Assembly (NCBI GenBank): GCA_016213135.1
Contig: JACRBQ010000036.1
Coordinates: 25,010 to 89,009, forward strand
Source of the DNA: Chloroflexota bacterium
Lineage (GTDB): Bacteria > Chloroflexota > Anaerolineae > Anaerolineales > VGOW01
Length of the DNA: 64,000 nucleotides
Reading direction: 5' to 3'
The notes beneath the pieces are model-generated. The model was not told where the DNA came from. It was given only the letters and a program-made list of their open reading frames with translations, and searched no databases. This document shows, piece after piece, positions 1 through 64,000 of this stretch; positions within the stretch are counted from its first letter, which is position 1; each line of letters begins with the position of its first letter. Both the position numbers and the translations under genes were made by a program.

Positions 1-2110
1 GCCTCCCTCACCCCTTTCTAGTCTCCAATCCGACTTCGTCGCCTTCGCCGCTACTCACCCCGGCATATTCCAGACACGCTACATTGACGCGACCGGCATG
101 GAGGTCGTACGCGTGGACTCTGCCTCGGGCAATATCGAAATCGTCCCGGCCCACCGTTTGCAAAACAAAGCTGACCGCTATTACTTCTCGGTCACCCTGT
201 CATTGGCAGCGGGCGAGGTGTACATCTCACCGGTAGATTTGAACCGCGAGTTCGGCCTTATCCCAACCCCGCACGTCCCCACCATCCGCTATGCCACGCC
301 CGTGTTTCATCCTAATGGCTCACAGGCAGGCATCGTTGTCCTCAATTTGTATGCCGGGCCTTTTCTGCGCTTCGCCCGCGCCGACGGCGATTCGGATGCG
401 TTGCTCGCACTGGTAGATGAATCCGGCTACTATCTTGCTCATCCCGATCCGGCGCGGTTGTGGGGCGGTCTGAGTGATTTGAACACCGGACTCGGCGCAT
501 CCGCCGATTACCCACAGGGCTGGCCGGAAATTGTGCGCCAACCCTCCGGCGTCTTTTCACCCCCGGCGGAGAACTGGCTGATGGCAATCTTCGATGAAGT
601 CCTGCCCGTCGGGCTGTTCGCCGGAGAGAGTCAACAGGCGCGCCGGGTGCTGGTGCATGAAACCGTACAGCCTGACGGCGAGAGCGGCCCGCGCTGGATC
701 CTCCTGCACGACGAGCCGCGTGTGAACCTGCTGGCCTCCGTCTGGGCGTTTCGTCTCACCGCCATCACCATCCTCACTGCCGCCGCCCTCGCCGCCCTGG
801 TGATGGCCGTGGGTCTCGCGCGCAGCCTCACCGCGCCCATCCTCGCCCTCACCGACGATGTGCGCCGCTTCGGACAGGACAGACTGGCCCGACGTCCGTC
901 ACAGAACGCGCCAGCCAAGGCGCGGGACGAAATCGGCGAATTGACGGCGGCCTTCACCGAAATGTCGGCGGCGCTGAATCAACACCTCGAACAACTCTCC
1001 CTGCTCAACCGCGCCGGGCATCACATCACCGCCCGCCTCGAGCGCCCCGCCGTGCTGGAGGCCGCCGGCCGCGCCGCGACGACGCTCCTGCCGGCGGAGC
1101 ATTGCGCCATTCAATTCGAGTCCGAGGGCGGCGCAATGATGAACCATGCCGCCGGCGACGCGCGCTGGGCCGCTCACCGCTCCGACCCGGCGCTGACGGC
1201 TCTCTTGAACGCGGCGCTTGCCGACGGCGAGTGGCGCACGGCGGCCTTGCCCGGCGGCGCGCTTATCCCCTCCGGCTACTTGTGCGCCGCGCCGCTGTGC
1301 GTGAGCGGGCGGCCCGGCCTCATTGAACTCTACGGGCCTGACCCGGCGCTGGCCGACTCAACCAGCGGCAACCTGCTGGCGGCTCTTAGCGTGCAAATCT
1401 CCATCGCCCTCGAAAACGCCGAACTCTACGAGCAGTTGGCCGAGCGCCGCGCCGAACTACAAACGCTTGTCGAACAACTCATCAACGCGCAAGAAGAGGA
1501 GCGCCGCCTCGTTGCTTACGACATTCACGACGGGCTGATTCAAATGCTCGTCGGCGCGCGTCTGCAACTCAACAATGCCATTGCCGACCACGAACGGGAA
1601 CGCGGGCGAGCGGAGACGGCCCTGAGAAAAGGGTTCGACGAACTGGCCGCCGCCATCGCCGAGGCCCGCCGCGTCATCGAGGGCTTGCGCCCGGCCGCCC
1701 TCGACGACCTCGGCCTGGTGACTACCCTCCGCCAGTTCGCCGAAGACAATCAGGCCGACTGCGATTGCGAACTTGATTTCACGGCCAGCCCGCCCGACTT
1801 GCGCCTGCCGCCGCCGGTAGAAACCACCGCCTTCCGCATCGCGCAAGAAGCGATTACCAACGCCCGCAAGTACGCGGAAACCAGACGCCTGCAGGTGGCC
1901 CTCACCCTTGACGACGGCGCGCTCAAGATTGAAGTGCGCGACTGGGGGCGCGGCTTCGATTTTTCTGCCATTTCCGAAGGCCGGGGCGTGGGTCTGATTG
2001 GGATGCGCGAGCGCGCGCGTTTGCTCGGCGGCGAATGCCTCATCGAAAGCATACCCGGCGCGGGCACGACCGTGCGGGCCACGCTGCCGCTACCAACCAC
2101 TGACCACTGA
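1..2110 (+). CDS. Sensor histidine kinase, NarL-partner type (sensor region, TM, HAMP, GAF-like, HisKA_3, HATPase_c); 5' end runs off the window
   Basis: Frame stays open to base 2 (SDFVAFAATHPGIFQTRYIDATG precedes the first Met at 98). TM stretch ITILTAAALAALVMAVGL. H-box YDIHDGLIQ. C-terminal ATPase blocks (RDWGRGF, GVGLIGMRER). Confidence 0.85.
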   Translation, partial: PPSPLSSLQSDFVAFAATHPGIFQTRYIDATGMEVVRVDSASGNIEIVPAHRLQNKADRYYFSVTLSLAAGEVYISPVDLNREFGLIPTPHVPTIRYATPVFHPNGSQAGIVVLNLYAGPFLRFARADGDSDALLALVDESGYYLAHPDPARLWGGLSDLNTGLGASADYPQGWPEIVRQPSGVFSPPAENWLMAIFDEVLPVGLFAGESQQARRVLVHETVQPDGESGPRWILLHDEPRVNLLASVWAFRLTAITILTAAALAALVMAVGLARSLTAPILALTDDVRRFGQDRLARRPSQNAPAKARDEIGELTAAFTEMSAALNQHLEQLSLLNRAGHHITARLERPAVLEAAGRAATTLLPAEHCAIQFESEGGAMMNHAAGDARWAAHRSDPALTALLNAALADGEWRTAALPGGALIPSGYLCAAPLCVSGRPGLIELYGPDPALADSTSGNLLAALSVQISIALENAELYEQLAERRAELQTLVEQLINAQEEERRLVAYDIHDGLIQMLVGARLQLNNAIADHERERGRAETALRKGFDELAAAIAEARRVIEGLRPAALDDLGLVTTLRQFAEDNQADCDCELDFTASPPDLRLPPPVETTAFRIAQEAITNARKYAETRRLQVALTLDDGALKIEVRDWGRGFDFSAISEGRGVGLIGMRERARLLGGECLIESIPGAGTTVRATLPLPTTDH

Positions 2111-2146
2111 TCACTATTCACTGATTACTGTTCACTTTTCACTGCC

Positions 2147-2803
2147 ATGACCGACTCCATCACCGTCCTCATCGCCGACGATCACGGCGTGGTGCGCGAG
2201 GGCTTGCGCGCCATGCTGGAGCGCGAGGGCCTGCGCGTGGTGGGCGAAGCGCGCACCGGGCGCGAAGCCATCGCGCTGGCCGAATCGCTCTCACCCAAAG
2301 TTGTGCTGCTCGATATCCGCATGCCCGATCTCGACGGCCTGCAAGCTCTGGCCGCCATCAAAGCCGCGCGCCCGGAGACGAGCGTCATCATGCTCACCTC
2401 GCACGCCAATCCGGGTTACCTCGCCCGCGCCGTGGCGCACGGGGCCGCCGGCTTCCTCTCCAAAGAAGTTGACCCGGAACGAATCCCCGCCGCCGTGCGC
2501 GCCGCCGCCGCCGGCGACCACCTCCTCGACGCGGCGCTCCTGCGCGCTGCCCTCGCCTCCGCCGCCACTGAAACTCCCCTCACGCCCGAACCGGAGACGC
2601 TGGCCACTGACCGCCTCACCGGATCCGAAACGCGCGTCCTGCGCCTGCTGGCCGAAGGGCTGGACAACGAAATGATCGCCAGCGCCCTCAACCTGAGCGT
2701 CAACACCGTCAAGACCCACATCCGCCACATCTTCGAGAAGCTCAACGTCTCCGACCGGACGCAGGCCGCCTTGTGGGCGGTGAGGCACGGAGTAAATCGC
2801 TGA
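2147..2803 (+). CDS. Response regulator, NarL/LuxR family (REC + LuxR HTH)
   Basis: REC motifs (LIADDH, LLDIRMPDLDG, MLTSH) plus LuxR-type HTH (LTGSETRVLRLLAEGLDNEMIA, VKTHIRHIFEKL). Lies 36 nt after the kinase. Confidence 0.9.
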   Translation: MTDSITVLIADDHGVVREGLRAMLEREGLRVVGEARTGREAIALAESLSPKVVLLDIRMPDLDGLQALAAIKAARPETSVIMLTSHANPGYLARAVAHGAAGFLSKEVDPERIPAAVRAAAAGDHLLDAALLRAALASAATETPLTPEPETLATDRLTGSETRVLRLLAEGLDNEMIASALNLSVNTVKTHIRHIFEKLNVSDRTQAALWAVRHGVNR

Positions 2804-2849
2804 AACGCTGAAGGCGCTGAGGTCGCTGACTCAGCGCCTTCAGTGTTTC
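2802..2849 (+). terminator. Long stem-loop immediately after the response-regulator stop (no clear U-tract)
   Basis: GAAACGCTGAAGGCGCTGAG (2802-2821) pairs with CTCAGCGCCTTCAGTGTTTC (2830-2849). 20 bp with one G-U pair and an 8-nt loop. Confidence 0.5.
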
Positions 2850-2965
2850 AGCGATTCACCCTCCCGGATGATGCTTTTCACCCCATAGCATGACGCGCGG
2901 GGCGCGCCTCTGACGCAAAATGAGAACAGGCTTAATCCTACTCTCATTGCTCGGAGGCCAGCCCT

Positions 2966-4471
2966 ATGCGTCTCACATTCAATTGGACATTGCCTGCCCT
3001 GGCATTGGCCTTGCTCTTTCTTGGCCTGACGCTCGGTGGGCAAACCCCCGCCGCCCGCGGCGCGCCCCCACTGCAAGCCACGCCCGACCCGGCCACGACC
3101 GCCGCTTTCGCCAAAGCCGGCTGCGCCGGATGCCATACCCTCCCCGGCGTCCCCAACGCTGTCGGCCTCGTCGGCCCCAACCTCGCCAAGATTGGCGCGG
3201 AGGCCGCCGGCCGCAAAGCGGGGATGGGCGCGGAAGATTACGTCCGCGAATCGATTCTCGACCCGGCGGCCTTTCTCGCGCCGCAATGCCCCAACGGCCC
3301 CTGCCCGGCGGGCGTGATGCCGCCCAACTTCGGCGAGCGATTGAGCGAAGGCGATATTGACCTGATTGTGGCTTACTTGCTCACCCTCACCGGCGAGGCC
3401 GAAGTCCTCCCTGTTCCCACCTACGTCCTCACCCCCGTCGCCATCATCCGCCCGCCCGAAACGGCTGGCACGCCCTTCGCTGAACCGCCCAAGAAGTTCG
3501 ACAACGACGCCGAAGTGTTGCTTGGCAAATATCTCTTCTTCGATGCACGCCTCTCGGCGGATGCTTCGCTCAGTTGCGCCTCGTGCCATCAGCCCGACAG
3601 GGCGTGGACGGACGGCAAAACATTGAGTGACGGCTACCCCGGCACGCTCTACTTCCGCAATACGCCCACGCTCTACAACATGGTCTACGCCCCCTATGCC
3701 TATTGGGACGGGCGGTTGGAGGGCGTGAACGACATGGGCACGGTCGTTCGCGACCACATCACCGAAGCGCACTTCTATCAGGCCGACGGGCGGCTCCTCG
3801 TCGAGCGGCTCAAGCAAGTGCCGGAATACGCGCAACTGTTCAACGACGCTTACGAGAAAGGACCAAGCTTCGGTCGGATGCTGAACGCGGTTTCGGCTTA
3901 CGTGCTCTCGCTTAACTCCGGCGCGAGCGCGTATGACCGGTATCTGGCTGGAGACACCACGGCGCTGTCAGCGGACGCGCAGGCGGGCCTCGTCCTCTTC
4001 GAGGGCAAGGCCGGTTGCGCCGCCTGCCACTCCGGCCCGGCATTCTCCGACTACAACTTCTACGCCCTCGGCGCGCCGGAGAACCCGGACATCTTCAGCG
4101 ACCCACTGCGGCACATCACCTTCCGCCGCTTCTTCCGCACCCTCGGCCTGCCCAACTATCGCAATACCTTTAAAGATGTGGGCCTGATGGCCCTCACCGA
4201 AGACGAGGCCGACCGGGGCGCGTTCCGCACCGCGCCCCTGCGCGAAGCGGCCTTCACCGCGCCCTACATGCACAACGGCATGTTCGCCACGCTCGAAAAT
4301 GTGGTGCGCTTCTACAACACCGGCACGGCGGCCACACCGCCGCTCGACCTGAGCGACGCCGAAATCGCGCAGCTTGTCGCTTTCCTCGAAAGCCTGAGCA
4401 GTGAACAGCCACAAGTCGAAGCGCCGACTCTACCGGGCTACCAAATTCGTACGCTGGGAGAGAACCAATGA
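2966..4471 (+). CDS. Cytochrome c peroxidase/MauG-family protein with an extra N-terminal mono-haem cytochrome c domain (tri-haem; IdrP-like candidate)
   Basis: Signal peptide (LPALALALLFLGLTLG). Three CxxCH motifs (CAGCH, CASCH, CAACH). CCP-family blocks (LGKYLFFDARLS, FRTAPLREAAFTAPYMHNG). Stop overlaps the next start (ATGA at 4468-4471). Confidence 0.85.
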   Translation: MRLTFNWTLPALALALLFLGLTLGGQTPAARGAPPLQATPDPATTAAFAKAGCAGCHTLPGVPNAVGLVGPNLAKIGAEAAGRKAGMGAEDYVRESILDPAAFLAPQCPNGPCPAGVMPPNFGERLSEGDIDLIVAYLLTLTGEAEVLPVPTYVLTPVAIIRPPETAGTPFAEPPKKFDNDAEVLLGKYLFFDARLSADASLSCASCHQPDRAWTDGKTLSDGYPGTLYFRNTPTLYNMVYAPYAYWDGRLEGVNDMGTVVRDHITEAHFYQADGRLLVERLKQVPEYAQLFNDAYEKGPSFGRMLNAVSAYVLSLNSGASAYDRYLAGDTTALSADAQAGLVLFEGKAGCAACHSGPAFSDYNFYALGAPENPDIFSDPLRHITFRRFFRTLGLPNYRNTFKDVGLMALTEDEADRGAFRTAPLREAAFTAPYMHNGMFATLENVVRFYNTGTAATPPLDLSDAEIAQLVAFLESLSSEQPQVEAPTLPGYQIRTLGENQ

Positions 4472-5733
4472 CCACCTCACCAACCCCTCCCAAGACCCCG
4501 TGGGATCAACAGCCGATTACAAACCGTGACATCGCCTTCATGTTCGGCGGCGCGGTGGTGTTCGTCCTCATTATCTCCATCGGGATTTTGCTGTTCGCGC
4601 GCAACACAGCCAATCCGGCTCCCACAACCGTAGCCTTTGCCACGCCAGCGAGCACACCCGCGCCAGCCGCACCGAGCTATCCACCGCTGGCCGCGCTCCC
4701 ACCCGCGCCCTTTCCGCTCGACAATCCGTATTCGGACGCGAAGGCAGAACTGGGCAAACTCCTGTACTTCGACCCGCGCATGTCGGGCGACGGCAGCACC
4801 TCGTGCAACAGTTGCCATCCGGCCAACGACGGCAGTTGGGCCATCGCCAGTCCCATCTCCTTTGGCTACCCCGGCACGACGCACTGGCGCAACTCGCAGA
4901 CCATCATCAACGCCGCGTATTACACTAAACTGAACTGGGACGGCTCGGCCACCAGCATCGAGAAGCAGAACAACGGCGCGTGGACGGGCACGGTGGCCGG
5001 CAACCTCGACACGACAATGGCCGAAGAGCGGCTGGCCCAAATCCCCGAATACGCGCGGCTGTTCAAAGAAGTGTTCGGCACAGACTACCCGCTTTACGGC
5101 GACGCCCTCAAAGCGGTTGCCACCTTCCAGCGCACCATCGTCTCGCAGAATGTCCCGTTCGACGCCTACCTCAACGGCGATGCCAGCGCCATTACGGATG
5201 AAGCCAAACAGGGCTATGACCTGTTCACCGGCAAGGCCAACTGCATCGCCTGCCACAACGGGCCGCTGACGAGCGACAACTCATTCCACAACACCGGCGT
5301 GCCAACCGCCCCCGACTTCCAGACCAACCCCCTGCGGCAAATCACCGCTCGCTGGCAATACTGGAATCGCGGCGTGCCTGAAGATGAATACGCCACCATG
5401 AACGCCGACCTCGGCCTGTATTACATCACCTATCTGGAAAGCGACAAAGGCAAGTTCCGCACGCCCTCTCTGCGCGACACGTGCTATACCGCGCCCTACA
5501 TGCACACCGGCGCATTTGCGACCCTGGAGGAGGTGGTGGCCTTCTACAACGCCGGCGGCGGCGACGACCCCAACAAAGACTCCTTGCTCCAGCCGCTCAA
5601 CCTCACCGAACAAGAACAAGCCAATCTCGCGGCGTTCATGCAGAGCCTGTGCGGCGACAAGATTATTGTGGAAGCGCCGGAACTACCCGCCTACGAAGTC
5701 TGGCCCAGCGTGACATTTGGAGGTTCCCGATGA
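4468..5733 (+). CDS. Di-haem cytochrome c peroxidase/MauG-family protein with N-terminal membrane anchor (IdrP-like candidate)
   Basis: TM helix FMFGGAVVFVLIISIGILLF. CNSCH and CIACH motifs. FRTPSLRDTCYTAPYMHTG block. 4-nt overlaps with both neighbours. Confidence 0.85.
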   Translation: MTTSPTPPKTPWDQQPITNRDIAFMFGGAVVFVLIISIGILLFARNTANPAPTTVAFATPASTPAPAAPSYPPLAALPPAPFPLDNPYSDAKAELGKLLYFDPRMSGDGSTSCNSCHPANDGSWAIASPISFGYPGTTHWRNSQTIINAAYYTKLNWDGSATSIEKQNNGAWTGTVAGNLDTTMAEERLAQIPEYARLFKEVFGTDYPLYGDALKAVATFQRTIVSQNVPFDAYLNGDASAITDEAKQGYDLFTGKANCIACHNGPLTSDNSFHNTGVPTAPDFQTNPLRQITARWQYWNRGVPEDEYATMNADLGLYYITYLESDKGKFRTPSLRDTCYTAPYMHTGAFATLEEVVAFYNAGGGDDPNKDSLLQPLNLTEQEQANLAAFMQSLCGDKIIVEAPELPAYEVWPSVTFGGSR

Positions 5734-6284
5734 CGACCAACGCTTGCGACCCTAAAGCGACCCTCACCCGCCGCCAGTTTCTCTTCCTCAGCGGCGCGGC
5801 GCTCGTCACTCTCGCCACGCCCAAATTCCTGCAAGGTGTGCCCGGCGCAGAAGCCTTGAGCCTGCAACAAGCCGGTTACCCACGCACAAAGGTCGGGCAA
5901 CTCAGCGCCCTGAAAGCCGGCCAGCCTGTTGCGTTCCAATATCCCTTTGACCATCCCAACTGCGCGAACTTCATTTACAAGCTGGGCGTCCCGGCGGCGG
6001 GCGGCATCGGCCCGGCGCAGGATGTGGTGGCATTCAACAGCCTGTGCCCGCACCAGGGCGGCCCCTTGAGCGGACGGCTCAACACCGAGCATCAAGTCCT
6101 CGGCCCGTGCCCGTTACACCTCAGCACCTTCGACCTCACCCGGCACGGCATGGTCATCAGCGGCCACGCCACCGAGGGCCTGCCCCAAATCGTCCTCGAA
6201 CTGAGCGGCGACGACATCTATGCGACCGGCGTGATGGGGCTGGTGTACGGCTTCCACAACAATCTGGCAGAGCCAAATGGCTAA
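5730..6284 (+). CDS. Tat-exported Rieske [2Fe-2S] small subunit of the AioB/IdrB type
   Basis: Twin-arginine signal TLTRRQFLFLSGAAL. Rieske ligands CPHQGGPL and CPLHLSTF. ATG 5730 overlaps the upstream TGA (5731-5733). The track ORF 5481-6284 carries a spurious N-terminal extension. Confidence 0.85.
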   Translation: MTTNACDPKATLTRRQFLFLSGAALVTLATPKFLQGVPGAEALSLQQAGYPRTKVGQLSALKAGQPVAFQYPFDHPNCANFIYKLGVPAAGGIGPAQDVVAFNSLCPHQGGPLSGRLNTEHQVLGPCPLHLSTFDLTRHGMVISGHATEGLPQIVLELSGDDIYATGVMGLVYGFHNNLAEPNG

Positions 6285-6372
6285 TCGCGTATCGCGTATT
6301 GCCTATCGCGTGTTGCCTTACGGCCATTTGCGATAAGCCATCAGCGATAAGCGAGATGCTGGAGAAACAACC

Positions 6373-9015
6373 ATGACTCAATACACTCCTCAAGACAAAG
6401 TTCCCCTGCCCCCGGCAGATGCGAAGGTGTTCACCACCGCCTGCGATTACTGCATCGTGGCCTGCGGCTACAAAGCCTATGTGTGGCCCGAAGGCACAGA
6501 AGGCGGGCCGAAGGCAAATGAAAACGCGCTCGGCCTCAACTTCCCCACCGGCGTCCTCGGCGGCTGGGTCAGCCCCAACCAGCACAATATCGTCAGCGTG
6601 GACGGGCGACCGCATCACGCCGTCGTCGTTCCCGACTTTCAATCCACCGTCGTCAACAAAGGCGGCAACCACTCCATTCGCGGCGGCACGCTGGCCCTCA
6701 AGTGCTACAACGCCAACGGGCCGACGAAAGACCGATTGCAATATCCGCAGATTCGAGTCAACGGCAAGCTGACGCCCGTGGACTGGGACACCGCCCTCGA
6801 AGTGATGGCCGCCGTGAGCAAGCATGTGCTGGAGAAGTATGGCGAGTCGGCCTGGGCGATGAAGACGTACTCCTACGAATTTTGGGAGAACACCTACGCC
6901 ATCACCAAGCTTGCCTTCGGCGCGATTGGCACGCCCGCATTCTCAGTGCACGACAAGCCCAGCATGGGCAGTGACACGGGCGGCGTGGACGACGCCGGCA
7001 TCATCACCTTCAGCGCCTCGTATCAGGACTGGGCCGAGGCCGATGTGCTCTTCATCTCCGGCACCGACCCGTTCGAGACCAAGACCATCGTCTTCACGTC
7101 GTGGATCATGGGCGGGCCGAAACTGATTTACGCCCTGCCGCGCCGCACGGCGGGCGTGGCCTACGCCGAGGCCAACGGCGGCCTGTTCCTGCAAGTCACC
7201 CCCGGCACCGACACCCTCCTGCACCTCGCCATCAATCGCATTATTCTGGAGAACGGCTGGGAGGACAAAGAGTTCGTCGAAAAGTGGATCGCCAGTTCGT
7301 GGGACGTGGACGCAGGAATGGGGCGCGGCCCGCGCAACACGCCCTGGCAGTGGCGCACTACCTGGGGCCAGTTCAGCGCCGACTATGAAAGTTACAAGAA
7401 GTGGCTGTTGGAATACGAACCGGCCCAACTGGAGAACGCCGCCAAAGTCACCGGCGTGCCTACCGAAAAGATTCGCCAGGCCGCCGAGATGCTCACCGGC
7501 GCAGGTAGCTCACGTCCCAAAGCCTCCTTCGCCTTCGAGAAGGGCAACTACTGGAGCAACAACTACCTCAACACTGCCTCGTTTGCGGCGATGGGTTTGC
7601 TGTGCGGCGCGGGCAACCGCCCCGGCCAGGTCATCAGCCGCATGGGCGGCCACCAGCGCGGCTGGATGGGTGGGCCCGGCTACCCGATGGATAAGTCGCC
7701 GGAGAAATTGCCGGGCCGCCGCAAAATCCAACTCGACCTCGACCGCTGGACGGCGGCGGGCAACGTCCGCTTCGTGTGGGTCGTCGGCACCACCTGGACG
7801 GCGGCCATGGCCGCGAGTCAGGAACTCGCCAACTCGTTCCGCAAACTCACCGTCGAGAATCCGAATCAAATCAAGTCCACGAACAAGCAGGACATCATCA
7901 ACGCCCTCATCGCCCGTGTGGACAGCGGCGGCATGGTGGTGGTGGACTCCGACATTTACCCGGTGGAGCCGATCAACACCGAATTCGCCGACATCGTTCT
8001 GCCCGCCGCCGCGTGGGGCGAGCACGACGCGACCCGCGCCAACGGCGAGCGCCGCCTGCGGCTCTACAGCAAATTCTACGACCCGCCCGGCGAAGCCAAG
8101 CCCGACTGGTGGGCCATTGCCAAGTTTGCGAAGAAGATGGGCTTTAGCGGCTGGGACTGGGAAAACGACAACGACGTGTTCGAGGAAGCCGCGCGCTTCA
8201 GCCGGGGCGGCGTGCTGGATTACTACGCGCTGGTGTGGTATGCGCGCAACAACGGCCTCAGAGGCCACGAAGTTCTGCGCGAACTTGGCACGCAGGGCAT
8301 CCAGACTCCTATCCGCTGGGTGAACGGCAAGATGGAAGGCACCGCGCGCCTGCACGACTCGACTCTGCAACTCGACTCACCTCAAGGCCCCACCGTCCAC
8401 GCCAAATGGCTGACGCACTTCGACTCGCATTCCGGCAAAGCGTTACTGCTGAAAAGCCCGTGGGAATTGTGGAGTGACTTTTACGAGCGCGTCACGCCCG
8501 ACCCGGCCAAAGGCGAATTCTGGCTGAGCACCGGGCGCATCAACGAAATCTGGCAGTCGGCGTTTGACGACGTGCGCAAGCCGTACATCAAACAACGTTG
8601 GCCGGATACGTGGGTGGAGATTCACCCCGACGACGCGGCGCAGTACGGCATCGAGTCCGGCGATGTGGTGCGGATGTTCAGCGACGACATTCAGGTACAG
8701 ACCGGCGGCTGGGTGCGGGTGAAAGGCTACAAGTTCACCGATTTGGTCAAAGCCGGACACATCCAGTCGGGCAAGGGCGAAGCTATTGCCGTCGCCATCG
8801 TCTCCGAGGACGTGCGGCCCGGGGCGCTGTTCACCAACTTTCTGCACCCGGCCAGCCCGGCCAACTCGCTCGTCCACCGCGTGCCCGATCCGTTCGCCAA
8901 CGTCCACCGCTTCAAGCTGGGCAAGGCGCAGATCGAGAAGATCGGCGAGTCGCCGTACAAGAAATCGTTGGATGAAATGACGTTCAAGCCGCGCACCGTC
9001 ACATTTACCGGATAA
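6373..9015 (+). CDS. Molybdopterin (bis-MGD) oxidoreductase large subunit of the arsenite-oxidase/iodate-reductase (AioA/IdrA) family
   Basis: N-terminus VPLPPADAK...CDYCIVACGY (Cx2Cx3C, the 3Fe-4S motif of AioA-type subunits). RMGGHQRGW block. 880 aa. Follows the Rieske gene as in aioBA. Confidence 0.8.
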   Translation: MTQYTPQDKVPLPPADAKVFTTACDYCIVACGYKAYVWPEGTEGGPKANENALGLNFPTGVLGGWVSPNQHNIVSVDGRPHHAVVVPDFQSTVVNKGGNHSIRGGTLALKCYNANGPTKDRLQYPQIRVNGKLTPVDWDTALEVMAAVSKHVLEKYGESAWAMKTYSYEFWENTYAITKLAFGAIGTPAFSVHDKPSMGSDTGGVDDAGIITFSASYQDWAEADVLFISGTDPFETKTIVFTSWIMGGPKLIYALPRRTAGVAYAEANGGLFLQVTPGTDTLLHLAINRIILENGWEDKEFVEKWIASSWDVDAGMGRGPRNTPWQWRTTWGQFSADYESYKKWLLEYEPAQLENAAKVTGVPTEKIRQAAEMLTGAGSSRPKASFAFEKGNYWSNNYLNTASFAAMGLLCGAGNRPGQVISRMGGHQRGWMGGPGYPMDKSPEKLPGRRKIQLDLDRWTAAGNVRFVWVVGTTWTAAMAASQELANSFRKLTVENPNQIKSTNKQDIINALIARVDSGGMVVVDSDIYPVEPINTEFADIVLPAAAWGEHDATRANGERRLRLYSKFYDPPGEAKPDWWAIAKFAKKMGFSGWDWENDNDVFEEAARFSRGGVLDYYALVWYARNNGLRGHEVLRELGTQGIQTPIRWVNGKMEGTARLHDSTLQLDSPQGPTVHAKWLTHFDSHSGKALLLKSPWELWSDFYERVTPDPAKGEFWLSTGRINEIWQSAFDDVRKPYIKQRWPDTWVEIHPDDAAQYGIESGDVVRMFSDDIQVQTGGWVRVKGYKFTDLVKAGHIQSGKGEAIAVAIVSEDVRPGALFTNFLHPASPANSLVHRVPDPFANVHRFKLGKAQIEKIGESPYKKSLDEMTFKPRTVTFTG

Positions 9016-9066
9016 CAGGCGGCAAAGATTGTCGCTTAAACCCGAAGGGTCTTGCTGGCACAAACC

Positions 9067-9741
9067 ATGAAACCGCTCGCAGAACTGCTCGAAGCGTCCG
9101 CCGCCCTGCACCGCCATCTCTGCCCGCGCCAGGTGTTGGGGGCGCGGATGGGGATGCTGGCGGGTGAACTGCTCGGCCTCGACCTGCCGCAAACCGACAC
9201 CCGGACCTTTGGCCCGAGTGCAGGTAAACGACTGTATGCCATTGTCGAAACCGACGGCTGTTTCACCGATGGCGTCTCGGCGGCGACCAACTGCTGGGTG
9301 GGACGGCGGACTATGCGCGTGGAAGACTACGGCAAAGTGGCGACGACGTTTGTGGACACGCAGACCGGACAAGCCATCCGCATCGTTCCCCAATCCGATG
9401 TACGCCTGCGCGCCCGCGATTACGCGCCGGAGGCGCGCAACAAATGGGAAACGATGTTGCTGGGCTATCAGCGGATACCCGCTGGCGAGTTGCTGTCGGC
9501 GTTGCCGGTGCAACTGAAAACGCCGATGGAGAAGATTGCCAGCCGGGCGGGAGTCAAGGCACTGTGCGAGATATGCGGCGAGGAAATTATGAACGAGCGC
9601 GAGGTTATTCGCGATGGGGCGATCCTGTGCCGGGCATGCGCCGGACATGCCTACTATGTCCTCATGGCGGAGGGTACGCTTCCGAATTCTGATTTATTGC
9701 AAGCCAACCAGGATATGATGGCGCTTCTGGTCGCCGCGTAG
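9067..9741 (+). CDS. FmdE-family protein with C-terminal Cys4 zinc-ribbon
   Basis: FmdE-like core (HRHLCPRQVLGARMG, ETDGCFTDGV) and CEICGEE...LCRACAG. ATG 9067 is preferred over the track's TTG at 9052. Confidence 0.65.
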   Translation: MKPLAELLEASAALHRHLCPRQVLGARMGMLAGELLGLDLPQTDTRTFGPSAGKRLYAIVETDGCFTDGVSAATNCWVGRRTMRVEDYGKVATTFVDTQTGQAIRIVPQSDVRLRARDYAPEARNKWETMLLGYQRIPAGELLSALPVQLKTPMEKIASRAGVKALCEICGEEIMNEREVIRDGAILCRACAGHAYYVLMAEGTLPNSDLLQANQDMMALLVAA

Positions 9742-9771
9742 GTTGTTCTCTGGAGGTAGGTTGCCTTGTTC

Positions 9772-10479
9772 CTACCCAAACGCCGCTCGAAATTCCCGCA
9801 CCGCCTTCGGCCCGTTGCGTTCCAGTCCTTTGTAAAACTTTGCCTGATCTTGAATACGGAAGTCGAGACGCTCGACAAGAAACGGAGCCAGGCGCTCGCC
9901 TGAGCGCCGCCGCTCAAGCACATTCAGGAAATACTCGATGGCGTTTTCGACGCTATGCACGTCTGTCCAGTCGGCCTTGTAAACTGGCACGCCGGATTGG
10001 GTGAAAATCCAACTCATGTTGGGCATGGAGCCGTAGGCGCGGTGGCATGCGCCGTCCAGCGCATCCACTAGAATTGGGCGCGTCACGCCGACGCCCAGCG
10101 TGTCACGCAGGTCACGGGCGTGTTTGAATTTTTGCGCCATTGAAGTCAGGTGCGGATAGTGCTCGCCGGGATGGGCTTCGTGCGTGTAGAGGAATATCGA
10201 GCCGACGCCGCGATCCGCATATCGTTCCGCCAGCGCATTCATGGATGGCGCCGCCATCCCGCAATACGGTCAGGTGAAACTGCCAAACTCGATGATGGTG
10301 TAGGCGTGCTGTGACCAAATGGCGCTGAGCTGCGTCTCGCGCTCGTTCAAATGCCACAGCGGAAAATCGGGCGCGGGTTTCCCCAGCGGCGGACTGGACT
10401 CAAAGCGTAGCCACGGCTCGAACTTGGCCGGGATGAATTCGTCGTAGTTGTAGCGCGCAAGCAAATCGGAATCGGTCAT
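9772..10479 (-). CDS. Iodothyronine-deiodinase-family (thioredoxin-fold) selenoprotein; in-frame UGA at 10270-10272
   Basis: Track ORFs 10270-10536 and 9772-10257 are in one frame, separated only by TGA. Read-through gives IIEFGSFT-U-PYCG and then IFLYTHEAHPGE, matching the deiodinase FGSxT-U-P and YIEEAH blocks. Start (10479 or 10482) chosen by homology to the paralogue at 43698. Confidence 0.8.
10243..10259 (-). promoter_or_regulatory. Candidate bacterial SECIS stem-loop
   Basis: GGAUGGC-GGC-GCCAUCC (7 bp, or 6 bp with a 5-nt loop) starting 13 nt after the U of UGA. Confidence 0.5.
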
Positions 10480-10486
10480 CATCACC

Positions 10487-11500
10487 TCAAGGGGCATAGA
10501 ACTCTGAGTCGGGATAGAAATCCTTCCAAGCCCCATCGTAGGAACTCAAACTAGGGACGGGTTGCAGGGACTCGCCTTTGAGCGGCCCGGCGGTTGCCAA
10601 TCCGCGCACCGGGTTCCATGTTGAACCCGTCTCTTCGTCAACCAACACATCTCCATCAGCGCGAAAAGAAAGCGTACGCCCGGCGGCCTGCCTCACGTAG
10701 GCATGGAACGACTCGCCTGAGACCCACAGGACGACAGGCGCATCGCCAAGCGCGTCATTGATTACCCCTGCCGTTTCGGCGCCCGTATAGTAATACGCTT
10801 TGGCCTGCCCGGCCAGCACCAGGCCAACAACGAAATCCCGGCTGAACTCCTGCCGTCTGCTTCCCAACCGGTCCACATCGTTGACCATTACCAGCGTGTC
10901 GGGATACTCTGCCTTCCAATTGGCCCAAGTCGTCAACTGCGAGGGGAGTAAATTGAGTTGCACCCCTTTGAGCGGCCCGATGATGGCCCGGCCCCAGGGC
11001 TGTGACCAGATCGAGCGCGTCTCATGGTCATACCAGGTCATGGCGTTCATAAACAGCGCCCCCCCATTCCCAAACGTGTTGGGCACGCCATCAATGCGCC
11101 GGTCGTGCACGAGACCGGTGTAGCAAATCGGTCACCAGGTGACGAGGATGGGAATGCCCGCCAGTTCGTCGTCCACCATTTCACGGAAGCGCAAGACGGT
11201 GACCGGATAGGCTTTGGCCTCGCCGTCGAGGGCGATGCCCATCACCAGCTCGTCGTCGAGCAGGGGTGCATCGGCTGCGCTGGCAAACTGCGGGTCGTAG
11301 ACCGGCGGAATGCCGTCGAAGGGGATCAATTGTGGAAATGCGTATTCGTTCGTGTCGGTCACGCGAACATTTGTGGCGACGGGCGAGGCCGGTAATGGGG
11401 TCCCAACCGACACGGGGAACTCAGGCGTGGCCGCAGGAGTCGGCGCGGCGCAAGCCGAGAGCAGAATAACGAACACCAGAAGGAATTTTCGCTTCACCAT
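10487..11500 (-). CDS. DUF3179-family lipoprotein, selenocysteine-containing; in-frame UGA at 11132-11134
   Basis: Track ORFs 11132-11500 and 10487-11110 share a frame. Read-through gives IPILVTW-U-PICYTGLVHDRRIDG...HETRSIWSQ, where Cys homologues carry VT(Y/F)CPLC. Lipobox LLSAC at the N-terminus. Confidence 0.75.
11099..11118 (-). promoter_or_regulatory. Candidate bacterial SECIS stem-loop
   Basis: CCGGUC-UCGUGCAC-GACCGG (6 bp, 8-nt loop containing GU) starting 16 nt after the U of UGA. Confidence 0.45.
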
Positions 11501-11675
11501 TTAGCCTGCCATCTTATAGACGCGGCAACCCGCCAGATCCTTACGCCTGCCCTGGTAAGATTTCCGCCGCCCGGCGCGTCCACAGCATATGCGACTCATT
11601 CATCGCCTCCTTCTTCTGCGGTACAGCATTCCTGCCAGCTTCGTTCTGAACTCTGGCCCGGAGCCGAATGGCCTG

Positions 11676-12455
11676 ATGATATCGGAGCCGGTGGCCGCCG
11701 ACCTGCGCCGCATCATCAACGCGCTGAAAGCCGAGGCTTACGATACGGTACATGGCCGGGTGGACTATGCCCGCCTGCGCGCCAGCCCGACCTACGCCGA
11801 GTATTGCCGGTGCGCCCGACGCTTGCAATCCTTCGACCCCGTGACGCTCGGGAGCCGCGAAGAGCGCCTCGCCTTCTGGATCAATCTGTACAACGCCCTT
11901 ATTGTGGATGCCGTGATTCAGTTTGAAGTGAAGCGTTCGGTCAACGAAGCGCCGGGGTTTTTCTGGCGGGCGGCTTACAATATCGGCGGTCAGCGGTACT
12001 GCGCGTTCGACATCGAATACGGCATCCTGCGCGCGAACGCGCCGCATCCGGCCATCCCCGGCGCGCACTTCGGCGCGAGTGATCCGCGCCGCCGCCACAG
12101 TCTTCAACGGCTCGATCCGCGCATTCACTTCGCGCTGGTGTGCGCGGCGCGCTCATGCCCACCCATCGCCGTGTACGACGCGACGCGGATTGACGATCAA
12201 TTGGAAATAGCAGCGCGGACATTCATCAACAACGGCGGCGCAGAGATAGACCGCGCTTCCGGCGAAGTGAGGCTGTCGCAACTATTTCAATGGTACGCGC
12301 AGGATTTTGGGGCGAGGCCGTTTGGGTTTGGAGATAAGCGTCCACTATTGGAGTTTATCGCCGCTTATCTACCCGATGAGAGGGATCGCGAATACGTGTT
12401 GCAGGGCAAGCTTACTGTTCGGTTTCAACCTTACGATTGGTCGTTGAACGATTAG
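11676..12455 (+). CDS. DUF547 domain protein
   Basis: ERLAFWINLYNALIVDAVIQ and CAARSCPPI blocks typical of DUF547. Start uncertain; the track gives an alternative ATG at 11589. Confidence 0.65.
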   Translation: MISEPVAADLRRIINALKAEAYDTVHGRVDYARLRASPTYAEYCRCARRLQSFDPVTLGSREERLAFWINLYNALIVDAVIQFEVKRSVNEAPGFFWRAAYNIGGQRYCAFDIEYGILRANAPHPAIPGAHFGASDPRRRHSLQRLDPRIHFALVCAARSCPPIAVYDATRIDDQLEIAARTFINNGGAEIDRASGEVRLSQLFQWYAQDFGARPFGFGDKRPLLEFIAAYLPDERDREYVLQGKLTVRFQPYDWSLND

Positions 12456-12772
12456 ACGGCGCTGCCAGCAGACGCGGCCGATGTGGGCGCGCGCAAAACC
12501 CGCAACAGCGCCTCGAACTCCTCGCGGCAGTCGTGGCACATGTCCAGATGTTTCTGGACGAGCGGCATGAGCCGGGCGGTGTCCTCGCCGCGCAGAACGG
12601 CCTCGGCAAACTCGTCGAGCAGACGGTGAACATCGTCGCAAGTGTATTCCACCTCGTCCGTCATCTCGATCTGCCGGGCCATTTTGAGAACGGCCTCGGG
12701 CGCAAGCGGCATCGGCCGAGCGCGGTTGCCGGGCCGTATCCAACGTTTAATCGTCTCAAGCCAATGAAGCAT
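12452..12772 (-). CDS. Anti-sigma factor, zf-HC2 type
   Basis: HLDMCHDCREEFEALLRVL (HxxxCxxC). Lies immediately downstream of the ECF sigma gene. Confidence 0.7.
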   Translation of the reverse strand: MLHWLETIKRWIRPGNRARPMPLAPEAVLKMARQIEMTDEVEYTCDDVHRLLDEFAEAVLRGEDTARLMPLVQKHLDMCHDCREEFEALLRVLRAPTSAASAGSAV

Positions 12773-12819
12773 ACTCGCCGTCGCTTTCCATCCTATAGAC
12801 GCGCTTGGGATTGCATTTC

Positions 12820-13458
12820 TTACCCGCGCTCGAAGGCGGCCAGTAGATCGCCTGCGGTCAGCCCTTCGCGGGCCAGCCGTCGTTTCAATCGCAGACGCGC
12901 ATCGTGCAACAGTTTGTAGAGCGCGTTACGGTCCGTCCCCAACTGGTGAGCCGCTTCTGCCAACGGCATTCCTTTGAGTCCCACCGCCGTCATGGCTCGC
13001 AGTTGTTTGCCCGTGAGTTCTTCCATCATCATCTGTTGCACGCGCGCCAGCAAGTCGGCGCGCTCAATGACCGCCTCCGGCCCGGACGCGGTATCGGCCA
13101 TCAGGCCGGACTCCCCGCCGTTCTCGGCGCTATCCAGCAAATGATCAAGCGACATATCCTTCCAGCGACGGCGGCGCAGTTCGGTGAGCGCCACGCGCAC
13201 AGCGATTTTGTGCGCCCAAGTGGTGAACTGGCTGCGGCCCTCAAACGAGTCCAGATTCTTGAGCGCCCGCATCAGCGTTTCCTGCGTCACGTCTTCGGCC
13301 AGGGCAGTGAATTGCGGATTATCCGGCGAGAGCCAATCGCGCAGGGCGTACGGCAGGCCGTGCAAGATTTCCGCGCGGAGGTCAACCAGCGCCGCCTCGC
13401 GCCGCGCGCCGCCCGCGCGCAACTCCGACAGCCATTGTTCATTAGTGCGCTTCGTCAT
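12820..13458 (-). CDS. ECF-type RNA polymerase sigma-70 factor
   Basis: Region 2 (VTQETLMRALKNLDSFEGRSQFTTWAHKIAVR) and region 4 (LTGKQLRAMTAVGLKGMPLAEAAHQLGTDRNALYKLLHDAR). Start taken at MTKRTNEQW (13458). Confidence 0.85.
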   Translation of the reverse strand: MTKRTNEQWLSELRAGGARREAALVDLRAEILHGLPYALRDWLSPDNPQFTALAEDVTQETLMRALKNLDSFEGRSQFTTWAHKIAVRVALTELRRRRWKDMSLDHLLDSAENGGESGLMADTASGPEAVIERADLLARVQQMMMEELTGKQLRAMTAVGLKGMPLAEAAHQLGTDRNALYKLLHDARLRLKRRLAREGLTAGDLLAAFERG

Positions 13459-13677
13459 GCTCGCCTCATAAGCGGCATTATACCCGTTGGCACACTTAAC
13501 TTTAGGAAAGACGCTGGTAAGGAATTGCCCGTTCGGCGCGTCTATAAAAATAGCCGGACACTTTTGCAACTCAATTTGGCATCAGAGAAAAAGCCGCTAA
13601 GAGGCAGGAGCGACGTTTCTGCCCGAATTTGACCAGACCCTATGATAGGCGCCCGCGCCTTTCACGGAGAATAACGA

Positions 13678-15390
13678 ATGAACAATCCCAAGAAGCATGA
13701 CGTTGCCATCATCGGCTCCGGCATGGGCGGCTCCACGCTGGCCGCGGTGCTGGCCCGGCACGGGCTGTCGGTGATTGTGTTCGAAGGCGGTACCCACCCG
13801 CGCTTCACCATCGGCGAGTCGATGATTCTCGAAACCTCGGAAGCGATGCGGGCGCTGGCCGAGTTCTACGATGTGCCGGAACTGGCCTACTACAGTTCGG
13901 AAAACTTCTACCCTTATATTGGCACCTCGCACGGCGTGAAGCGCCACTTTAGTTTTGTCCATCATACGGCTGGGCAAAAGGTGGCCGTGAACAAAAGCCT
14001 GCAAGCCGTCATCCCCAAACTACCGTACGGGCATGAGATTCACATTCAACGGCAGGATTCCGATTACTTCCTCACTTCCGTCGCCATCTCGTACGGCGCG
14101 ACGGTATTGCAAAACACGCTCATTCAAGACATCAACGTTCATCCTGACGGCGTAGACGTGATCACCCACAAGGGCCAGACGCACCACGCCTCATACATCG
14201 TTGACGCGGGCGGGATGAAATCTTTGCTCGCCAACAAGTTCAACTGGCGGCATCGCGATTGCCTCTCGCACTCGCGCACCCTCTTCACCCACATGGTGGA
14301 CGTGCCCTGTTTCAACAACGTTGGCCCGGCGCGGCAGGCATTCGGCCATCCCTACCCGCTCTCCGAGGGCACCCTGCACCATATCTTCAAGGGCGGCTGG
14401 CTGTGGATAATTCCGTTCAACAACCATCCCGGCGCCACCAACCCGCTGTGCAGTGTGGGCCTGCAACTCGACCCGCGCCTTTACCCGCAGCGCAACGACC
14501 TGACGCCCGAAGAGGAGTTCTACAACTTCATCCGGCAGTTCCCGGATATGGCGGCTCACCTGAAAGATGCGCGCCCGGTGCGTGACTGGATGAGGATTGA
14601 CCGCCTGCAATACTCGGCCACGCACATCGTGGGCGACCGTTTTGCCCTGCTGGCCCATGCCGCCGGTTTCATTGACCCGCTATATTCGAAGGGTCTGTAT
14701 GTCACTCATATCAGCATTTTCTTGATGGCCGACCTGTTGCTCAAAGCCAAACAGACCGGCGACTACTCGGCGCAAGCCTTTGCCCCGCTGGAGACGATGA
14801 CGCTCAACTACATCAAAATGCACGACCGGCTGGTGGCGAGTTCCTTCAAAACCTGGAGCCACTACAAACTCTGGCAGGTCTATTCGGTGCTGTGGCTGTT
14901 GGGGGCGTATCTGGAGTATCTGCGCCTGATCACCAATCGCTACCGCTCTAAAACTCGCGCCGAGTACCTCGCCTTCCTGCGACCGCACCAATTGGTGGGG
15001 GGCGGCTTCGACCGTTTCTTTGAAATTCAAGAGAAGATTGATGCGCTCATGGACCGGGTCAACCCGGACGACGAAGCCGACGTGGATCGCACGGTGGCCG
15101 AGATTCGCGCTTGCTTTGACTCGTTCCCGTGGCTCCCCATCGTCTTCCGCGAACTCTTGCAAGGCAAGAACCATTTGCCCGACAACAAACTGCGCCTGAG
15201 CCTGCTCAAACCGGGTAATGGTTTCCTCGGTAATGGCGTTTATTACCAGCATTTCTTTGGTGGCGTGCCGCTGTTGGAATTAGGGCGGCGGGCGTTGGCC
15301 GACCAACTGCGCTACTCCCGACCGGCCATTGAGTGGCAACGGCGCACCCGCGCCCGCCTGGCGCAACAAACCCAAGTGACTCATGTTTGA
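13678..15390 (+). CDS. FAD-dependent oxidoreductase of the flavin-dependent halogenase family
   Basis: GxGxxG ([11 protein letters not shown]), PRFTIGES, and the WxWxIP signature (GGWLWIIPF). Confidence 0.6.
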
Positions 15391-16003
15391 CGACCCACTG
15401 CGCCGGGCCAAAGACCGCTGGGGGGAACCCCTGGCCGTGCGGTTGGGACGTATTCCGCCCAACGCCGCCACTCTGACCGCTTTCGGGCTAGGGGTCATTG
15501 CTGTGACGCTCGCTGCCCAGGGCGCTTATCTCTGGGCGCTGGGCTTCTGGTCACTCAATCGCCTGATTGATGCTTTCGACGGCCTGCTGGCGCGGATGCA
15601 GAATCAACAAAGCGACTTCGGCGGCTACCTCGATATTTTGCTGGACTTTGCGATCTATGCGGCTCTGCCGATTGGACTGGTAGTGAGCGCTCCCTCAGAA
15701 ACGCGATACTTCGCACTGGCATTCTTGTTGGGGGCCTTCTACGTCAACGGCGCGTCGTGGATGTATCTGGCCGCGATTTTTGAGAAGCGCAGCTCCCGGA
15801 CAGCGCACTCCGCCACCGCGCCCCGGAACATGACTACCGTTATCATGCCGTCGGGCCTGGTTGGCGCAGTAGAAACGTTTATTGCTTATTGTGCATTCTT
15901 GTTGTGGCCGGAAGCGCTGGAATGGCTATATCTTGGCTTTGGGGCGATGGTGTTGTTGACAACTAGCCAGCGACTTGTCTGGGCTTGGCGCGCTTTACGT
16001 TAA
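15383..16003 (+). CDS. CDP-alcohol phosphatidyltransferase family membrane protein
   Basis: [23 protein letters not shown] fits DGx2ARx8Gx3Dx3D. Multi-TM. Overlaps the previous gene by 8 nt. Confidence 0.8.
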
Positions 16004-16030
16004 AAGACTTCAAAAAGGATTTTTCCCATC

Positions 16031-16582
16031 ATGCCAACCCTCAAAACCGGACAACCCGCTCCCCTTTTCACCTTGCAAACGATTGAAGGCGAGCAAATCT
16101 CGCTGAGCGACGTGGTGAAGAGCGGCAATCAGGCTCTGTTGGTCTTTTTGCGCCATCTTGGCTGACTGCCCTGCCGGGAACGTGCCGCACAGTTGTGCGC
16201 GCGCCAGAACGAATTCAAACAACTCAATACCCGCGCGCTGATTATCTCGTTTGGAACTCTACCCGCTCTTCAGGCGTGGATGCGCGACACATGCAATTCC
16301 TTCGATGTCCTGCTCGACCGCGAACGGAGTGTCTATCAAGCCTACCAACTCGACCGTTCGCGCTGGCGGTCGTGGAGTCCAAGAATGATTTGGACGTATG
16401 CCAAACTGCTGGCCGCCGGGCGCAAATGGATTCCCAAGGATGAGGGCGCCGACACCTCTCAACTGGGCGGCGATTTCATCATCGACTCGAATGGCATTCT
16501 GCGGCTGGCCTATCGCAGTGAGGACCCGGCTGACCGCCCACCAGTGAATGACTTGCTGGCTATCTTAAATCGCCTGCGCTGA
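16031..16582 (+). CDS. Peroxiredoxin-like (AhpC/TSA_2, PRXL2/SelU-type) selenoprotein; in-frame UGA at 16163-16165
   Basis: ATG 16031 opens MPTLKTGQPAPLFTLQT...LLVFLRHLG-U-LPCRE, in frame with track ORF 16193-16582 (...QLGGDFIIDSNGILRLAYRSEDPADRPP). Confidence 0.8.
16181..16203 (+). promoter_or_regulatory. Candidate bacterial SECIS stem-loop
   Basis: CGUG(C)C-GCAC-AGUU-GUGC-G-CGCG: stem with one bulged C and apical loop AGUU. The core is conserved, with a compensatory pair change, in the paralogue at 57781-57798. Confidence 0.55.
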
Positions 16583-16593
16583 TCCGCCCGCGC

Positions 16594-16806
16594 TCAATCG
16601 TCGGCGGCAGACGCGCCCACACAGGGGAGCGGCCACAGCGCCTCAGCGGGCAGAGCCACTGCACCCGCTCCCCCGTCGGTGGGCCATACGGGGGGAAACA
16701 GCCAGTGCCCGCTGAACGCCCATACCCCAAACGGCAAAAGCGGCGCGAACACGCCCAGCAGAATGAGCGCCGGCGCAAGCCGGGCCGAAGGCGGTCCGCC
16801 CTTCAT
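16594..16806 (-). CDS. Small hydrophobic ORF (possible truncated permease fragment), translationally coupled to the upstream hydrolase gene
   Basis: ATGA overlap at 16803-16806. Sequence LAPALILLGVFAPLLPFGVWAFSGHWLFPP is membrane-like. Only 70 aa. Confidence 0.3.
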   Translation of the reverse strand: MKGGPPSARLAPALILLGVFAPLLPFGVWAFSGHWLFPPVWPTDGGAGAVALPAEALWPLPCVGASAADD

Positions 16807-17381
16807 GCCACGCTCCTATGAGCGGCGCGCTCGCGCCACCATTGGAGAGCCAGATAACCGAGGAAGAATAAATCGAGCATATGCTCCAACGGCGCGACGA
16901 TGCTTGCGTAGTAGCGCCGATCCCAATAACTAATGGGGCTTGGGAAGCGATAATCCCAATTGAGCGGGAAGAACACCAGTGGCCCGTCGTTGTGATGGGT
17001 GGCGATGTCCACTACCGAATGCAGTCCACATCCCAGCGCGAACCACAAGAGTGACCAACCCCACGCGTGCCCTCGACGACCCGCCAGATAGCCCACGCCG
17101 CCAAACAGTAGAAGCACCAGTGGCGCGTGAAATAAGTTGTAGCCGGCTTTCCAGAAAGGGTCATTGAAGTACAGCGCGTCGAACCACTCAAAGAAACGAT
17201 AACCCGGTGGCAGGGGCGCTATGAAGCGATAGTACACGCCCGCGCCGAGGGTGAGGAATAGCAACGGCACATCCGGCAGGAACGAGCCGATGATGAAGGC
17301 GCGGCTGTGGACTGGCACCGACTTTTTGGTCAGCACCTTGTCGAGCATGGCGGTCATGAGGGCGTGCGAGTAGGTTTGCAT
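16803..17381 (-). CDS. Membrane-bound metal-dependent hydrolase (DUF457/YdjM-like)
   Basis: His-rich multi-TM protein (MQTYSHALMTAML, LHSVVDIATHHNDG). Confidence 0.5.
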   Translation of the reverse strand: MQTYSHALMTAMLDKVLTKKSVPVHSRAFIIGSFLPDVPLLFLTLGAGVYYRFIAPLPPGYRFFEWFDALYFNDPFWKAGYNLFHAPLVLLLFGGVGYLAGRRGHAWGWSLLWFALGCGLHSVVDIATHHNDGPLVFFPLNWDYRFPSPISYWDRRYYASIVAPLEHMLDLFFLGYLALQWWRERAAHRSVA

Positions 17382-17538
17382 GTTTAGAGGTTAGAGCCAA
17401 ATAATGAGTGTTGGCAATGGCGCCTCCATCAAATACAAACGTGCGCGCCGGCTCCGGGTACTTGCCCTGAGCGATCAGACTGGAGGCTTCGGCAGGGTTC
17501 GGCCAGTCGGAGACTGGCGCCATTTCGAGTGAATGGGT

Positions 17539-19044
17539 TTATCGTTGCCATTCCAGCAACTTGATGAACAACTGCTTGACCGTCGGCGTAAGGCGGGTAC
17601 GGTTGTAGGCATCGGCGATTTTCTTGAATCCTTCGGACTGCGTGGGGTACGGGTGAATCACTGTCGCCAGTTTCGCCAAACCGATATTGCCCGCCATCGC
17701 TACCGAGGCTTCGCTAATCATGTCTCCGGCGCGGCGGGCCACAATGGTCGCCCCCACGATCTTGTCGCTCCCTTTCTTGACCAGGACTTTGACAAAACCT
17801 TCGGTCTCGCTATCCGCGACCGCGCGGTCCAAATCCTTGAGATAGTGAACAAAGGGGGTGACGGCAATACCCTGTTGCCTGGCTTCGGCCTCGGTTAGCC
17901 CAACGTGCGCGAGTTCGGGGTCGGTATAGGTGCACCACGGCACGTTGAGGGCGCTGGCCCGGCGGCGGCCAAAGAAAAGGGCGTTTTGCACGGCGATACG
18001 AGCGGTGGCGTCGGCAGTGTGAGTGAACTGATATTTGTAGCCGACGTCGCCTGCCGCATAAATGCGCGGGTTGGTCGTCTGCAGGTGGTCGTCCACCGTT
18101 ACGCCTTTTTTTGTATACGCGACACCCGCCTTTTCCAAATCCATCCCTTCCACATTCGGGGCGCGCCCGGCGGCAACGAGCACCGCATCGGTGGTGAGGG
18201 TGCGCCGCTGGCCGTTATCATCCAGGTGAATCACCACCTCGCCGTTCAACCGCTCAACCTGTGTCGGCTTCACGCCCAGTTCAAACTGCACGCCCTCGCT
18301 TTCCAACGCGCGCCGGATGACACTGGCCGCGTCGGCATCATCCCGAATGAGAATGCCTGGCGCGAGGTCCACCACCGTCACTCGACTGCCAAAGCTCTGA
18401 AAGGCTTGCGCCATCTCGCACCCAATCGGCCCGCCGCCGATGACTACCAACCGGCGCGGCAGTTCGGTGAGATTGAAGACGTTCTCGTTAGTGAGGAAGT
18501 CAAGCTCCGATAAGCCCGGGATGGGTGGCACAGCGGCCCGGGAACCGGTGGCGATAACGGCTTTGCTAAAGCGCAGGGTCTGTCCACCGACGGCCAGGGT
18601 GTCCGGGCCGGTGAAGCGCGCCTCCCCAAAAAACACGTCAGCGCCTAGCGAACGAAAGCGTTCCGCCGAGTCGGCCCGGCTCAGGTCGGCGCGCACCCGG
18701 CGCACGCGCTCCATCACTACGGCGAAGTCCACCTGCACGTCCGGCAGATGCACACCCATCTCGGCAAGGCGGCGAACCTCGCCCAGGAGATGCGCCGGGC
18801 GCAGTAATGTCTTTGAAGGCATACAGCCGGTGTTCAGGCAGTCGCCGCCCATGAAATGTTTTTCGATAACGGCGACCTTGCCGCCCAGTCCGGCGACACC
18901 CGCCGCACACACCAATCCCGCCGACCCCGCGCCAATGACAACCATGTTGTAGCGCCCGCCCGGTGCGGGGTTGCGCCAGCCGGGCGGTTGCGCGTTGGCT
19001 TTCCAGCGGGTGTTATGCGAGTCATTCGGCGGTTGAAGATTCAT
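17539..19044 (-). CDS. Pyridine nucleotide-disulfide oxidoreductase (dihydrolipoamide dehydrogenase/mercuric-reductase-like flavoprotein)
   Basis: VVIGAGSAGLV, redox-active GGDCLNTGCMPSK, C-terminal dimerisation domain. Start taken at MNLQPPN (19044), overlapping the upstream gene's end. Confidence 0.85.
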   Translation of the reverse strand: MNLQPPNDSHNTRWKANAQPPGWRNPAPGGRYNMVVIGAGSAGLVCAAGVAGLGGKVAVIEKHFMGGDCLNTGCMPSKTLLRPAHLLGEVRRLAEMGVHLPDVQVDFAVVMERVRRVRADLSRADSAERFRSLGADVFFGEARFTGPDTLAVGGQTLRFSKAVIATGSRAAVPPIPGLSELDFLTNENVFNLTELPRRLVVIGGGPIGCEMAQAFQSFGSRVTVVDLAPGILIRDDADAASVIRRALESEGVQFELGVKPTQVERLNGEVVIHLDDNGQRRTLTTDAVLVAAGRAPNVEGMDLEKAGVAYTKKGVTVDDHLQTTNPRIYAAGDVGYKYQFTHTADATARIAVQNALFFGRRRASALNVPWCTYTDPELAHVGLTEAEARQQGIAVTPFVHYLKDLDRAVADSETEGFVKVLVKKGSDKIVGATIVARRAGDMISEASVAMAGNIGLAKLATVIHPYPTQSEGFKKIADAYNRTRLTPTVKQLFIKLLEWQR

Positions 19045-19801
19045 TGATAATAGTCTCCGAAATTGGTTTGGCTTCGCGGCGGCGGAAATAGCGCGAGAGC
19101 ACGAGGCTGAGGACAAACATGAGCACGCCAACCCCGAGAGTTAGCGGATCAAGTTGCGGCGTGAAATCGGTAAGTTTGCCAGTGATGGAGGCCCCGAGCG
19201 CCACAAACGAGATCGTGCCGGGGATCGTGCCCAGTGCAGAGGCAAGCAAGAATGCCCGCCAGTCAATCTTTAGAAATCCACATAGATAACTAACAAGGTC
19301 GTAGGGCAGAAAGATAAACCGCATAGTCAACACAGTCTCGAAACTGCTTTGCCGCAGCCTCTCGGTGAAGCGATGAATCACCCCGGTGGAAGTCTCACTG
19401 CTGAAGACCCCCTGCCCAAAGTACCGCCCGACGACATACGACAGCATCGCCGAGTTGTTGCTGCCGATGACCGTATAAATGACGCCGAAAATCGGCCCGA
19501 AGAGGAACCCGCCAGCGACGGTCAGTGGAGTGCCGGGGAAAAACAGCAGTGGGCGGAGCGCGTAGACGACGATATATATGAGCGGGCCATAGGCGGTGCC
19601 CCGGATGGTATCGGCCAGCGTTTGCGCTGCGGCCAGCGGCGTCAGCGCATGGGCGCGCGCGTATAGCGTGTAACTGACGATGATCGCTAACCAAACGCCT
19701 GCGCTAACTATTTTTTGCCAGTGTTGACTGAACAAGGTGGTAAGAGCAAATTTTGGACGAGGGGTATCAGGTGTAGTCATAGCATCTTTTGTATGCGCCA
19801 T
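19022..19801 (-). CDS. TVP38/TMEM64 (DedA-related) family membrane protein
   Basis: Multi-TM with the LRPLLFFPGTPLTVAGGFLFG motif. Overlaps the downstream flavoprotein gene. Confidence 0.75.
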   Translation of the reverse strand: MAHTKDAMTTPDTPRPKFALTTLFSQHWQKIVSAGVWLAIIVSYTLYARAHALTPLAAAQTLADTIRGTAYGPLIYIVVYALRPLLFFPGTPLTVAGGFLFGPIFGVIYTVIGSNNSAMLSYVVGRYFGQGVFSSETSTGVIHRFTERLRQSSFETVLTMRFIFLPYDLVSYLCGFLKIDWRAFLLASALGTIPGTISFVALGASITGKLTDFTPQLDPLTLGVGVLMFVLSLVLSRYFRRREAKPISETIINESSTAE

Positions 19802-19971
19802 AAAGTCACCGGAATGACTGGCAACATGCTATAGACGCTAGTTACCATGGAAATCTTACGGCAGGGGTTTAATATTCAATCTCTACTTTGGTAAGAAAGT
19901 TCGGTCTCGTGCCGTCTAAGTGAATAAGCCTCTATAGAACCAATGGTGCTGGTTTTAGCGAAAACAGGCTC

Positions 19972-20019
19972 GTAGCGTAGTCCCTTGTGCGCGCTCAACG
20001 CACACAAGGACTTAAGCGT
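19972..20019. repeat. REP-like imperfect palindromic element (family copy 1)
   Basis: CGTAGCGTAGTCCCTTGTGCGCG-CTCAA-CGCACACAAGGACTTAAGCG. The arms match the elements at 21256-21302 and 45410-45458. Confidence 0.5.
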
Positions 20020-20103
20020 GGTCGCCATCTGGCCGCAGGGCGCCGCCCAAAATTCCGGCGCAAATAGCACGGTTGATGGCGTCTTCGGGATTTTTTTGCG
20101 GTC

Positions 20104-20134
20104 TTGACCTTCCAGCGACTGGAAGGTGTAAAGT
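20104..20134 (+). promoter_or_regulatory. MerR-type promoter/operator: -35 TTGACC, 19-bp spacer containing a perfect dyad, -10 TAAAGT
   Basis: TTGACC (20104-20109), spacer ttCCAGCGACTGGaaggtg with dyad CCTTCCAG/CTGGAAGG, TAAAGT (20129-20134). Lies 14 nt upstream of the merR ATG. Confidence 0.7.
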
Positions 20135-20147
20135 AAAGCCGGGAGCG

Positions 20148-20603
20148 ATGAAGATGTTGATTCACGATTTGGCGAAGCAAACCGGTGTTCCGGCTAAAAC
20201 CATCCGGTATTACGAGTCCATCAAGTTGTTGCCGCGCCCGGAACGGGCGGCGAACAATTACCGCCAATACGCGCCGGCCGAGGCCGAACGCTTGCGCTTC
20301 ATCGCCAGCGCGCGCAGCTTGGGCTTCTCGCTCGATGACGTGGCCGAAATCCTCGCCGCGCGTGATAAGGGACTGGCCCCCTGCCAGCGCGTGCTCGATG
20401 CCGTTGATCGGCGACTGACGGACGTTGACCGGCGCATTGCCGATTTGCTGACTCTGCGCGACTCTCTCCGGCAACTGCGGAGCGAGGGGGCCATTCTCCC
20501 CCGCGATGACGTGCAGGGGGAGCATTGCGTGTGTTACTTGCTCAAAGCGTATCGCGATAGCGGGCACGTCGCTATTCAGAGAGGAGAGTTATTCGATGAC
20601 TGA
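20148..20603 (+). CDS. merR: MerR-family metal-responsive transcriptional regulator
   Basis: HTH (IHDLAKQTGVPAKTIRYYESIKLLP), coiled-coil, and Cys residues (LAPCQ, HCVCY) in metal-binding positions. Confidence 0.8.
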   Translation: MKMLIHDLAKQTGVPAKTIRYYESIKLLPRPERAANNYRQYAPAEAERLRFIASARSLGFSLDDVAEILAARDKGLAPCQRVLDAVDRRLTDVDRRIADLLTLRDSLRQLRSEGAILPRDDVQGEHCVCYLLKAYRDSGHVAIQRGELFDD

Positions 20604-21123
20604 TACTTGCGGTTGCCCGCCCGAAGCCGGAAGCGCGGTTTGCGAACTGCCGGCTCAGGGATTTCAGCGCGCGGCCCGCGCCGCCAATGCCTGCCCCGAG
20701 TGCGGCAAGACTGGCAAGCCCGTGCAAGGGCAAACCGTCAAAGCCCTTCTGTCTGTGAGCCTGCGCGAAATGCGCGACGCGGACTATTTGTTTTGCCGGA
20801 CCCGGACTTGCCCCATCGTTTACTTTTCACCCGACGGTGAGCATACCTTCACGGTAGAACAAGTGCGAGAGCGTGTTTATCAAAAGGAGCCGGGTGCGGA
20901 AGAGGTGTTCGTCTGCTACTGCTTCCGGCATACGGTTGGCGATATTCGCGCCGCCTCGACGGAGACTCGCGCCGCAATCCTTGACGACATCAACACCGGC
21001 ATCAACGCCGGGCAGTGCGCCTGTGATCTGCGAAACCCGCAAGGCTCATGTTGCTTGGGGAATGTGCGCGGGCTGGCTGCTGCGCAACAGCTTGAGCGCT
21101 TGGCGGTGGGAGTGGCACGCTAA
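20596..21123 (+). CDS. Cys-rich metallochaperone-like protein (zinc-ribbon + BFD-like [2Fe-2S] domain, CopZ-N-terminal type)
   Basis: CPECGKTG...FCRTRTCPIVYF, then CYCF...GQCACDLRNPQGSCC. ATG overlaps the merR stop (ATGACTGA). Confidence 0.55.
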   Translation: MTDTCGCPPEAGSAVCELPAQGFQRAARAANACPECGKTGKPVQGQTVKALLSVSLREMRDADYLFCRTRTCPIVYFSPDGEHTFTVEQVRERVYQKEPGAEEVFVCYCFRHTVGDIRAASTETRAAILDDINTGINAGQCACDLRNPQGSCCLGNVRGLAAAQQLERLAVGVAR

Positions 21124-21255
21124 CGCGCGTTAGCATAAGTCCGGCGGCGCGTTTTTCCATTGTCATTGAAAGGAGGATTATTGCGCTTACAAAACATACG
21201 GTTTGGCAACTCAATGAATCACTCGTTAAGAATGTTCTAAGAATCTATCCGTAAA

Positions 21256-21302
21256 TGTAGCCTAGCCTCTTGTGGGCGGCGGGGACAAGCCCCTATGCTA
21301 CG
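21256..21302. repeat. REP-like imperfect palindromic element (family copy 2)
   Basis: TGTAGCCTAGCCTCTTGTG-GGCGGCGGGG-ACAAGCCCCTATGCTACG. Confidence 0.45.
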
Positions 21303-21322
21303 GGTTTCTAAGGAGAAGACCT

Positions 21323-21565
21323 ATGCCTACCACTCTACAAGAAGACAAAGTTCTCGACTGCTCCGGAATGCTTTGCCCCGTTCCGGTGATTAGTACATCC
21401 AAGGCGATCAAGGAAATGCAGGTCGGGCAGGTGTTGAAGATGATTTCCACCGATCCCGGCGCGCCTCCCGATATGGTGGCCTGGGCCCGGCAGACCGGCA
21501 ACGAATTGCTGGACTCGCATCAAGAAGGCAAGGTTTACATTTTCTATTTCCGCCGTCTGAAGTAG
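21323..21565 (+). CDS. TusA/SirA-like sulfurtransferase
   Basis: CPxP motif (DCSGMLCPVPV). About 80 aa. AAGGAG Shine-Dalgarno 7 nt upstream of ATG 21323. Confidence 0.8.
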   Translation: MPTTLQEDKVLDCSGMLCPVPVISTSKAIKEMQVGQVLKMISTDPGAPPDMVAWARQTGNELLDSHQEGKVYIFYFRRLK

Positions 21566-21656
21566 CGTAGGGCTGATAGCAGATAGCTTATGGCCGATAG
21601 CTGATAGCGCGTTGCCATCTGCCACGCGAAGCGGCCATCTTCCACAGGAGATCCCC

Positions 21657-22178
21657 ATGTCCAAATCCGATCCGAACGCTCCCCGTCGTTTGGCGCTCAT
21701 CGCCAGCAAAGGCACCCTCGACTGGGCCTATCCGCCGCTCATCCTGGCCAGCGCGGGCGCTGCCATGGGCTGGGACGTTGCCATATTCCACACGTTCTAC
21801 GGCTTGACGCTGTTGTTGAAAGACATCAAAGCCGAAGTGACGCCGCTGGGCAACCCGGCCATGCCGATGACCATGCCATTTGGGCCCGAGGCGTTCCAAA
21901 AGATTGACTGGCCGATCCCGACAGCGATGATGTCCACCCCGGGTTTCAATTTGATGGCCACCACCATGATGAAGAAGCTGTTCCATGACAAAGGGGTGGC
22001 CTCTGTGCCTGAGATGCGCGCCATGTGTGTGGAGGCGGGCGTGAACATGATCGCCTGCCAAATGACGATGGAAGTCTTCGGGTTCAACAAAGAAGATTTC
22101 ATTCCGGAATGCACCGTCGGCGGGGCGGGCATGTTCCTGGACTACGCGGCTGACGCGGACATTCAACTCTTCGTCTAG
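21657..22178 (+). CDS. DsrE/DsrF-like family protein
   Basis: LALIASKGTLDWAYPPLILASAGAAMG and ACQMTMEVFG blocks. Follows the tusA-like gene. Confidence 0.65.
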   Translation: MSKSDPNAPRRLALIASKGTLDWAYPPLILASAGAAMGWDVAIFHTFYGLTLLLKDIKAEVTPLGNPAMPMTMPFGPEAFQKIDWPIPTAMMSTPGFNLMATTMMKKLFHDKGVASVPEMRAMCVEAGVNMIACQMTMEVFGFNKEDFIPECTVGGAGMFLDYAADADIQLFV

Positions 22179-22467
22179 CCAGCGCAATCCGGTTCAGGCG
22201 TGTGCCCAAACGCTTGCCAAACAAGTGTTGCTGGCCGCCGATCCAGCACGGCTGAAAGAAGCCCCAGTTCACTAGTGGCGAATCTTGCAGGCGATGGGGA
22301 TCGCGACTCGTGAGGCTGTCGATCTCGCCTGGGTCGATCTGAGCATAGACGCTCTAGTCGGGTACGGCCCAACCGGCAATTCGCGCGGCGGAGCCGCTAA
22401 ATGAATCTATCGAGCGCATGGCAGTGGTCGCCCGACCCTGGCGCTCGACGCACCGTCCGGCCTCGCC

Positions 22468-22689
22468 TGCCAACGTGTGCTCGATGCCGTTGATCGGCGA
22501 CTGGCGGACGTTGATCGCCGCATTGCCGATTTGCTAGCCCTGCGCGATTCCCTTCGGCAACTGCAGAGCGAGGGAGCCATTCTCCCCCGCGATGACGTGC
22601 AGGGGGAGCATTGTGTGTGTTACTTGCTCAAAGCGTATCGCGACACCGGACAGGTCACTATTCAGGAAGGAGAATTTTTCGATGACTGA
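22468..22689 (+). pseudogene. 5'-truncated duplicate of the merR 3' end
   Basis: 222 nt align without gaps to 20382-20603 (about 23 mismatches counted by eye), including the identical ATGACTGA junction with the downstream gene. No HTH-coding part is present. Confidence 0.8.
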
Positions 22690-24346
22690 ATTAGAACAAC
22701 TTGAACTCGACGTGCGTGGGATGACCTGCGACTCGTGCGCTCTGCACGTCACCAAAGCGCTTAAGAGCGTGACGGGCGTGCAAGAGGCCGACGTCCCCGG
22801 CTGGCAATCCGGGCGGGCTACGGTCGTCGTCGGCGCGGACGTGGACGCCAAGACGCTCAGCACCGCCGTCCAGCAGGCCGGGTACACGGCCACCGTCAAA
22901 ACGCGCAAGGCGGTTGGCAGCCCGACCCCGGAAAATGTGGGCGGTGGCAATCAGTTTGATCTGATGGTCATCGGCGGCGGCTCGGCCGGGTTTGCGGCGG
23001 CGATTAAGGGCGCGGAACTTGGCTTCAAAGTCGCGCTGGTCGAAGCGGGCGTCATCGGCGGCACATGCGTCAACATCGGCTGCGTGCCGTCCAAGACGCT
23101 CATCCGCTCGGTCGAGTTGTATCACCTCGCCGGACAACACCGCTTCCGGGGCGTGCATACCGCGCCGGGCCGGATTAACTGGCCGGAAGTGATCGCCCAC
23201 AAAGATGAACTGGTCAATGAACTGCGACAAACCAAATACTCCGACGTGCTGGCGGCGTATCCTGAAATCACCCTCATCCAGGGCCGCGCCAGATTGACGG
23301 GTCAGAACGGCGTGGAGATTGATGGCAAAGCATACGCGCCCGGCAAAGTTGTCATCGCCACGGGCGCGAGGCCATGGGCGCCGCCCATCCCCGGTTTAGG
23401 CGACATGCCTTACCTCGACAGCACCTCTGCGCTTGATTTGAAGGAACTGCCCAAGTCTATGATTGTGCTTGGCGCGAACGCCGTCGGTCTGGAGTTGGCG
23501 CAGACGTACGCGCGCGCCGGAACCTACGTGACGGTGCTGGAAGTCCTGCCGCGCATCGCGCCGTTTGAAGACGAAGACATCAGCGCCGCGCTGGTCGGGT
23601 ATCTCGAAGAAGAAGGCTTGCGGATTGTGTCCAACTTCAAGACGACGAAAGTGGAACGGCGCGATGGCCGCTATATTCTCTCCGGATCAAAGAATGAGGC
23701 CGAGGTAGTCTTTGAGGCCGAGCAGTTGCTCGTCGCCACGGGCCGCCGCCCGAACACGGCCGGCATGGGATTGGAAGAGGCCGGGGTGAGACTCGGCAAG
23801 CGCGGCGAGATTCTAGCCAACGATTCTCTGCAAACACACAACCCGTTTGTGTATGCGGCAGGCGACGTGACCGGGCGGGATATGTTCGTCTACGTAGCCG
23901 CGTACTCAGGGCAATTGGCCGTCGAGAACGCGCTGGCCGGCACCGGGCGGGTGTATGATGCCGCGTACATTCCGCGCATCACCTTCACCGACCCGCAGGT
24001 GGCTTCTGCCGGTTTGACTGAAGCGCAGGCGCGCGAACAGGGCTACGAAGTGCGCGTGAGCAACTTGCCGATGGTGCACGTGCCCCGCGCATTGGCCGCC
24101 CGCGATACACGCGGCCTGATCAAACTTATCCTCAACGCCGCCACCGACCAACTGCTAGGCGCGCACATCCTCGCGCCCGAAGCGGGCGAGATGATCCAGA
24201 CGGCAGTGCTGGCAATTCGCTTTGGCATCACCGCGCCCCAACTGCGCGAGACGATGTTCCCCTATCTGACCAACGCCGAGGGGCTGAAACTGGCGACGCT
24301 GGCGTTTGACAAAGACGTGGCGAAACTGTCCTGCTGTGCGGGATAA
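22682..24346 (+). CDS. merA: Mercuric reductase with N-terminal HMA domain
   Basis: GMTCDSCALHV (HMA), GGTCVNIGCVPSK redox centre, C-terminal KLSCCAG. Confidence 0.92.
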   Translation: MTELEQLELDVRGMTCDSCALHVTKALKSVTGVQEADVPGWQSGRATVVVGADVDAKTLSTAVQQAGYTATVKTRKAVGSPTPENVGGGNQFDLMVIGGGSAGFAAAIKGAELGFKVALVEAGVIGGTCVNIGCVPSKTLIRSVELYHLAGQHRFRGVHTAPGRINWPEVIAHKDELVNELRQTKYSDVLAAYPEITLIQGRARLTGQNGVEIDGKAYAPGKVVIATGARPWAPPIPGLGDMPYLDSTSALDLKELPKSMIVLGANAVGLELAQTYARAGTYVTVLEVLPRIAPFEDEDISAALVGYLEEEGLRIVSNFKTTKVERRDGRYILSGSKNEAEVVFEAEQLLVATGRRPNTAGMGLEEAGVRLGKRGEILANDSLQTHNPFVYAAGDVTGRDMFVYVAAYSGQLAVENALAGTGRVYDAAYIPRITFTDPQVASAGLTEAQAREQGYEVRVSNLPMVHVPRALAARDTRGLIKLILNAATDQLLGAHILAPEAGEMIQTAVLAIRFGITAPQLRETMFPYLTNAEGLKLATLAFDKDVAKLSCCAG

Positions 24347-24359
24347 GGAGTTGGTATCC

Positions 24360-24635
24360 ATGATCAAAATCAAAGCCTATGTCGCGGGCGTCGTCGCGTT
24401 CATCGCCTGCCCCTGCCATCTGCCCCTCACCCTGCCGTTGCTGATCTCGCTCACGGCGGGCACGGCTTTCGGCGCGTGGCTGGCTCACAATACTGTCCGC
24501 GTCGGGGTCATCGCGACCGTTGCCTTCATCGGCGGGCTGGCGTTGGCCTTCAAATGGTTCGCGCAATCCGCCTGCCCGCCAACCCCCAACACAACACCGT
24601 CTTTATATACACGCAAGACCAAGCCAATGAAGTGA
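24360..24635 (+). CDS. Small mercury-transporter-like membrane protein (MerE-like CPCHLP motif)
   Basis: VAFIACPCHLPLTLPLLISL. Two TM helices. AAGGAG Shine-Dalgarno 9 nt upstream. Confidence 0.6.
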   Translation: MIKIKAYVAGVVAFIACPCHLPLTLPLLISLTAGTAFGAWLAHNTVRVGVIATVAFIGGLALAFKWFAQSACPPTPNTTPSLYTRKTKPMK

Positions 24636-24734
24636 GAAAGAGATCTTCAGTTTTTCGACATTGGGTCGGGACAGATCAGCCGCGCGCCAACTGAAGTAGA
24701 ATGAGGCACACTCATACAGATACAGGAGCCGGCC

Positions 24735-26288
24735 TTGACTACATCACCACAGTCCAACTTGCGACAAGCTGAGATCATCATGGCGCTCTCACTCGCCACC
24801 GATCTTGGCACTGGCCGCCCGATGGAATGGGCGATGCGTTCCGCCCTGCTCGGCGTGCGGTTGGGCGAAGCATTGGGTTGGGACGAAGCGGAATTGCGCG
24901 CTGCGTATTACTGCGCCCTGCTGATGTACATTGGTTGCACTTCGGAAATCGGGCTGGCTCTGCAACTGTTTGGCGACGACCCGCAGGCCGGCCTAGCCGC
25001 GGTGGACTTGATCAACAAGAGCGACCCGAGGCAGATGCTGACGTGGATGCTCAAGTATCTCGGCGCGGGCCAGCCGCTGACTGAGCGCCTGCGCGCGTTC
25101 GCCAACATCGGCCAGGCGATGACTACCTACAAACTCGGCCACTGTGAGGTGGCCCAGCGCCTGGCCGAGCGGTTGAGCCTTGAGCCGTCCATTCAGACGG
25201 CGCTGACACAGTTGGGTGAACAGTGGGACGGGCAAGGCGAGCCGCACAAGTTGAAAGGTGAGGAAATTGCGCGCCCGATGCGGGTGGCGTTGCTGGTGCG
25301 CGACATCGAAGCGCATCTGAACACGCACGGCGTTGAGGCGGCTGTGGCCGTGGCCCGCCAACGCTCCGGCAATATCCACGACCCGCACATCGTCAGCCGG
25401 TTTTGTGAGCAAGCGCCGCAGTTGTGCGCCACGTTGGCGCAAGATGCAGACTGGGACGCCTTGCTTGCCATTGAACCCCGGCCACGCCTTTACTCCACTG
25501 AAGAGTTTGACAATGCCACGCTGGTGATGGCCGACTTCATTGATTTGATCGCGCCCGCCTTCACCGGCCACTCACGCAACGTGGCGGCGTTGGCGGAAAC
25601 GTCCGCCCGGCAATACGGCTTGCCGGAGTCCGACGCCAAGTCGCTGTGGCGCGCCGCGCTCCTGCACGACCTCGGCAAGATTGCCGTGCCAATGGGGTTG
25701 TGGTCAAAACCCCTGCCGTTGAGCCAGAGCGAATGGGAGCGGGTGCGCCTGCATCCTTACTACACCGAGCGCATTCTCGCCCGCCCGACGCAGTTGGCGC
25801 AACTGGGCGCGGTAGCGGCTCTGCATCACGAGAAGCTGGATGGTTCCGGCTACCACCGGCAGGTGCGGGCGGAGGGCCTCTCCCCCGCCGCGCGATTGCT
25901 GACCGCCGCTAATTTCTATCAGGCCCGCATCGAGCCGCGCCCGCACCGCGAACCACAGTTGCCGGATAGCATCGCGCAAGCCATGAGACAGGAAGTGCGC
26001 GCCGGGCGGCTGGATGGTGAGGCGGTGAACTGCGTCCTGCAGGCCGCCGGGCACCGCACTACTCCTGTGCGGCGCGAGCGCGTCGCCGGGTTGAGCGAGC
26101 GCGAGATTGAAGTCCTCCGTCTGCTGGCGCGGGGCTACACCAATCGCCAAATGGCGCAAACACTGGAGATTACGGAAAAGACGGCGGGCAACCACGTCGT
26201 GCATATCTACGAGAAAATCGGTTGTTCAACCCGGTCGGCGGCCACCCTGTTTGCCATGCAACATCACCTGCTCAGCGAGCCGGTCTGA
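24735..26288 (+). CDS. HD-domain (HD-GYP-related) signalling protein with C-terminal LuxR HTH
   Basis: LHDLGKIAVP and HHEKLDGSGYHR, then LSEREIEVLRLLARGYTNRQMA. Paralogue of 47937-49514. TTG start as given by the track. Confidence 0.8.
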   Translation: MTTSPQSNLRQAEIIMALSLATDLGTGRPMEWAMRSALLGVRLGEALGWDEAELRAAYYCALLMYIGCTSEIGLALQLFGDDPQAGLAAVDLINKSDPRQMLTWMLKYLGAGQPLTERLRAFANIGQAMTTYKLGHCEVAQRLAERLSLEPSIQTALTQLGEQWDGQGEPHKLKGEEIARPMRVALLVRDIEAHLNTHGVEAAVAVARQRSGNIHDPHIVSRFCEQAPQLCATLAQDADWDALLAIEPRPRLYSTEEFDNATLVMADFIDLIAPAFTGHSRNVAALAETSARQYGLPESDAKSLWRAALLHDLGKIAVPMGLWSKPLPLSQSEWERVRLHPYYTERILARPTQLAQLGAVAALHHEKLDGSGYHRQVRAEGLSPAARLLTAANFYQARIEPRPHREPQLPDSIAQAMRQEVRAGRLDGEAVNCVLQAAGHRTTPVRRERVAGLSEREIEVLRLLARGYTNRQMAQTLEITEKTAGNHVVHIYEKIGCSTRSAATLFAMQHHLLSEPV

Positions 26289-26386
26289 AGGCCGATTGAA
26301 AAGAATGAGGTGAACCCCTCATGACAGGGGAGGTGAAATTTTCTATCATGGGGTCATAATCCAATTTACCCAAGGAGATGACTACC

Positions 26387-26821
26387 ATGAAAGCGAATTC
26401 CACCACCCATCAAGCAGTGAAAGCGGCTCTGGATAATTGGGCCGACAGCTACGCCAAGCGCGACATCAAGCGCCTCTTGGCCTGCGTTGTCCCGGACCCA
26501 GATGTGCTCATGTACGGCACCGGCGCCGACGAGAAGCGCATCGGCCTGGCGGGCATTCAAACTCAGGTCGAACGCGACTGGGCCCAAACCGACGCGGCGA
26601 CGTTCATTCTGCACGATCCGGCGATTTCAGCCGCCGGTTCGATCGCGTGGGCGTCGGCGGATGCCACCTTCAAGGTGGAAGCCGGCGGGCAGGCGATGGC
26701 TTTCCCAGCCCGGTTCACCGGCGTGTTTGAAAAGCGCGACGATCAGTGGCTCGTGGCGCAGGCGCACTTCTCACTGCCCGCGCCCGATCAGGAGCAGGGC
26801 AGTTCTGTGCCTACTGCCTGA
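26387..26821 (+). CDS. SnoaL-like/NTF2-fold (DUF4440-type) protein
   Basis: ALDNWADSYAKRDIKRL...RFTGVFEKRDDQWLVAQAHFS. ATG 26387 has better Shine-Dalgarno spacing than 26378. Confidence 0.6.
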   Translation: MKANSTTHQAVKAALDNWADSYAKRDIKRLLACVVPDPDVLMYGTGADEKRIGLAGIQTQVERDWAQTDAATFILHDPAISAAGSIAWASADATFKVEAGGQAMAFPARFTGVFEKRDDQWLVAQAHFSLPAPDQEQGSSVPTA

Positions 26822-26961
26822 GACGGTTGAGTAACAACCGCTGGTGAGACAAACTGTGCCGGTGAGGCTGGGGCTCATTCACCGGCACAGTCACTTACCC
26901 ACCGGGTCAGAGCGTATTAGCGCAGTAACACTACAAACCAAGACAGTAGGCTTCGTGCAGA

Positions 26962-27090
26962 TCATCCCTCACTCAGGCTCGTCAATTCGCCCAATCGCAA
27001 ACAGAGCAGCCGCGCGGCCAGCACCATCTCCATCGGGTGGCCGAGGTCGGAGGCGAGCGAATGGATGGCCGGTTGAGCACCCCGGAGCGA
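26962..27090 (-). pseudogene. Decayed N-terminal fragment of a third HD-LuxR paralogue
   Basis: Minus-strand frame reads LRGAQPAIHSLASDLGHPMEMVLAARLLCLRLGELTSLSEG*. Compare LRQAEIIMALSLATDLGTGRPMEWAMRSALLGVRLGEALG (24735 gene). Confidence 0.35.
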
Positions 27091-27191
27091 CCACACTCCC
27101 GGTCGCCGAGGCGTACGCGCTTGGCCGCCGCCTCACCGAATCGGTTTTTCGACATTGGGCCGGCCCGGGTCAACCGGCCTCTGGCTGAACT

Positions 27192-28058
27192 ATGTGGGTT
27201 GCACTGGCGCTCGGCGCGGCATTACTGACATCGTTCAATCCCATCCTCTACAAGCGCATCCTGCAAGACGCCGAGCCGCTGGTGGTGGTCTGGGGTGTCA
27301 CCCTGCTCGCTCTTCCCCTGCTCGGCTTGTTTACCCTCGCCCTCACGTCTGAGTATCCGCGCATTGACGGGCTCTTCGTGCTAAGCGTGTCCGGTGCGGC
27401 CGGGCTAAACGTCATGGCCCACCTCGCTTCGACAAAAGCCTTGAAACTCGCGGACGTTTCGCTGGTGACTCCCCTGCTGACTTTCAGTCCGGTTTTCACG
27501 TTGCTGATCTCGGCCGTCCTTTTTGGAGAAACACCTTCAGCGCGCGGCCTGCTGGGCGTGGGGTTGGTGTTAGTCGGCGCCTACTGGCTCAACCTTTCAA
27601 GCGCGGATCGGCTGGCCCCCCTGAAAGCGTTTGCTCTCAAGCCCGGCATCATGCTCATCCTGCTGGCCGGGTTGCTGTGGGCCGTCACGCCTCTACTGGA
27701 GAAAACAGCCATCCGCCACACGTCACCGGAGAGTCCGCGCTTCGCCGCGTTCGTGGCCACGGCGCTCCTCGCGATTATGCTGACTCCGGGTGTCGTTGCG
27801 CGCGGCAGAGCGGCCATTAGCAAACTATTTTTGCATCGTCGCGAATGGTGGTTGGCCGCGCTGATTGCCGGGAGCGCCCCCATCCTGGGCTATACCGCGT
27901 TCAGCCTCGGCTTCGTCGGCTACGTGACGACGCTCTTCAAACTGAGCACGATCCTGACGGTGTTATGGGGGTCTCTATTTCTCAAAGAGCGCAACCTGGC
28001 GCAACGCCTGCCCGGGTCGCTGATGATGGTGGTGGGCGCGGTCCTCATCGTCATGTGA
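27192..28058 (+). CDS. EamA/DMT-family transporter
   Basis: 10-TM-like profile with two EamA-type repeats (AHLASTKALKLADVSLVTPL, APILGYTAFSLGFVGYVTTL). Confidence 0.8.
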   Translation: MWVALALGAALLTSFNPILYKRILQDAEPLVVVWGVTLLALPLLGLFTLALTSEYPRIDGLFVLSVSGAAGLNVMAHLASTKALKLADVSLVTPLLTFSPVFTLLISAVLFGETPSARGLLGVGLVLVGAYWLNLSSADRLAPLKAFALKPGIMLILLAGLLWAVTPLLEKTAIRHTSPESPRFAAFVATALLAIMLTPGVVARGRAAISKLFLHRREWWLAALIAGSAPILGYTAFSLGFVGYVTTLFKLSTILTVLWGSLFLKERNLAQRLPGSLMMVVGAVLIVM

Positions 28059-28112
28059 CGATGTGACAATGTGACATTCTTCCCCAAAAATATAGCCATA
28101 GAGCATATGCTC
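28053..28112 (+). promoter_or_regulatory. AT-rich spacer with 3x tandem ATGTGACN and a 12-bp perfect palindrome upstream of the kinase gene
   Basis: ATGTGAC at 28053, 28061 and 28069. GAGCATATGCTC at 28101-28112. Confidence 0.3.
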
Positions 28113-28170
28113 CCTATCCCAACTCACTATACAATTAATCTAGTCGCAATACTCCGGTTGGAGAGAAACA

Positions 28171-29922
28171 GTGGACTCATCCCGTTTTCGGTTCCTGCGC
28201 TGGGCAGGGGTGGTGGCCCCGGCGGCCTTCATCGCCCTGATCACTTATGTTGCTTACTTTCACCTGCCGGGCTTTGTTCCGGCCGAGATTGTCTTCACGC
28301 TGATCGTCGGCGTTACCACATTCGGCGCGTTCCTATTCTCCACCTTCATCTTCAGTCAAATCGAAAAACGCGAGCGAGAAATTCTGCGGCGCAGCCGCGA
28401 ATTAGCCGCGCTGCACGCCGTCAGCGAGGTCGTCAGCGGTTCACTCGAACTTGATGAGATTCTCACCCGCTCGCTGGAAAAAGTTCTGGAGGTCACCGGC
28501 ACCGAGGCCGCTGAGGTCTTCTTATTGGATGAGGCGGCCAAAGCCTTGATACTGGCCGTCCATCGCGGAGCTTTTCCGGAGGCCTTTCAAGAGGTCGCCC
28601 GTTTCCCGCTCGGCGAAGGGTTGCCCGGCAGGGTGGCGGCTTCCGGCCAGGCCGTGCTCCTGCACAACCTGACAAGCGACCCGCGCTTCATCCGGCAGAA
28701 GGTGAAGATGCTGGGTTTTCAATCCTACGCCTGCGTTCCGTTACGTGCCAAAGACCGGGTCGTCGGCGTAATGGACGTGGCCGATCGGCGCACCCGGCTG
28801 ACAACTGACGATCTGCGCTTGCTCACCGCCATTGGCAACCAGGTCGGGATTGCAGTTGAGAGCGCGCAATTGTACGCGCGTGTTCAGCAAACTGCCAATT
28901 ATCTCAACGCCCTCATCGAAAGTTCGGGCGACGCCATGATCACCGTCGATCTCGACGGCCGGATCACATCCTGGAACCGCGGGGCTGAAGAGATTTATGG
29001 CTGGTCGAAAGAAGAAGCGATCGGTCAGTTGATCCCGATGGTGCCTGCCGATCAGCAGGAGGCGGCGCTGGCGATGCTCACGCAGATGCGGACCGGCGAG
29101 ACCTTCCGCAACCTTGAAGTCGTCCGGCAGCGCAAAGATGGACAATCCCTGGAAGCGATCGTTACCGCTTCGCCGCTGCGCGACGCCGCGGGACAAATCG
29201 CCGGTTTCCTGGGTACCTCCAAGGACATCAGTGAACTGAAGCGCCTTCAGCGGGTGCTGTTGGCCCAGGGACAAAGCCTGGCCATTCTCGAAGAGCGCGA
29301 GCGCATCGGCATGGATTTGCACGACGGCGTGATCCAATCACTGTACTCGGTAGGGTTGCGGCTGGAGAGTTGTCTGGCCCTCGTTTCGTCTGCGCCGGAG
29401 GAGGTGACCCGGCGGCTGGAACGGGCGACGGATGATGTCACCAGCATCATCAAACAAATCCGTGACTACGTGTTTGATCTGCGCGCCCATCACTTGCACG
29501 GACGCCGCCTGACGGAAGGTCTCGACGAACTCGCTCTGGAATTGAGGACCAATACCATGATGCCGGTTGAAGTCATCGCCGACGATGCGGCGAGGGGCGC
29601 AAGCGAGCGGCTTTCCGAAGCGCAGGCCACGAACTTGTTTCTTGTTGCCCGTGAAGCCCTGACCAATATTCTTAAGCACGCCCGGGCGAGCGCGGCCGCA
29701 GTCCGGCTCTCAGCCAGCGACGGGATACTGTGCCTCACAGTGAAGGACGACGGCATTGGCTTCGACCCGGAGGTGGCACGCTTAGGTGAGGGTGACGGCC
29801 TGCGCAACATCGCCGAGCGGGCCAAACTGCTCGGCGCGCGTCTGAACGTCAACAGCCAACCCGGCTCCGGCACTGAGATCGGGCTGGAAATCCCACTGGT
29901 GGACAAGGCTCACCATGGATAA
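28171..29922 (+). CDS. Sensor histidine kinase (TM, GAF, PAS, HisKA_3, HATPase_c)
   Basis: GAF (RVVGVMDVADRR), PAS (ITSWNRGAEEIYGWSKEEAIG), H-box GMDLHDGVIQSL, ATPase (DDGIGF, GLRNIAERA). Confidence 0.88.
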   Translation: MDSSRFRFLRWAGVVAPAAFIALITYVAYFHLPGFVPAEIVFTLIVGVTTFGAFLFSTFIFSQIEKREREILRRSRELAALHAVSEVVSGSLELDEILTRSLEKVLEVTGTEAAEVFLLDEAAKALILAVHRGAFPEAFQEVARFPLGEGLPGRVAASGQAVLLHNLTSDPRFIRQKVKMLGFQSYACVPLRAKDRVVGVMDVADRRTRLTTDDLRLLTAIGNQVGIAVESAQLYARVQQTANYLNALIESSGDAMITVDLDGRITSWNRGAEEIYGWSKEEAIGQLIPMVPADQQEAALAMLTQMRTGETFRNLEVVRQRKDGQSLEAIVTASPLRDAAGQIAGFLGTSKDISELKRLQRVLLAQGQSLAILEERERIGMDLHDGVIQSLYSVGLRLESCLALVSSAPEEVTRRLERATDDVTSIIKQIRDYVFDLRAHHLHGRRLTEGLDELALELRTNTMMPVEVIADDAARGASERLSEAQATNLFLVAREALTNILKHARASAAAVRLSASDGILCLTVKDDGIGFDPEVARLGEGDGLRNIAERAKLLGARLNVNSQPGSGTEIGLEIPLVDKAHHG

Positions 29923-30571
29923 ATCTCCATTGCGATTGATGTTGGTAGATGACCATGAGATTGTGCGCATGGGAATGCGGACCCTCCTCGAGGATCAGCC
30001 CGACCTCGTCATCCTCTGTGAGGCGGCCACGGCTACCGAGGCCATCGTGGAAGCGGATCATTGTCTGCCCGACTTGATTCTGATGGACGTGCGCCTGCCT
30101 GACGCCAGCGGCGTGGAAGCCTGCCGTGAAATTCGCGCCCGCCATCCTGACATCCGCGTCATCATGCTGACTTCGTATCCCGACGACAATGCCGTGATGG
30201 CGTCGATCATGGCCGGCGCTTCGGGCTACGTGCTCAAGCAAACGCGTGGCCGCGCTCTCATCGAAGCGATTCGCACGGTAGGCGCGGGCGGTTCACTGCT
30301 CGACCCGGCCATCACCGAAAAGGTGCTGGAGCGCCTGCGATCGGCGGCAGGTTCTCCCGACGATAAATTTGCTCAACTAACCGATCAAGAGCGCCGCCTC
30401 CTGACCTTGCTGGCTGAGGGCAAGACCAACGGGCAGATCGCCGAGGCGATACATCTCAGCCCGCACACTGTAAAAAACCATTTAAGCGATATTTTTAGAA
30501 AGTTGGGAGTCGCCCGGCGCGCGGAGGCCGCGGCCTACATTACGCGCCGCGCCGCGAATTCGGACAAGTAG
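29915..30571 (+). CDS. Response regulator, NarL/LuxR family
   Basis: LVDDHEIV and ILMDVRLPDASG (REC), LTDQERRLLTLLAEGKTNGQIA (HTH). Overlaps the kinase by 8 nt. Confidence 0.9.
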   Translation: MDKSPLRLMLVDDHEIVRMGMRTLLEDQPDLVILCEAATATEAIVEADHCLPDLILMDVRLPDASGVEACREIRARHPDIRVIMLTSYPDDNAVMASIMAGASGYVLKQTRGRALIEAIRTVGAGGSLLDPAITEKVLERLRSAAGSPDDKFAQLTDQERRLLTLLAEGKTNGQIAEAIHLSPHTVKNHLSDIFRKLGVARRAEAAAYITRRAANSDK

Positions 30572-30599
30572 GCATTTTTCCGGTGTGACGATCGGCAGG

Positions 30600-30640
30600 G
30601 GCCAAACGGCCTGCCCATAGCGGGCCGTTCGGCCTTTTTG
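30600..30640 (+). terminator. Rho-independent terminator candidate
   Basis: GGCCAAACGGCC (30600-30611) pairs with GGCCGTTCGGCC (30623-30634) with one mismatch, followed by TTTTTG. Confidence 0.65.
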
Positions 30641-30741
30641 ATTCCCCCGACCGACACGGCATTTGCGGATGACCCACACTACCCCCTGACCCCGGCCGGG
30701 CGCATCATATCCACAGCCAACGTTGGCGCGGGAAACCGACC

Positions 30742-31176
30742 ATGTCGCTTACATCCACTCTCCCTCCTATACGGTTGCTGATCACAGACCGCGATCCCGC
30801 TTCGCGGGAAGCTCTCCTGGGTCTGCTCCGTGCGGCGCCAGGCTTTGAATTTATCGGCATTGCCCCGCCCGAAGACGCCATCCGGCAAGCCGCGATCCGT
30901 CGGGTTAATGTTGTCTTGCTGGACATTATCAAACCGCACGAAGCGAGTGTGCAGGCTTGCCGGAGTCTGCGCGCACTATCGCCCGCGCCGATCGTCATCG
31001 CCTTCACCACTCTCGCCGACCTGGCTGAAGAAAAAGCTTTGCTCACTGCCGGGGCCGCCGGTTATCTGCTTAAGGAGGTCCGTCTCGAACAACTCATTCA
31101 CGCCATCCGCCAGATCGTTGCCCGCGAGCGCTCGATTCTTGATCGCTCGCTCTGTGCGCGGCAACCCTGCATTTAA
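30742..31176 (+). CDS. Stand-alone receiver-domain response regulator
   Basis: LLITDRD and VVLLDIIKP with K in YLLKEV. No output domain. Confidence 0.75.
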   Translation: MSLTSTLPPIRLLITDRDPASREALLGLLRAAPGFEFIGIAPPEDAIRQAAIRRVNVVLLDIIKPHEASVQACRSLRALSPAPIVIAFTTLADLAEEKALLTAGAAGYLLKEVRLEQLIHAIRQIVARERSILDRSLCARQPCI

Positions 31177-31213
31177 CCGCGCAGTCAACAAACATTCAAT
31201 GGAGGATTCAACG

Positions 31214-33214
31214 ATGTCGAACATCAAGCGTTATTCAAAGCTTTTTTCTTTCGCCGCTGTGGTTCTGGCGTTGCTGCTTGCAAGTTGCGCCGCCCCAGTC
31301 GCTCCCACCGCTGCCCCTGCCGACACGGCGCAGCCGTCCAGCCCAACCCTTGCGCCCACGGCACAACCCCAACCGGCTTCCCCCCAAACAACCGGCGGAG
31401 GGGGCGCCCCTTCGGGCGTCAACTTGCTGTCTGAGGGGTGGGCGGAACACATGGGAATTATCGTGTCTGAGATGAAGCCTGCAACGGGTGCTCTGGTGCT
31501 CAACCCCAAGCCGGGCGATCTGTGGTTCTTCTCGAATTCCAGCACCGCCTGGGGCGCGACCAACACCAAGAACTCCGTGTGGGTCATTGACGCCAAAACC
31601 AAACAGACTGTCGCCGAGGTATCGCCCGCCGGCGGCGAAGGCAACAGCAGCCACGGTATCGCCGTTTCCGGTGACGGCCGGTTTATCTATCTGCCGGAAC
31701 TAGGCAAGGATAATCGCATTGACGTGCTCGACGGCCGGACTTTGGAAGTGGTTCAGACCATTAAAACATTGGGCCGCCCGCACCATCAAAAACTGTGGCA
31801 CGATCCGGTCACCAACAAAGACTACATCATTGGCGAGGATTTCAATTGGAACTGGACCGGCTCCGGCTTCTATGTCCTTGACCCGAGCCAAGATAATGCC
31901 ATCGTCGGCGGGCTAAGCAACGGCGACTTCCAGGGCAACCCTTACGTCAGCACTGCGGCCCCGGATGGCTCCTTCATCGTGGTGACCGTACCCCCACCCA
32001 ACCCGGCCTTCCGTGACAAGATGGACGGCTGGGTGGCCAAGATTGATCCGAAGACCTGGAAGATTGTCGGTATGGTTCCGATGGTAGACCCGTTGTATCC
32101 AGTGGTCACCCTCGATAGCAAGTATATCTATGTCACTTCGGGCGGTGAGGCCCGTGTCCACAAGATTAACGCGAAAACCATGATAGATGAGGGCGAAGTG
32201 CAGACGGGGCCTGGCCCGTGGGGCGCCGCCCTCTCTTATGACCAAAGCAAACTTTACACCGCTGACAAAGGCGAAGGCCCCGGTTATAACCAACAGGGCC
32301 GCACCAGCACCATCATTGACCTCCAAACCATGGGCGTGGTTGACGTCGCCATTATTGGCTTGACCACTGACCACGCGCTCCTCAGCCCGGACGGCAAGGA
32401 AATCTGGTACACCTCGAACGCCGAGCATGGCATCTACGTCCTGGACATTGCAACGAACGCGGTCTCGTTTATCAAGGATCCAGCCGATGGCGACATCCAC
32501 GGCGGGGTTTGGGTCCAATATGCGGACGATGGCAAAGGCGGTGTGATCGGCGAAGTCGTCGCGGATTATGCGGGTTTACATGGCAGCGCCCTGGCGGCCC
32601 AGAAACAGTATGTGTCCGAGCCTGTCGTGGCCATCGCGCTGGGCCGCACCGGGTTTTTGCAGAAGTTCGTGAAAGTTGTGGCCGGACAAACCGTGCGACT
32701 CGTCATCAAAAACACGGCGGGCACCTCCGGCGGCACGATAAAGTTTGAGAGTCCGGATTTAGGCATCCCGTCTATTTCACTGGCGCCAGGTGAAAGCCAG
32801 GAAACGCACTGGACAGCGCCCTTGGAACTGGTCAACCTGTCGGCCAAGACCGACAAGACGCCGAACGGCACCTTGTCCATCGTTATGGTCGCGCAACCTC
32901 CGGCGCCCGCGGCCCCCGCGCCGGCACCGGCAGGAGCGCAAATTGTCGAGATTAACGCGTCGGCCTTCTCGTTCAACACTGGCGAGATCACCGTCAAGGC
33001 CGGCGAGCCGGTTCGCTTTATCATCACGAATGGCGATGACGAGAAACACAATCTGGTCGGAATCGGCGAGGGCGAGGGGCTGAACCTGCTCTCGCCCGAT
33101 GTCAGCGCTGGCCAGCAGGTTACTTACGACTGGACGGCGCCAGCGACGCCGGGAACCTATAAAGTTGTGTGTGTTTACCACCCGCAGATGACGTTCGTGC
33201 TGGTGGTCAAGTAA
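31214..33214 (+). CDS. Lipoprotein: YVTN-type beta-propeller followed by two cupredoxin-like domains (the last has type-1 Cu ligands)
   Basis: Lipobox LLASC. Repeated propeller-like blocks (SPDGKEIWYTSN, APDGSFIVVT, SGDGRFIYLP). C-terminus EKHNLV...YKVVCVYHPQM (H, C-x2-H-x2-M). GGAGGA Shine-Dalgarno 7 nt before ATG 31214; the track's 30830 start is an artefact. Confidence 0.7.
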   Translation: MSNIKRYSKLFSFAAVVLALLLASCAAPVAPTAAPADTAQPSSPTLAPTAQPQPASPQTTGGGGAPSGVNLLSEGWAEHMGIIVSEMKPATGALVLNPKPGDLWFFSNSSTAWGATNTKNSVWVIDAKTKQTVAEVSPAGGEGNSSHGIAVSGDGRFIYLPELGKDNRIDVLDGRTLEVVQTIKTLGRPHHQKLWHDPVTNKDYIIGEDFNWNWTGSGFYVLDPSQDNAIVGGLSNGDFQGNPYVSTAAPDGSFIVVTVPPPNPAFRDKMDGWVAKIDPKTWKIVGMVPMVDPLYPVVTLDSKYIYVTSGGEARVHKINAKTMIDEGEVQTGPGPWGAALSYDQSKLYTADKGEGPGYNQQGRTSTIIDLQTMGVVDVAIIGLTTDHALLSPDGKEIWYTSNAEHGIYVLDIATNAVSFIKDPADGDIHGGVWVQYADDGKGGVIGEVVADYAGLHGSALAAQKQYVSEPVVAIALGRTGFLQKFVKVVAGQTVRLVIKNTAGTSGGTIKFESPDLGIPSISLAPGESQETHWTAPLELVNLSAKTDKTPNGTLSIVMVAQPPAPAAPAPAPAGAQIVEINASAFSFNTGEITVKAGEPVRFIITNGDDEKHNLVGIGEGEGLNLLSPDVSAGQQVTYDWTAPATPGTYKVVCVYHPQMTFVLVVK

Positions 33215-33289
33215 TCCTTCGAGCTCCAGACTGGCGGGGTCCCCCGGACCCCGCCAGCCGACGGCCCGGCCGGAAAGGAAAGGGAGACC

Positions 33290-34621
33290 ATGAATCCAAT
33301 AAGGATGTGGCCGCATTCAGCGGCGCGGTGGGGGTTGGCATTGATCCTGCTTTTGGCCGCGGGCCTTTTGGCGCTCGGCTGGCTCGCTATCGTCAAAATC
33401 GAAGGGCGGAACGCATTGGTAACAACCGCCGGCCTGCGCAGCGGTCAAGCCGCCGATCTCGCCACGAGCCTGACGCGTTCAGGGTACGCCGATGAGGGCC
33501 TAGAAGTGGAGGCCATTTTGGCAACTCCCGGTTTCTTCCGCCTCACAAACCGGACTCAAGAGGCGGCAGAACTGGGCGCCGATCGGTTCGTGGTGTTCGT
33601 CATCAACGAGAATGTGCATTACGGGTCGCTGCCCCATCATCTTGGTGTAATTCTACGCCTCGACGGAACAAATCTTCACGTGGCTTCTGAGGTCCGAGTG
33701 TTGACCGACGCCGTTCATCACCGCACGAGCGTCGTGATCTTCAACGACCTCCCGGCGGCGCTTTTGAACGACAGCCACACTCTCGAATTGCTGCTGCCGC
33801 AAAACAGCGGCGGCTCTCGAACTGTGCTCCAGTGGTACGCCCCAATTGATTACCCGGTGAGTGTTCAACAGCCGCGTGTGTTGAGCCTGGGGTTGTTGCT
33901 CACCCTGGCCGCCGGGTTGTTAGCCGCCATCTCACCCTGCTTGCTGCAGCTCACTGCCTTCTACCTGCCGACTCTGGCTGGTGTGAGCATGGGTGCGACT
34001 GATGGCCCTGCGGCTTCTCCAGATCAAAAGCGCGTTCTAATGACCGCTCTGCTCTTCATTTTAGGATTCACTATTCCCTACACGGCTGGCGGGGCGCTGA
34101 TGGGTGGCATGGGGCAGGCGCTGGCCGCCAGCGGCCTGCTGACTCCAACCGGGCCAATCGCCACGGGCGCCGGCCTGGCCATCATCGTGATGGCAAGCGT
34201 CGTCGCCTACCGATCACGAGTGCCACTCGTCTGCAAGTTGCCGCTTCCGGCCGCCTTTCGGCGAAGCCGGCGCTTGCCGTTCGTTGAAACATTTGTCAGC
34301 GGTTTCGCCATTGCCACCGGCTGTCTGGCTTGCTTTGGTGGAGCCATCCTGGGAGTGCTGCTGGTTTACACGGGACTCCTGGGCTCGGCGACGTTGGGCG
34401 CGTTGGCGATGTTTGTTTTCTCCATGGGGCTGGCGATTCCATTCCTGCTGGCGGCCCTGAGCCTGTCGTGGGTGATGCCCCTGGCCGAGAAGCTCCAGCG
34501 GATGGCGCCAGCCATCGGTTTGCTAGCCAGCCTCCTGATGCTGTTCTTCGGAGTCGTCATGGCTACCGGCAACTTCCACGTGGTGAGCGGTTGGCTGTAT
34601 CAGCACCTGCCGCTGGGCTGA
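33290..34621 (+). CDS. CcdA/DsbD-type thiol-disulfide transporter membrane protein with a large N-terminal extracytoplasmic domain
   Basis: LAAISPCLLQLTAFYLP and IATGCLACFGG in a multi-TM core. About 190-aa N-terminal domain after one TM. Confidence 0.65.
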   Translation: MNPIRMWPHSAARWGLALILLLAAGLLALGWLAIVKIEGRNALVTTAGLRSGQAADLATSLTRSGYADEGLEVEAILATPGFFRLTNRTQEAAELGADRFVVFVINENVHYGSLPHHLGVILRLDGTNLHVASEVRVLTDAVHHRTSVVIFNDLPAALLNDSHTLELLLPQNSGGSRTVLQWYAPIDYPVSVQQPRVLSLGLLLTLAAGLLAAISPCLLQLTAFYLPTLAGVSMGATDGPAASPDQKRVLMTALLFILGFTIPYTAGGALMGGMGQALAASGLLTPTGPIATGAGLAIIVMASVVAYRSRVPLVCKLPLPAAFRRSRRLPFVETFVSGFAIATGCLACFGGAILGVLLVYTGLLGSATLGALAMFVFSMGLAIPFLLAALSLSWVMPLAEKLQRMAPAIGLLASLLMLFFGVVMATGNFHVVSGWLYQHLPLG

Positions 34622-34635
34622 GAGAGCGATAAGAA

Positions 34636-35595
34636 ATGAAACTGCGACTTAGCGCGTCTGTCTTCATGATTGCCGCCGGTCTGATCCATCTGCTAATCGC
34701 GCCCCTGCATTGGGCGCACGCTCCGGCCCACGGCTTATTCTTTGCTCTGTCGGGCTTGGCCGAGGTTGCCTGGGGGATCGCCTTTTGGCGCAAGCCATCG
34801 CCGGTGATGAATCGCATCGGGGTGGTGATGGCGGGGGGGTTGATTACCCTATGGGTGATCACCCGGCTACTCCCGGCTCCCTTCGGCGATGAGCCCGGCG
34901 GGATAGAAATTATCGGTATCACCTCAAAACTAATGGAAGGTCTGGGACTCGCCGCGTTGGTCGGTCTATCAGTTTCAGGAGCAACCTCCAGAAAGGTGAA
35001 GATTTCAAAGTGGCTTGAGGTGGAAAAATTCACCGCCGCCAGTCTAATGGTCGGTGGACTCATCTATCAAATTGCCGTCGTAGCCGAGCCATTTTTCCCG
35101 GAGTTAGGCGAGTCATCTACGCCGACGGCGGCGGCCTCGGCGGTCAATCCAGTCAGCGAGGCGATCACCAACAGCCCTCCTGTTGAGAATACATCCGGCG
35201 AGATCAGCAGTAGTAATAGCACTCCCGACGATCTGCAGCTAGTGGTCGCCGGTTTTGCCAGTCCGTTTGTTAATGGGAGTGAGGTTCCGGTGGCTGGCGA
35301 TCTGATGGCCCAACTAACCGTGACGCCGGGCGAGGAACGCTATGGCCGTAGCCTCGAACTATATCTATACCATCAAACTTCGTCCAAGCCTCTGACAGAT
35401 GCGACGGTTAAGGGGGTCGCCAATATGCGTTTCATGGATCACGGAACTTTCTACCAGATGGCTTTGAATCTAGATAATGGTTATTACATCCTGCTACTTC
35501 CATTCCCAATGCCGGGCGAGTGGCATTTAGACCTGGAAATTTTAGCGCCCGATACGCCAGGCACGATCCAGCTCGACATCAATCTATTTGAATAA
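34636..35595 (+). CDS. Membrane protein with C-terminal YtkA/FixH-like beta-sandwich domain (weak call)
   Basis: Four to five N-terminal TM helices. C-terminus MAQLTVTPGEERYGRSLELYLY...MPGEWHLDLEI resembles YtkA-like domains. Confidence 0.4.
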   Translation: MKLRLSASVFMIAAGLIHLLIAPLHWAHAPAHGLFFALSGLAEVAWGIAFWRKPSPVMNRIGVVMAGGLITLWVITRLLPAPFGDEPGGIEIIGITSKLMEGLGLAALVGLSVSGATSRKVKISKWLEVEKFTAASLMVGGLIYQIAVVAEPFFPELGESSTPTAAASAVNPVSEAITNSPPVENTSGEISSSNSTPDDLQLVVAGFASPFVNGSEVPVAGDLMAQLTVTPGEERYGRSLELYLYHQTSSKPLTDATVKGVANMRFMDHGTFYQMALNLDNGYYILLLPFPMPGEWHLDLEILAPDTPGTIQLDINLFE

Positions 35596-35600
35596 GGGCA

Positions 35601-36140
35601 ATGGAGATGGTCAAACACAATGTCCAGGAATTGATCTTCGCCGCGCGCAGCGCCTATGTTGAGGCGCGCGACACTATGGCTGAATTGCGCGCCGGCAAAG
35701 GCGAGCGGGGGTTGGCCGAGATGACGGCGGAATGCGTCGCACACGTTAGGGGCGTGTCCGTAGCCCTGATGATTGAGTCAACGTGGGATGAAGAAGCCCT
35801 CCCCGCCTTGTCTCGGCTGCAACTGCTGCACATCATCCAAGAGGCGCTCACCAACGTTCGCAGGCATGCCGCCGCCAATCACGTCAGCGTTCATCTGATG
35901 GTCGAAACAGGTCATGCTCACATTCGCGTTGAAGATGATGGGTGCGGTTTCTGTTTGTCCCGCTTCTTACCTGAATTGCTCGATCCAGTTTACTACCCTC
36001 GCAGCGAATTTCATCGTGGACTATCTGCCATGCGCCGCCGCGCCCGCGCGGTCGGCGGAACGTTTCGGATCGAATCGTCGCCGGGCCGAGGCACACGTGT
36101 CATCGTGTGGATACCTATGAACCAAAGCGAGGCCGTTTGA
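35601..36140 (+). CDS. Truncated/mini histidine kinase (degenerate DHp + HATPase_c only)
   Basis: LHIIQEALTNVRRHA, VEDDGCGF, GLSAMRRRARAVGG. No sensor or TM region, and no canonical H-box. Confidence 0.55.
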   Translation: MEMVKHNVQELIFAARSAYVEARDTMAELRAGKGERGLAEMTAECVAHVRGVSVALMIESTWDEEALPALSRLQLLHIIQEALTNVRRHAAANHVSVHLMVETGHAHIRVEDDGCGFCLSRFLPELLDPVYYPRSEFHRGLSAMRRRARAVGGTFRIESSPGRGTRVIVWIPMNQSEAV

Positions 36141-36192
36141 ACATCATAACGAATATCTTAACTCTCAACACGGCGATTGCTATTTTCGACGA

Positions 36193-36221
36193 GGTGCAGA
36201 GTCCGCTCTGCGCCTTTTTTT
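36193..36221 (+). terminator. Rho-independent terminator
   Basis: GGTGCAGAG-TCCG-CTCTGCGCC (9 bp including one G-U pair) followed by TTTTTTT. Confidence 0.75.
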
Positions 36222-36325
36222 GTCCCTGCCGCCGGAAAAAAAGGAAGTAAGACTTTATGGCCTGACTGCGTCTATAAGGGTGACGGGGCATCCCAATTCA
36301 ACATCAGTTTTCAAAACAAGGAGAA

Positions 36326-36787
36326 ATGACAATGAACATTATCGGCGCAATTGTAGCAGGGCTGGCGGGCACACTCGTCATGAGCATGGTGATGATGATG
36401 GCTCCTATGATGGGTATGCCCAAGATGGACATCGTGGGCATGCTCGGCTCGATGTTTAACAAAGACGGCAACACCGGTCTCGGCTGGGTGATGCATCTGA
36501 TGAACGGCGTGATCTTCGCCATCATCTACGCCGCGTTATGGGCCTTCGGGATCGGCTCGGCGACCTGGGTGAACGGCCTCGTCTTCGGCGCCGTCCACTG
36601 GTTGGCCGCCGGGCTGATGATGGGCGGCGTGCCTATGATGCACGCCGGAGTCAAGGCCGGAACGGTGAAAGCGCCCGGCTTGTACATGACCGCCGACGGC
36701 GGGATGATGTCGTTTGTCGGTGGGCTGATGGGGCACGCCGTTTACGGGCTGGTTGTCGCGCTGGTGTACGGGGCCTTCCCCCGCTAA
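36326..36787 (+). CDS. Met-rich integral membrane protein, function unknown
   Basis: MSMVMMMAPMMGMPKMD and GLMMGGVPMMHAG. Four TM-like segments. Confidence 0.5.
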   Translation: MTMNIIGAIVAGLAGTLVMSMVMMMAPMMGMPKMDIVGMLGSMFNKDGNTGLGWVMHLMNGVIFAIIYAALWAFGIGSATWVNGLVFGAVHWLAAGLMMGGVPMMHAGVKAGTVKAPGLYMTADGGMMSFVGGLMGHAVYGLVVALVYGAFPR

Positions 36788-36869
36788 CCCACGCCCACGG
36801 CCAGCCTGTCTTGCCAGGCCGGGGTGTCCTCCCGCCCGGCCTGGCCTTCTCAAGAAAGGTGCGCTTCTC

Positions 36870-36998
36870 ATGATTGAGAAGGTCTATTCAAAAGCCGGCC
36901 GCTCCTGCCGAGTGACCTTTGAACTTCCGCCTGAAGTAATATGCGAGACAGCCTGCCTCTGCGGCGAATTCAATGAACAGAAACAAGGTTTTCAATGA
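36870..36998 (+). pseudogene. Truncated CBM48/E-set-like gene remnant
   Basis: MIEKVYSKAGRSCRVTFELPPEVICETACLCGEFNE parallels MIKKIYSETEPSWLVTFELPPEVNAQTACLCGEFDEW (57335 gene) but stops after 42 aa. Its stop overlaps the next ATG. Confidence 0.5.
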
Positions 36999-37867
36999 AT
37001 TGGACAGCCTACTGGTTTATGTTTCCGGTTGCCCTCGGCATCGCCATCCTGGCCAATGCCACCGGCATCGAAGGGGCAACGTTCTTCTCGCCGGTCTTTA
37101 TCCTGATTCTGCGGCTCGACCCGCGCATCGCCATCGGCACAGCGCTCATCACCGAAGTCTTCGGGTTTGGCTCAGGCGTATCGGCCTACGTGCGCCGGAA
37201 GTTGATTGATTACCGGCTCGCCGGCCAACTGCTTCTGGTAACCGTGCCGCTGGCGTTGGCCGGCGCGTACTTTGCCAGGCTGGCGCCGCCGGTCGTCCTC
37301 AAGTCTGTCTTTGGCGTCGGCCTGCTGATCATCGGCATCAACTTCCTGCGCGCGCCGTCGCCGCAAGCCGTCCGGGCGCTCGATCAATCGATCCGCGCCG
37401 ACTTTCCACAGGGCAAGGCCGAACGGCGATTGCAAGCCGCCGACGGCCAGGAGTATAGTTACACCGTCTGCAATTCGACCGAGGGCGGGATCATCTGCGG
37501 CGTGGGCGGGCTATTTATGGGATTGATCGGCTCCGGGCAGGGCGAACTCAACGGATACTTTCTTTTGCGCCGTTGCCGGGTGCCGAGCAAAGTTGCCGTC
37601 GCCACCGGGGCCCTCGTCGTCGCCGCCACTGCGCTGGCGGCCTCGCTCGGCTATTTCATCACCTTCGTCCGCACCGGCGGCGACGTGCTGGCGCAGGTGT
37701 TGAGCCTGGTCATCTACACCGTGCCGGGCGTCATCCTCGGCGGCCAATTCGGCCCGGCGCTCGCGGCCCGGTTGGACGCGCACAAAACGGAGCGCATGCT
37801 GGCAATTCTTTTCCTCCTGATTGGAGTTGTGACACTATGGACGACGCTAACTCAAATACTCGCCTGA
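36995..37867 (+). CDS. TauE/SafE-family sulfite/anion exporter
   Basis: Multi-TM protein with duplicated halves (FGFGSGVSAY, GLIGSGQGELNGYFLL). Confidence 0.75.
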   Translation: MNWTAYWFMFPVALGIAILANATGIEGATFFSPVFILILRLDPRIAIGTALITEVFGFGSGVSAYVRRKLIDYRLAGQLLLVTVPLALAGAYFARLAPPVVLKSVFGVGLLIIGINFLRAPSPQAVRALDQSIRADFPQGKAERRLQAADGQEYSYTVCNSTEGGIICGVGGLFMGLIGSGQGELNGYFLLRRCRVPSKVAVATGALVVAATALAASLGYFITFVRTGGDVLAQVLSLVIYTVPGVILGGQFGPALAARLDAHKTERMLAILFLLIGVVTLWTTLTQILA

Positions 37868-37880
37868 TTGTTTATGGCCG

Positions 37881-38582
37881 ATGAGCATTCCTGCGCTCAC
37901 CACGGCCCAAATGGCCGAAGTGGATCGGCTGATGATTGAAGAATATGGCATCCTGCTAATCCAAATGATGGAAAACGCCGGGCGCAACCTGGCCGAGCTG
38001 GCGCGGCGGATGCTGGACGGAAAATTGGCTGGCCGCAAAATTGTGGCCCTGTGTGGCGCGGGCAACAACGGTGGCGGCGGGATGGTGGCAGCCCGCCACC
38101 TGCACAACTGGGGCGCAGATGTCCAAGTAAAGCTGATTGCCGATCCTGACAAACTCACAAACGTCCCTGCGCGCCAGTGGCGAATTTTGCAAACGATGGG
38201 GATCGTCGTAGAATATACTCTCGATCTCGCCCGGGCCGATCTGATCCTCGACGCTATCATTGGGTACGGCCTGACCGGGAACCCGCGCGGCGAAGCCGCT
38301 GAATGGATCGAGCGAGCGAATAGGAGTGGCCGCCCGATCCTGGCGCTCGACGCGCCATCCGGCCTTGACACAACGAGCGGCCTCGCCGGCCAGCCGTGCA
38401 TTGGCGCGACGGCAACGTTGACATTGGCCCTACCCAAGTCTGGGCTGATCGCGCCGCAAGCCCAACCGTTCGTCGGCGATCTCTATCTGGCCGACATCGG
38501 CGTGCCGCCCGAACTGTATCGGCGGATCGGACTCGAAGTGGGAACGTTATTTGCCGAAGACACGATTATCAGGATCAATTAA
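37881..38582 (+). CDS. NAD(P)H-hydrate epimerase (YjeF N-terminal domain)
   Basis: LMENAGRNLA, CGAGNNGGGGMVAARHL, DAIIGYGL, LALDAPSGL. Confidence 0.85.
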   Translation: MSIPALTTAQMAEVDRLMIEEYGILLIQMMENAGRNLAELARRMLDGKLAGRKIVALCGAGNNGGGGMVAARHLHNWGADVQVKLIADPDKLTNVPARQWRILQTMGIVVEYTLDLARADLILDAIIGYGLTGNPRGEAAEWIERANRSGRPILALDAPSGLDTTSGLAGQPCIGATATLTLALPKSGLIAPQAQPFVGDLYLADIGVPPELYRRIGLEVGTLFAEDTIIRIN

Positions 38583-38598
38583 ATCGAAGGAGCCGTTT

Positions 38599-39792
38599 AT
38601 GGATCGCACCAAACCCGACATCATTACCGTTTACAGCACCGTGTGGTGCCCGGACTGCAAACGCGCCAAAAAGTTTTTCGGCGAACAGCGCGTGCCGTAT
38701 GTCAACATTGACATCGAGCAAGACGCCGAGGCGATGGCGTTTGTCGAAAAAGTCAACGACGGCAAACACATTATCCCAACCATCGTCTTTCCCGACGGAT
38801 CGATGCTCGTCGAACCCTCCAACGCCGAGCTGGCCGCGAAGCTGAGCTTGCAAACGAAGGCGCAGCGCCAGTTCTATGACGCCATCGTCATCGGCAGCGG
38901 CCCGGCGGGCCTCACCGCCGCGTTCTACATGGCCCGCGAAGGCATGGACACGCTGGTGATCGAAAAGGCCGGGCTGGGCGGCCAGGTCGGAGTCACGCAG
39001 AGGCTCGACAACTTTCCCGGTTTCGACCAGGGCATCCCCGGCGCAGAGTTCGCCGAGCGGTTGGGCAAGCAGGCGCGCCGCTTTGGGGTGGAAATTTTGC
39101 AGGCGCAAGCCGTCACCGACATTTCGCCCGACGGGCCCTACCTGTGCGTAACCACCGGCGACGGCGCGGTGTACGCGACCAAAGCCGCGCTGTTGGCGAC
39201 GGGCGCGCACTACCGCAAACTCGGCGTAGCGGGCGAGGATGGATTGATCGGCGTCAACATTCACTTTTGCGCGACGTGCGACGGCGCGTTTTACAAAGGC
39301 AAGAAGGTGCTGGTCGTGGGCGGCGGCAACAGCGGCTTTGAAGAAGGGTTGTTCCTGACGAAGTTCGCCTCCCAGGTGGACATCGTCGAATTCCTGCCGG
39401 AAGCGAAGGCCGGCCAAATTTTGCAGTCGGAAGTTGCCAAACATCCGAAGATGAGGGTGACTCTCAACCATGCTGTCAAGGAATTCAAAGGCAAGCACCG
39501 GCTGGACTCTATCCTCGTCGAGGATCGCGCCACCGGGGAATTGAAGGAGTGGACTTACGACGGCGTGTTTGTCTTTATCGGCCTTTCGCCGAACAGTGAG
39601 TTGGTGAAAGGCAAAGCGGAGATCGATCCCTACGGGTTCGTGATCACCGACAAAACATTGATGACTTCGGTGCCGGGTCTGTTCGCCGCCGGCGACGCCC
39701 GCGCCGGCTCCACCAAACAAGCGGCCTCTGCCGCGGGAGAGGGCGCCACGGCGGCGTTGATGATCCGGCAATATCTGAAAGAAGCCGGGTAG
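38599..39792 (+). CDS. Glutaredoxin-like domain fused to thioredoxin-reductase-type flavoprotein
   Basis: N-terminus ITVYSTVWCPDCKRAKKFF. TrxR core GSGPAGLTAA, CATCDGAFYKGKKV, GGGNSGFEEG. GAAGGAG Shine-Dalgarno before ATG 38599. Confidence 0.85.
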   Translation: MDRTKPDIITVYSTVWCPDCKRAKKFFGEQRVPYVNIDIEQDAEAMAFVEKVNDGKHIIPTIVFPDGSMLVEPSNAELAAKLSLQTKAQRQFYDAIVIGSGPAGLTAAFYMAREGMDTLVIEKAGLGGQVGVTQRLDNFPGFDQGIPGAEFAERLGKQARRFGVEILQAQAVTDISPDGPYLCVTTGDGAVYATKAALLATGAHYRKLGVAGEDGLIGVNIHFCATCDGAFYKGKKVLVVGGGNSGFEEGLFLTKFASQVDIVEFLPEAKAGQILQSEVAKHPKMRVTLNHAVKEFKGKHRLDSILVEDRATGELKEWTYDGVFVFIGLSPNSELVKGKAEIDPYGFVITDKTLMTSVPGLFAAGDARAGSTKQAASAAGEGATAALMIRQYLKEAG

Positions 39793-39800
39793 TTACTCCG

Positions 39801-40241
39801 ATGTCTTTGTTTGCGAACAGGCAGTGGCAGATCGGTTTGGGCCTCGCGGCGGCAATGTCGGCGCTCGGCGCGTTTTTAGTGGCAGTGAAGCTAATTTCGC
39901 TGGCCGTATCACTACCGCCGGTGCACGCGCCTTTGCCCGATGCCGTTCTGTTGACGGAGACAAAGCAGATCGCCTGGCCGAGCATTATCGTGACGCGGCA
40001 GTATCGCGCGCTTGCGCCCTATCGCGACGCTGTCGCCTGGTATCAGGGTAAAGACAGCCTCATGCCGTTGGCGCCCGTGCTAAAACCGGGTTGTTTCCAA
40101 CAAAGCTTTTCGCGCCGTTCGGCCATTTTGAGGCAGAACGGCAATGGCGGCGTCGAAGAGGACGTAGAGACGTGTTTCGGCGCAAACGGCGTGAGTATTA
40201 CCAGCGTCACCACAATTCATTATCCGATCTTCACGCCTTAA
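39801..40241 (+). CDS. Hypothetical membrane-anchored protein
   Basis: ORF with one N-terminal TM (IGLGLAAAMSALGAFLVAV). No recognisable domain. Confidence 0.4.
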   Translation: MSLFANRQWQIGLGLAAAMSALGAFLVAVKLISLAVSLPPVHAPLPDAVLLTETKQIAWPSIIVTRQYRALAPYRDAVAWYQGKDSLMPLAPVLKPGCFQQSFSRRSAILRQNGNGGVEEDVETCFGANGVSITSVTTIHYPIFTP

Positions 40242-40252
40242 GGGGCGCTCCG

Positions 40253-41335
40253 ATGACACTGTTCAATTTTTCCAAATGGGGCCGCAAGTCCAAGTCCGCC
40301 GATCGGCTTCGTAAATATGGCTTCAGTCCGGCCGTGCTCAACGCCTTCGACGATTTTATTGCGCGGGCGCGCGACCGCGAACTGTACCAGGCCAACCCGC
40401 GCTACTGGGCCGGGCAACTCGGGCTGGGTGAACGCGAGACGCTGTCGGTGATCGTCGCCGCGACAGTCGAAGGCTTGCTCGATCTCAACTGGCAGGTGGC
40501 GTGCCCGATATGCAAGTATCACGGGCGCGTGGCAACATCGCTGGGCGGCGTGGGCCAGTTCCATGGATGCGAGAATTGCGATCACGACTTTGAAGCGTAT
40601 CTCGACGAAGGAATCTTCGTGACCGTCACGGTGAAAGACGACCTGCGCCGCCTGTCCCCCGGTCGGCGGGATGACGCGACTTTTCGCGCGCTGGTGGATG
40701 CGCGCCACGGGCTTGTCACGGCGCTGGCGATGATCAACACCCCGGCGTTCAACGATTTGCTTGGGCATCAGATACTTCCTGAAGGCCAGTCGCTCGGCGT
40801 CAGACGACTGGCCGTCTTTTTCTCCGATCTGCGCGGCTCAACGGCCTTCTATCTCAAATTGGGCGATACCGAAGCCTATCGCCGGGTATGCGAACATTTC
40901 AAAATTCTGTTCGAGGCCGCGGCGCGGCACGACGGCGCGGCGGTGAAGACGATGGGCGACGGCGTGATGGGCGTGTTTGCGAACCCGCGCGACGCGGTGC
41001 GCGCGCTGGTCGATTCGGTGGCCGGTCTGGCCGCGCTCAATCAACGCGCCGGTTTCGCCGACGAAGATCGGCTCGCGCTCAAAATCGGCTTGCACGTCGG
41101 GCCGTGTATTCTGGTCACACTCAACGGGCGGCTCGATTATTTCGGCGAAACGGTCAACATTGCCGCTCGCTTGAGCGCGCTGGCCGAAGGGGACGACGTG
41201 ATCATGAGCCACACCCTGCTTGACGATCCGGACGCCTGCGCGCTGGTGGAGGATGCCGGGCAACTCCTGCCGCTGACGGCAAAACTGCGCGGCCTGCCGG
41301 ATGAATTTGAATTGCATCGTCTTGTCATTGCGTAA
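40253..41335 (+). CDS. Class III adenylate/guanylate cyclase with N-terminal Cys-rich domain
   Basis: CPICKYHG...CENCDHDF, then the cyclase core VFFSDLRGSTAFY, KTMGDGVMGVF, GETVNIAARL. Confidence 0.85.
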   Translation: MTLFNFSKWGRKSKSADRLRKYGFSPAVLNAFDDFIARARDRELYQANPRYWAGQLGLGERETLSVIVAATVEGLLDLNWQVACPICKYHGRVATSLGGVGQFHGCENCDHDFEAYLDEGIFVTVTVKDDLRRLSPGRRDDATFRALVDARHGLVTALAMINTPAFNDLLGHQILPEGQSLGVRRLAVFFSDLRGSTAFYLKLGDTEAYRRVCEHFKILFEAAARHDGAAVKTMGDGVMGVFANPRDAVRALVDSVAGLAALNQRAGFADEDRLALKIGLHVGPCILVTLNGRLDYFGETVNIAARLSALAEGDDVIMSHTLLDDPDACALVEDAGQLLPLTAKLRGLPDEFELHRLVIA

Positions 41336-41350
41336 TCCATTGGGAGACCT

Positions 41351-42190
41351 ATGACTCTTCAACGAATCACCGCCCTGACAATACTGGTTTTGGCGCAGGC
41401 CGCCTGCGTCAGTCCCGCTTCGCGGGGCGCCGCGCCCACGCCGGCAATCATTCGGCCGGCGTCGGACATTTTTCTCGCCGAGCCGCAGTTCACGAATTTG
41501 AATCCGGACTCGGTGACGGTCGAAGTCGAAACGCGCCAATCGGTCGTGTGCGCCGTCGTCTATGGCACAACCGGCGACTACGGACAGATCGCCACCGACA
41601 CCGACATGGCCGGCGGGGGACACAGCGCCCACCATCCCACGCTCACCGGCCTCCAACCCGACACGCTGTATTACGCGCGCTTCGAAGGCGTCGGCCCCGA
41701 CGGAACACTCTATCGCAGTGGCGAATACACCTTTCGCACGCCGCCTGCCGAAGCCGCAGCCAGCGGCGAGGCGAATCTGGCCTCGTCGCAGGCCGGAGCG
41801 CGGATCGTGGGCGTGAGCAGCAACTATGGCGGCGTGGACGACAGCGCCTACGGGGGGCGGCGCGCTATTGACGGCAGCCCCGGCACCCAGTGGTCATCGG
41901 ACGGCGACGGCGACGCGGCTTGGATCGAGATCGAATTGGCGGCGGAAACGCGCGTCGCGCGCATCGGCTTTTGGACGCGCACGATGGGCAGCAGCGCGCA
42001 GATCAATTCATTTCGGATTGTTACCGACACCGGCGAGGTTCTCGGCCCCTTCGACCTGCCCGATGCCGCAAAGATTTACTATTTCGACACGGGCTTCACG
42101 GCGCGGCGTCTGCGCTTTGAGGCGGCGACTTCCAGCGGCGGCAACACCGGCGCAGTGGAAATCGAAGTCTATGGCGAGAGTCCAAAATAA
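41351..42190 (+). CDS. Secreted protein: FN3-like domain + F5/8 type C (discoidin) domain
   Basis: Signal peptide. GLQPDTLYYARFEG (FN3-like). AIDGSPGTQWSSDGDGDAAWIEIELA...AVEIEVYG (discoidin). Confidence 0.7.
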   Translation: MTLQRITALTILVLAQAACVSPASRGAAPTPAIIRPASDIFLAEPQFTNLNPDSVTVEVETRQSVVCAVVYGTTGDYGQIATDTDMAGGGHSAHHPTLTGLQPDTLYYARFEGVGPDGTLYRSGEYTFRTPPAEAAASGEANLASSQAGARIVGVSSNYGGVDDSAYGGRRAIDGSPGTQWSSDGDGDAAWIEIELAAETRVARIGFWTRTMGSSAQINSFRIVTDTGEVLGPFDLPDAAKIYYFDTGFTARRLRFEAATSSGGNTGAVEIEVYGESPK

Positions 42191-42193
42191 CCC

Positions 42194-42964
42194 ATGACAA
42201 CCCACCTGATCAACACCGAGGCTCTCGAGCGCAGTTACAACACAGTCCGCCAAAAATGGGACCCGCACTTTGAATGGGTCGTCAACGAGTCCGCGCCGTG
42301 GGCGCCGCTTGAGCGGCCTCTCGCGCAAACCGCGCTGGCCCTCGTCGGCACGTGCGGCGCATATCGGCGCGGCGCAGACTGCCCCTTCGACGCGGCGAAT
42401 TATTACGGCGATCCATCTTTCAAGGAAATTCCGCGCGACACTGAGCCGGGCGCGCTGGAATTTGCCCACACGCATTACGACCACGCGCACGTCGCGCAAG
42501 ACCCGAATGTCGGTTTCCCTCTCGGCCTGTTGCGCATTTTGGAAGCCGAAGGCGTCATCGGACGGTTGGTGGATCCGGCGATCAGCTTCAGCGGCTTCCT
42601 ACCGCAGACGCGGCAGTTGCTGACGGACACCGCCCCCGCCGCCGCCAAGCGGCTGCTGGAAGCGGGCGCCCAGTCGGCGCTGCTTGTGCCGTGTTGACCG
42701 ATCTGCCAGCAGTCCGTGGGACTGATTGCGCGTGTTTTAGAAGAGGCCGGGATCGCGACCGTGTGCATTGTGATGCGCCGCGAAGTGGCGCAGAACGTCA
42801 AGCCGCCGCGCACGCTCTTCGTCAAGTTTCCGATGGGCGCGCCGCTCGGCCCGGCGGGTGAGGCCGAGACGCAGCGCGGCGTGATTCTGGAAGCCCTGTC
42901 GGCGCTGGCGAGCGCAACCGAGCCGGGGACGATTGTGGACTCGGCGCGAGCATGGAAACGCTAA
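42194..42964 (+). CDS. Small GrdB-family (glycine/sarcosine/betaine/D-proline reductase selenoprotein B-like) selenoprotein; in-frame UGA at 42695-42697
   Basis: Track ORFs 42194-42697 and 42716-42964 share a frame. HTHYDHAHVAQDPNVGFPLGLLRILEAEGVIGRL and ALLVPC-U-PICQQSVGLIARVLEEAGIATV parallel the GrdB blocks around its ST-U-GTC selenocysteine. Confidence 0.75.
42710..42724 (+). promoter_or_regulatory. Candidate bacterial SECIS stem-loop
   Basis: CAGUCC-GUG-GGACUG (6 bp, or 5 bp with loop CGUGG) starting 15 nt after the U of UGA. Confidence 0.45.
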
Positions 42965-42991
42965 ATGCGGCGGGTCGGGTGTTGTGGGTCG

Positions 42992-43698
42992 CTACCCAAA
43001 CGCCGCGCGAAATTCCCGCACGGCTTTAGCGCCGTTGCGTTCCAGCCCCTTGTAAAACGCAGTTTGGTCCTGAATGCGAAAGTCAAGCCGCTCGACCCGA
43101 AACGGGGTGAGGCGTTCGCCGGAGCGCCGGCGCTCGCTGACGTCCAGGAAATACTCAAGGGCATTCTGAATACTGCGCGTATCTGTCCAGTCGGCCTTGT
43201 AGACCGGTACGCCTGACTGCGCGAAAATCCAACTCATGTTGGGCATGGAACCATACGCCCGGTGACACGCGCCGTCCAGTGCGTCTACCAGAATCGGGCG
43301 CATGACGCCCAGCACCTCGCGCAAGTCACGCGCGTGCCGGAACTTCTGCTCCATCGAAGTCAGACGCGGGTAGTTCTCGCCCGGGTGGGCTTCGTGAGTA
43401 TACAGAAAGATTGAGCCGACGCCCTCCGATGCGAATTGCCCGGCCGTGGCGTCCATGGATGGCGCCGCCACGCTTGCGCGCAATACGGTCAAGTGAAACT
43501 GCCAAACTCGACAATCAAGTACCGGTGGCGCAACCAGATTTCACTCAGCCGGGTCTCTTCACCATTCAAATGCCGCAAAGGGAAGTCGGGCGCGGGCTGG
43601 CCGAGCGGCGGGCCGGCCTCAAAACGCATCCACGGCTCAAACTTGGCCGGGACGAATTCGTCGTAGTTATATCGGGAAAGAAGATCGTCGTGGGTCAT
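42992..43698 (-). pseudogene. Second iodothyronine-deiodinase-family selenoprotein gene; UGA at 43489-43491, frameshifted just after the UPYC motif
   Basis: The N-terminal part ends LIVEFGSFT-U-PYC. Homology to the 9772 gene (AAPSMDA...IFLYTHEAHPGE) resumes in another frame: 11 nt lie between TGC and GCGGCGCCATCC here versus 6 nt in the intact copy. Confidence 0.7.
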
Positions 43699-43709
43699 TT
43701 GTTTTCCAG

Positions 43710-45356
43710 TTAGACCTCTTGATCGGCTTTCACGCGATTCCGGCCCGCATTCTTCGCTGCGTACAACGCCCGGTCGGCGCGCTCAATCAGATCCGTATCG
43801 GTGATCCCGCTGGCGCAAGTCGCCACACCCAGGCTCGCCGTCAGGCGGCCCAACGGGAATGGGAAGGCTTCCACCGCCGCGCGGATTTTCTCGGCCGCCG
43901 CCAGCGCGCCCTCCAATTCCGTCTCCGGCAAGACGACGGTGAACTCTTCGCCGCCGTAGCGCGCCACCAGGTCGGCCCCACGCACGTTCTTCAGCAGGAT
44001 GCGCCCCACCTGCTGCAAGACGGCGTCGCCGGCCGGGTGGCCGTGTGCGTCATTGTATTGTTTGAAGTGGTCAATGTCCAGCATGAGCAGCGCCAGGCCG
44101 TGCCGGTAACGCGCGCACGCGGCCAGTTCCTTCTGGATGAAAGTGTCGAGATAGCGGTGGTTGTATAGCCCGGTCAGCCCGTCGGTGATCGACTCGCGCA
44201 AAACCTGTTCGTGCAGTTGCGCCTTTTCGAGCGCTACCGACACCTGGTTGGCCAGCGATTGGAGCGTCGCCGCCTCGTTGGCGTCGAAGGTGGTCTCGTC
44301 TTTGCGCCGCACGGTCATTACCCCGATTACCTGCGAGTCGGAGCGCAGCGGCAGGGCCAGTTCACTCGTCGGCATCGGGCGCCGGGTCGGTATCTCCGTC
44401 AGGTCGCTAAGCGCGATCCGTCCGCCGACCTCCGGGCACGGGTCGCAGTCCTCGCACGCACAGGCTTTGACGAGCACGGCGTCGCCGTCCAGCAGGCCGA
44501 TGCTCGTTCGGTAGAAGCCAAATCCCTGGCAGACCGATGTGACCACTGCTTGAAGCAACTCATCCACCTGGAGGATCGCCATCAGTCGGGAACTGACCTC
44601 GTTGAGCGTAGCCAATTGGCGGGCGCGCTCCTGCTCCTGATCGTAGAGGCGCGCATTGACCACCGCTGTGGCGAATTGGGCCGCAAGTTGCTCAGCCAGC
44701 GCCACGTGTTCGGCGGTGTAGGCGTTCGCCCGGCGTGCCCCCAGATTCAAGACGCCGATCACCTGTGCCTGAGCGACGATGGGCACGACCATGGCCGCGC
44801 GAATGCCCTCCTGCGCCAGCCGCGCGTCCATGGGTGAGGTCTGTTCGCGCTCGAGGTCGCCGACGAGGTTCGTCTGACGCCGGGCGATGGCATCGGCCAC
44901 GCGCGCGTTGTCCTTCATTGGCACCAGCCTCCCCCGGCCAATCTGCTGGGCCATGAGGCCCGAGGCGGCCAGCATTCTCAGCGCCTGCGCGGCTTCATCC
45001 AGAATGCCGAGGCTGGCGCGGTCAAGCGGCAACAGTTCCCGGGCTTCGGCTACGAAGGCCTCGAACGCAGTCTGGAGGTCGAGGGTGGAGTTGATGACTT
45101 GAATCAGGCGGTTGAGCGCCGCCAGTTCGCGGCTGCGGTGAAGAATCGTGTCTTCGCGTTTCCCGATCTGGCTGAAGACGGCACGGGAGAACAGAAACGC
45201 GCCGACGGCCGTCGCGCCGATGGTCAGCGCAAAAGCGATCTCTACAGAGAGCAGGCTCGGGATACGGAAGTATGCGGCGTAGGCGAGCAGCGCGACGAAG
45301 GCCGTCGGCGCGGCTACGGCGACCCACCGCATGGATCGTAGACGGAGTGCGTCCAT
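43710..45356 (-). CDS. Membrane-anchored tandem-GAF diguanylate cyclase (GGDEF)
   Basis: Two N-terminal TM helices, two GAF-like regions, and a GGDEF domain (LLMLDIDHFKQYND, RYGGEEFTVVL). Confidence 0.88.
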   Translation of the reverse strand: MDALRLRSMRWVAVAAPTAFVALLAYAAYFRIPSLLSVEIAFALTIGATAVGAFLFSRAVFSQIGKREDTILHRSRELAALNRLIQVINSTLDLQTAFEAFVAEARELLPLDRASLGILDEAAQALRMLAASGLMAQQIGRGRLVPMKDNARVADAIARRQTNLVGDLEREQTSPMDARLAQEGIRAAMVVPIVAQAQVIGVLNLGARRANAYTAEHVALAEQLAAQFATAVVNARLYDQEQERARQLATLNEVSSRLMAILQVDELLQAVVTSVCQGFGFYRTSIGLLDGDAVLVKACACEDCDPCPEVGGRIALSDLTEIPTRRPMPTSELALPLRSDSQVIGVMTVRRKDETTFDANEAATLQSLANQVSVALEKAQLHEQVLRESITDGLTGLYNHRYLDTFIQKELAACARYRHGLALLMLDIDHFKQYNDAHGHPAGDAVLQQVGRILLKNVRGADLVARYGGEEFTVVLPETELEGALAAAEKIRAAVEAFPFPLGRLTASLGVATCASGITDTDLIERADRALYAAKNAGRNRVKADQEV

Positions 45357-45409
45357 ATCGTTTCCCTCGGTATGGCTAAACTAGTAGTCCGCCAATGTTA
45401 GAACGCTGT

Positions 45410-45458
45410 GTAGTTTAGCCCCTTGTGCGCGTGCGCCGCCCACAAGGGGCTAGGCTAC
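45410..45458. repeat. REP-like palindromic element (family copy 3, best preserved)
   Basis: GTAGTTTAGCCCCTTGTG-CGCGTGCGCCGCC-CACAAGGGGCTAGGCTAC. Confidence 0.55.
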
Positions 45459-45486
45459 GACTATGCGATCCAAATTTGGTGAACTA

Positions 45487-46562
45487 CTAGCCTGTGTTTG
45501 ACGCCAAGAACACCTCTACTATCGCCGGGTCAAAATGCCTACCGGCCTGCTCTCTAATATACTCCCATATTGTATCTTCCGGCCAACCTTTGCGGTAGGG
45601 CCGGTCGGAGCGCAGCGCATCCCCACATCCACTACGGCGAAGATGCGCGCCGCCAGCGGGATTTCCTGCCCTTTCAACCCGCGCGGGTAGCCCGTGCCAT
45701 CCCACTTTTCGTGATGGCAATACGGAATATCGAGCGCCGGACGGAGGTAGGCGATGGGCAGAAGCATTTCGTACGCATAGGCCGGGTGCTTGCGCATGAT
45801 CTCCCACTCCCCGTCGCCGAGGGGGCCGGCCTTGAGCAGAATGCGGTCGGGAATGCCCATCTTGCCAATGTCGTGCAACAGCGCGCCGCGGCGGATGTGG
45901 ACCAGTTCTTCTTCGCCCAGCTCCATCGTTTGCGCGAGGCGCAGCGTCCTAGTGGTGACGCGCCGGGTGTGGCCTTCGGTCTCCAGGTCGCGCAGTTCGA
46001 GGGCGCGCGCCCAGCCTTCGAGGGTGGCGTCGTAGGCCAGGTTCAACTCGACGTTCGAGTGTTGCAAACCTTCGAACAGGCGAACATTGTCCATAGCAAT
46101 GGCCGCCTGCGTCGCCAGGGTTTCCAAGAAGTCGAGCCACGCGGGATCCCGATTGACCGGCGAGTGATGAAAGACCTCCAGCACGCCCTGCACCTCACCT
46201 TTGGCAATGAGCGGCACGGCGTAGTGCGCTACGAATCCTTCGGCGGCCCAGAGTTGGGCGCGTTGAGACGCCAGTTCGGAATCGCGCAGATCGGGAACGT
46301 GAACGGTGCGGCGTTCGAGCGCGGCTAACCCGGCATGGCCGCTCCCGATCCGAACACGACTGCGCTCGACGCCCTTCGAGCGGAAGCCGCGACCGGCAAC
46401 GTACGCCAGGGTTTGGCGGTCCGGTTCGAGCATCAGCACAGCCGCCGCATCAACGCCCAACTGGGAGACAACCGCATCGAGCAGGACATTGAAGGTCAGG
46501 CGCAGGTCAAGGCTGGCGGTGATGGCCAGGGCAATGCTGTGAAGGGCGGACAGGTGCTGCAC
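45487..46562 (-). pseudogene. GAF + HD-GYP phosphodiesterase gene with a frameshift in a G4 run (pseudogene or assembly error)
   Basis: HHEKWDGTGYPRGL...AARIFAVVDV is followed in a different frame by DALRSDRPYRKGWPEDTIWEYIREQAGRHFDP. The shift maps to GTGGATGTGGGGATGCG (about 45621-45627). Confidence 0.6.
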
Positions 46563-46588
46563 GCGCCGTTCGACTTGTTCGTGCAGGG

Positions 46589-46816
46589 CAGCGCGGGGTC
46601 GCTGATGGCGGCGAGGGAGATGAAGTGGACGCCGTCGGGGAAATCGTCAGTGGCGTCCGCCGCCGTTTGAATGGCGAGCCGGGTCTTGCCCATCCCACCG
46701 GGGCCGGTGAGGGTGACCAGCCTCACTTCATCGCGCCTCAAAAGGGCGCGCAACGCGGCGATTTCTTGCTCGCGTCCGATCAGGGGCGTGGGCGGGGTGG
46801 GGAGGCCGGGGAGCAT
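46589..46816 (-). pseudogene. N-terminal P-loop NTPase fragment of a large ATP-dependent regulator
   Basis: [44 protein letters not shown]. Homology ends after about 76 aa and runs out of frame into the GAF gene. Confidence 0.4.
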
Positions 46817-46926
46817 AGCCGGATTATACGCCCGGCCTCGGAGCGTCGGGAAACGGCACGGCGCGCAAAAACAAAACGGCCTGATGGGGTTGTCCATCAG
46901 GCCATTGTGAGCCAATAAGTTGGCGG

Positions 46927-47355
46927 CTACGCCGTTTGCGGGGCCGCGCCGAGCTGTTGCATCATACCCGCGAAGTCAGCCTGGTTCCAGCGTTCTACGA
47001 TGGCGTTACCCGCAATACGGTCAATGGTGATCCCGGTTAACGTGATCGTCTTGCCAGTGGCGGGGATACCCATGAACGGCCCGATGTGAGTTCCTCGAAA
47101 CGTCCACCGCCAGGCGACCTTGTCCCCTTCGGCGATCAGGTCATCAATCGTCGAAGAGGCGTCGGAGAAGGCGGCGCTGAACATGGTGAAGAGTTGTTTG
47201 AGGCCCTCTCGGCCGGGCGTAGCGCCAGGGAGCGCAGTGCGGTCAACGAAATCGGCGGCAAACACTTCATCCAGCACGGCCGCATTTCCCTCGTTCCACA
47301 CCCCCTGAATGAGTCGGCGAATGACGGCTTTGTTTTGTTCTTGCAGGGTAGACAT
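46927..47355 (-). CDS. Ester cyclase (SnoaL-like polyketide cyclase fold)
   Basis: [32 protein letters not shown] and [30 protein letters not shown] Shine-Dalgarno before ATG 47355. Confidence 0.75.
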
Positions 47356-47387
47356 GGTTGATTCTCCTTTACGTGTGAATAATTCCA

Positions 47388-47822
47388 TTACGCCGCTTTG
47401 GGCTTGGAAAACAGATAAGCGCCATAAATGAGCGTGAAAATCGCTGCAAATCCAACGTCCGCCCAGGCCACGGCGCTCATGGTTTCCAAGGTTAGTTTTC
47501 CGATGAGGATAACCAGACCTCCAATTCCCCAACTCACACAGAATTTAAAGGCCACCGCTCGCAAGGTCTCTCGGCTTTGAGCATTCAGGACAAACAACGC
47601 CAACAGGCAATCGCTGATCGCGGCGGGGGACAACAGCCGAGTCGTGAAAAGGGTCGCCGCATCAACGCTCAACCCGTGCATTTCGAGAAATTTCTCCGGC
47701 GCGAAAAACAAGGTTACGGCATACAAGCCGTCGAGAAAGGCCGTGATAATTAGCAGCGTTTTCATGTTGAGCGTGACGGGCCGATGAAGAATGATCTGGC
47801 TTTGTTCTGGCAGGGTGGACAT
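47388..47822 (-). CDS. Hypothetical 4-TM membrane protein
   Basis: ORF with AAGGAG Shine-Dalgarno 8 nt upstream. Hydrophobic segments. No recognised domain. Confidence 0.5.
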   Translation of the reverse strand: MSTLPEQSQIILHRPVTLNMKTLLIITAFLDGLYAVTLFFAPEKFLEMHGLSVDAATLFTTRLLSPAAISDCLLALFVLNAQSRETLRAVAFKFCVSWGIGGLVILIGKLTLETMSAVAWADVGFAAIFTLIYGAYLFSKPKAA

Positions 47823-47936
47823 GGTTGGCTCTCCTTGTTAGAGTGTTAGCGCCAGTCTACGTCCACCGGGGCGAAGCCGCATCGCGTGTTCGCGCTATTT
47901 TTGAATCGGGTTCGGGGAGGGGCCGGGGAGCGCGGC

Positions 47937-49514
47937 CTAAGACGAGGCGCTGTCGGCTGGGTCGTGAAGGAGGTTGTGGTGCATCGTAAAGAGGGTGGCC
48001 GCCGCGCGGGTGGACACATCAATCTTGTCGTAGATGTGCCGGATGTGATGGCCGGCCGTATGCGGCGAGATGCTTAAGCGCTGGGCGATTTCCCGGTTCG
48101 ACAGACCTCGGGCGACGAGGCGCAGCACTTCCACTTCCCGGTCGGTCAGCCCGGCCACCCACGCCCGCCGCGCCGGCGTGGCCCGGTGGCCCGCCGCCAG
48201 CACGGCGTTGGCTGCCTCGCCATCCAAGCGGCCCGCGCGCACTTCGGCCCGCAGTGTTTCGGCGGCGGCATCAGGCGAGAGCGCCGGGCGATGCGGGCGC
48301 GGCTCGGTCATCGCATGATAGGCGTCGGCGGCGGCCAGGATGCGCGCCAGCGGCGAGAGCATGCTGGCGGGTAGGCGGCGAGGATAGCCGGAGCCGTCGA
48401 GCCGCTCGTGGTGGGCCGCGCCTATCGCGCCGAGTTGGGCGAGCGGCTTGGCGCGCGACAGGATGCGCTCGGTGTAGTAGGGATGCAGGCGCACACTCTC
48501 CCACTCACCATCCGTCAGCGCCCCCGGTTTATTCCAGAGGAGGGTCGAGACACCTACCTGGCCCAAGTCGTGCAGGTAGGCCGCCTGCCGCACGCTGACC
48601 ACATCAGACTCGGGCAGGTCGCAGTGCCGGGCCGCGGCGGCGGCCAATCGGGCCACGCCGCTGGAATGGTTCACCGTGTAGGTCGTTTTCAAATCTACGA
48701 AATCGGCCACGGCCCGGGAGGCCGTTTCCAGTTGCTCCTCCGAGAGCCGCAGGCGCGGCCCCGGTTCAGCCTCGAGTACGGCGGCCCAGATGGAGTCCAC
48801 CTCCAACGCCTGGCACAAGCGGGGCGCATCCCGACAAAAACGCTCGACCAGCGCGGGATCGAATGCCCCTCCCGACCACTTGCGGGCCATGTTCACCGCA
48901 CCCTCGACGCCGCCGACCCGGTGAAACACCGCTGCCCCATGCGCCAGGTTTGCCACCCGCATGACAAGCAGGGTGGCCTCGCCTTTGAGACCGGTTGGCA
49001 GGCCGTGTCCATCCCAGCGCTCGGTCACTTGCCCCAACGCTGTCTGCACTGTCTCGTTTAGCCCAAGCCGCCCGGCCAGCATTTGGCCGACCTCGCAATG
49101 GCTCGTCATCAACTCATGGTTGTTCCCCGCCATCGTAGCGATGGCGGCGGCCAGGGCGGAGGCGCGTTGCAGAGGCGGAAGCCCGGCGCCGACGAATTGG
49201 ATGATGGCTCGCAGTGACTCGGCCTGGCTGGTGTAGTCTACGAGGGGTGTTTGAGCGCGAAAGGCATTCGTGTCGCCGAAGATGGCCGCGAGGAGGTGAT
49301 TGGAAGCAGTGCAACCGATGAAGCGCAGGAGCGTGAGGTAATAGAGATCGCTGAGATCGGCGTCGCTCAATCCGAGCGTTTCTCCCAGACGGACCGCCAG
49401 CAGGCAGGCGCGCAATGCCTTTTCCATTGGCTCGCCGGTGCCGATGTCGGTGGCGAGGGAGAGGGCGGCCATGAGTTCGGCGAGGCGGTACTCGGTTGTG
49501 GTTGGCGCCGGCAT
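47937..49514 (-). CDS. HD-domain (HD-GYP-related) signalling protein with C-terminal LuxR HTH (paralogue of 24735-26288)
   Basis: LHDLGQVGVS and HHERLDGSGYPR, then LTDREVEVLRLVARGLSNREIA. Confidence 0.8.
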   Translation of the reverse strand: MPAPTTTEYRLAELMAALSLATDIGTGEPMEKALRACLLAVRLGETLGLSDADLSDLYYLTLLRFIGCTASNHLLAAIFGDTNAFRAQTPLVDYTSQAESLRAIIQFVGAGLPPLQRASALAAAIATMAGNNHELMTSHCEVGQMLAGRLGLNETVQTALGQVTERWDGHGLPTGLKGEATLLVMRVANLAHGAAVFHRVGGVEGAVNMARKWSGGAFDPALVERFCRDAPRLCQALEVDSIWAAVLEAEPGPRLRLSEEQLETASRAVADFVDLKTTYTVNHSSGVARLAAAAARHCDLPESDVVSVRQAAYLHDLGQVGVSTLLWNKPGALTDGEWESVRLHPYYTERILSRAKPLAQLGAIGAAHHERLDGSGYPRRLPASMLSPLARILAAADAYHAMTEPRPHRPALSPDAAAETLRAEVRAGRLDGEAANAVLAAGHRATPARRAWVAGLTDREVEVLRLVARGLSNREIAQRLSISPHTAGHHIRHIYDKIDVSTRAAATLFTMHHNLLHDPADSASS

Positions 49515-49564
49515 CGCCAGTATTATACGACTTCGAAAATCGGACGCTGGGTGAGGCCAATGTC

Positions 49565-49741
49565 TTACGCGGCTGAGGCGCTTGAGGCGCGCAAGATCCG
49601 CATGAGCGCCTCAAACTCCTCGCGGCAGTCCGGGCACATGTCGAGATGTTTCTGGACCAGCGGCATCAGTTTGGCGGCGTCCTCGCCGCGTCGAACGGCT
49701 TCGGCAAATTGGTCGAGCAGACGGTGAACGTCGTCGCAGGA
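49565..49741 (-). pseudogene. 5'-truncated copy of the zf-HC2 anti-sigma gene
   Basis: SCDDVHRLLDQFAEAVRRGEDAAKLMPLVQKHLDMCPDCREEFEALMRIL closely parallels 12452-12772 at protein and nucleotide level. It has no N-terminal part and is out of frame with the upstream PAS ORF. Confidence 0.5.
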
Positions 49742-50090
49742 TACAGTGCGTTGATACGAATTCACCGTCGGGTGACAGGCGCGAAGTGGTAACCCCTTCG
49801 AAGTGAATCGTCCTCCCATCTTTGGCTCGCCAGCGCACCTCGTACATTCTCTCCCGGCCCCCTGCCACGTCGCGCAACACCTGCTGGATAACCGGGCGAT
49901 CTTCAGGAATGACGAGGTCCTGCAAGATATTCATGCCGAGAAGCTCGACGCGCGAGTATCCGGTCAGCGCCTCCGTCCGGCGGTTGATATCCAGCAGCCG
50001 CCCGCCCCTATCGACGTGAAAGATTACATCGAAGGCTGATTCGAAAACGGCCTGGTTCTGGCTCTCGGGTTGCCGCAGCACCTCATCCAT
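49611..50090 (-). CDS. Single PAS-domain protein; its C-terminal ~45 codons read out of frame through the anti-sigma fragment
   Basis: FESAFDVIFHVDRGGRLLDINRRTEALTGYSRVELLGMN...RWRAKDGRTIHFEGVTT. PAS homology ends near 49742. Confidence 0.6.
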   Translation of the reverse strand: MDEVLRQPESQNQAVFESAFDVIFHVDRGGRLLDINRRTEALTGYSRVELLGMNILQDLVIPEDRPVIQQVLRDVAGGRERMYEVRWRAKDGRTIHFEGVTTSRLSPDGEFVSTHCILRRRSPSARPICRSRSTRRGRRQTDAAGPETSRHVPGLPRGV

Positions 50091-50148
50091 AGGTTACACT
50101 CGCTTCGTGAGACTGCCGGTTCCGTGCCGGCGGCACAATTTCGCAAGA

Positions 50149-52116
50149 TCATCGCTTCGCTGAATCAGGGGCAGTCAGGGATTCGGCGCGCAGCCGCGCC
50201 CATTCCTCTTCCGGCACTTGCAGGAAGGCCTCGACTGCGCGCGGGTCGAATTGTGTCCCCCACCCGGCTTCGATCTCTGCGCGGGCAACGGCGTAGGGCC
50301 GGCCGGCGCGATACGGGCGGTCGGAGGTGATGGCGTCGAAGGTGTCGGCCACGGGGAAAATGCGCGCACCCGGCGGGATGGCCTCGCCCGCCAACCCCCG
50401 CGGGTATCCTGCGCCATCCCAGCGTTCCTGGTGGGCGCAGACGATTTCGCGCGCACCGTCGAGGAACGGGATACCCTGCAAGATGCGCTCGCCCCACTCG
50501 GGGTGGCAACGCATGATAGCCCGTTCAGCGTCCGTGAGCGGGCCGGGTTTGAGCAGGATGGCGTCCGGCACGCCGATCTTGCCGATGTCGTGCAGGAGCG
50601 CGCCGCGCCGGATCGTGGCCAGATCTTCCTCGGAGATGTTCATCCGGCGAGCCAGGGCCAGGGTGTAAGCAACGACACGGCGCGAATGACCCTCGGTTTC
50701 CTTGTCCCGCGCATCGAGCGCGGCGGCCAGCGCGTCGAGCGTGTGATCGTACGAAGTCGCCAGTTGCCGGGCCTGCTGTTGTTCGGATTCCAGCAACGCC
50801 TCTCGCTCCCGTTGCAAGTTCTTCAATTCCGTGATGTCCCGGTTGACGCCGACATAAGCCGCCGGCCGGCCGCGCTCATCTTTAACGGTAGAAACCGTGA
50901 GGAAGGAATCCCACGTCGTCCCGTTCTTGCGCCGGTTGGCGATCTCTCCGGCCCAATATCCCTGTGTGAGGATCTGCTCCCACATCTGCCGATAGAATGC
51001 CGGCGTGCTGTGCGGCGACTTGATCAGGCCGGGCTTCTGTCCCAGCGCCTCGGCGCGTCGAAAGCCGGTGAGCCGCTCGAAGGCCGGGTTGACATCCAAA
51101 ATGCGCGACTGCAGGTCGGTGATCATCACCGCATCCACCGTGCTCTCGAAAACATCCTTGTAGAGTCGCAACTCTTCAAAGAACATGGCGCGCTGCAGCG
51201 CAGTGCCGGCCTGGTTGGCAATCAGCCCCAACAAGCGCACGTCGTGGTCGTCAAAGGGGCCGGGCGCAGCGCGGTTGACTTGCAGAGCGCCGAGTACCCG
51301 CTCGCCGGCCAGCATGGGCACGCTTAATGCGGAGCGCAAGCCCAACTCGAGTAACTCGACAGGCACACGGAAGCGTGTTTCGCTTGCCATGTCGGCCGTC
51401 TGCACCGGCGTGCGTTGGGCAAAAGCGTAGCCGGCGGCGGTTTCCTCGCCCACTTCGAACGAGCGCGCCGCCGAGGCCTGCCCGGCTCCCGGAACGCCGG
51501 CCGGGGCGTTCCAGCCGATAGAGGCCAGCGCCTCGAGCCGCCGGCCGGCCGTGTCCGGCAGCAACAAGCCGCCGGCGTCGGCCTTCAAAGAAGCCAGCGC
51601 CGCTTCGAGCGTGTGCCGGGCGATCTCGGCCAGATCGAGAGTCTCCAACAAGCGACTCGACAGCTGCGCCATCGCGGCGAGTTCCTCAACGTGGTGGGCC
51701 TCGCGCTGCGCCCGCTCCGTGATGTCCCGAATGACGCTCACGACCAGCACGCCGTCCGCGGTTTCCAGAGGACTCAAGCTGCATTCTATCGGGAATTCAC
51801 TGCCATCCTTGCGCCGGGCCACGGGCAGCCGGGCGGACCCCATGGGCCGGACAGCGGGCGCGGCATGGTAGTCTGCGCGCTGCCCCACGTGGGCTGTGTG
51901 CAGCCGATCGGGAAGCAAGACCTCGACGAATTGGCCGAGCAACTCCTCCCGGCGGTAGCCGAACAGCCTCTCCGCCTGGGCGTTGACGAGCGCAATGCGA
52001 CCATCGCGGTCGGCGACCACCACGGCGTCCGGCGCGGATTCCAGGAGTTTCGGAGAGAGCGCCTGGTAAGTTTCGGTGTGTGGCGAGTGTGATTGCTTCA
52101 CGTGATCAGCTCCCAA
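50149..52116 (-). CDS. PAS-GAF-PAS-HD-GYP multidomain signalling protein
   Basis: Two PAS blocks (DRDGRIALVNAQAERLFGY, DLQSRILDVNPAFERLTGF), a GAF region, and HD-GYP (LLHDIGKIGVP, HQERWDGAGYPRGL). Confidence 0.88.
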   Translation of the reverse strand: MGADHVKQSHSPHTETYQALSPKLLESAPDAVVVADRDGRIALVNAQAERLFGYRREELLGQFVEVLLPDRLHTAHVGQRADYHAAPAVRPMGSARLPVARRKDGSEFPIECSLSPLETADGVLVVSVIRDITERAQREAHHVEELAAMAQLSSRLLETLDLAEIARHTLEAALASLKADAGGLLLPDTAGRRLEALASIGWNAPAGVPGAGQASAARSFEVGEETAAGYAFAQRTPVQTADMASETRFRVPVELLELGLRSALSVPMLAGERVLGALQVNRAAPGPFDDHDVRLLGLIANQAGTALQRAMFFEELRLYKDVFESTVDAVMITDLQSRILDVNPAFERLTGFRRAEALGQKPGLIKSPHSTPAFYRQMWEQILTQGYWAGEIANRRKNGTTWDSFLTVSTVKDERGRPAAYVGVNRDITELKNLQREREALLESEQQQARQLATSYDHTLDALAAALDARDKETEGHSRRVVAYTLALARRMNISEEDLATIRRGALLHDIGKIGVPDAILLKPGPLTDAERAIMRCHPEWGERILQGIPFLDGAREIVCAHQERWDGAGYPRGLAGEAIPPGARIFPVADTFDAITSDRPYRAGRPYAVARAEIEAGWGTQFDPRAVEAFLQVPEEEWARLRAESLTAPDSAKR

Positions 52117-53087
52117 TCATGCGGCAGGAAGTGAAGAGGCAAGATGAAAGTGAGCGTTTCGGGCAGGAAGCATTCGCGGTCGTCACAGGCCTGGTAGCGC
52201 AGCCGGGCGGCCACCTGAATGTTCCCCTCGCCGTCCCTGCTTCCACCCAGGCACTGAGCCCGGATCGCCAGTCGGCCGGTGTAGGCGGGTAGTCTCTCAC
52301 CCAGGGCTTCGACTTCCACCCCCTCAGGCTCCGGGTAAACAACCTGACTCAGCGAGAGCGCCTCGTTTTCATCCAGGGTCAGTTCCACCGGAATATGCCC
52401 CTCAGGCAGTGGACGGCCATAAATGTGCAAGCCGTCTGCCAGTGAGATATCAACTGTCAGCGTCGTCAACTGCCCCTTGCGAATCGTCGGCGAGGCGAAG
52501 TACGCCCGAGCCGCGAGGTGAGGCGTGGTAACGACCTGCGCCTCCCCTCGTTCCAGGTCCGCTACCCGGAAACTTCCCTGCAGCAGGTCATTGACCGACT
52601 CGCGGATGCGATGGTTGGCGATGAAACTCTTGTCAAACACACGCCCATCCCGGCCTACGGCATACACCCCCGGGTAAGGAACGCCGTACCACTCATGATC
52701 TTCGGGTATGTTCGTGTTCAGAATGCCGAAGGCTCGGATTACGTGACTCCCCTCGTCTGAGAGAAGAGGGTAGGTGATCTCGTATTTCTGTGCGAACTTC
52801 CGCAGGACAGCCTGCGAGTCCGGGCTGATCGCAAAAGCCCGGATACCGTTGCGGTTAAGCGTCTCCAGATTGCGTTGCAGTTCGACCAACTGCGATTTGC
52901 AATAGCCTCACCAGGAGGCGCTGCGGTAAAAGATGATCAGCGCCCGATCCGCGCCTCGAGTAGCCGAGAACCGGATTAATCTCCCGAACTGATCCGGTAA
53001 GGTAAAGTCCGGCGCCAGTTCGCCGATGGCCGGCCCCGTTGGAAAGTTCTCGCCAGTCGGATCTTCCTGGATCGATTTTGATGCCAT
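52098..53087 (-). CDS. Peroxiredoxin/AhpC-TSA domain fused to a DsbD-N-like domain, selenocysteine-containing; in-frame UGA at 52908-52910
   Basis: ATG 53087 (Shine-Dalgarno GAAAGGAAGA) opens MASKS...ELAPDFTLPDQFG...LIIFYRSASW-U-GYCKSQ, in frame with track ORF 52098-52889. The C-terminus carries RLRYQACDDRECFLP (DsbD-alpha-type). Confidence 0.8.
52870..52902 (-). promoter_or_regulatory. Candidate bacterial SECIS stem-loop
   Basis: UUGC-AAAUC-GCAGUU-GGUCG-AACUGC-AAC-GCAA: two-tier stem with apical loop GGUCG, starting 8 nt after the U of UGA. Confidence 0.55.
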
Positions 53088-53323
53088 CGTTCTTCCTTTC
53101 TCAATTCAGTTTCGCGCTTGCGCTGGCCGCCGGCCAGTTCGCAGCGTGAACTTCTCCCGGTGCAACTGTCAACGTGACCGATTGTACCTCACGGGGCGCT
53201 TGAGCGCCCAGTATGTCCCATCATAAAACAGTGTCCTGGCAGGAGAGGCAGGATAGCCTGCCGGACGGCGCAGAGGTAAGATTCAGAGCACTCGCCGCGT
53301 CTAACAGTAGAAAGGAGTCAGCG

Positions 53324-53830
53324 ATGACCGAAGTCGAATCGTTCCGCGCCGAGAAAGACAAATTTTTTGGCAAAGACCCGCACAGCCCATTGACGCCGGA
53401 CCAGAAGCGGCATTTTCGCGGCCTCAACTATTTCCCCGAAAATCCTGCATTGCGGCTCGCAGTCGCCGTCGAGGAATACGCCCGGAAGGAAGTCGTGAGT
53501 ATGCAAACTTCGACCGGCGCTCTTCAGACGTACAAGCGCTATGGCCGATTCAAGTTTTCAGTAGAAGGGCAGGAGGCCGAATTGACGATTTACTCCGGCG
53601 AGCACGGTTTCTTCCTGCCGTTTGTGGATGCGCTGGCCGATACCGAAACTTACGGCGCAGGGCGATACCTCGAACCGGAACCGTTGGGCAAAGGCAAATT
53701 CCTCGTGAACTTCAACCATGCTTACAACCCGTTCTGCGCCTATAACGAGAATTATTCGTGCCCGATTCCGCCGCGCGAGAATCGATTGAAGGTTGCGATT
53801 CGCGCCGGCGAGAAGATATTTCACAAATGA
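53324..53830 (+). CDS. DUF1684 domain protein
   Basis: FRAEKDKFFGKDPHSPL and NHAYNPFCAYNENYSCPIPPRENRL. AAAGGAG Shine-Dalgarno before ATG 53324. Confidence 0.75.
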   Translation: MTEVESFRAEKDKFFGKDPHSPLTPDQKRHFRGLNYFPENPALRLAVAVEEYARKEVVSMQTSTGALQTYKRYGRFKFSVEGQEAELTIYSGEHGFFLPFVDALADTETYGAGRYLEPEPLGKGKFLVNFNHAYNPFCAYNENYSCPIPPRENRLKVAIRAGEKIFHK

Positions 53831-54882
53831 AACCCGGGCTGGTGGTTCTTCTGGGCTCCGGCGAAACTTCATCCATCGGCGGCCAGGCATTTGAGTCCGT
53901 CGTGCGCCAACTTCCGGCGGCGCCCCGCATAGCCGTTTTGGAAACACCCGCCGGATTCGAACTGAACTCCGCGGTGGTGGCCGGCCGCGTGGCCGACTTT
54001 CTGAGCCAGCGCTTGCAGAATTACCGTCCAGAAATCTCGGTTATTCCCGCGCGCAAACGAAATACACAGTTCAGCCCGGACTCTCCAGAATTGATCCGCC
54101 CGCTGTTGAAAGCAAACCTGATCTTCATGGGGCCTGGCAGCCCCTCGTACGCCGTGCGCCAACTGCAAAACAGCCTGGCCTGGCACTCGTTGATTGCCCG
54201 CCACCGATTGGGAGCCGCCGTCGTATTGGCCAGCGCCGCAGTGGCGGCGATCAGCGCATACGCATTGCCGGTCTACGAAATCTACAAAGTCGGCGACGAA
54301 CTCGGCTGGCGTCCGGGGTTGGATTTCTTTGGAGCGTACGGCCTGCCGTTGGTCTGCATTCCTCATTGGAACAATGCCGAAGGCGGCGCGACCTTGGATA
54401 CCAGCCGTTGCTTCATGGGCCAGGAACGCTTTGCCCAACTTGTGGCGTTGTTGCCGCGAGAAATGACGATTGTCGGGATTGACGAACACACGGCGCTGGT
54501 CGTGGACTTGTCATCCATGCAATGCCAGGTACTGGGGCATGGCGGTGTCACCGTGATCAAGGACGGTCGCGAGCAAAAGCACGCCGCGCAGGAGAATTTT
54601 CCGCTCGCCGTTCTGGGGGAAGCGCGGCACGCTTCGCGTGAACCCTCCTCGGGCCTGCCGGCGGCGGTGTGGGAAGGAGCGTTGGCGGCTCAAGCCGAGC
54701 CGGCCCCGCCCGCCGCGCCGCCGGAAGTGATCACGCTCATGGAGCAACGGCAGATTTCCCGCGACCAACGAGACTGGGCAAGGGCAGATCATTTACGGGA
54801 GCAAATCGCCGCCTATGGATGGATCGTCGTGGACACGCGCGAAGGGCCGCATTTGGAGCCTGCCGTTGGAGGACGACTGTAA
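53827..54882 (+). CDS. Fusion protein: peptidase-S51/GATase1-like N-terminal domain + CysRS-C-terminal-like helical domain (weak call)
   Basis: VVLLGSGETSSIGG and IFMGPGSPSY at the N-terminus. The C-terminus LMEQRQISRDQRDWARADHLREQIAAYGWIVVDTREG resembles the C-terminal extension of cysteinyl-tRNA synthetases. Confidence 0.4.
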   Translation: MKPGLVVLLGSGETSSIGGQAFESVVRQLPAAPRIAVLETPAGFELNSAVVAGRVADFLSQRLQNYRPEISVIPARKRNTQFSPDSPELIRPLLKANLIFMGPGSPSYAVRQLQNSLAWHSLIARHRLGAAVVLASAAVAAISAYALPVYEIYKVGDELGWRPGLDFFGAYGLPLVCIPHWNNAEGGATLDTSRCFMGQERFAQLVALLPREMTIVGIDEHTALVVDLSSMQCQVLGHGGVTVIKDGREQKHAAQENFPLAVLGEARHASREPSSGLPAAVWEGALAAQAEPAPPAAPPEVITLMEQRQISRDQRDWARADHLREQIAAYGWIVVDTREGPHLEPAVGGRL

Positions 54883-54984
54883 GAATTCGCCGTTGAGGCG
54901 CGTCTACAGGGTTAAGGGCACACGAGACTCATTCTCGCCTCTCCGGAAGCCCCGCAGCCAGTGCAATACAGAAAGAGGCGCGCC

Positions 54985-55278
54985 ATGTTGATTAGAAGCA
55001 AGCGGAAGAATCGCAAATTGAAAGTGACCTTCACCATGCCGGCCATCGAAAGCTGCCGGCAGTTGTTTCTTGTCGGTGACTTCAACGAGTGGCGCGAAAC
55101 CGCCACGCCGATGAAACAAGCAGAGAACGGCGTGTGGTCGGTGACGCTCGACCTGGAGCCGGATCGCGAGTATCAATATCGGTACTTGACCGACGATCGG
55201 GCCTGGCACAATGACTGGGCCGCCGACGAATATACGCCCAACCCCTACGGCTCGCATAATTCGCTTATCCTGACATAA
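54985..55278 (+). CDS. Small CBM48/E-set (glycogen-binding-type) domain protein
   Basis: VTFTMP...LFLVGDFNEW...WSVTLDLEPDREYQYRYLTDDRAWHNDWAADEY. Confidence 0.7.
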   Translation: MLIRSKRKNRKLKVTFTMPAIESCRQLFLVGDFNEWRETATPMKQAENGVWSVTLDLEPDREYQYRYLTDDRAWHNDWAADEYTPNPYGSHNSLILT

Positions 55279-55282
55279 CCTC

Positions 55283-57304
55283 ATGCCACGTGACTTGCCT
55301 CTTGGAAACGGCAGCCTGCTGGTTGCCTTTGACGGAAACTATCAAATTCGCGAGCTGTACTGGCCGCACGTCGGCCAGGAGAATCACTCGCTCGGCCACC
55401 CATTTCGGATGGGCGTCTGGGTGGACGGCCGGTTCCACTGGCTGGACGATAGCCGGTGGGAACGCGATCTGCGCTATGCCCACGAAACGCTAGTCAGCGA
55501 GGTCGCCCTGAAGCATCCCGCTTTGAATCTGACACTGGCGGTCTCGGATGCGGTGGACTTTCACGAGAATCTGTTGGTTCGCCGATTCGACATTTCCAAC
55601 CCGGCGGATCACGCTCGCGAAGTGCGTCTGTTCTTCCATCACGATTTTCACATCTCCGGCAACGAGGTGGGCGACACCGCCTACTATGAACCGGAGCGGC
55701 GGGCGGTGTGCCATTACAAAGGCGCGCGCTGGTTCCTGGCAAACGGCGCGGTCGCGCTCGCCGTGGGCGACGCCGGCCCCGGCTGGACGCCCGCGCCGGA
55801 CACGGCCCCGGGACTCGTTGTCGGCGTGCACCAGTGGGCCTGTGGCATTAAGGAAATCCACAACCTTCAGGGCACCTGGCGCGACGCCGAGGACGGGCAG
55901 CTTTCGGGCAACGCCGTGGCCCACGGCTCGGTGGATTCGTGCGTTGGCTTCGGAGTCAACATCCCGGCCGGCCAGACCCGCACGATCTACTACTGGCTGG
56001 CCGTCGGCCCGGACTTCGAATCCGTCACCCGCCTCAACCGGATGGCGCGGCAACGCGGGCCGGAGAGTTTCCTCCGCCGCACGCACGATTACTGGCACTT
56101 GTGGCTAAACGCCCATCGGCCCGATCTGAACGGCCTGCCGCATGGGGTATGCGACCAATATCTCACCAGCCTGCTGATCATCCGCACTCAGGTGGACAAC
56201 GGCGGCGCGATCCTGGCCGCCAACGACAGCGATATTTCCTCCAACGTGCGCGACACGTACAGTTATGCCTGGCCGCGCGATGGCGCGCTCGTCGCCCGCG
56301 CCCTCGACCTGGCCGGCTACTCTGACCTGGCCCGCGCCTTCTACCAGTTCTGCGCCTGCGCGCTCTCCCGCGAGGGCTACCTGTTGCACAAATACAACCC
56401 CGACGGCACGCTGGCCTCGAGCTGGCACCCGTGGTATCGCGATGGCCGCAAAGACGTGCCGATTCAGGAAGATGAAACTGCGCTCGTGCTCTGGGCGCTC
56501 TGGGAGCACTTCGCCCGTTACGGCGACATCGAGTTCACCAAACCGCTCTACCGGGCGCTCATCGCTCCGGCCGCCGATTTTCTCGCCCGCTATCGCGATC
56601 CTGAAACCGGCCTGCCTCTGCCGAGTTATGACCTGTGGGAAGAACGATACGGCGTGCTGGGCTGGACGACGGCGGCGGTGTGGGCCGGGCTGACGGCGGC
56701 GGCCAATTTCGCGGAGGCGTTCGGGGAAACCGATCGGGCGGGACGCTATCGGCAGGCGGCCGGTGAGCTGAAAGCGGGCCTCGAAGCGCATCTCTGGCGG
56801 CCGGAGTTGAATCGTTTTGCGCGCATGATCTACCGCGCCGCTGATGGGCGATGGGAGGTGGACGGCACGCTGGACGCCTCGCTCGTTGGACTGTGGCAGT
56901 TTGGCATGTACCCGCCGGATCATCCGAAGATCGTTGCCACCATGCAGGCCATCCGCGAACGGCTGTGGGTGAAGACCGAGGTGGGCGGCGTAGCGCGCTA
57001 CGAGAACGACTACTACCATCAGATCAGCCAGGACATCGGCAACGTGCCCGGCAACCCCTGGTTCATCTGTACGCTGTGGCTGGCGGAGTGGCACGCGGCC
57101 ACCGCGCGAACCGCCGAGGATCTGAAACAATCGCTGGCGCTGATCGAGTGGGCCGTACAGCGGGCCTTGCCCAGCGGCGTGCTGGCCGAGCAAGTGCATC
57201 CGTATTCCAACGCGCCGCTTTCCGTTAGCCCGCTCACCTGGAGCCATGCGGGGTTTGTGACCACCGTGCAGGCCTATCTGCGTGCCGGACAGCGCCTGGC
57301 CTGA
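55283..57304 (+). CDS. Glycoside hydrolase family 15 (glucoamylase/glucodextranase-related)
   Basis: Length and blocks match: DTYSYAWPRDGALVARAL, EGYLLHKYNPDG, LPLPSYDLWEERYG, NPWFICTLWLAEW, LAEQVHP. Confidence 0.85.
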   Translation: MPRDLPLGNGSLLVAFDGNYQIRELYWPHVGQENHSLGHPFRMGVWVDGRFHWLDDSRWERDLRYAHETLVSEVALKHPALNLTLAVSDAVDFHENLLVRRFDISNPADHAREVRLFFHHDFHISGNEVGDTAYYEPERRAVCHYKGARWFLANGAVALAVGDAGPGWTPAPDTAPGLVVGVHQWACGIKEIHNLQGTWRDAEDGQLSGNAVAHGSVDSCVGFGVNIPAGQTRTIYYWLAVGPDFESVTRLNRMARQRGPESFLRRTHDYWHLWLNAHRPDLNGLPHGVCDQYLTSLLIIRTQVDNGGAILAANDSDISSNVRDTYSYAWPRDGALVARALDLAGYSDLARAFYQFCACALSREGYLLHKYNPDGTLASSWHPWYRDGRKDVPIQEDETALVLWALWEHFARYGDIEFTKPLYRALIAPAADFLARYRDPETGLPLPSYDLWEERYGVLGWTTAAVWAGLTAAANFAEAFGETDRAGRYRQAAGELKAGLEAHLWRPELNRFARMIYRAADGRWEVDGTLDASLVGLWQFGMYPPDHPKIVATMQAIRERLWVKTEVGGVARYENDYYHQISQDIGNVPGNPWFICTLWLAEWHAATARTAEDLKQSLALIEWAVQRALPSGVLAEQVHPYSNAPLSVSPLTWSHAGFVTTVQAYLRAGQRLA

Positions 57305-57334
57305 CTTTGCGCTGATGACAATGGAGAAAACCTC

Positions 57335-57631
57335 ATGATCAAGAAAATCTATTCCGAAACTGAGCCTTCGTGGCTGGTGACGTTCGAACTGCCGCCCGAG
57401 GTGAACGCGCAGACGGCCTGTCTGTGCGGAGAGTTCGACGAGTGGGACGAGACATCTCATCCAATGGAGCGCCGCGAGGACGGGAGTTTCACGCTGACCC
57501 TCTCGCTCCAGCCGGAGCGCCGTTATCGCTTCCGTTATTTGCTGGACGGCGAGCGATGGGAGAACGACTGGGCCGCCGACGCCTACGAGCCCAATCCGTT
57601 TGGGAGCGAAGATTCTGTGGTGCAATTGTGA
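57335..57631 (+). CDS. Small CBM48/E-set domain protein (paralogue of 54985-55278)
   Basis: VTFELPPEV...ACLCGEFDEW...FTLTLSLQPERRYRFRYLLDGERWENDWAADAY. Confidence 0.7.
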   Translation: MIKKIYSETEPSWLVTFELPPEVNAQTACLCGEFDEWDETSHPMERREDGSFTLTLSLQPERRYRFRYLLDGERWENDWAADAYEPNPFGSEDSVVQL

Positions 57632-58185
57632 CGAGGGCGCAACCGGGCGACCCGGCTCCCGACGTCACGCTGATGACGGTCGAAGGGCAGGCGGTGTCGT
57701 TGGCCAAAGCGTGGGGCGACGGGCAGAACGTTCTGCTGGTGTTCCTGCGACACCTGGGTTGACTGCCCTGCCGCGAGCATGTGGCACAGTTGTGCCGCCA
57801 CGTCGCCGAATTGGCCGCCTTGAATACAAAAGTAGTCGTGGTGTCGTTTGGTTCTTCGCCTTTGGGACGAGCCTGGCTCGATGAGACGCGGGAGCCTTTC
57901 ACGCTGTGGCTCGATCCAGAACGCGCCGCCTACCGCGCCTATGGCCTGGAACATTCGCTGCTTCGCTCGTGGGCGCCGCGTGTGTGGTGGCGTTATGCTC
58001 AATTGATGCTCACCGGTCGCAAATGGCGCGGCATTCAAGGTGACAGCGGCCAATTGGGCGGCGACTTCATCGTAGACAGGAACGGTGTCATCCATCTGGC
58101 TTACCGTAGTCACGATCCTACCGGCCGGCCGCCGGTGAGCCGAGTGCTGGATACTCTCAGGCGCCTCAATGGTGCCAGCAGATGA
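57628..58185 (+). CDS. Peroxiredoxin-like (AhpC/TSA_2, PRXL2/SelU-type) selenoprotein, second copy; in-frame UGA at 57760-57762
   Basis: GTG 57628 (GTGA overlap with the upstream stop) opens VTRAQPGDPAPDVTLMTVEG...LLVFLRHLG-U-LPCREH, in frame with track ORF 57781-58185. Its stop overlaps the glk ATG. Confidence 0.8.
57781..57798 (+). promoter_or_regulatory. Candidate bacterial SECIS stem-loop
   Basis: GUGGCAC-AGUU-GUGCCGC (7 bp including one G-U pair). Same AGUU loop and GCAC/GUGC core as at 16186-16199. Confidence 0.55.
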
Positions 58186-59186
58186 CCGACAACCATCGAT
58201 TGCTACTGGCTGGCGACATCGGCGGGACCAAGACAGCCCTGGCGCTATTCTCTTCGGACGCAGGTCCTCGCCGCCCCGTCGTGGAGGCGACGTTCCCCAG
58301 CGGCGCGTATGCCTCGCTGGAGGCGATCGTGGCGCAGTTTCTGGCCGGAAAAGAGGCGCGCCTGGCGCAGGCAAGTTTTGGCATCGCGGGGCCTGTGGTG
58401 GACTGCCAGGCTCAGGTGACCAACCTGCCCTGGCAGGTAGATAGACATGCCCTCAGCCAGGTCTTGCAGGCACCCGTGTTGTTGTTGAATGACTTGGAAG
58501 CCATTGCCCACGCCGTGCCTTCGCTGGCCGGCTCTGACCTGGTGACGCTCAACCCGGGCGAGCCGACGCCACGCGGCCCCGTGGCCATCATCGCACCGGG
58601 CACTGGTCTGGGCGAGGCCTTTCTGGTCTGGGAGGCAGGTCGCTACCGTCCGTATGCCTCGGAGGGCGGGCACGCCGATTTCGCGCCGACGACCCCCACC
58701 CAGGTCGAACTGCTGAGTTACCTCCTGGCTCGCTTTGGGCATGTGAGTTACGAACGCGTCTGCTCAGGACGTGGCTTGCCTAATCTGTACAGTTTTCTGA
58801 AGGATCACGGGCGCTTCGCAGAGCCAGGCTGGTTGCGCGAACAACTAGCGGCCGCAGACGATCCGACCCCGGTGATCGTACAGGCGGCGCTGGAGAAAAA
58901 GGCAGACCTGGGCGCAGCCGCACTGGACATGTTCGTCGCCATTCTTGGCAGTGAGGCCGGCAATCTGGCCTTGAAGGTGATGGCCACCGGCGGGGTGTAT
59001 CTGGGCGGCGGCATCCCGCCGCGCATTTTGCCTCGGCTGAAGGAGGCGGCTTTCATGCAGGCTTTTACACGCAAGGGGCGTTTTTCTGAGTTGCTCGCGC
59101 GCGTGCCCGTCCACGTGATTGCGAACCCGAGGGTGGCGTTGTATGGCGCGGCGTGCCACGGCTTGGAACAGCTGGCCGGGCTTTAG
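58182..59186 (+). CDS. glk: Glucokinase
   Basis: [41 protein letters not shown]. Confidence 0.88.
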
Positions 59187-59223
59187 CGCACATGAAGTAT
59201 CACGAATCTTACAGGAGTCTTCA

Positions 59224-61227
59224 ATGACCGAGCTCGACCAACGTTGTATCAACGCTCTTCGCTTTCTTGCCGCCGACACGGTGCAAAAGGCCAAATCCGG
59301 CCATCCCGGCACGCCCATGGGCGCGGCGACACTGGCCTACGTGCTGTGGGATCGCTTTCTCAAGCACAATCCGGCGAACCCGAACTGGGCCGATCGTGAT
59401 CGCTTCATCCTTTCGCCCGGTCACGCCTCGGCGTTGCTCTACGCGCTATTGCATCTCACCGGGTACGACCTCTCGCTTGACGAGCTCAAGAATTTCCGGC
59501 AGTGGGGCAGCAAGACGCCCGGCCACCCAGAGCGCGGCCTGACGCCCGGTGTAGAGGTCACCACCGGCCCGTTGGGGCAGGGCTTCGCGCACGGCATTGG
59601 CATGGCCGTCGCCGAACGCTGGTTGGCCGAACATTACAACACCCCCCACTACGAGATCGTCAATCACCACATCTACGCCATTGTCTCGGACGGCGATCTG
59701 CAGGAGGGAGTCTCGGCGGAGGCCGCCTCACTTGCCGGAACATTGAAACTCGGCAAGGTGATTTATCTGTATGACGACAACGGCATCCAGATCGAAGGCA
59801 GCACCGACATTGCCTTTGACGAAGACGTAGGCCGCCGCTTCGAAGCCTATGGCTGGCACACCGTCGGGCCGATTGACGGGCACGATCCCGAGGCTATAGA
59901 CGCGGCCATCCGCGCCGGGCAGGCCGAAGCCGATCGTCCGACGCTGATCATCTGCCGCACGCATATTGGCTTTGGCGCGCCGACGAAACAGGACACGCCT
60001 GAGGCCCACGGCGAGCCGCTGGGCGAAGAGGAACTGCGCGCGGCAAAGACCGCCCTCGGCTGGCCCGCCGGGACCTCTTTCTACATCCCCGATGATGTGC
60101 TGGCTCATTTGCGCCGCGCGCTCGACCGGGGCGGCCAACGGGAGCGGGAATGGCAACGCCGCGTCCACGATTGGTGGCACGCCCACCCCGAACAGGCCGA
60201 GGATTTCGACCTCGCCACACGCGGCGAATTGCCGCACGGGTGGGACGCGGGACTGGCCGGCCTGTTCAAGCCGGGCGACAAACCGATGGCGACCCGCGAG
60301 GCCTCTGGCCGCGTGCTCAACGCGCTCGTCCCCCGTCTGCATGCGCTCACCGGCGGATCGGCTGACCTCGCGCCTTCGACCAAGACCACCCTCAAGGGTT
60401 ACGGCGACTTCGGCTTCCGCGAGTACTGCGGGCACAACATGCACTTCGGCGTGCGGGAACACGCGATGGGCAGCATTGTCAACGGCCTGGCCCTGCACGG
60501 CGGCGTTATTCCTTACGCGGCGACGTTCCTCGTCTTCTCCGACTACATGCGCCCGCCCCTCCGCCTCGCGGCGCTGATGGAACAGCGCGTGATTTTTATT
60601 TTCACTCACGACTCGGTCGGCATGGGCGAGGACGGCCCGACTCACCAGCCCATTGAACATCTGCTGTCCCTGCGCGCCATCCCTAACCTCACCGTGATCC
60701 GCCCGGCCGACGCCACCGAAACCGCCGAGGCCTGGCGCGCCGCCTTGCTCAACCGGCGCGGCCCGACCGTGCTGGCGCTCTCGCGCCAGAATCTCCCCGT
60801 GCTTGACCGGACGCAGTTGGCCCCCGCTGACGGCGTTCAGCGGGGCGGGTACATTTTGTGGGAATCCGGCGACTCGCCCGAAGTGATCCTGATGGGCACC
60901 GGATCAGAAATTCACATCGCGCTGGAGGCCGGTAAGAAACTGGCCGCCGAAGCCGTCAAAGTGAGAGTGATCTCCCTGCCGAGTTGGGAACTGTTCGACA
61001 AACAGCCGGACGACTATCGTGAGAGCGTTCTGCCGAAGGCGGTGCGGGCGCGCGTGGCAGTGGAGGCGGCCACCCCTCTTGGCTGGGAGCACTATGTGGG
61101 GCTGAATGGCGCGGTGGTTGGCCTCAATCATTTCGGCGCTTCCGCGCCCGCGCCGGTGCTGTATGAAAAATTCGGCCTCACCGCCGACAACGTCGCCGCG
61201 CAAACCAGACGGTTACTGGAAAGGTAG
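59224..61227 (+). CDS. tkt: Transketolase
   Basis: [52 protein letters not shown]. Start at [10 protein letters not shown]. Confidence 0.95.
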
Positions 61228-61235
61228 ATGTTCGC

Positions 61236-61658
61236 ATGAGCGTTATTGCCCGAAGTTCAACCAATGTCCAGGTTGAAATCATCGCCGGCCGCCACCGCTT
61301 CATCGCTGATGAACCCCTCGGGGCGGGCGACGACGCCGGGCCGAACCCCTATGACCTGCTCTTGAGCGCGCTGGGCGCCTGCACCGTGATGACAGTGCAG
61401 ATGTATGCCCGACGCAAGAACTGGCCGTTGACCGGGGTGGAAGTCAGCCTGGACAATTACAAAGTTCACGCGCGTGACTGCGAAGATTGTGAGAGCAACC
61501 CGGATGCGCGCGTTGACATCATCGAGCGGCAGATCACGCTGCATGGCGACTTGACTGTAGAACAAACAGCCCGCTTGACCGAGATCGCCGAGCGGTGCCC
61601 CGTACACCGCACGTTGACGGGTGAGATCAAAATCCGCACGACGGTGAATGGATCATGA
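61236..61658 (+). CDS. OsmC-family peroxiredoxin-like protein
   Basis: NPYDLLLSALGACTVMTV and ERCPVHRTL (the two OsmC Cys positions). Confidence 0.8.
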   Translation: MSVIARSSTNVQVEIIAGRHRFIADEPLGAGDDAGPNPYDLLLSALGACTVMTVQMYARRKNWPLTGVEVSLDNYKVHARDCEDCESNPDARVDIIERQITLHGDLTVEQTARLTEIAERCPVHRTLTGEIKIRTTVNGS

Positions 61659-62980
61659 CGTCAATTACGCTTCAACCGTTGCTGGATCAGGCCAAAGATG
61701 TGCTACAGGGCAATTGGCTGGGGTATGCGACCAAGCCGGCGCCGCGCCTGTATCCGCATCAATGGAGTTGGGACGCGGCTTTCATCGCGATCGGTTACGC
61801 TCACTACGATCAGGCTCGCGCTCAGCAAGAACTCCTGGCGCTGTTTCGTGGTCAATGGACCAATGGCTTGCTGCCGCACATCGTCTTCAATCCGCAAGCC
61901 GGGGCTTATGAACCCGGCCCGGAATTCTGGCAGACGTCACGCTCGCTGCACGCGCCGCGCGAAGTGCAGACTTCCGGCATCGTGCAGCCCCCCATACACG
62001 CGACCGCGGTCTGGCATGTCTATCAACATGGCGCGGATCGGTCCGCTGGACTGGCCTTCCTGCGCGAGATGTATCCCAAGCTGTACGCCTGGCATGCCTA
62101 TCTGTACCGCGAGCGAGACTTACGCGGCGAGGGGTTGGTGTACATTCGACATCCTTGGGAATCGGGCCAGGACAATTCACCGATCTGGGATCGGTCCCTG
62201 GCGCGGCTGCAACTTATGCCGGCACAGGTGCCAACCTATCAGCGAGTCGACACCACCCTGGTCGCCGCCGATGAACGGCCTTCGTCCGCTGAGTACGATC
62301 GCTATGCTTACCTGGTCCAGCTGGCGTATGCCAACGATTACGATGAGGCGCGCATCCGGCAGGTCTGTCCCTTCCTGATCGAGGACGTGCTCTTCAATGC
62401 ACTGCTCGTGCAATCCGGCAACGATCTCGCCCAAATCGCGCTGGCCTTGGGCGAGAACCCATCGCCTTTTTCAGCCCAGGCAGCCCGCACGGCCGCGGCG
62501 CTGAACGCTCGCTTGTGGGATGAAGAGCATGCCATCTATTTCGATTACGATCTGGTCGAATCGGCGCCGATTCACGCCCACGTGGCGGCTGGCTTCTCGC
62601 CGCTGTTTGCGAATGTGCCGACGATGAAACAGGCGACGCGGATGTTGGACAAACTCAACCAGTGTGGTTTCTGCCCGTTGGACGAGCACTGTTATGCCGT
62701 GCCCAGCTACGACAAGCTGGAACCGGGCTTTGCCGGTCAGCGCTACTGGCGCGGACCGATCTGGCTCAACGTGAACTGGCTGCTCTACTGGGGCTTGCGG
62801 CGCTATGGCTTTGACGACTATGCGGCCCGCGTCAAAGAGGCCATGATTCTGCTGCCGCAGCGCGCCGGTTTCTATGAATACTTCGATCCCGACACCGGTC
62901 GGGGCCACGGCTCCGATCGCTTCTCGTGGTCGGCGGCCTTATTGATTGATCTGCTTTCTGAAGGAGGCGAATCATCATGA
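61655..62980 (+). CDS. GH63-like (MGH1-type; glucosyl-/mannosylglycerate-hydrolase-like) six-hairpin glycosidase
   Basis: LYPHQWSWDAAFIAIGY, RHPWESGQDNSPIWD, YWRGPIWLNVNWLLYWGL. Confidence 0.65.
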   Translation: MTSITLQPLLDQAKDVLQGNWLGYATKPAPRLYPHQWSWDAAFIAIGYAHYDQARAQQELLALFRGQWTNGLLPHIVFNPQAGAYEPGPEFWQTSRSLHAPREVQTSGIVQPPIHATAVWHVYQHGADRSAGLAFLREMYPKLYAWHAYLYRERDLRGEGLVYIRHPWESGQDNSPIWDRSLARLQLMPAQVPTYQRVDTTLVAADERPSSAEYDRYAYLVQLAYANDYDEARIRQVCPFLIEDVLFNALLVQSGNDLAQIALALGENPSPFSAQAARTAAALNARLWDEEHAIYFDYDLVESAPIHAHVAAGFSPLFANVPTMKQATRMLDKLNQCGFCPLDEHCYAVPSYDKLEPGFAGQRYWRGPIWLNVNWLLYWGLRRYGFDDYAARVKEAMILLPQRAGFYEYFDPDTGRGHGSDRFSWSAALLIDLLSEGGESS

Positions 62981-64000
62981 CTAATCCCATTCAACACGTT
63001 CAATCGTTTGGGCAAGCGATCTGGTATGACAACATCCGGCGCGCGATGCTGACATCGGGCGAACTGCAACGGTTGCTGGACGACGGCGTCCTGGGCGTCA
63101 CCTCGAATCCGGCCATTTTTGAGAAGGCCATCGTCGGCAGCATTGACTACGACACCGCGCTGGAGACGCTCTCGGCGGCCGGGCATGACACGGACGCGAT
63201 TTACGAAGCGCTGGTGCTGGACGACATCGCCGCCGCCGCCGATCTCCTGCGCCCGATCTACGACCGCACGAACGGGCGCGACGGCTACATCAGTGTCGAG
63301 GTGCGCCCCACGCTGGCTCACGACACGGAAGGCACGGTGGCCGAGGCGCGGCGTTTGTTTGCCGCGCTGGCCCGCCCTAACGTGATGATCAAAGTTCCGG
63401 CCACCCCCGCCGGCATCCCGGCGATTGAGACGCTCATCGGCGAGGGGATCAACGTCAACGTGACGCTGATTTTTTCACTGGAGTCCTACGAGTGGGTTGC
63501 GCAGGCGTATCTTGCCGGACTGGAACGGCGGGCAAGGGCCGGGGAAGATGTGACCCGCGTGGACTCGGTGGCCTCGTTCTTCGTCAGCCGCGTGGATACG
63601 GCAGTGGATAGGCAGTTGGAGTCGCTCATCCGCGCCGGGCGCGACGACCTCAGGCCGTTGCTCGGCCAGGCCGCCATCGCCAACTCCAAACTTGCTTATG
63701 CCCGCTTCCGGGAACTGTTCGGCGGCGAGCGTTTTGCCGCACTGCGACGCGCAGGCGCAAAGCCGCAGCGTCCGTTGTGGGCCAGCACCGGCACAAAGAA
63801 TCCGCAGTATCCCGATGTGCTGTACGTCGAGGCGCTGATCGGCCCGGACACGGTCAACACCGTCCCGCCGGGGACGCTTGCCGCGTTCAAGGATCATGGC
63901 CGCGCCGCCGCCACGCTGGAGGCAGGGCTGGAGGAGGCCCGGCACGTTCTGGCGCAACTGACCGAGGCCGGGATCGATCTGGCGGCGGTCACGCGCGATC
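62977..64000 (+). CDS. tal: Transaldolase (3' end runs off the window)
   Basis: ATG 62977 overlaps the upstream TGA. FGQAIWYDNIRRAML, GVTSNPAIFEKAI, VMIKVPATPAGIPAIE. Not in the track because no stop is reached. Confidence 0.9.
   Translation, partial: MTNPIQHVQSFGQAIWYDNIRRAMLTSGELQRLLDDGVLGVTSNPAIFEKAIVGSIDYDTALETLSAAGHDTDAIYEALVLDDIAAAADLLRPIYDRTNGRDGYISVEVRPTLAHDTEGTVAEARRLFAALARPNVMIKVPATPAGIPAIETLIGEGINVNVTLIFSLESYEWVAQAYLAGLERRARAGEDVTRVDSVASFFVSRVDTAVDRQLESLIRAGRDDLRPLLGQAAIANSKLAYARFRELFGGERFAALRRAGAKPQRPLWASTGTKNPQYPDVLYVEALIGPDTVNTVPPGTLAAFKDHGRAAATLEAGLEEARHVLAQLTEAGIDLAAVTRD

Follow-up and report, generated by a model that had tools for sequence, protein, structure and literature searches.

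A probable ortholog of the dissimilatory iodate reductase cluster idrP2-idrP1-idrB-idrA in an uncultured Chloroflexota bacterium

Clusters of the idrABP1P2 type are known from Pseudomonas sp. SCT, Denitromonas iodatirespirans IR-12, Azoarcus sp. DN11, and Roseovarius azorensis. Their gene order is written idrP2,P1,B,A in one study (PMC10989891), and the accession order for Azoarcus DN11 runs A,B,P1,P2 (PMC10149662). Rokubacteria, NC10, and Planctomycetaceae were named as deep-branching IdrA carriers by Reyes-Umana et al. 2021 (PMC8692401), and clusters of this second kind, here called type b as opposed to the classical type a, are found in Notoacmeibacter marinus XMTR2A4, Ca. Rokubacteria GWA2_73_35, NC10, Ca. 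Methylomirabilis iodofontis, and Planctomycetaceae, including Stieleria marina K23_9. Cultured N. marinus carries the cluster and reduces 2 mM iodate (PMC11445184), and an idr cluster is also present in Ca. Methylomirabilis iodofontis, which comes from an iodine-rich spring (PMC10989891). The related arsenite oxidase AioBA (PDB 1g8k, 4aay) shares with these enzymes the small-then-large subunit order and a cofactor architecture of Rieske and 3Fe-4S centers.

We analyzed a 64,000-nucleotide stretch of DNA (the window) from an uncultured Anaerolineae-related Chloroflexota bacterium, in which five co-oriented genes (Table 1) probably constitute an ortholog of the idrP2-idrP1-idrB-idrA cluster together with one accessory gene. 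GenBank labels the Mo subunit "arsenate reductase (azurin) large subunit". All the sequence features listed in a first-pass annotation of this DNA were recovered where it had placed them, among them the two 4-nt ATGA overlaps at 4468-4471 (idrP2/idrP1) and 5730-5733 (idrP1/idrB), by which idrP1 is predicted to be translationally coupled to both neighbors.

Table 1. Features of the idr-type locus in the window; the five ORFs from 2966 onward are all in one orientation.
Feature	Position	Strand	Remarks
Sensor histidine kinase	2..2110	+	N-terminus cut by window edge; frame 2 open from window start
NarL/LuxR-type response regulator	2147..2803	+	Receiver domain and GerE HTH (Pfam)
Inverted repeat, 30-nt	2792..2859	+	Spans regulator stop codon
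Direct repeat, 20-nt	2855..2896		3' of the inverted repeat
idrP2 ortholog	2966..4471	+	Tri-heme; class-I cytochrome c domain and di-heme CCP/MauG-like core
idrP1 ortholog	4468..5733	+	Membrane-anchored di-heme CCP/MauG-like protein
idrB ortholog	5730..6284	+	Tat-exported Rieske [2Fe-2S] small subunit
idrA ortholog	6373..9015	+	Mo-bisPGD catalytic subunit; N-terminal [3Fe-4S] motif; without signal peptide
FmdE-family protein	9067..9741	+	Cytoplasmic; C-terminal C4 zinc finger

The first-pass annotation had read the locus as Idr-like rather than as an arsenite oxidase, or alternatively as a third, uncharacterised clade, and had proposed a phylogeny of the large subunit, an inspection of its substrate pocket, and a comparison of the two peroxidases with IdrP1/IdrP2. 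The 880-aa protein has the expected C24-x2-C27-x3-C31 motif, an RMGGHQ block at residue 423, and the Pfam domains Rieske_3, Molybdopterin, and Molydop_binding, and it lies, as in Idr clusters, as a signal-less subunit directly downstream of a Tat-signal Rieske subunit. In a neighbor-joining (not maximum likelihood) tree of 89 sequences, it falls within a CCP-linked IdrA superclade (91% bootstrap) and outside AioA, which forms a separate clade with 100% support. Within the superclade it belongs to a sub-clade (97% bootstrap) with N. marinus XMTR2A4, Methylomirabilota/Rokubacteria/NC10, Nitrospinota, Planctomycetes, and Dehalococcoidia. A 69-sequence neighbor-joining tree agrees; in it, the window clade and classical IdrA come together at a node with 71% support. 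The classical clade in these trees consists of homologs from Vibrio, Moritella, Sedimenticola, and Thiomargarita, named in the literature as IdrA carriers, and the sample is without the genetically validated IdrAs of Denitromonas IR-12, Pseudomonas SCT, and Azoarcus DN11. Identities follow the same pattern: 58% to N. marinus IdrA, 63% to a Rokubacteria homolog (58 to 63% over N. marinus and the Methylomirabilota/Rokubacteria/NC10 homologs, 57 to 67% over the type b clusters), about 52% to classical IdrA (with Vibrio, Moritella, Sedimenticola, and Rhodovibrionaceae homologs as stand-ins), and about 30% to AioA. The enzyme thus nests with lineages already listed as deep-branching IdrA, and the proposal of a third clade falls away.

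Could the GenBank label nevertheless be right, the locus being an arsenite oxidase with unrelated peroxidase genes adjoining? Both subunits pass the NCBIfam cut-offs for this family, the large one with 452 bits on TIGR02693 (cut-off, 359) and the Rieske subunit with 110 bits on TIGR02694 (cut-off, 96), and, as in Aio, the B gene precedes the A gene and both the 3Fe-4S and the Rieske motif are present. However, 452 bits is less than half the score of a true AioA (1149), IdrA-type proteins score 386, and the protein, which has 30% identity to AioA and lies outside its clade, passes the cut-off only formally.

The substrate pocket bears on the same question. The arsenite site of AioA is reported to comprise His195, Glu203, Arg419, and His423 (1G8K numbering; Ellis et al. 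2001); at these positions the window protein reads His, Asp, Arg, and His, with three of the four residues kept and the fourth a conservative Glu-to-Asp change. In contrast, the neighboring Asn196 is replaced by Asp and Glu424 by Arg, both as in IdrA, and the columns that discriminate AioA from IdrA show the IdrA state in 16 of 28 cases and the AioA state in 4. The window motifs, HDKPSMGSDT and RMGGHQRGW, match those of N. marinus (HDKPQAAEDT and RGGGHQRGW) and are unlike those of AioA (HNRPAYNSE and RLGGHQEGY). The His-Asp and GGHQR changes relative to AioA are shared with classical IdrA (HDTPSDVTST and GGHQRGG), from which the window pocket differs in having K, D, and W where classical IdrA has T, S, and G. 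The pocket matches the type b signature, HDKP..DT and GGHQRGW. By alignment, the position of AioA Ala199 is Ser in the window protein and Gly, Ala, Ser, or Gln across the clade, a variability that argues against a conserved protein ligand to Mo at this position.

The neighborhood is also difficult to reconcile with arsenite oxidase. An order of A-type CCP, B-type CCP, Rieske, and Mo genes is found in 66 of 79 related loci, most exceptions being truncated contigs, and these loci span at least 10 phyla. Since the peroxidase pair is conserved across this range, often translationally coupled or fused, its adjacency is not accidental, and such an obligatory di-heme gene pair sets the window-type cluster apart from AioBA. 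Pfam scans of 58 other window ORFs, which comprise almost all ORFs of at least 150 aa and a few of the shorter ones, found no ars, aioXSR, or cld-like domains, in line with what the first-pass annotation had claimed for the window. Taken with the phylogeny and the pocket, this leaves the arsenite oxidase reading very improbable, and the assignment to the Idr family is well supported by its four-gene synteny with recognized idr clusters. The order P-P-B-A, considered by the first-pass annotation to be the locus's own, is identical in canonical proteobacterial loci (Sedimenticola and a Rhodovibrionaceae genome) and in N. marinus, and is thus the canonical idr transcription order.

Both di-heme proteins have counterparts at matching positions of related loci. 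In 66 of them the first CCP gene is matched best by IdrP2 (51% identity in N. marinus), and IdrP1 is the best match to the Rieske-adjacent CCP gene (55% in N. marinus), so that the pair is orthologous to IdrP2 and IdrP1. The first-pass description of their domains was accurate: IdrP2 has an N-terminal hydrophobic signal or anchor segment, CxxCH motifs at residues 53, 204, and 351, and the Pfam domains Cytochrom_C and CCP_MauG, consistent with a mono-heme domain ahead of a di-heme core, and IdrP1 has a TM-like segment at residues 17 to 49, CxxCH motifs at 113 and 259, and a CCP_MauG domain. The two are separate in the window and are fused into a single ORF in 11 loci of several lineages, including several type b clusters, suggesting that they act as a unit. 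The extra heme domain of IdrP2 is real and, contrary to the first impression, not unique; it is missing from most type b clusters and occurs within a single sub-clade, in about 18 related genomes, being common to Gimesia, Gemmataceae, Isosphaeraceae, Acidimicrobiia, and Caldilineaceae homologs.

By alignment, IdrP1 and IdrP2 have, family-wide, Tyr at the MauG Tyr294 heme-ligand position in place of the peroxidase Met.

Neither protein is a canonical bCCP, as judged from the alignment, since Tyr replaces the Met of the His/Met-ligated electron-transfer heme and the peroxidatic pocket does not preserve the distal Gln-Pro-Glu set (L/V-H-F in IdrP2-type and Q-A-A in IdrP1-type proteins). With MauG/MbnH/BthA-type enzymes they share the CCP_MauG fold, two CxxCH motifs, a conserved inter-heme Trp, and this Tyr, but they score only 187 and 221 bits against MauG (NCBIfam cut-off, 444) and 185 and 223 bits against MbnH (cut-off, 363), and no MauG or MbnH substrate genes were found near the operon.

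Such features invite a different reading within the Idr superclade, namely, that non-proteobacterial type b enzymes use another substrate or direction (bromate, chlorate, selenate, or another halogen or chalcogen oxyanion, or an oxidation reaction), with di-heme partners performing MauG-like oxidative chemistry instead of detoxifying peroxide. The distinct pocket signature of type b would fit, as would the Tyr and the missing bCCP/MauG distal Gln-Pro-Glu set in both CCPs and the record titles of many hosts, which point to groundwater or soil lineages, where iodate is scarce. In addition, type b is tied to iodate by evidence at the phenotype level only (PMC11445184), the one functional anchor in the window sub-clade being the whole-cell phenotype of N. 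marinus, whose genome possibly holds a second, classical idrA. However, classical idr clusters also have this Tyr and these distal-pocket features, so that neither sets type b apart, and types a and b fall in a single clade and have their four-gene cassette in common. N. marinus, a carrier of a type b cluster, reduces iodate, and the phylum of the spring bacterium Ca. Methylomirabilis iodofontis, Methylomirabilota, falls in type b in the neighbor-joining tree, where its own IdrA is not among the sequences (PMC10989891). We consider another substrate unlikely, and iodate is the predicted substrate of the window enzyme.

The remaining genes are largely as the first-pass annotation had described them. 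IdrB carries the Tat motif TRRQFL and the Rieske motif CPH...CPLH and shares 39 to 62% identity with its Rieske counterparts in related idr loci; as in classical clusters, only the small subunit has a Tat signal. The fifth gene, with an alternative start at TTG 9052 (the GenBank protein starts at ATG 9067), encodes an FmdE-family Cys4 protein (PF02663, 99.7 bits; gathering score, 22.9) with a zf-dskA_traR C4 zinc finger (39.3 bits); 2gvi is its sole PDB relative. It lies 3' of the Mo gene only in three Anaerolineae loci among those compared (L008, L087, and L001, the last holding the Mo-subunit sequence of the window itself). As an accessory gene of the operon it is real but restricted to the nearest Anaerolineae relatives and absent from other type b clusters; it may encode a maturation or assembly factor whose link to idr is lineage specific. 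The NarL-type two-component system immediately upstream is borne out by its domains: the kinase has an extracytoplasmic PF21623/dCache-like sensor and a TM-like segment at about residues 211 to 252, followed by HAMP, GAF, HisKA_3, and HATPase domains, and in the Anaerolineales locus L008 the idr cluster is directly preceded by a homolog 64% identical to the response regulator. The inverted repeat is likely a terminator hairpin setting the idr operon apart from the genes of the two-component system.

If the locus encodes an iodate reductase, IdrA, which has no signal of its own, would be exported, already loaded with its cofactors, by means of the Tat signal of IdrB. Electrons supplied by the quinol pool and by c-type cytochromes would then pass, outside the cytoplasm, through the Rieske [2Fe-2S] and [3Fe-4S] centers to Mo-bisPGD, where iodate would be reduced toward HOI and iodide. 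Counting against this reading, the window ORFs scanned showed no cld-like gene, and no cytochrome bc complex was seen near the operon. IdrP2 and IdrP1, probably as a heterodimer, would handle reactive by-products (H2O2, HOI, or another oxidant), with the built-in cytochrome c domain of IdrP2 as a possible electron entry point and IdrP1 anchored in the membrane. The upstream two-component system probably controls the operon, and the zinc-finger protein may help maturation.

What such an enzyme would do for its host is a separate matter. It is possible, although we do not favor it, that a functional iodate reductase serves here as an electron sink or in detoxification under oxygen limitation rather than in growth-supporting respiration. 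Aerobic marine idr carriers, including N. marinus, reduce iodate only when static and do not grow anaerobically on it (PMC11445184), and no dedicated respiratory module adjoins the operon within the window. On the other hand, in Denitromonas and Pseudomonas SCT growth is sustained by classical idr clusters (PMC8692401), and nothing in the sequence tells a sink or detoxification from growth-supporting use.

Compared with classical idrABP1P2, the window cluster keeps all four genes and their order, with 3Fe-4S, Rieske, and Mo-bisPGD centers and two di-heme proteins. It differs in the cytochrome c domain fused to IdrP2, the membrane-anchored IdrP1, the FmdE-like gene downstream, and the NarL-type two-component system upstream. 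The enzyme system is of a kind already known, and what is new is the host lineage, Chloroflexota, together with these minor additions; an iodate-reductase-type cluster would be standing in the public record under the label of an arsenite oxidase.

The operon is a Chloroflexota member of the idrP2P1BA family, with lineage-level add-ons, that is publicly named arsenite oxidase. Its five co-oriented genes were confirmed in the positions and with the motifs assigned by the first-pass annotation, and the ATGA overlaps it claimed at 4468-4471 and 5730-5733 are both present. The window proteins were searched by tblastn against 87 related loci. Of these, 79 gave matches to a CCP (di-haem cytochrome c peroxidase-like protein), and 66 of the 79 have the order A-type CCP, B-type CCP, Rieske protein, and Mo subunit, the remaining ones being mostly truncated contigs. 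The called genes of Sedimenticola and of a Rhodovibrionaceae genome follow the identical P-P-B-A order, and the idr order has been written idrP2,P1,B,A (PMC10989891). Thus, this arrangement, earlier taken as an order of the locus's own, is canonical. The first CCP of a locus always has window gene 1 as its best match, and the one adjoining the Rieske gene has gene 2. Since the Azoarcus DN11 accession order A,B,P1,P2 puts P1 beside B, gene 1 corresponds to idrP2 and gene 2 is orthologous to idrP1. In three loci from Dehalococcoidia/Chloroflexota (L039, L049, and L055), an IdrP1-type gene directly adjoins the Mo-subunit gene and tblastn detected no Rieske or IdrP2-type gene nearby; these may be a reduced cluster variant.

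Features of the idr locus, its surroundings in the window, and upstream sensors in related loci
Feature	Location	Strand	Description
Sensor kinase, window	2-2110		PF21623/dCache-like extracytoplasmic sensor + HAMP
Kinase sensor, L043	3340-5661		PF21623/dCache-like sensor + HAMP
Kinase sensor, L077	4486-6822	(-)	PF21623/dCache-like sensor + HAMP
Kinase sensor, L082	3413-5461		PF21623/dCache-like sensor + HAMP
Kinase sensor, L084	934-3297		PF21623/dCache-like sensor + HAMP
Repeats upstream of operon	2792-2896		30-nt inverted repeat (93% complementary); 20-nt imperfect direct repeat (TTCACCC...), 22-nt spacing
Gene 1 (idrP2)	2966-4471	(+)	501 aa; three CxxCH; Pfam cytochrome c domain (residues 47-141), then CCP_MauG core
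Gene 2 (idrP1)	4468-5733	(+)	421 aa; single N-terminal hydrophobic segment; two CxxCH
Gene 3 (idrB)	5730-6284	(+)	184 aa; Tat motif TRRQFL; Rieske motif CPH...CPLH
idrB-idrA spacer structure	6277-6348		Imperfect hairpin + short direct repeats (ATCGCGT, GCGATAA units)
Gene 4 (idrA)	6373-9015	(+)	880 aa; C24-x2-C27-x3-C31; RMGGHQ at residue 423
Gene 5 (FmdE-like)	9067-9741	(+)	224 aa; FmdE + C4 zinc finger
DUF3179 gene, seemingly split	10487-11500	(-)	Adjacent ORFs 11132-11500 and 10487-11110
FAD protein region	13678-16003		570-aa FAD protein, overlapping CDP-alcohol phosphatidyltransferase gene
Metal-resistance-like neighbourhood	17539-24346		Contains the next three genes
Second pyridine-nucleotide-disulphide oxidoreductase	17539-19131	(-)	
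zf_CopZ protein	20506-21123		
MerA-like protein	22592-24346		HMA + pyridine-nucleotide-disulphide oxidoreductase

How well does the public name fit? GenBank calls the gene 4 product "arsenate reductase (azurin) large subunit," a name of the arsenite-oxidase (Aio) family. Its top matches among solved structures are chains of AioA, the arsenite oxidase large subunit, at only about 290 bits, and its 452 bits on the NCBIfam arsenite-oxidase model are just over the cut-off of 359; a genuine AioA (P0165, 1288 bits to PDB 4aay) scores 1149 bits on that model. The homologue search returned >120 clusters that are 64-94% identical and mostly of Chloroflexota or Planctomycetota origin. Where a source is given it is usually a Chloroflexota MAG, with Gimesia in addition, and arsenite-oxidase large-subunit labels prevail among the named clusters. 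Among 50%-identity representatives, the best is a 913-aa Mariprofundaceae protein (53% identity) with relatives in Vibrio, Moritella, Sedimenticola, and Thiomargarita, all carriers of the iodate reduction island according to Reyes-Umana et al. 2021 (PMC8692401). Many proteins of 1100-2100 aa (representatives P0136 and P0157-P0201) match only the first ~430 residues of the Mo subunit, at 35-40% identity.

Neighbour joining of 69 sequences makes the window clade (100% bootstrap) the sister of the proteobacterial clade of IdrA, the iodate reductase catalytic subunit (100%), with 71% at the node joining them and AioA far outside. A second neighbour-joining tree, enlarged by the best genome-scan relatives to 89 sequences and built on 880 columns with 100 bootstraps, places the window protein in a peroxidase-linked superclade (91%), in agreement with the initial view of the enzyme as Idr-like and not AioA. 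This superclade splits into half (a), the classical proteobacterial IdrA (92%), and half (b), or type b (97%), comprising Notoacmeibacter marinus, Methylomirabilota/Rokubacteria/NC10, Nitrospinota, Planctomycetes, Dehalococcoidia, and the window's sub-clade. IdrA is anchored by N. marinus and by genera named as carriers in the literature; the best 80 of 564 genome-scan relatives include no Denitromonas, Pseudomonas SCT, Azoarcus DN11, or Roseovarius azorensis. Rokubacteria, NC10, and Planctomycetaceae have been named as deep-branching IdrA carriers (PMC8692401), and the best matches of Candidatus Methylomirabilis iodofontis IdrA and IdrP1 include "Planctomycetaceae" and "Chloroflexi" proteins (PMC10989891). 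Because half (b) unites N. marinus with such carriers, the window enzyme lies inside the recognised IdrA radiation, and the third uncharacterised clade envisaged for it is not borne out. For the intermediate clades P0122 and P0124-P0128, any absence of CCP genes rests on PMC8692401.

Scanning species-representative genomes turned up 564 stretches with relatives. The best 80 of these, which were inspected, form a continuum from 81% down to 56% identity over at least 10 phyla, so that the idr cassette extends much more widely outside Proteobacteria than one would expect from the five isolated iodate-respiring strains. These 80 include Chloroflexota (Anaerolineales, Promineifilaceae, Caldilineaceae, and Dehalococcoidia), Acidimicrobiia, many Planctomycetota (among them the cultured Stieleria marina K23_9), Methylomirabilota, Rokubacteria, NC10, Nitrospinota, and N. 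marinus XMTR2A4. The type strain of N. marinus reduces 2 mM iodate (PMC11445184), and the IdrA of N. marinus shares 58% identity with the window protein but only 48-51% with classical IdrA. One idr-type cluster (L034) sits on a groundwater MAG contig labelled "Methanobacteriota archaeon," and the IdrA encoded there branches within Planctomycetota and Phycisphaerae sequences, a placement that may reflect a binning artefact or transfer.

The substrate site of AioA, formed by His195, Glu203, Arg419, and His423 (1G8K numbering), was compared across the family. The first and second pocket motifs read IHNRPAYNSE and RLGGHQEGY in AioA, FHDTPSDVTST and R(F/L/M)GGHQRGG in classical IdrA, VHDKPSMGSDT and RMGGHQRGW in the window protein, and HDKPQAAEDT and RGGGHQRGW in N. 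marinus. Relative to AioA, all IdrA-type proteins share Asn196 -> Asp and Glu424 -> Arg, the latter adding a positive charge that we regard as consistent with anion binding. The window protein has both changes, and in the 28 columns cleanly separating AioA from classical IdrA it carries the IdrA residue in 16, the AioA residue in 4, and another in 8, so that the pocket check also favours the Idr side. The position aligned with AioA Ala199 varies across the clade (Ser, Gly, Ala, Gln), which is compatible with a report that Mo has no protein ligand (PMC10100899). Ser197 was considered as a Mo ligand and set aside, since variation at that position across the clade argues against a conserved one.

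Whole-sequence scores rank bacterial di-haem peroxidases and MbnH nearest to IdrP2 and IdrP1, and MauG further off. Both have a Tyr 14 positions after the His of a PY(M/F)HxG motif, which aligns with the axial haem ligand Tyr294 of MauG and with the MbnH Tyr, whereas canonical peroxidases (bCCP) have a Met ligand there. This Tyr occurs in 172 of 173 motif instances across idr loci (L002-L087), including N. marinus and the classical clusters. Provisionally, from alignment to a single reference fragment, the distal Gln-Pro-Glu of peroxidases/MauG is replaced by L/V, H, F in IdrP2-type and Q, A, A in IdrP1-type proteins, and the distal His by Tyr. Judged from these residues, the axial Tyr and the loss of Gln-Pro-Glu, IdrP1 and IdrP2 look like MauG/MbnH across the family, unlike ordinary peroxidases; our literature search found no paper pairing IdrP1 with MauG. 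IdrP2 and IdrP1 are fused in one 4- or 5-haem ORF at 11 loci from several lineages and both tree halves (L002, L016, L019-L021, L028, L030, L036, L043, L076, and L077), and this recurrent fusion suggests that they act as a heterodimer. It is conceivable, and in our judgment improbable, that type b Idr (here Chloroflexota, Planctomycetota, Methylomirabilota, Nitrospinota, and Acidimicrobiia, with an HDKP..DT and GGHQRGW pocket) is no simple iodate respiratory reductase and that its obligatory IdrP2-IdrP1 pair is a His/Tyr-ligated MauG-like heterodimer with an oxidative or halogen-handling role, as opposed to an H2O2 peroxidase; the substrate or product spectrum of the system would then differ from the current Idr model. 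Both the Tyr ligand position and the fusions are family-wide features, none specific to the window. From orthology and one phenotype-level anchor within the sub-clade, N. marinus, we infer iodate reduction by the window enzyme, the chief uncertainty being whether the type b pocket shares the classical Idr substrate.

Two features credited to this locus alone proved real but more widely held. The extra haem domain of gene 1 is common to a whole sub-clade, the N-terminal cytochrome c domain of IdrP2 being confined to that of Anaerolineae, Caldilineaceae, Acidimicrobiia, Gimesia, Gemmataceae, and Isosphaeraceae; some Caldilineaceae carry one on the second CCP as well. The FmdE-like gene is found downstream only in close Anaerolineae relatives (L008 and L087 besides L001, whose Mo-subunit sequence is that of the window itself). 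The sole solved relative of gene 5 is an uncharacterised FmdE-like protein (2gvi). FmdE genes accompany formylmethanofuran dehydrogenase, another Mo/W-bisPGD enzyme, so a maturation role for gene 5 is just a guess, if a reasonable one.

The NarL-type two-component system noted upstream consists of a HAMP-GAF-HisKA_3 histidine kinase, whose reading frame extends past the window start, and a NarL-type response regulator, a homologue of which (64% identical) also precedes the idr cluster in L008. An inverted repeat spans the regulator's stop codon, indicating that the idr genes are probably a separate transcription unit. The direct repeat after it could be a candidate regulator binding site, and the 88-nt idrB-idrA spacer is unusually long. 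A promoter/terminator consensus scan was uninformative on the high-GC window sequence, and an Rfam scan detected no family in the window, Moco riboswitches included. By jackhmmer over all ORFs of the 87 loci, the kinase sensor with its HAMP domain recurs in only four others (about 5/60 loci), those of Rokubacteria, Myxococcota, a deltaproteobacterium, and Calditrichaceae, where it lies immediately before the idr cluster and has NarL-type or NtrC/sigma-54-type output modules behind it. With so few occurrences, it was rejected as a conserved idr-linked feature and is kept as a lead, a candidate iodate sensor.

Pfam scans of 58 further ORFs of the window, covering almost all those of 150 aa or more and a few shorter ones, revealed no ars, aioXSR, or cld-like gene, as first reported, and across the 64 kb the GC profile is flat, with no compositional break and no tRNA gene as signals of horizontal transfer. 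The split DUF3179 gene could be a frameshift or a pseudogene. The Trp_halogenase match of the 570-aa FAD protein is weak (E = 1.7e-13), and a lipid-related role is likelier for it than that of a halogenase. As for the metal-resistance-like neighbourhood, mer and cus genes lie near the Denitromonas idr island too (Reyes-Umana et al., PMC8692401).

The Tyr ligand of MauG type and the recurring IdrP2-IdrP1 fusions are relevant to what the two "peroxidases" do during iodate reduction, and two cultured carriers of type b, S. marina K23_9 and N. marinus, could serve for tests. Automated pipelines as well as the public record apply the arsenite-oxidase label to this gene and to many close homologues (64-94% identical). 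Reading them as Idr-type alters the arsenic and iodine cycling inferred from metagenomes, above all those of groundwater and soil, two settings rich in Chloroflexota and Planctomycetota.

Follow-up and report, generated by a model that had tools for sequence, protein, structure and literature searches.

Every protein family described in this work is among the selenoprotein families with UxxC motifs listed in PMC9312934 and PMC13188914, where DUF3179 (PF11376) appears with the motif UxxC/T. The Chloroflexi are known to carry tRNA-Sec and selenoproteins (PMC5389517, PMC13582414). Three selenoproteins were attributed to the phylum in 2006 (PMC1794560), and a 2026 review does not mention Chloroflexota where it lists selenoprotein-enriched groups (PMC13188914). 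The term "selenoprotein-rich" has been applied to organisms with at least six selenoproteins (PMC5029168). With regard to the RNA element, a G in the first two loop positions was universal in one paper's set of bacterial SECIS elements (PMC13582414).

The window analysed here, a 64-kb stretch of DNA from a Chloroflexota bacterium of Anaerolineae/Promineifilaceae type, whose closest public relative is the MAG GCA_016235375.1 (98% identity for the gene-F protein), contains seven in-frame TGAs, with 53-168 open codons upstream and 42-269 downstream. The coordinates and frames given for them in the original prediction were all borne out, and at 7/7 sites the UGA occupies the first position of a UxxC motif within a recognisable redox family (T-U-PYC in A and E, W-U-PIC in B, G-U-LPC in C and G, C-U-PIC in D, and W-U-GYC in F). 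Altogether, the data presented below indicate that the window very probably holds six functional selenoprotein genes plus one recently inactivated copy, with UGA read as Sec through the bacterial SelB/SECIS route. All these families are already catalogued as selenoproteins, and there is no new family, mechanism or genetic-code feature; the interest of the locus lies in its gene density and in the routine splitting of such genes into fragments by databases.

Inside the window, motif and hairpin carry limited weight. Among 224 TGAs with at least 40 open codons on each side, 17 show UxxC, the 10 outside the seven sites doing so by chance. The predicted stem-loops were found after each UGA (stems of 6-9 bp that begin 10-18 nt past the UGA and close on a loop with G and/or U), but they are a weak criterion on their own in GC-rich DNA: depending on the site, a fraction of 0.10-0.66 of the in-window background was at least as stable, and pooled stability was modestly above background (p ~0.02). 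The significance of the sites therefore rests on homology and cross-species data. At six sites the coding signal was the best of the six frames on both sides of the UGA, in agreement with the predicted continuity of homology; the site at 43489 changes frame, as had been stated. An unbiased frame-consistency scan found no additional Sec sites in the window.

Seven in-frame UGAs in one window might also reflect a reassigned code with UGA as a sense codon (Trp or Gly, codes 4 and 25). This is contradicted by stop usage in the 62 called genes (TGA in about 26, TAA in 23, TAG in 13), which include the ordinary genes ending at 2108-2110 and 5731-5733 cited in the original prediction; as more ordinary genes end in TGA than in either of the other stops, the code has not been reassigned. 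Furthermore, all in-frame TGAs located by the scan belong to one of three classes: redox sites aligned with Cys, true ends of genes, and a single dead fragment. Reassignment thus has a negligible probability, and reading of specific UGAs as Sec is retained.

The first two genes lie next to each other:

9772-10482, minus strand: gene A, deiodinase-like thioredoxin-fold selenoprotein of ~236 aa, motif EFGSFT-U-PYC (from open frame, Pfam and orthologues)
10479 and 10497, minus strand: alternative starts of gene A
10270-10272, minus strand: Sec-UGA of gene A (TGA in orthologues, Cys in a homologue)
10243-10259, minus strand: SECIS-type hairpin of A, GGAUGGC-GGC-GCCAUCC, 10 nt after the UGA
10487-11500, minus strand: gene B, DUF3179 selenoprotein of 337 aa, motif VTW-U-PIC (from Pfam and orthologues)
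11132-11134, minus strand: Sec-UGA of gene B (TGA in orthologues, TGC in a paralogue)
11099-11118, minus strand: SECIS-type hairpin of B, CCGGUC-UCGUGCAC-GACCGG, 13 nt after the UGA

The junction sequence places the start of gene A 4-7 nt beyond the stop of gene B, and the six closest relatives likewise have a DUF3179 gene in a pair with one for a deiodinase-like selenoprotein. The product of gene A matched the Pfam models Redoxin (33.2 bits), AhpC-TSA (31.2 bits) and T4_deiodinase (PF00837; 26.3 bits vs a cutoff of 27), reached 47.4 bits against a cutoff of 250 for NF038285 (deiodinase_rel), and had the type III deiodinase 4TR3 as its sole PDB match (E = 0.0017). Although the deiodinase-family cutoffs are not reached, the likeness is real (FGSxTUP, 4TR3), and "deiodinase-like" is a fair label, short of membership in the family. 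The TGA was kept in 6/6 orthologues at the DNA level, and the homologue P0241 carries Cys at the Sec site (FGSFT-C-PYC). Gene B scored 215.6 bits with DUF3179 (cutoff 27), and its TGA was kept in 30/30 Chloroflexota orthologues (42-70% identity), with a single Cys (TGC) paralogue, L026:11433. The N-terminus of its product shows a putative lipoprotein-type signal (MVKRKFLLVFVILLSAC), suggesting that the protein may be exported as a lipoprotein.

Two paralogues related to SelL were located on the plus strand:

16031-16582, plus strand: gene C, SelL-related / PRXL2-type (AhpC-TSA_2) selenoprotein of 183 aa, motif HLG-U-LPC (from profile matches)
16163-16165, plus strand: Sec-UGA of gene C (TGA in relatives)
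16182-16204, plus strand: SECIS-type hairpin of C, GUGCCGCAC-AGUU-GUGCG(C)GCGC, core GCAC-AGUU-GUGC encoded by A-Q-L-C
57628-58185, plus strand: gene G, second SelL-related / PRXL2-type selenoprotein, 185 aa (NF040769; paralogue of C)
57760-57762, plus strand: Sec-UGA of gene G (TGA in relatives)
57781-57798, plus strand: SECIS-type hairpin of G, GUGGCAC-AGUU-GUGCCGC, register as in C, one pair changed from C-G to G-C

Scores for C and G were 153.3 and 166.7 bits with NF040769 (cutoff 120), 58.7 and 55 bits with PF13911 (cutoff 27), and 71 and 67 bits with AhpC-TSA, respectively. The TGA was kept in the DNA of 20/20 metagenomic relatives and in L001, and the U of gene C aligns with the first CxxC Cys of the solved structures 3KCM and ResA. 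Gene C closes a gene run (13678-16582). Gene G lies in a run that, as read from translations, would code for carbohydrate and pentose-phosphate enzymes. A CBM48 gene ends within the GTGA that also holds the GTG start of G, and the stop of G in turn shares an ATGA with the ATG of the next gene at 58182, a probable glucokinase.

Gene F is a fusion:

52098-53087, minus strand: gene F, Prx/TlpA-like (AhpC-TSA) + DsbD_N fusion selenoprotein of 329 aa, motif SASW-U-GYC
52908-52910, minus strand: Sec-UGA of gene F (TGA in orthologues)
52877-52893, minus strand: SECIS-type hairpin of F, GCAGUU-GGUCG-AACUGC, 14 nt after the UGA

Gene F has a good RBS (AAGGAAG), and the gene after it starts with a GTG that overlaps the stop of F (GTGA). 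Translational coupling of both G and F to their neighbours by such overlaps indicates that their ORF ends are real gene ends. AhpC-TSA (PF00578) and DsbD_N (PF11412) were matched with 97.4 bits (cutoff 26) and 39.8 bits (cutoff 25), and no signal peptide was evident in the gene F product. The TGA was kept in 5/5 orthologues examined as DNA, the most distant of which, with 52% identity, is from a Poribacteria MAG. Full-length relatives (at most 43% identity) mostly carry W-C-PYC, with U aligned to that C.

The remaining intact gene is a short GrdB/PrdB-like one:

42194-42964, plus strand: gene D, short stand-alone GrdB/PrdB-like selenoprotein of 256 aa, motif LLVPC-U-PIC (Pfam GRDB, PrdB)
42695-42697, plus strand: Sec-UGA of gene D (TGA in relatives)
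42710-42724, plus strand: SECIS-type hairpin of D, CAGUCC-GUG-GGACUG (extended form 42705-42731)

The match of gene D to Pfam GRDB (29.5 bits, cutoff 22) stops four residues before U; that to TIGR04483 PrdB spans U with 111 bits, below its cutoff of 300, and TIGR01918 gave 38.8 bits, also below cutoff (65.45). The TGA was kept in 5/5 relatives examined as DNA (L057, L058, L059, L022 and L043), and distant homologues show C or S at the Sec site (PAC/PNC-PxCHQ). Gene D ends a tightly spaced plus-strand run that starts at 36995 and includes a Grx-TrxR fusion. Among the neighbours checked, which were identified in part from translations (TauE, YjeF_N, the Grx-TrxR fusion, a cyclase and an F5/8-C protein), no partner gene PrdA, GrdA, GrdC, GrdD or GrdE was found; the syntenic relative L057 has matching YjeF_N, Grx-TrxR and DUF5939/guanylate-cyclase genes. 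Gene D belongs to a separate, stand-alone subfamily that is frequent in Chloroflexota metagenomes, and its product may depend on the Grx-TrxR system encoded next to it.

In every orthologue examined as DNA (30 for B, 6 for A, 20 for C/G, 5 for F and 5 for D), TGA was present at the same codon, and protein conservation extended over both sides of it. Standard gene callers report exactly the halves that would result if the UGAs were genuine stops, either in decaying pseudogenes or between half-proteins expressed separately, and copy E is really broken; on the contrary, retention of the TGA in all these relatives across 42-98% identity, together with purifying selection on the downstream part, argues for a continuous product. 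Moreover, with separate halves the UxxC active site would be divided between two proteins, no conserved start or RBS precedes the downstream halves, and the hairpins are conserved at synonymous sites, making genuine stops very unlikely. As a source of the TGAs, sequencing or assembly errors, conceivable in what is probably a metagenome assembly, have a very small probability given the identical TGAs in dozens of independent assemblies; for the frameshift in E, a local assembly fault is conceivable. These data strongly favour Sec-encoding UGAs in the six intact genes.

The situation of the seventh site is different:

42992-43698, minus strand: pseudogene E, second deiodinase-like copy, 76-79% DNA identity to A
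43698-43489 and 43456-42992, minus strand: N-terminal and C-terminal parts of E, in different frames
43489-43491, minus strand: former Sec-UGA of E, motif T-U-PYC
43471-43479, minus strand: lesion in E, GCGCAAGCG vs GGGA in relatives, net +5 nt (from alignments to A and L060)

The lesion puts the downstream part out of frame and substitutes other sequence for the 5' arm of the hairpin. Values of dN/dS for E vs A were 0.15 and 0.06, and the relative L060, with ~95% DNA identity to E, is intact and in frame. As the 5-nt insertion is absent from so close a relative, copy E appears to have been recently inactivated by a lineage-specific event. The frame shift after the UGA had been correctly recognised in the original prediction, which understated its consequence: E is a dead copy.

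Comparison of the hairpins across relatives, on small covariation samples (5-14 distinct sequences), indicates that they are under selection at the RNA level, with synonymous freeze in B, compensatory change in F, a pair flip in C/G and wobble in A. In B, 88% of cells were paired, vs 4-57% in slid controls, and synonymous codons were frozen from +5 to +11 (GGU 77%, GAC 100%, CGG 90%), whereas codon choice was free elsewhere; the Cys paralogue has lost these hairpin-codon constraints. RNAalifold recovered just 3 bp for this element. Pairing in the F hairpin was 91% (9-49% in slid controls), with double-sided compensatory changes at two pairs, GC to AU and CG to UA. The C/G core was invariant in 16 sequences, pair 24-37 being CG in 10 and GC in 3. 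The A hairpin was fully paired (100%) in seven sequences, its three changes being all wobble-compatible and its rare codons GGG and CCA frozen, and that of D is shared by L057 and L059, and by L058 apart from one mismatch, the rare Gly codon GGA being retained. A G within the first two loop positions is present in A (GGC), C/G (AGUU), D (GUG) and F (GGUCG), whereas the common B loop, UCGUGCAC, has G only at position 3, variant B forms having GUG or GUU. The proposed comparison with Cys orthologues found Cys at the aligned site for A, B, C, D and F. SECIS-directed recoding without a reassigned code, as originally proposed, is hence strongly supported by conserved TGAs, Cys homologues, hairpin selection and TGA stops.

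In the mechanism we propose, the UGA stands in each gene where a CxxC-type redox motif has its N-terminal Cys, and the coding-region hairpin that starts 10-18 nt 3' of it would recruit SelB and Sec-tRNA(Sec) to the ribosome, UGA staying a stop elsewhere. The products would be selenol/thiol-disulfide oxidoreductases, in which U would attack and the downstream Cys would resolve the selenenylsulfide; this catalytic chemistry is predicted from the motifs. Decoding would rely on SelB and tRNA-Sec, a machinery that is inferred: selA, selB, selD and tRNA-Sec (selC) were all absent from the 64-kb window and from 666 kb of related loci. The lack of tRNA-Sec, selA and selD there is also compatible with decoding as another residue, namely Cys through a SelB-dependent tRNA-Cys, or Trp/Cys by near-cognate read-through; in that case the genes would be genuine and full-length, but would not yield selenoproteins. 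There are published cases of SelB-dependent UGA-to-Cys recoding through non-canonical tRNA-Cys (PMC5389517; Vargas-Rodriguez 2018, as cited in PMC13582414), and a conserved UGA with a hairpin fits it equally well. However, the described cases supplement a working Sec system and occur in other phyla, and the families found here are all recognised Sec families with Cys homologues, so that a costly UGA kept just for Cys insertion would bring no evident benefit. A few database relatives have W, L or F at the site, but most of the 120 listed A/E-family matches are truncated at the UGA. Non-Sec decoding is therefore considered improbable, and Sec insertion is kept as the reading of these UGAs.

Six intact genes in 64 kb meet the published threshold for selenoprotein richness (PMC5029168), the count being that of the window only. 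It is possible, though doubtful, that this Anaerolineae-type lineage is genuinely selenoprotein-rich, outside the three phyla generally cited for this (Thermodesulfobacteriota, Clostridia and Synergistota), with thioredoxin-fold/thiol-type oxidoreductases dominant over anaerobic energy enzymes. In this reading the selenoprotein genes tend to cluster, adjoining genes for mercury and arsenic handling and thioredoxin reductase, which would point to a network for redox and metal defence based on selenium. Part of it would be a conserved module of two selenoproteins, a DUF3179 lipoprotein and a deiodinase-like protein.

The expectation that annotation splits these genes was confirmed by the ~78 nearest relatives of F and ~100 close relatives of D with calls truncated at the UGA, as for the A/E matches above. 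Hundreds of database entries in these families are half-proteins cut at the UGA, and this systematic mis-annotation leads functional and pangenome analyses of Chloroflexota to under-count and mislabel such genes. Sec-aware re-annotation of five family types can draw on the alignments made here as evidence.

In comparison with known systems, genes A-D, F and G resemble the E. coli fdhF / bSECIS paradigm, with an in-frame UGA, a coding-region hairpin starting ~10-18 nt downstream and UGA as a stop elsewhere; the hairpins differ from it in being short (6-9 bp) and distinct between families. Gene A shares the FGS-x-T-U-P active-site context with deiodinases (PF00837; PDB 4TR3), a likeness of sequence alone, and departs from them in its UxxC motif and its ~70-residue C-terminal extension. 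Vertebrate deiodinases have a U-P-x-F context. Gene B is similar to the listed DUF3179 selenoproteins in its PF11376 match and U-PIC motif, and is set apart by Sec in all 30 sampled Chloroflexota relatives and by the putative lipoprotein-type signal. Genes C and G agree with the SelL-related NF040769 and PRXL2-SelU (PF13911) families, exceeding both cutoffs with UxxC at the thioredoxin-fold active site, whereas the presence of two diverged paralogues in one window, G being embedded in a gene run, distinguishes them from known cases. Gene D has the homologous C-terminal domain of GrdB and PrdB and a U-x-x-C Sec preceded by Cys or Ala, but it has only 256 aa, misses the cutoffs of the specific models and sits behind a Grx-TrxR fusion. 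Finally, the N-terminal domain of gene F corresponds to the Prx-like thiol:disulfide oxidoreductase selenoproteins (PF00578, UxxC), with W-U-GYC replacing W-C-PYC, and unlike the plain Prx-like selenoproteins it is fused to DsbD_N (DsbD alpha) with its own Cys pair (QACDDRECF).

The seven in-frame UGA codons of the original prediction were all placed in frame at the following coordinates by translation of both sides; the frame stays open for 53-168 codons before the UGA and for 42-269 after it (U, Sec at the in-frame UGA).

In-frame TGA codons of the window, with the letter used for each gene
A: 10270-72, minus strand; deiodinase-like, T-U-PYC
B: 11132-34, minus strand; DUF3179, W-U-PIC
C: 16163-65, plus strand; SelL-related/PRXL2-type, G-U-LPC
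D: 42695-97, plus strand; GrdB/PrdB-like, C-U-PIC
E: 43489-91, minus strand; deiodinase-like, broken copy, T-U-PYC
F: 52908-10, minus strand; Prx-like (AhpC-TSA) and DsbD_N fusion, W-U-GYC
G: 57760-62, plus strand; SelL-related/PRXL2-type, G-U-LPC

Searches of the read-through products against Pfam and NCBIfam, with U replaced by C, recovered the proposed families. A matched Redoxin, AhpC-TSA and T4_deiodinase; B matched DUF3179 (E = 1e-63); C and G matched AhpC-TSA and AhpC-TSA_2 and scored above the cutoff for the NCBIfam 'SelL-related redox protein'; D matched Pfam GRDB, with PrdB as its best NCBIfam match; and F matched AhpC-TSA plus DsbD_N. By a codon-usage log-odds score trained on the long ORFs of the window, one and the same frame outscored the other five both before and after the UGA at six sites, and at E the coding signal moved to another frame downstream, in agreement with the predicted continuity of frame at every site except 43489. 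The UGA also occupied the first position of UxxC as proposed, with Cys homologues at the same site in the families compared: Cys aligned with U for B, F and C, and Cys or Ser was found in distant full-length homologues of D.

The motif and the hairpins were then weighed against chance. The 62% GC DNA of the window contains 224 TGAs flanked on either side by 40 or more open codons. UxxC occurs at 17 of these, ten of which are chance occurrences. Folding of the 68 nt downstream of each UGA against shuffled sequences was uninformative (z-scores of -0.9 to +0.7). Of 700 in-frame control positions, 10-66% had a hairpin at least as good as the best local one after the UGA, and pooling of the sites gave a weakly positive result (Mann-Whitney p 0.018). 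A stem-loop does follow each UGA, as had been claimed, but against the background of the window its presence is a weak criterion. Since neither the motif alone nor the hairpins alone go beyond chance, the case must rest on homology and comparison.

For B, a scan with one genome per species yielded 30 orthologous loci, all from Chloroflexota MAGs (Anaerolineae, Promineifilaceae, Dehalococcoidia) at 42-70% identity, and TGA was present at the same codon in all 30, in the context VTW-TGA-P[IL]C; one genome also held a TGC paralogue. The hairpin CCGGUC-N8-GACCGG was paired in 88% of cells, in comparison with 4-57% when the partner was slid, and synonymous codon choice was frozen exactly across it: Gly+6 is GGU in 77%, with other Gly codons there favouring GGC; Asp+10 is GAC in 100%, against roughly 50/50 elsewhere; and Arg+11 is CGG in 90%, the immediately following Arg using six codons. 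The Cys (TGC) paralogue lacks these constraints. RNAalifold returned only 3 bp on the B alignment, because the hairpin register shifts between lineages, and was replaced by the pair counts and synonymous-codon analysis. In one Anaerolineae MAG, two tandem DUF3179 copies lie about 1 kb apart (relatives' locus L005, 10325 and 11321), both with TGA and an identical hairpin. The junction sequence places the start of B at ATG 11500 (minus strand), and the segment 11450-11500 appears, from the lipobox consensus, to encode a lipoprotein-type signal peptide (MVKRKFLLVFVILLSAC) with lipobox LLSAC; the partner A has no signal. B may therefore be an exported, lipid-anchored selenoprotein.

In the window A starts 4-7 nt beyond the stop of B, and orthologues of A lie directly downstream of those of B in the six closest loci. 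In all six of these loci the TGA is followed by the perfect hairpin GGAUGGC-GGC-GCCAUCC, 100% paired, and the only three changes are wobble-compatible. The score of A falls just below the Pfam deiodinase cutoff and far below that of NF038285, and type III deiodinase is its sole relative of solved structure.

For F, the nearest database relatives, about 78 in number, are 250-263-aa calls beginning downstream of the UGA. No full-length relative exceeds 43% identity, and all but one of those aligned have W-C-PYC. At the DNA level TGA was found in five orthologues, down to 52% identity (a Poribacteria MAG), and the hairpin showed two double-sided compensatory pairs and 91% pairing, against 9-49% when slid. 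The protein is 98% identical to its counterpart in the closest relative, NCBI MAG GCA_016235375.1, and the gene has a good RBS and a stop overlapping the GTG of the next gene. Some full-length database relatives of A and F carry another residue at the Sec/Cys position (P0242, P0300 and P0103, Trp; P0243 and P0244, Leu; P0246, Phe), which could be real substitutions or the product of gene calling with a TGA-as-Trp code.

All 20 metagenomic relatives of C and G (57-74% identity) retain TGA. Their hairpin core GCAC-AGUU-GUGC is invariant, with Ala always GCA and Leu always UUG, and among the distinct sequences the pair next to it is C-G ten times and G-C three times. In alignments with thioredoxin-fold oxidoreductases of solved structure, the U of C falls on the first Cys of their CxxC. 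C starts 28 nt after a CDP-alcohol phosphatidyltransferase gene. G overlaps both of its neighbours: its GTG start with the stop before it (GTGA), and its stop with the ATG (ATGA) of a gene at 58182 that we read as a putative glucokinase.

Roughly 100 relatives of D (60-92% identity) are calls of about 163 aa terminating at the UGA, and all five checked as DNA have TGA. The hairpin CAGUCC-GUG-GGACUG is kept in the three closest relatives, one with a single mismatch. The only close full-length relative, the database protein P0121 (66% identity), lacks the seven residues LVPC-U-PI, which looks like a gene-model artefact skipping the UGA rather than a real deletion. D passes Pfam GRDB and fails the PrdB and GrdB-family models. 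No reductase partner genes lie near it in the window, which makes it a stand-alone subfamily.

E is a paralogue of A, the two sharing 76-79% DNA identity. Their dN/dS is 0.15 in the N-terminal part and 0.06 in the C-terminal part, so E must have stayed functional until very late in its history. The sole disruption lies just past the UxxC motif, where relatives have GGGA and the window has GCGCAAGCG. Logan contigs L060 and L061 hold an E-type relative, about 95% identical in DNA, that is intact and in frame, with TGA and hairpin. By this comparison the lesion is lineage-specific: a net gain of 5 nt throws the downstream part out of frame and takes the place of the hairpin's 5′ arm. We consider E a very recent pseudogene, a local assembly fault being less likely. 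Thus, from the seven genes originally claimed, six are intact and one is a dead copy.

Against a reassigned genetic code, the called genes of the window end in TGA more often than in any other stop (about 26, with 23 TAA and 13 TAG), and both examples of UGA-terminated genes in the original prediction were confirmed. Together with the TGA kept across relatives and the selection on hairpins, this upholds SECIS-directed recoding over either a changed code or decaying genes, and ordinary bacterial Sec insertion is the best explanation: a coding-region hairpin 10-18 nt past the UGA would recruit SelB with Sec-tRNA(Sec), and Sec would replace the attacking Cys of a CxxC-type motif. The Sec machinery and the redox chemistry of these proteins we infer. 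In the window, an Rfam scan at gathering threshold gave no match; with ARAGORN, neither the window nor 44 loci yielded a tRNA-Sec; regular expressions for SelD and SelA signature motifs matched nowhere in the window or the 666 kb of DNA from relatives; and Pfam annotation revealed no Sec machinery among 30 neighbours. The trait does exist in the phylum, as Chloroflexi have tRNA-Sec (PMC5389517) and Sec-containing hydrogenases (PMC13582414).

An unbiased frame-consistency scan for TGAs with coding signal in the same frame on both sides recovered A, B, C, D and F; its other matches were two true stops before in-frame genes, a stop-riddled YjeF_N fragment and an antisense artefact. A simple codon-usage threshold scan gave too much noise and failed to pick up A, C, F and G. 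Two suspects checked by hand, the TusA-like gene at 21323-21565 (normal CPVP Cys) and the zf_CopZ gene (ORF from ATG 20506, ACPECG), encode ordinary Cys proteins. The TGA-ending genes offered no convincing C-terminal Sec. As no site was added, the list is complete for the window.

Pfam annotation of the 30 neighbours revealed a redox and metal theme: an arsenite-oxidase-like Rieske/3Fe-4S/molybdopterin pair with FmdE, a mer cluster (MerR, zf_CopZ, TusA, DsrE-like, MerA, MerE), a second pyridine-nucleotide disulfide reductase, DsbD_TM and a cupredoxin. The arsenite-oxidase-like operon (5730-9741; Rieske small subunit, Rieske_3 (3Fe-4S)/molybdopterin large subunit, then an FmdE-domain protein) adjoins the B-A pair, and translations upstream of it read as two di-haem cytochrome c peroxidase-like genes and a two-component system. 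A run of genes with gaps of 3-16 nt ends in D (TauE, YjeF_N, Grx-TrxR fusion, unknown, cyclase, F5/8-C protein, D). A related contig, L057 (GCA_040961345.1), is syntenic with the window from DUF6789 through D and continues directly with DUF1684, which lies 10 kb further on in the window, so that E, F and several regulators lie in an inserted or rearranged segment. L057 also has, at ~9525-10300, an unannotated 163-aa ORF followed by an in-frame TGA (C-G-V-U) and 98 more open codons, a possible further CxxU selenoprotein absent from the window.

Paralogous duplicates and dead fragments make the window a mosaic. Matching segments are 20380-20603 and 22466-22689, 22316-22463 and 38218-38365, 12489-12640 and 49587-49738, and ~36870-36990 and 57335-57631. 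Among the duplicates and fragments are the C-terminal end of a MerR gene, 90% identical to the full gene; the YjeF_N fragment; a truncated piece of a CBM48-protein gene; a second anti-sigma (zf-HC2-like) gene; and a pair of HD-GYP/LuxR regulators encoded on opposite strands. A putative REP-like or terminator-like intergenic palindrome, (C)CCTTGTG-N12-CACAAGG(G), is perfect at 19984-20008 and 45422-45446 (two copies, 0.29 expected by chance) and degenerate at ~21262-21290. Genes of these families also adjoin each other on unrelated contigs: two genomes have a D-like gene close to DUF3179, and one has a C-like gene beside a D-like one (L022:1217-1909 and 3580-4464; L059:6001-6777 and 7000-8472; L043:3001-3531 and 4181-4765), with TGA in all checked; this recurrent adjacency hints at a functional network.

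These genes are new members of known selenoprotein families using a known decoding mechanism, and nothing in them is categorically new. Published lists of prokaryotic selenoprotein families (PMC9312934, PMC13188914) already include all of them: deiodinase-like PF00837 (UxxC), DUF3179 PF11376 (UxxC/T), Prx-like thiol:disulfide oxidoreductase PF00578 (UxxC), GrdB and PrdB (UxxC), and 'SelL-related redox protein', for which NCBIfam has a curated model. In databases the genes are consistently found split. For one set of bacterial SECIS elements, G is reported in the first or second loop position (PMC13582414); five of the six hairpins have it there, and the common B form has G at loop position 3 only. 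In 2006 three selenoproteins were ascribed to the phylum (PMC1794560), and the selenoprotein-enriched groups named in a 2026 review do not include Chloroflexota (PMC13188914). 'Selenoprotein-rich' has been defined as at least six selenoprotein genes per genome (PMC5029168), a threshold reached without the rest of the genome by the six intact genes of the window, which represent five family types within 48 kb.

Follow-up and report, generated by a model that had tools for sequence, protein, structure and literature searches.

Two SelL-related redox genes of a Chloroflexota bacterium with a conserved, probable bacterial SECIS hairpin behind an in-frame UGA codon

The window, the whole stretch of 64,000 nucleotides of Chloroflexota DNA that was analysed, contains two paralogous genes, copy 1 and copy 2, with 51% identity. 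Both are interrupted by an in-frame UGA codon and both have a hairpin downstream of it. The following features were determined:

16031..16582 (+): copy 1 coding sequence, ATG at 16031, stop TGA at 16580-16582, 183 aa, with a U-L-P-C redox motif
16163..16165 (+): copy 1 putative Sec codon (UGA), in frame, aligned to the first Cys of CxxC in Cys homologues (alignment A1)
16172..16174 (+): copy 1 resolving Cys codon TGC of UxxC, C48 being invariant in alignment A1
16182..16204 (+): copy 1 extended hairpin, MFE fold (ViennaRNA) with 9 bp, C16200 bulged, -12.8 kcal/mol
16186..16199 (+): copy 1 candidate SECIS core, 5-bp stem C-GCAC / GUGC-G with an AGUU tetraloop; loop G16192-U16193 fits the bacterial SECIS (bSECIS) loop rule
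57628..58185 (+): copy 2 coding sequence, GTG at 57628, stop TGA at 58183-58185, 185 aa
57760..57762 (+): copy 2 putative Sec codon (UGA), in frame, assigned from the sequence, the translation and TGA at the same codon in related loci
57769..57771 (+): copy 2 resolving Cys codon TGC of UxxC, from the sequence, the translation and alignment A1
57781..57798 (+): copy 2 extended hairpin, MFE fold (ViennaRNA) with 7 bp, -11.6 kcal/mol
57783..57796 (+): copy 2 candidate SECIS core, 5-bp stem G-GCAC / GUGC-C with an AGUU tetraloop

According to the original prediction, both genes share the stretch LLVFLRHLG-U-LPCRE, and this was borne out by direct reading of the sequence and by translation. LLVFLRHLG and the UGA codon are followed by LPCRERAAQLCA in copy 1 and by LPCREHVAQLCR in copy 2. 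The UGA falls exactly on the first Cys position of CxxC; on both sides of it the frame is kept, and the matching Pfam and NCBIfam models span it. TGA terminates 11 of the 24 annotated ORFs of the window, the two paralogues included, which indicates that TGA is a normal stop codon here and has not been reassigned.

The highest-ranking curated family of the two proteins was NCBIfam NF040769, 'SelL-related redox protein', with 153.3 and 167.3 bits for copy 1 and copy 2, respectively (cut-off 120; model positions 2-172/173; U replaced by C in the query). The scores with Pfam AhpC-TSA (PF00578) were 71 and 67 bits and those with AhpC-TSA_2 (PF13911) 58.7 and 55.2 bits (cut-off 27), and the matches to both models extended across the UGA. 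Only distant relatives were detected in the PDB: ResA, thioredoxin-family proteins and, as a weak full-length match, PRXL2B (9us9, E 0.009). Since PRXL2B ranked below the ResA and thioredoxin-family chains, these searches gave no sign that the proteins are orthologous or closely similar to PRXL2A/B/C or SelU. The proteins share the AhpC-TSA_2 match with PRXL2A/B/C and SelU, but AhpC-TSA scores higher and the relation is one of superfamily level only. The label 'PRXL2/SelU-type' given earlier was thus right for the superfamily, but the family proper is the SelL-related one and not SelU as such. On these profile scores, the best assignment of both proteins is to the SelL-related redox family inside the AhpC-TSA_2/PRX-like2 group.

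The redox motif of the family has the form (C/U)xx(C/U), and U-L-P-C of the window proteins was aligned to CxxC of the Cys forms and to UxxU of the relative L079, which has the SelL-type motif. Selenoprotein L occurs in fish, invertebrates and marine bacteria. The window proteins are likewise predicted to adopt a thioredoxin or Prx-like fold in which the redox motif occupies the corresponding position. In contrast to SelL with its two Sec residues, they are of the UxxC type with one Sec; they are bacterial, from Anaerolineae, and NF040769 is a 'related' subfamily and not SelL proper. Predictions of Prx-like/SelL-related selenoprotein families go back to 2004-2008, reportedly with the SelL paper among them.

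In SelL, one SECIS serves two Sec residues (PMC3316567). Prx-like selenoprotein families were predicted by 2008 (PMC2398784), and the Prx-like thiol:disulfide oxidoreductase and Prx-like 1-3 proteins have been predicted to be selenoproteins and have numerous homologues with Cys (PMC2398784, PMC13188914). These selenoproteins (UxxC/UxxU) are similar to the window genes in being of the PF00578/PF08534 type with UxxC, the likeness being drawn by description (published representatives include WP_010940744.1). The cd02970-type peroxiredoxin-like selenoprotein of a 2026 review has UxxS (PMC13188914), in contrast to UxxC of the window genes.

The sequence GCAC-AGTT-GTGC is located at 16187-16198 and 57784-57795, and the exact 12-mer GCACAGTTGTGC was found window-wide only at these two sites. 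In both copies the first G of the hairpin is 24 nt from the U of the UGA, and 25 nt lie between the UGA and the loop, so the earlier statement that GCAC-AGUU-GUGC follows about 24 nt past the UGA in both copies is correct. The closing pair outside this core is C16186-G16199 in copy 1 and G57783-C57796 in copy 2, also as described before, and the reported changes of the flanking codons, Ala/Val (GCC/GTG) and Ala/Arg (GCG/CGC) with pairing kept, were confirmed in the sequence. The folding energy of the two window hairpins was no better than that of shuffled sequence (z from -0.47 to -1.07); the z-scores are uninformative for this hairpin because the sequence is 62% GC. The covariation argument drawn from the two copies therefore stands in part: the compensatory pair is real, but two copies alone, at 51% identity and with such z-scores, are not statistically meaningful. 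As the two window sequences by themselves are weak evidence, the significance rests on the comparative data from relatives. A reading of the hairpin as a terminator was ruled out by the lack of a U-run and by the position inside a conserved ORF.

The protein search resulted in hundreds of homologues, mostly from Anaerolineae/Chloroflexota. At the DNA level, GTDB species genomes and metagenomes contributed 80 related loci each, these 160 being the ones listed of 403 and 543 tblastn matches, and ten further loci were fetched for Cys forms, giving a total of 170 related loci. Among the 160 matches listed, almost all of them from Anaerolineae/Chloroflexota, the codon at the UGA position was TGA in 155 and TGC or TGT in 5. 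The distinct Sec forms from the matches listed numbered 139 in the codon counts and 134 in the structure alignment A2 (63-nt segments). From -30 to +150 the Sec forms aligned without any indel, and the spacing between the UGA and the loop was 25 nt in all 134 distinct forms. The median Jukes-Cantor distance between the Sec forms was 0.55, as determined from the gene with the hairpin masked.

With the 134 distinct segments, RNAalifold predicted exactly one helix, which is this hairpin (columns 24-28 with 33-37). Standard pairs were present in 97.6% of the cells, compared with 7-72% when the 3' partner columns were slid by 1-3, and none of 500 shuffles reached the observed pairing or covariation score. 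Changes on both sides were detected in three of the five core pairs. Pair 4 was G-C in 111, G-U in 22 and A-U in 1 of the sequences, and pair 2 was A-U in 122, G-C in 7 and G-U in 5. Pair 5, the closing pair of the original prediction, was C-G in 70, G-C in 48, U-G in 1 and unpaired in 15 (n=134); most of the 15 mispairs, those of the GCU...CAG class, are able to shift the bulge.

The 5' base of pair 5 is the synonymous third position of an Ala/Val codon, and its identity goes with that of the first base in the codon 13 nt downstream (C-G 70, G-C 48, G-G 1, C-C 0). In pair 2, the replacement of A-U with G-C couples a synonymous GCA-to-GCG change to a Cys-to-Arg substitution (UGC to CGC), and Arg was found only alongside GCG. 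The number of independent double switches was at least 7 for C-G/G-C in pair 5 and at least 5 for A-U/G-C in pair 2, as counted on an NJ tree of the gene without the hairpin; the counts may be too high because of errors in the NJ tree, but such switches clearly occurred repeatedly. In a comparison of every pair of variable columns between -30 and +120, pair 5 ranked first with an excess pairing of 0.39 and MI of 0.91 bits, while the background due to clade structure reached at most 0.28 and 0.53 bits, respectively. The collection of orthologues that had been suggested, with covariation judged from pair counts, switches on the tree and MI, gave a covarying and conserved stem in the larger alignment, and poor conservation of the stem was not found.

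Below the core, two registers of pairing were compared. With a 1-nt bulge, 92.4% of the cells were paired over all 8 pairs, and with a 3-nt internal loop, the lower helix had 85% of its cells paired and showed CG/UA covariation. Because neither register is clearly better and covariation in this part does not exceed the background due to clade structure, the claim made here is limited to the 5-bp core.

The synonymous sites of the hairpin were found to be frozen. In the distinct Sec forms among the matches listed, the hairpin Gln codon was CAG in 139/139 and the Leu codon UUG in 138/138, whereas other conserved Leu positions of the same genes used five or six codons, with a codon entropy of 1.5-2.3 bits. 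The hairpin Ala codon was GCA in 124 and GCG in 12. The number of Fitch steps on the NJ tree was 0 at the third positions of CAG and UUG, compared with a median of 34 at third positions outside the element. In the stretch separating the UGA from the hairpin, third positions had 8-17 substitutions, with one exception, and those right past offset 38 had 28-50. The substitution counts being low from the UGA on and normal past offset 38, the constrained zone begins at the UGA and reaches as far as the stem's 3' edge.

The hairpin was also compared between Sec and Cys forms. In local MFE folds, the AGUU-loop hairpin was formed in 131 of the 134 Sec forms (mean -9.7 +/- 1.6 kcal/mol) and was absent in 11 of the 12 distinct Cys forms. 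At the hairpin codons, these 11 Cys forms have L/T/I/M/A/E, then E/Q/K, then L/V with UUG, CUG and CUA, and their Gln codon at the hairpin is CAA in 3/4. The exception is L164, a Cys form with the motif CLIC, in which GCAC/GUGC is kept, the loop is AAUU, and the loop G was lost via a synonymous CAG-to-CAA change. Judged by its sequence, L164 looks like a decaying relic of the element past a Sec-to-Cys conversion. The presence of the hairpin in the Sec forms and its absence or alteration in the Cys forms indicate that the element is tied to the UGA and not to the protein.

The earlier conclusion that selection acts on the hairpin as an RNA is supported by the frozen codons, the sole RNAalifold helix, the level of pairing, the covariation and the loss in Cys forms. 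The further wording that this selection is 'independent of the protein sequence' was too strong, as the RNA constraint fixes AQLC in the Sec forms, where Cys-to-Arg was found only with GCA-to-GCG.

The bSECIS model, as quoted in PMC13188914, comprises a loop of 3-9 nt, an upper stem of 4-16 bp, a UGA-loop distance of 16-37 nt, a G as the first or second loop base, with G or U as the usual next base, and an MFE of <=-7.5 kcal/mol. In both copies the hairpin lies in the coding region directly past the in-frame UGA. The loop has 4 nt, and the stem has 5 bp conserved in 134 sequences and 9 and 7 bp in the window copies. Of 133 distinct sequences, 132 had the loop AGUU and the remaining one had AGAU, in agreement with the loop rule. 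The spacing of 25 nt and the MFE values of -12.8 and -11.6 kcal/mol are also within the limits of the model. The SECIS elements of E. coli fdhF and fdnG, the SelB-bound archetypes, have a small loop with G and then U, comparable with AGUU of the window copies. The fdhF SECIS loop is GGUC.

There are also differences from the bSECIS model. The conserved core is very short here (5 bp) and close to the lower limit, and the element is near-invariant in sequence and not in structure alone, partly because AQLC is encoded by the hairpin as well. If there is indeed a single-base bulge, it lies on the 3' side and varies in position from clade to clade. No Rfam match was obtained at gathering score in the window, and no SECIS match up to E=10 was found in 16100-16300; to our knowledge, a general model of bacterial SECIS elements that would cover this gene family is not part of Rfam. 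An Rfam snoRNA match at E up to 10 was rejected as spurious. Taken by its primary and predicted secondary structure, the hairpin looks like an ordinary bacterial SECIS, a view that the comparison supports, and the corresponding biology is known.

The main reading, to which a probability of about 0.9 is given, is that each paralogue is a selenoprotein gene in which the UGA would encode Sec in place of the first Cys of CxxC and the hairpin would function as the bacterial SECIS, with SelB binding and Sec insertion as predicted steps. The hairpin starts 16-20 nt past the UGA and would be positioned at the mRNA entrance when the UGA is in the ribosomal A site. SelB-GTP-Sec-tRNA(Sec) would bind the apical loop (G-U) and the upper stem, and SelB would deliver selenocysteine in competition with RF2. 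The ribosome would then melt the hairpin and read it as Ala-Gln-Leu-Cys. As this is the textbook mechanism of bacterial selenocysteine recoding, the existing knowledge of it is unchanged.

The Sec machinery was searched for in the window and in the flanks of the relatives. ARAGORN detected no tRNA genes in the 64-kb window, and SelA, SelB and SelD were not found among the 30 large ORFs of the window in NCBIfam scans. In 60 related flanks, ARAGORN detected no tRNA-Sec and only two tRNA-Pro genes, and none of the 25 most frequent families of 148 neighbour ORFs in relatives (Pfam) belonged to the Sec machinery. With selA, selB, selD and tRNA-Sec absent from the window and tRNA-Sec absent from the 60 flanks, it is by inference that we speak of Sec decoding in this organism. 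There are published records of Sec use in Chloroflexota, among them formate dehydrogenases of subphylum I single cells that are predicted to contain Sec (PMC1794560, PMC13326102, PMC5736913). A window scan for further UGA-interrupted ORFs with a downstream hairpin resulted in 56 candidates and missed copy 2, and was thus uninformative.

Three other explanations were considered. The 12-mer could have been kept for Ala-Gln-Leu-Cys, codon bias and common ancestry, the hairpin having no RNA function and the compensatory pair being due to chance. The overlap of the hairpin with conserved residues and the insignificant folding z-scores agree with this, and clade structure alone gives MI values of 0.3-0.5 bits between unrelated columns. 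Such an explanation is nevertheless extremely improbable, since the third positions of CAG and UUG did not change at all against a median of 34, at a divergence (JC median 0.55) that also contradicts a recent clonal expansion of the Sec forms. Other Leu, Gln and Ala codons of the same genes vary freely, the Cys forms vary both residues and codons at the hairpin positions, and Cys-to-Arg was found only with the compensating GCA-to-GCG change. The unchanging UUG would be accounted for if it were a start codon, the UGA being a real stop and the hairpin regulating re-initiation of a separate 129-aa C-terminal protein, and 104 of the best 120 database clusters are indeed annotated as shortened proteins beginning at or near this UUG. 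However, in-frame conservation extends over the 44 upstream codons, which contain the active-site strand and FLRHLG-U-LPC, the family models need both halves, and the shortened product would be devoid of the redox motif. There is no Shine-Dalgarno-like sequence ahead of the UUG, and the invariance of CAG, the covariation of the stem and the loss of the hairpin in Cys forms would be left without explanation; we regard a UUG start as having hardly any chance of being true.

Decoding of the UGA by other means, with a near-cognate tRNA or as Trp or Gly by an altered code, would make the hairpin a generic read-through stimulator or pause site. Six database entries give W at this codon and the Sec machinery is missing from the window, both in agreement with such decoding, but the W calls originate from short contigs in automated pipelines and not from evidence. 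TGA terminates genes of the window, the paralogues among them, at the frequency given above (11/24), the codon is exactly at the redox-active Cys, which makes a classic Cys/Sec pair, both the spacing and the G-U signature of the loop are those of bSECIS, and the family itself is named SelL-related. Non-Sec decoding is therefore considered very unlikely, and selenocysteine insertion directed by a SECIS is preferred for both genes.

A wider form of the selenocysteine reading is put forward tentatively and is rather doubtful: the recoding signal could be the whole stretch of about 37 nt between the UGA and the stem's 3' edge, the UGA included, under selection at the RNA level, with the AGUU mini-hairpin as a lineage-specific (Anaerolineae) class of SECIS. 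Directly past the UGA, a strong preference was observed for AUA, an otherwise avoided Ile codon, or CUG. If the signal were extended in this way, the UGA-A or UGA-C context would disfavour RF2, one AGUU hairpin could be enough for two UGAs at a distance of 9 nt, the arrangement of the UxxU variant L079, and the conversion of Sec to Cys would leave recognisable relics such as that in L164.

The family is abundant in genomes and metagenomes of Anaerolineae/Chloroflexota and is almost always mis-annotated in databases. The 104 of the best 120 database clusters mentioned above are fragments of about 127-137 aa that start just past the UGA, many of them at the hairpin UUG; 6 are of full length with W at the UGA position, 10 are genuine Cys forms, and U is annotated at this position in none of the 120. 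The six W translations probably come from alternative genetic code calling. Correct annotation would be permitted by the fixed signature TGA-N21-GCACAGTTGTGC, or by a covariance model from alignment A2, and the signature would also mark the carrier organisms as Sec users. The alignment is moreover an unusually clean natural case of an RNA structure constraining a coding sequence, with frozen synonymous sites, compensatory changes across amino-acid boundaries and an element that decays once Sec has been converted to Cys.

Copy 1 follows a CDP-alcohol phosphatidyltransferase gene (15383-16003), and this gene pairing is kept in 41 of about 77 related genome loci. Copy 2 is part of a sugar-metabolism operon with the order GH15-like amylase, 98-aa ORF, copy 2, glucokinase and transketolase. 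The GTG start of copy 2 overlaps the stop of the upstream 98-aa ORF (GTGA) and its stop overlaps the glucokinase start (ATGA), and copy 2 is translationally coupled within this operon. A gene for an FAD-dependent pyridine-nucleotide disulfide oxidoreductase (17539-19131) was observed near copy 1, on the opposite strand.

The codon immediately 3' of the in-frame UGA was CUG or AUA (columns 4-6 of A2, the alignment of 134 Sec forms), and CUG was found in both of the paralogous SelL-related genes of the window:

16166-16168, CUG following the UGA of copy 1
57763-57765, CUG following the UGA of copy 2

In the Sec forms, AUA accounted for 71 of the 83 cases in which this codon specified Ile, compared with 1/108 and 5/104 for Ile elsewhere in these genes. 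In the relatives carrying a Cys codon at the redox position (Cys forms), the Ile codon was AUC or AUU. The counts of third-position substitutions were low throughout the stretch from the UGA to the hairpin. The preference for AUA together with the depressed third-position counts suggests that the UGA context is under additional selection.

A Cys form with the motif C-L-I-C, encoded by the related loci L164 (395-991) and L165 (protein cluster P0027), retained the GCAC/GUGC stem, but its loop had become AAUU through the change of CAG to CAA. This hairpin is probably a relic SECIS left by a recent Sec-to-Cys conversion.

In one Sec-form relative, L079 from an Anaerolineae MAG (JBHHXL010000267.1), both redox-motif positions were TGA (3124-3135; LG-U-LP-U-RE), the rest of the ORF being intact. 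The same hairpin, in this locus GCGC-AGUU-GCGC, was located 16 nt 3' of the second UGA, which is still inside the bSECIS spacing range. The UxxU arrangement may represent a bacterial SelL-type diselenide motif in which a single SECIS serves both UGAs. Since the double TGA was detected in a single sequence only, a sequencing error is possible. Another Sec form, L034 (3124-3135), had Tyr instead of the resolving Cys (U-I-P-Y) and an intact hairpin.

The family is systematically mis-annotated in databases. None of the best 120 database protein clusters (P0001-P0120) was annotated with selenocysteine; 104 of these were shortened proteins of about 127-137 aa starting 3' of the UGA, often at the UUG of the hairpin loop, and in 6 the UGA was rendered as W.

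The gene directly upstream of copy 1 was determined to be:

15383-16003, CDP-alcohol phosphatidyltransferase

The same gene immediately preceded the selenoprotein gene in 41 of the approximately 77 related genome loci (L001-L077). YdjM or Zn-phospholipase-C-like membrane proteins came next in about 20 related loci, and pyridine-nucleotide disulfide oxidoreductases were close by in about 12. This neighbourhood points tentatively to a redox function of the selenoprotein connected with lipids or the membrane.

Copy 2 was tightly coupled to the genes on either side and shared an operon with an amylase and a transketolase:

55283-57304, GH15-like amylase
57335-57631, 98-aa ORF, its stop overlapping the GTG start of copy 2 (GTGA)
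57628-58185, copy 2
58182-59186, glucokinase, its start overlapping the copy 2 stop (ATGA)
59119-61227, transketolase

A redox selenoprotein would not be expected in an amylase/glucokinase/transketolase operon.

Redox and metal genes were abundant in the window (2966-9015, 20506-21123, 22592-24346 and 38551-39792). These included two MauG/MbnH-like di-haem enzymes, an arsenite-oxidase-like molybdopterin large subunit, a MerA-type mercuric reductase, a fusion of glutaredoxin and thioredoxin-reductase, and a CopZ-N-terminal 'CC' 2Fe-2S protein, in the sister family of which selenoproteins occur.

Follow-up and report, generated by a model that had tools for sequence, protein, structure and literature searches.

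The locus considered here, on the reverse strand of a 64-kb window (the whole stretch of Chloroflexota DNA that was analysed), carries a redoxin gene with an in-frame TGA, and it raises two linked questions: whether this codon is read as selenocysteine, and what kind of redox protein results when the thioredoxin-fold domain around it is joined to a DsbD-alpha-like module. The first-pass annotation had proposed a selenocysteine-containing peroxiredoxin, fused to such a module and acting as an electron relay. Feature coordinates are collected in Table 1.

Table 1. Features of the putative selenoprotein locus, in window coordinates.
Feature	Position	Strand	Basis or remark
Shine-Dalgarno-like GAAAGGAAGA	53091..53100	-	3 nt 5' of ATG 53087-53085
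Complete predicted selenoprotein gene, Sec at codon 60	52098..53087	-	329 codons + TGA stop 52100-52098
AhpC/TSA (BCP-like thioredoxin-fold) domain, residues 21-150	52638..53027	-	Pfam PF00578, 7e-28
UGA codon, almost certainly selenocysteine, residue 60	52908..52910	-	TGA in 81/81 family genes, 0 TAA/TAG
U-G-Y-C redox motif, U60 + C63 (predicted)	52899..52910	-	Conservation; AhpE alignment
Putative SECIS hairpin, stem GCAGUU/AACUGC, loop GGUCG	52877..52893	-	Covariation
Invariant Pro139, at the peroxiredoxin catalytic Arg position (cis-Pro-like, as in CxxC oxidoreductases)	52671..52673	-	AhpE alignment
DsbD-alpha-like immunoglobulin-fold domain, residues 200-314	52146..52490	-	Pfam PF11412 (DsbD_N)
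C301-D-D-R-E-C306 (CX4C) pair, YQAC...C motif	52170..52187	-	Conservation
Overlapping downstream gene, PAS-GAF-PAS-HD(HD_5) signalling protein	50149..52116	-	Domain search

The continuous frame through the UGA that had been proposed, reading W-U-G-Y-C, is borne out over all 329 codons, with the TGA at codon 60 as its single in-frame interruption (...IIFYRSASW-U-GYCKSQLVELQ) and RLRYQACDDRECFLP as its C-terminal end. The proposed ATG start and its Shine-Dalgarno sequence are present, and the start agrees with that of clade-1 homologues, which begin MAELINAGDP.... A locus search seeded by a 12-sequence alignment yielded 80 homologous loci, which together with the window gene make up the 81 family genes counted below. 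Drawn from at least eight phyla (with members in Chloroflexota, Latescibacterota, Poribacteria, Gemmatimonas, Planctomycetota, Desulfobacterales, Binataceae and Acidobacteriota), all 80 have TGA at the same codon and keep the frame on both sides of it, as RSA[SD]W*[GP][YF]C[KR]xQLVEL.

Several observations bear on how this codon is read. Among full-length homologues the UGA-aligned column holds Cys in 16 of 18 sequences (WCPYC or WCPFC) and Trp in the other two (P0103 and P0118). The Ser at position -4 is invariant and yet encoded by both AGY and TCN codons, which shows protein-level selection upstream of the UGA. At one family locus (L005) the gene immediately 5' of the family member is a Sec-type selD, selD(U). 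The window itself holds two more in-frame-TGA genes that exceed the cutoff of the NCBIfam SelL-related model (NF040769); no selA, selB, selD or tRNA-Sec gene was found within its 64 kb.

The RNA just past the UGA carries the second line of evidence. A short hairpin pairs nucleotides 18-23 with 29-34, counted from the U of the UGA; its loop, starting 21 nt past the UGA, contains an invariant G25 and U26. Across 77 distinct homologous sequences, 95.9% of the cells of the upper 6-bp stem are paired, and three stem pairs are altered on both sides, in 47 cells, by compensatory changes at synonymous sites. None of 500 shuffles reached the score observed for the stem, and controls slid along the sequence pair at 4-43%. 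For the Leu at +10, 77 of 78 sequences use YUG. In three Cys-form genes the stem is disrupted, even where QLVEL is still encoded. The hairpin sits within the codons of this conserved peptide, in which a Gln codon (CAG or CAA) covaries with a Leu codon (CUG or UUG), so that RNA and protein constraints can be seen cleanly on one stretch. Of the two-tier hairpin with a GGUCG loop first described here, the upper tier stands; the lower tier (AUUGC/GCAAU), with pairing in just 39.5% of cells, is not a conserved feature. No Rfam SECIS family matched, whether gathering thresholds were applied or a permissive local scan was run, and by folding energy alone the hairpin looks no different from shuffled sequence (z = +0.7 to -1.6).

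Taken together, the Cys/Sec pairing, the conserved frame and the covarying SECIS uphold the earlier assignment: judged by these comparisons, UGA-60 almost certainly encodes selenocysteine, its decoding aided by a short SECIS hairpin that lies 15 nt past it. Reading of the UGA as Trp or Cys, through reassignment or read-through, could call on the two homologues with Trp in this column, but it is highly improbable, since TGA ends the window gene itself and many other ORFs of the window, which argues that UGA is not reassigned, since phyla using the standard code show the same pattern, and since the conserved 3' hairpin with its invariant GU in the loop is a hallmark of SelB-dependent decoding; reassignment was rejected on the TGA stops and the SelB-type hairpin. 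Scarcely credible, even with sel genes missing from the window and only a 263-residue ORF in public annotation (P0001, 'redoxin domain-containing protein'), is a true stop, pseudogene lesion or sequencing error that would leave this ORF alone or no product: the codon is TGA, never TAA or TAG, in every one of the 81 family genes, which span many phyla; the 59 upstream codons are under purifying selection; a product of the downstream ORF alone would miss the initial strands of the fold as well as its active-site helix; and a covarying hairpin stands at the SECIS position. A pseudogene was rejected.

The type of active site is the point on which the earlier description has to be revised. With U read as C, the Pfam search places the N-terminal half in the AhpC/TSA family, and sequence matches of the redoxin domain in the PDB are AhpE, BCP and ResA; a model of P0085, the closest signal-peptide-free Cys homologue, which was modelled at full length in place of the window protein, matches BcpB with a TM-score of 0.86 (Foldseek). 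Alignment with Mycobacterium tuberculosis AhpE, however, sets U60 against the conserved Thr of the peroxiredoxin TxxC motif and Cys63 against the peroxidatic Cys, while the motif Pro is replaced by Arg55 and the catalytic Arg by Pro139. In place of PxxxT/SxxC the window protein reads R55-S-A-S-W-U60-G-Y-C63, and R55, W59, C63 and P139 are invariant in the full-length homologues. A selenolate replacing the peroxidatic or resolving thiol of a peroxiredoxin, as had been suggested, does not hold. On this alignment the protein is a BCP-like (AhpC/TSA) scaffold that has lost the peroxiredoxin Thr, Pro and Arg, and its predicted Sec is at the N-terminal nucleophile position of a thioredoxin/TlpA/ResA/CcmG-type W-U-x-x-C-[KR]-x-Q plus Pro site.

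Assignment to established classes was considered in the same light. A canonical peroxiredoxin was rejected on the three substitutions (Thr to Sec, Pro to Arg, catalytic Arg to Pro) that separate the window protein from BCP, PrxQ and AhpE, with which it shares overall fold, Pfam family and a Cys, Cys63, at the peroxidatic position. A PrxU-type (TxxU) protein, in which Sec replaces the peroxidatic Cys itself as it does not here, was rejected at 17 bits against a cutoff of 270 for the NCBIfam PrxU model. The SelL-related proteins (NF040769), of which the same window encodes two, have a Prx-like fold and UxxC in common with the window protein but lack DsbD_N and differ in motif context, and membership was rejected at 39.8 bits against a cutoff of 120; no NCBIfam model reached its cutoff for the window protein. 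With TlpA, ResA and CcmG it shares the W-C-x-x-C-[KR] motif and the conserved Pro at the cis-Pro position, and ResA is detectable from it by sequence (2.7e-6); those proteins differ in being membrane-anchored or exported, Cys-containing, single-domain and reduced by CcdA/DsbD, and the scaffold scores better against BCP and AhpE than against them.

The closest precedent lies among the Prx-like thiol:disulfide oxidoreductase selenoproteins, reportedly described by Kryukov and Gladyshev in 2004. The class combines PF00578 with UxxC (PMC13188914, Table 1; 'Prx-like 1' in PMC2398784, Table 2), and the window protein, having both together with Cys homologues, falls within its definition. Alike are the AhpC/TSA fold, Sec first in UxxC, abundant Cys homologues and a function that is predicted. 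The known members are not reported with DsbD_N, unlike the window protein; the fusions described in PMC2398784 involve other domains, namely a PP2C-type phosphatase and Unknown_3, which has a CxxC.

The identification of the C-terminal half as a DsbD-alpha-type domain is confirmed by family and by fold. DsbD_N (PF11412) scores 39.8 bits (5e-10) against a gathering cutoff of 25, and the AlphaFold2 model of the domain (pLDDT 93.9) has nDsbD or ScsB-alpha structures as all of its best 15 PDB matches by Foldseek (1l6p, 3pfu, 1z5y, 1jzd, 1vrs, 6dnv and 6c29). Searching the PDB by sequence only, with this domain or with its profile, did not lead to DsbD-alpha. The two share an Ig-like fold (Foldseek 2.6e-6, TM 0.66-0.70, target-normalised), a Cys pair in YQxC...C near the C-terminal end of the domain and juxtaposition with a thioredoxin-fold partner. 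C301 and C306 are invariant in 19 full-length sequences and conserved in at least 90% of 67 sequences; this is the Cys pair expected of DsbD alpha, and redox activity is predicted from it. Differences are nevertheless considerable: the spacing is CX4C, as against CX5C in E. coli DsbD alpha; the alpha-like domain is C-terminal to its presumed partner and covalently fused to it; and, in contrast to DsbD and ScsB, the protein has no signal peptide, DsbD_TM domain or linked CcdA/DsbD-beta gene. DsbD-alpha is regarded as a periplasmic distributor of electrons arriving through the membrane domain, with DsbD-gamma, CcmG and DsbC as its thioredoxin-fold partners; the window protein, with neither a signal peptide nor a TM segment, shows neither the location nor the transmembrane linkage that mark DsbD-alpha proper.

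As for location, the absence of a signal peptide that had been remarked on holds for the window protein and about 20 clade-1 relatives, none of which has a hydrophobic N-terminal segment, and a cytoplasmic location is predicted for the protein, as for clade 1; acidobacterial relatives do carry a signal peptide. The reported 19-nt overlap with the PAS-GAF-PAS-HD(-GYP) gene is correct provided that the latter starts at TTG 52116; an alternative in-frame GTG at 52101 would reduce it to a 4-nt start/stop overlap, GTGA. No terminator-like site was found in a scan between the two genes, which are probably co-transcribed, and their linkage is not conserved in other lineages. Neighbourhood clustering of the 81 loci gave no conserved partner gene, and with it no pointer to a donor or a substrate; the sole recurrent 'neighbour' was a spurious antisense ORF. 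A DsbD_TM neighbour occurs in no locus of the 81, and the nearest DsbD_TM ORF of the window is about 18 kb away. Genes for redox and oxidative-stress functions are otherwise plentiful in the window, with two di-haem cytochrome c peroxidases among them, and AioA-like, MerA-like (HMA + Pyr_redox) and TauE genes lie 15-45 kb from the selenoprotein gene.

The reading we favour, with a probability of about 0.6, is a cytoplasmic two-domain selenol/thiol-disulfide oxidoreductase whose two centres, U60/C63 and the CX4C pair, would exchange electrons. The electron-relay fusion proposed at first is in this respect the natural reading of the architecture, the exchange itself being argued by analogy: U60 and a Cys of the CX4C pair would form a transient Se-S bond, as DsbD-alpha does with its thioredoxin-fold partners. 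In the preferred direction electrons would pass from a cytoplasmic thioredoxin-type donor to the DsbD-alpha-like CX4C, on to U60/C63 and finally to an oxidised substrate, with Sec as the substrate-facing nucleophile; in a possible reverse direction the UxxC would act like DsbD-gamma and feed the alpha domain. Judged by the full-length model of P0085 (pTM 0.87), the two domains seem to be fixed relative to each other.

Peroxidase chemistry is made possible by a scaffold that, in sequence and fold, is nearer to peroxiredoxins than to ResA/TlpA, together with the invariant Arg55 beside the motif. A hydroperoxide would then oxidise U60 to a selenenic acid, C63 would resolve it as a selenenylsulfide, and the DsbD-alpha-like dithiol would recycle the site. 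The Sec of GPx occupies the same thioredoxin-fold position as U60 and is oxidised by hydroperoxide to the selenenic acid. The top sequence and fold matches (AhpE, BCP, BcpB and PrxQ) are peroxiredoxins, oxidative-stress genes, including the two cytochrome c peroxidases, abound in the window, and a pathway from the DsbD-family ScsB through TlpA to a peroxiredoxin, reportedly traced in Caulobacter by Cho et al. in 2012, offers a precedent. We nevertheless consider a selenium-dependent peroxidase unlikely, though with an appreciable chance of being correct: of the four residues diagnostic of a peroxiredoxin site, three (Thr, Pro, Arg) are missing, the W-C/U-x-x-C-[KR] plus Pro pattern is the signature of the disulfide reductases ResA, TlpA and CcmG, and the GPx catalytic tetrad was not identified.

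In a further alternative, the DsbD-alpha-like domain would serve for binding instead of relaying electrons, its ligand being either a substrate or one of the soft metals and metalloids (Cu, Hg, As, Se), and the UxxC domain would rely on an external reductant. Cys pairs on Ig-fold domains can bind metal, the gene has no linked DsbD-beta/CcdA partner, and the AioA-like, MerA-like and TauE genes share the window; but those genes lie 15-45 kb off in a synteny that is not conserved, the Cys pair shares its YQxC...C motif with the redox-active pair of DsbD-alpha, and all matching solved structures are electron-transfer modules, which makes this alternative a distinctly poor prospect.

What is new about the proposed two-centre oxidoreductase is the fusion of DsbD-alpha to a Sec redoxin, the type of chemistry being already known; no description of a selenoprotein fused to DsbD_N/PF11412 was found in the literature. 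New as well is a clade without a signal peptide beside acidobacterial relatives that have one, and so is the state of the public databases, which have no curated model and whose entries look truncated. In public protein sets the start falls just past the UGA in about five-sixths of the closest clusters of the family; the nearly identical GenBank entry (P0001) has 263 residues, and a family model with Sec codon and SECIS would correct hundreds of entries in many phyla. More speculatively, and with the odds against it, these proteins may form a widespread (at least eight phyla), database-truncated family of two-centre selenoproteins in which DsbD-alpha works without membrane DsbD-beta/CcdA, cytoplasmic in Chloroflexota, Latescibacterota and others and exported with a signal peptide in Acidobacteriota.

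If this is true, the family would be an electron relay of a 'gamma-alpha'-like kind, soluble, accelerated by selenium and acting on substrates of its own, and in the present lineage the overlapping gene downstream may tie it to c-di-GMP (HD-GYP) signalling. Se-S exchange could also be studied in the fusion as a compact system with two defined centres, and a conserved, cytoplasmic, membrane-independent alpha domain with a Sec CxxC partner would widen the periplasmic view of DsbD-alpha.

Codon 60 of the gene is a UGA that, judged from its homologues, is almost certainly decoded as selenocysteine (Sec). In the ORF listing the frame appears as two ORFs, of 59 and 263 residues, and no in-frame start codon lies upstream of the ATG. 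In the protein search, the approximately 78 closest matches (183-269 residues) cover the post-UGA part only, among them a 98%-identical 'redoxin domain-containing protein' of a Chloroflexi MAG, and full-length matches appear only at 37-43% identity. Aligned full-length homologues read RSA[SDA]W-C-P-[YF]-C, with Cys at the UGA column in 16/18 and Trp in 2/18, which bears out the Sec proposed in the first-pass annotation. For the Trp forms (homologues P0103 and P0118, WWPYC), inactivation, a mono-thiol site or mis-sequencing could be the explanation; TGG is one mutation from TGA.

Genomic loci fetched with a profile built from the shortened, post-UGA proteins (n = 80) derive from Chloroflexota (Dehalococcoidia, Thermomicrobiales), Latescibacterota, Poribacteria, Gemmatimonas, Planctomycetota, Desulfobacterales, Binataceae and Acidobacteriota (mostly Bryobacterales). 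The frame extends upstream across TGA at the same codon in 80/80, within the conserved peptide ...PDFTLPDQxG...RSA[SD]W*[GP][YF]C[KR]xQLVEL, so that, with the window gene, codon 60 is TGA in 81/81 family genes and TAA or TAG in 0/81. An invariant Ser four codons 5' of the UGA uses both AGY and TCN codons, and the upstream segment is therefore selected as protein; reassignment of UGA is ruled out, since TGA serves as the stop of this gene and of many others in the window. An exhaustive search over 50%-identity representatives returned 2800 proteins at E ≤ 1e-3 and 77 at E ≤ 1e-30; among the best 150, the alignment starts at residue 70 or later in only about 25, which marks these as full-length Cys forms, and the start of the remainder coincides with the post-UGA ORF start. 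One homologue, P0122 (616 aa, double the usual length), contains two query-matching stretches; either tandem duplication or the fusion of two family genes may account for it.

Features of the selenoprotein gene and of other window genes (hairpin nucleotides are numbered from the U of UGA)
Feature	Position	Strand	Detail
Start codon ATG	53087	minus	GAAAGGAAGA upstream at 53100-53091
Reading frame, 329 codons	53087 to stop TGA 52100-52098	minus	sequence reading
Codon 60, sole internal TGA in frame	52910-52908	minus	...ALIIFYRSASW-U-GYCKSQLVELQRNLE...
SECIS hairpin	52893-52877	minus	nt 18-23 GCAGUU pairs 29-34 AACUGC, loop GGUCG
SelL-related gene 1	ATG 16031 to 16582, TGA 16163-16165	plus	TGA scan and NCBIfam
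SelL-related gene 2	GTG 57628 to 58185, TGA 57760-57762	plus	start probable, guessed from paralogue
c-di-GMP and signalling gene run	43713-52116	minus	PAS-GAF-PAS-HD, PAS-only ORF, HD_5+GerE, SnoaL-like protein, GAF-HD, GAF-GGDEF
Second HD_5+GerE gene	24735-26285		
Redox/metal-related genes	2966-9012, 17542-19131, 22592-24343, 33290-34618, 36995-37864, 38551-39789		

The case for a SECIS element rests on comparative evidence; the folding energy of the hairpin by itself is unremarkable and Rfam gives no SECIS match. Across 77 distinct sequences, 95.9% of cells in the six-pair stem are standard pairs, compared with 4-43% after a 1-3-column slide of the 3' partners; both sides change at 3/6 pairs (47 cells), the observed covariation score is reached by 0/500 shuffles, and loop G25 and U26 are invariant. 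Synonymous sites take part in the covariation: Gln CAG/CAA (57 and 21 sequences) covaries with Leu CUG/UUG (56 and 21), the 3'-arm Leu codon is YUG in 77/78 sequences while the adjacent Leu codon is mostly CUC, and the closing pair joins a third codon position to position 1 of a Gln or Glu codon. Of three Cys-form control genes, two retain QLVEL but use CUC, breaking the invariant C-G pair, and the third differs in peptide and lacks the hairpin. The two-tier hairpin described earlier stands in its upper stem; the lower tier (AUUGC/GCAAU), paired in just 39.5% of cells, is not a family feature.

Neither tRNA-Sec nor sel genes were found in the 64-kb window. Scanning it for in-frame TGAs with open frame on both sides gave two further candidate genes, paralogues sharing the motif VFLRHLG-U-LPCRE and scoring 153 and 167 bits against a cutoff of 120 with NCBIfam NF040769, 'SelL-related redox protein' (U as C); a compensatory pair distinguishes the hairpins that follow their UGAs, CGCAC-AGUU-GUGCG and GGCAC-AGUU-GUGCC. 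At the Latescibacterota MAG locus L005, selD adjoins the family gene upstream (~1.2 kb to 0.2 kb before the Sec codon, locus position ~4750-5800) and is of the Sec type, since it carries its own in-frame TGA (...LAKTCG*AAKVSPVGLAKLL..., that is ...TCG*AAK...). BSepDB counts Dehalococcoidia among selenoprotein-rich bacteria (PMC13326102).

With U read as C, Pfam places AhpC-TSA at residues 21-150 (7e-28), overlapped by a weaker Redoxin match, and DsbD_N at residues 200-314 (5e-10; 39.8 bits vs a gathering score of 25); no NCBIfam model reached its cutoff (best BCP, 59/140 bits; SelL-related, 40/120 bits). Among solved proteins, M. tuberculosis AhpE is the closest by sequence (3e-11), ahead of BCPs and then ResA. 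In the AhpE alignment (FFPL-AFTGIC vs FYRSASWUGYC), U60 falls on the Thr of the Prx PxxxTxxC motif, Cys63 on the peroxidatic Cys and Arg55 on the Pro, and the Prx catalytic Arg (GIANRGTF) faces Pro139 (GVPYPGVY). The earlier suggestion that a selenolate replaces the peroxidatic or resolving thiol is thus not upheld, and a canonical peroxiredoxin is rejected, as is a PrxU-like protein, whose motif is TxxU rather than UxxC. This alignment, together with the invariance of R55, W59, C63 and P139 across the family, identifies the site as of thioredoxin/TlpA/ResA/CcmG type, which it resembles in W-C-x-x-C-[KR] and in a Pro at the cis-Pro position; Sec is the N-terminal nucleophile of a CxxC-type site on a BCP-like scaffold. 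The AlphaFold2 model of P0085, the closest signal-peptide-free Cys homologue (pLDDT 92, pTM 0.87), best matches BcpB, Bcp4 and PrxQ, consistent with a protein that is Prx-like by fold and CxxC by chemistry. This combination is the published class of 'Prx-like thiol:disulfide oxidoreductase' selenoproteins (PF00578, UxxC; PMC13188914 Table 1, PMC2398784 Table 2), and the chemistry is in that respect known and unsurprising.

Residues 185-329, modelled with 75 homologues, form a confident beta-sandwich (pLDDT 93.9) for which each of the 15 top PDB matches is an alpha domain of DsbD or ScsB (E from 2.6e-6, TM 0.66-0.70 normalised to target), including DsbD-alpha in complex with DsbC (1jzd), CcmG (1z5y) and DsbD-gamma (1vrs). 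Together with the Pfam match, this confirms the DsbD-alpha-like C-terminal half. C301 and C306 (YQAC-DDRE-C) are conserved in the family, spaced CX4C as against CX5C in E. coli DsbD-alpha.

As first annotated, the window protein lacks a signal peptide: no hydrophobic N-terminal segment was seen in it or in the remainder of its class (~21 loci in all, the window included; MAELINAGDP...-type starts). A second class, ~40 acidobacterial loci, carries typical signal-peptide-like h-regions immediately ahead of a conserved TGP motif, and a third, in Binataceae, a helical extension of ~45 residues with or without a hydrophobic segment. The signal-peptide-like Sec forms (L014, L020-L022, L025, L029, L041-L052, L054-L056, L059, L062-L069, L071-L072, L074, L076, L078-L080; for example MKLFALAAFASLLVAQ-TGP) are, in Acidobacteriota/Bryobacterales, predicted exported selenoproteins, unlike the window's clade. 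Judged by these N-termini, the family has cytoplasmic and exported versions, both containing Sec.

Neighbour clustering over all 81 loci, and over the signal-peptide-free clade alone, revealed neither a conserved partner nor a CcdA/DsbD-beta gene. The overlap with the downstream PAS-GAF-PAS-HD (HD-GYP) gene is therefore lineage-specific; it measures 19 nt, as annotated, with a TTG 52116 start, and 4 nt with an in-frame GTG at 52101-52099, where the selenoprotein stop forms a GTGA junction, typical of translational coupling. Downstream of the selenoprotein gene, on its strand, lies the run of c-di-GMP and signalling genes (43713-52116). Genes with redox or metal-related roles abound in the window, encoding two di-haem cytochrome c peroxidases, an arsenite-oxidase-like Mo/Rieske_3 protein, a Pyr_redox_2 enzyme, a MerA-like HMA + Pyr_redox protein and TauE; it also encodes a 443-residue protein with DsbD_TM at residues 202-402 and a thioredoxin-reductase-like, glutaredoxin-fused Pyr_redox_2 protein.

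The DsbD_N fusion, the cytoplasmic form, the phylum breadth of the Sec form and its systematic database truncation appear to be new, being absent from the searchable literature and curated models. The main functional rival to thiol:disulfide exchange is a GPx-like peroxidase cycle at U60, favoured by the BCP-like scaffold and by the invariant Arg55. Within thiol:disulfide exchange, the UxxC site could possibly act in the opposite direction, as a gamma-like donor to the alpha domain. Sec usually occupies the substrate-facing, rate-limiting centre, which favours a flow from the alpha-like domain towards Sec. The window protein combines a Sec nucleophile in a CxxC-type site with a DsbD-alpha fold bearing a Cys pair and, like its clade, has neither export signal nor membrane partner. 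Its two redox centres would pass electrons to each other by forming a transient Se-S bond, as happens between DsbD-alpha and the nucleophilic Cys of its partners CcmG, DsbC and DsbD-gamma; the favoured route would lead from a thioredoxin-like donor via the alpha-like CX4C pair to U60/C63 and on to substrate.
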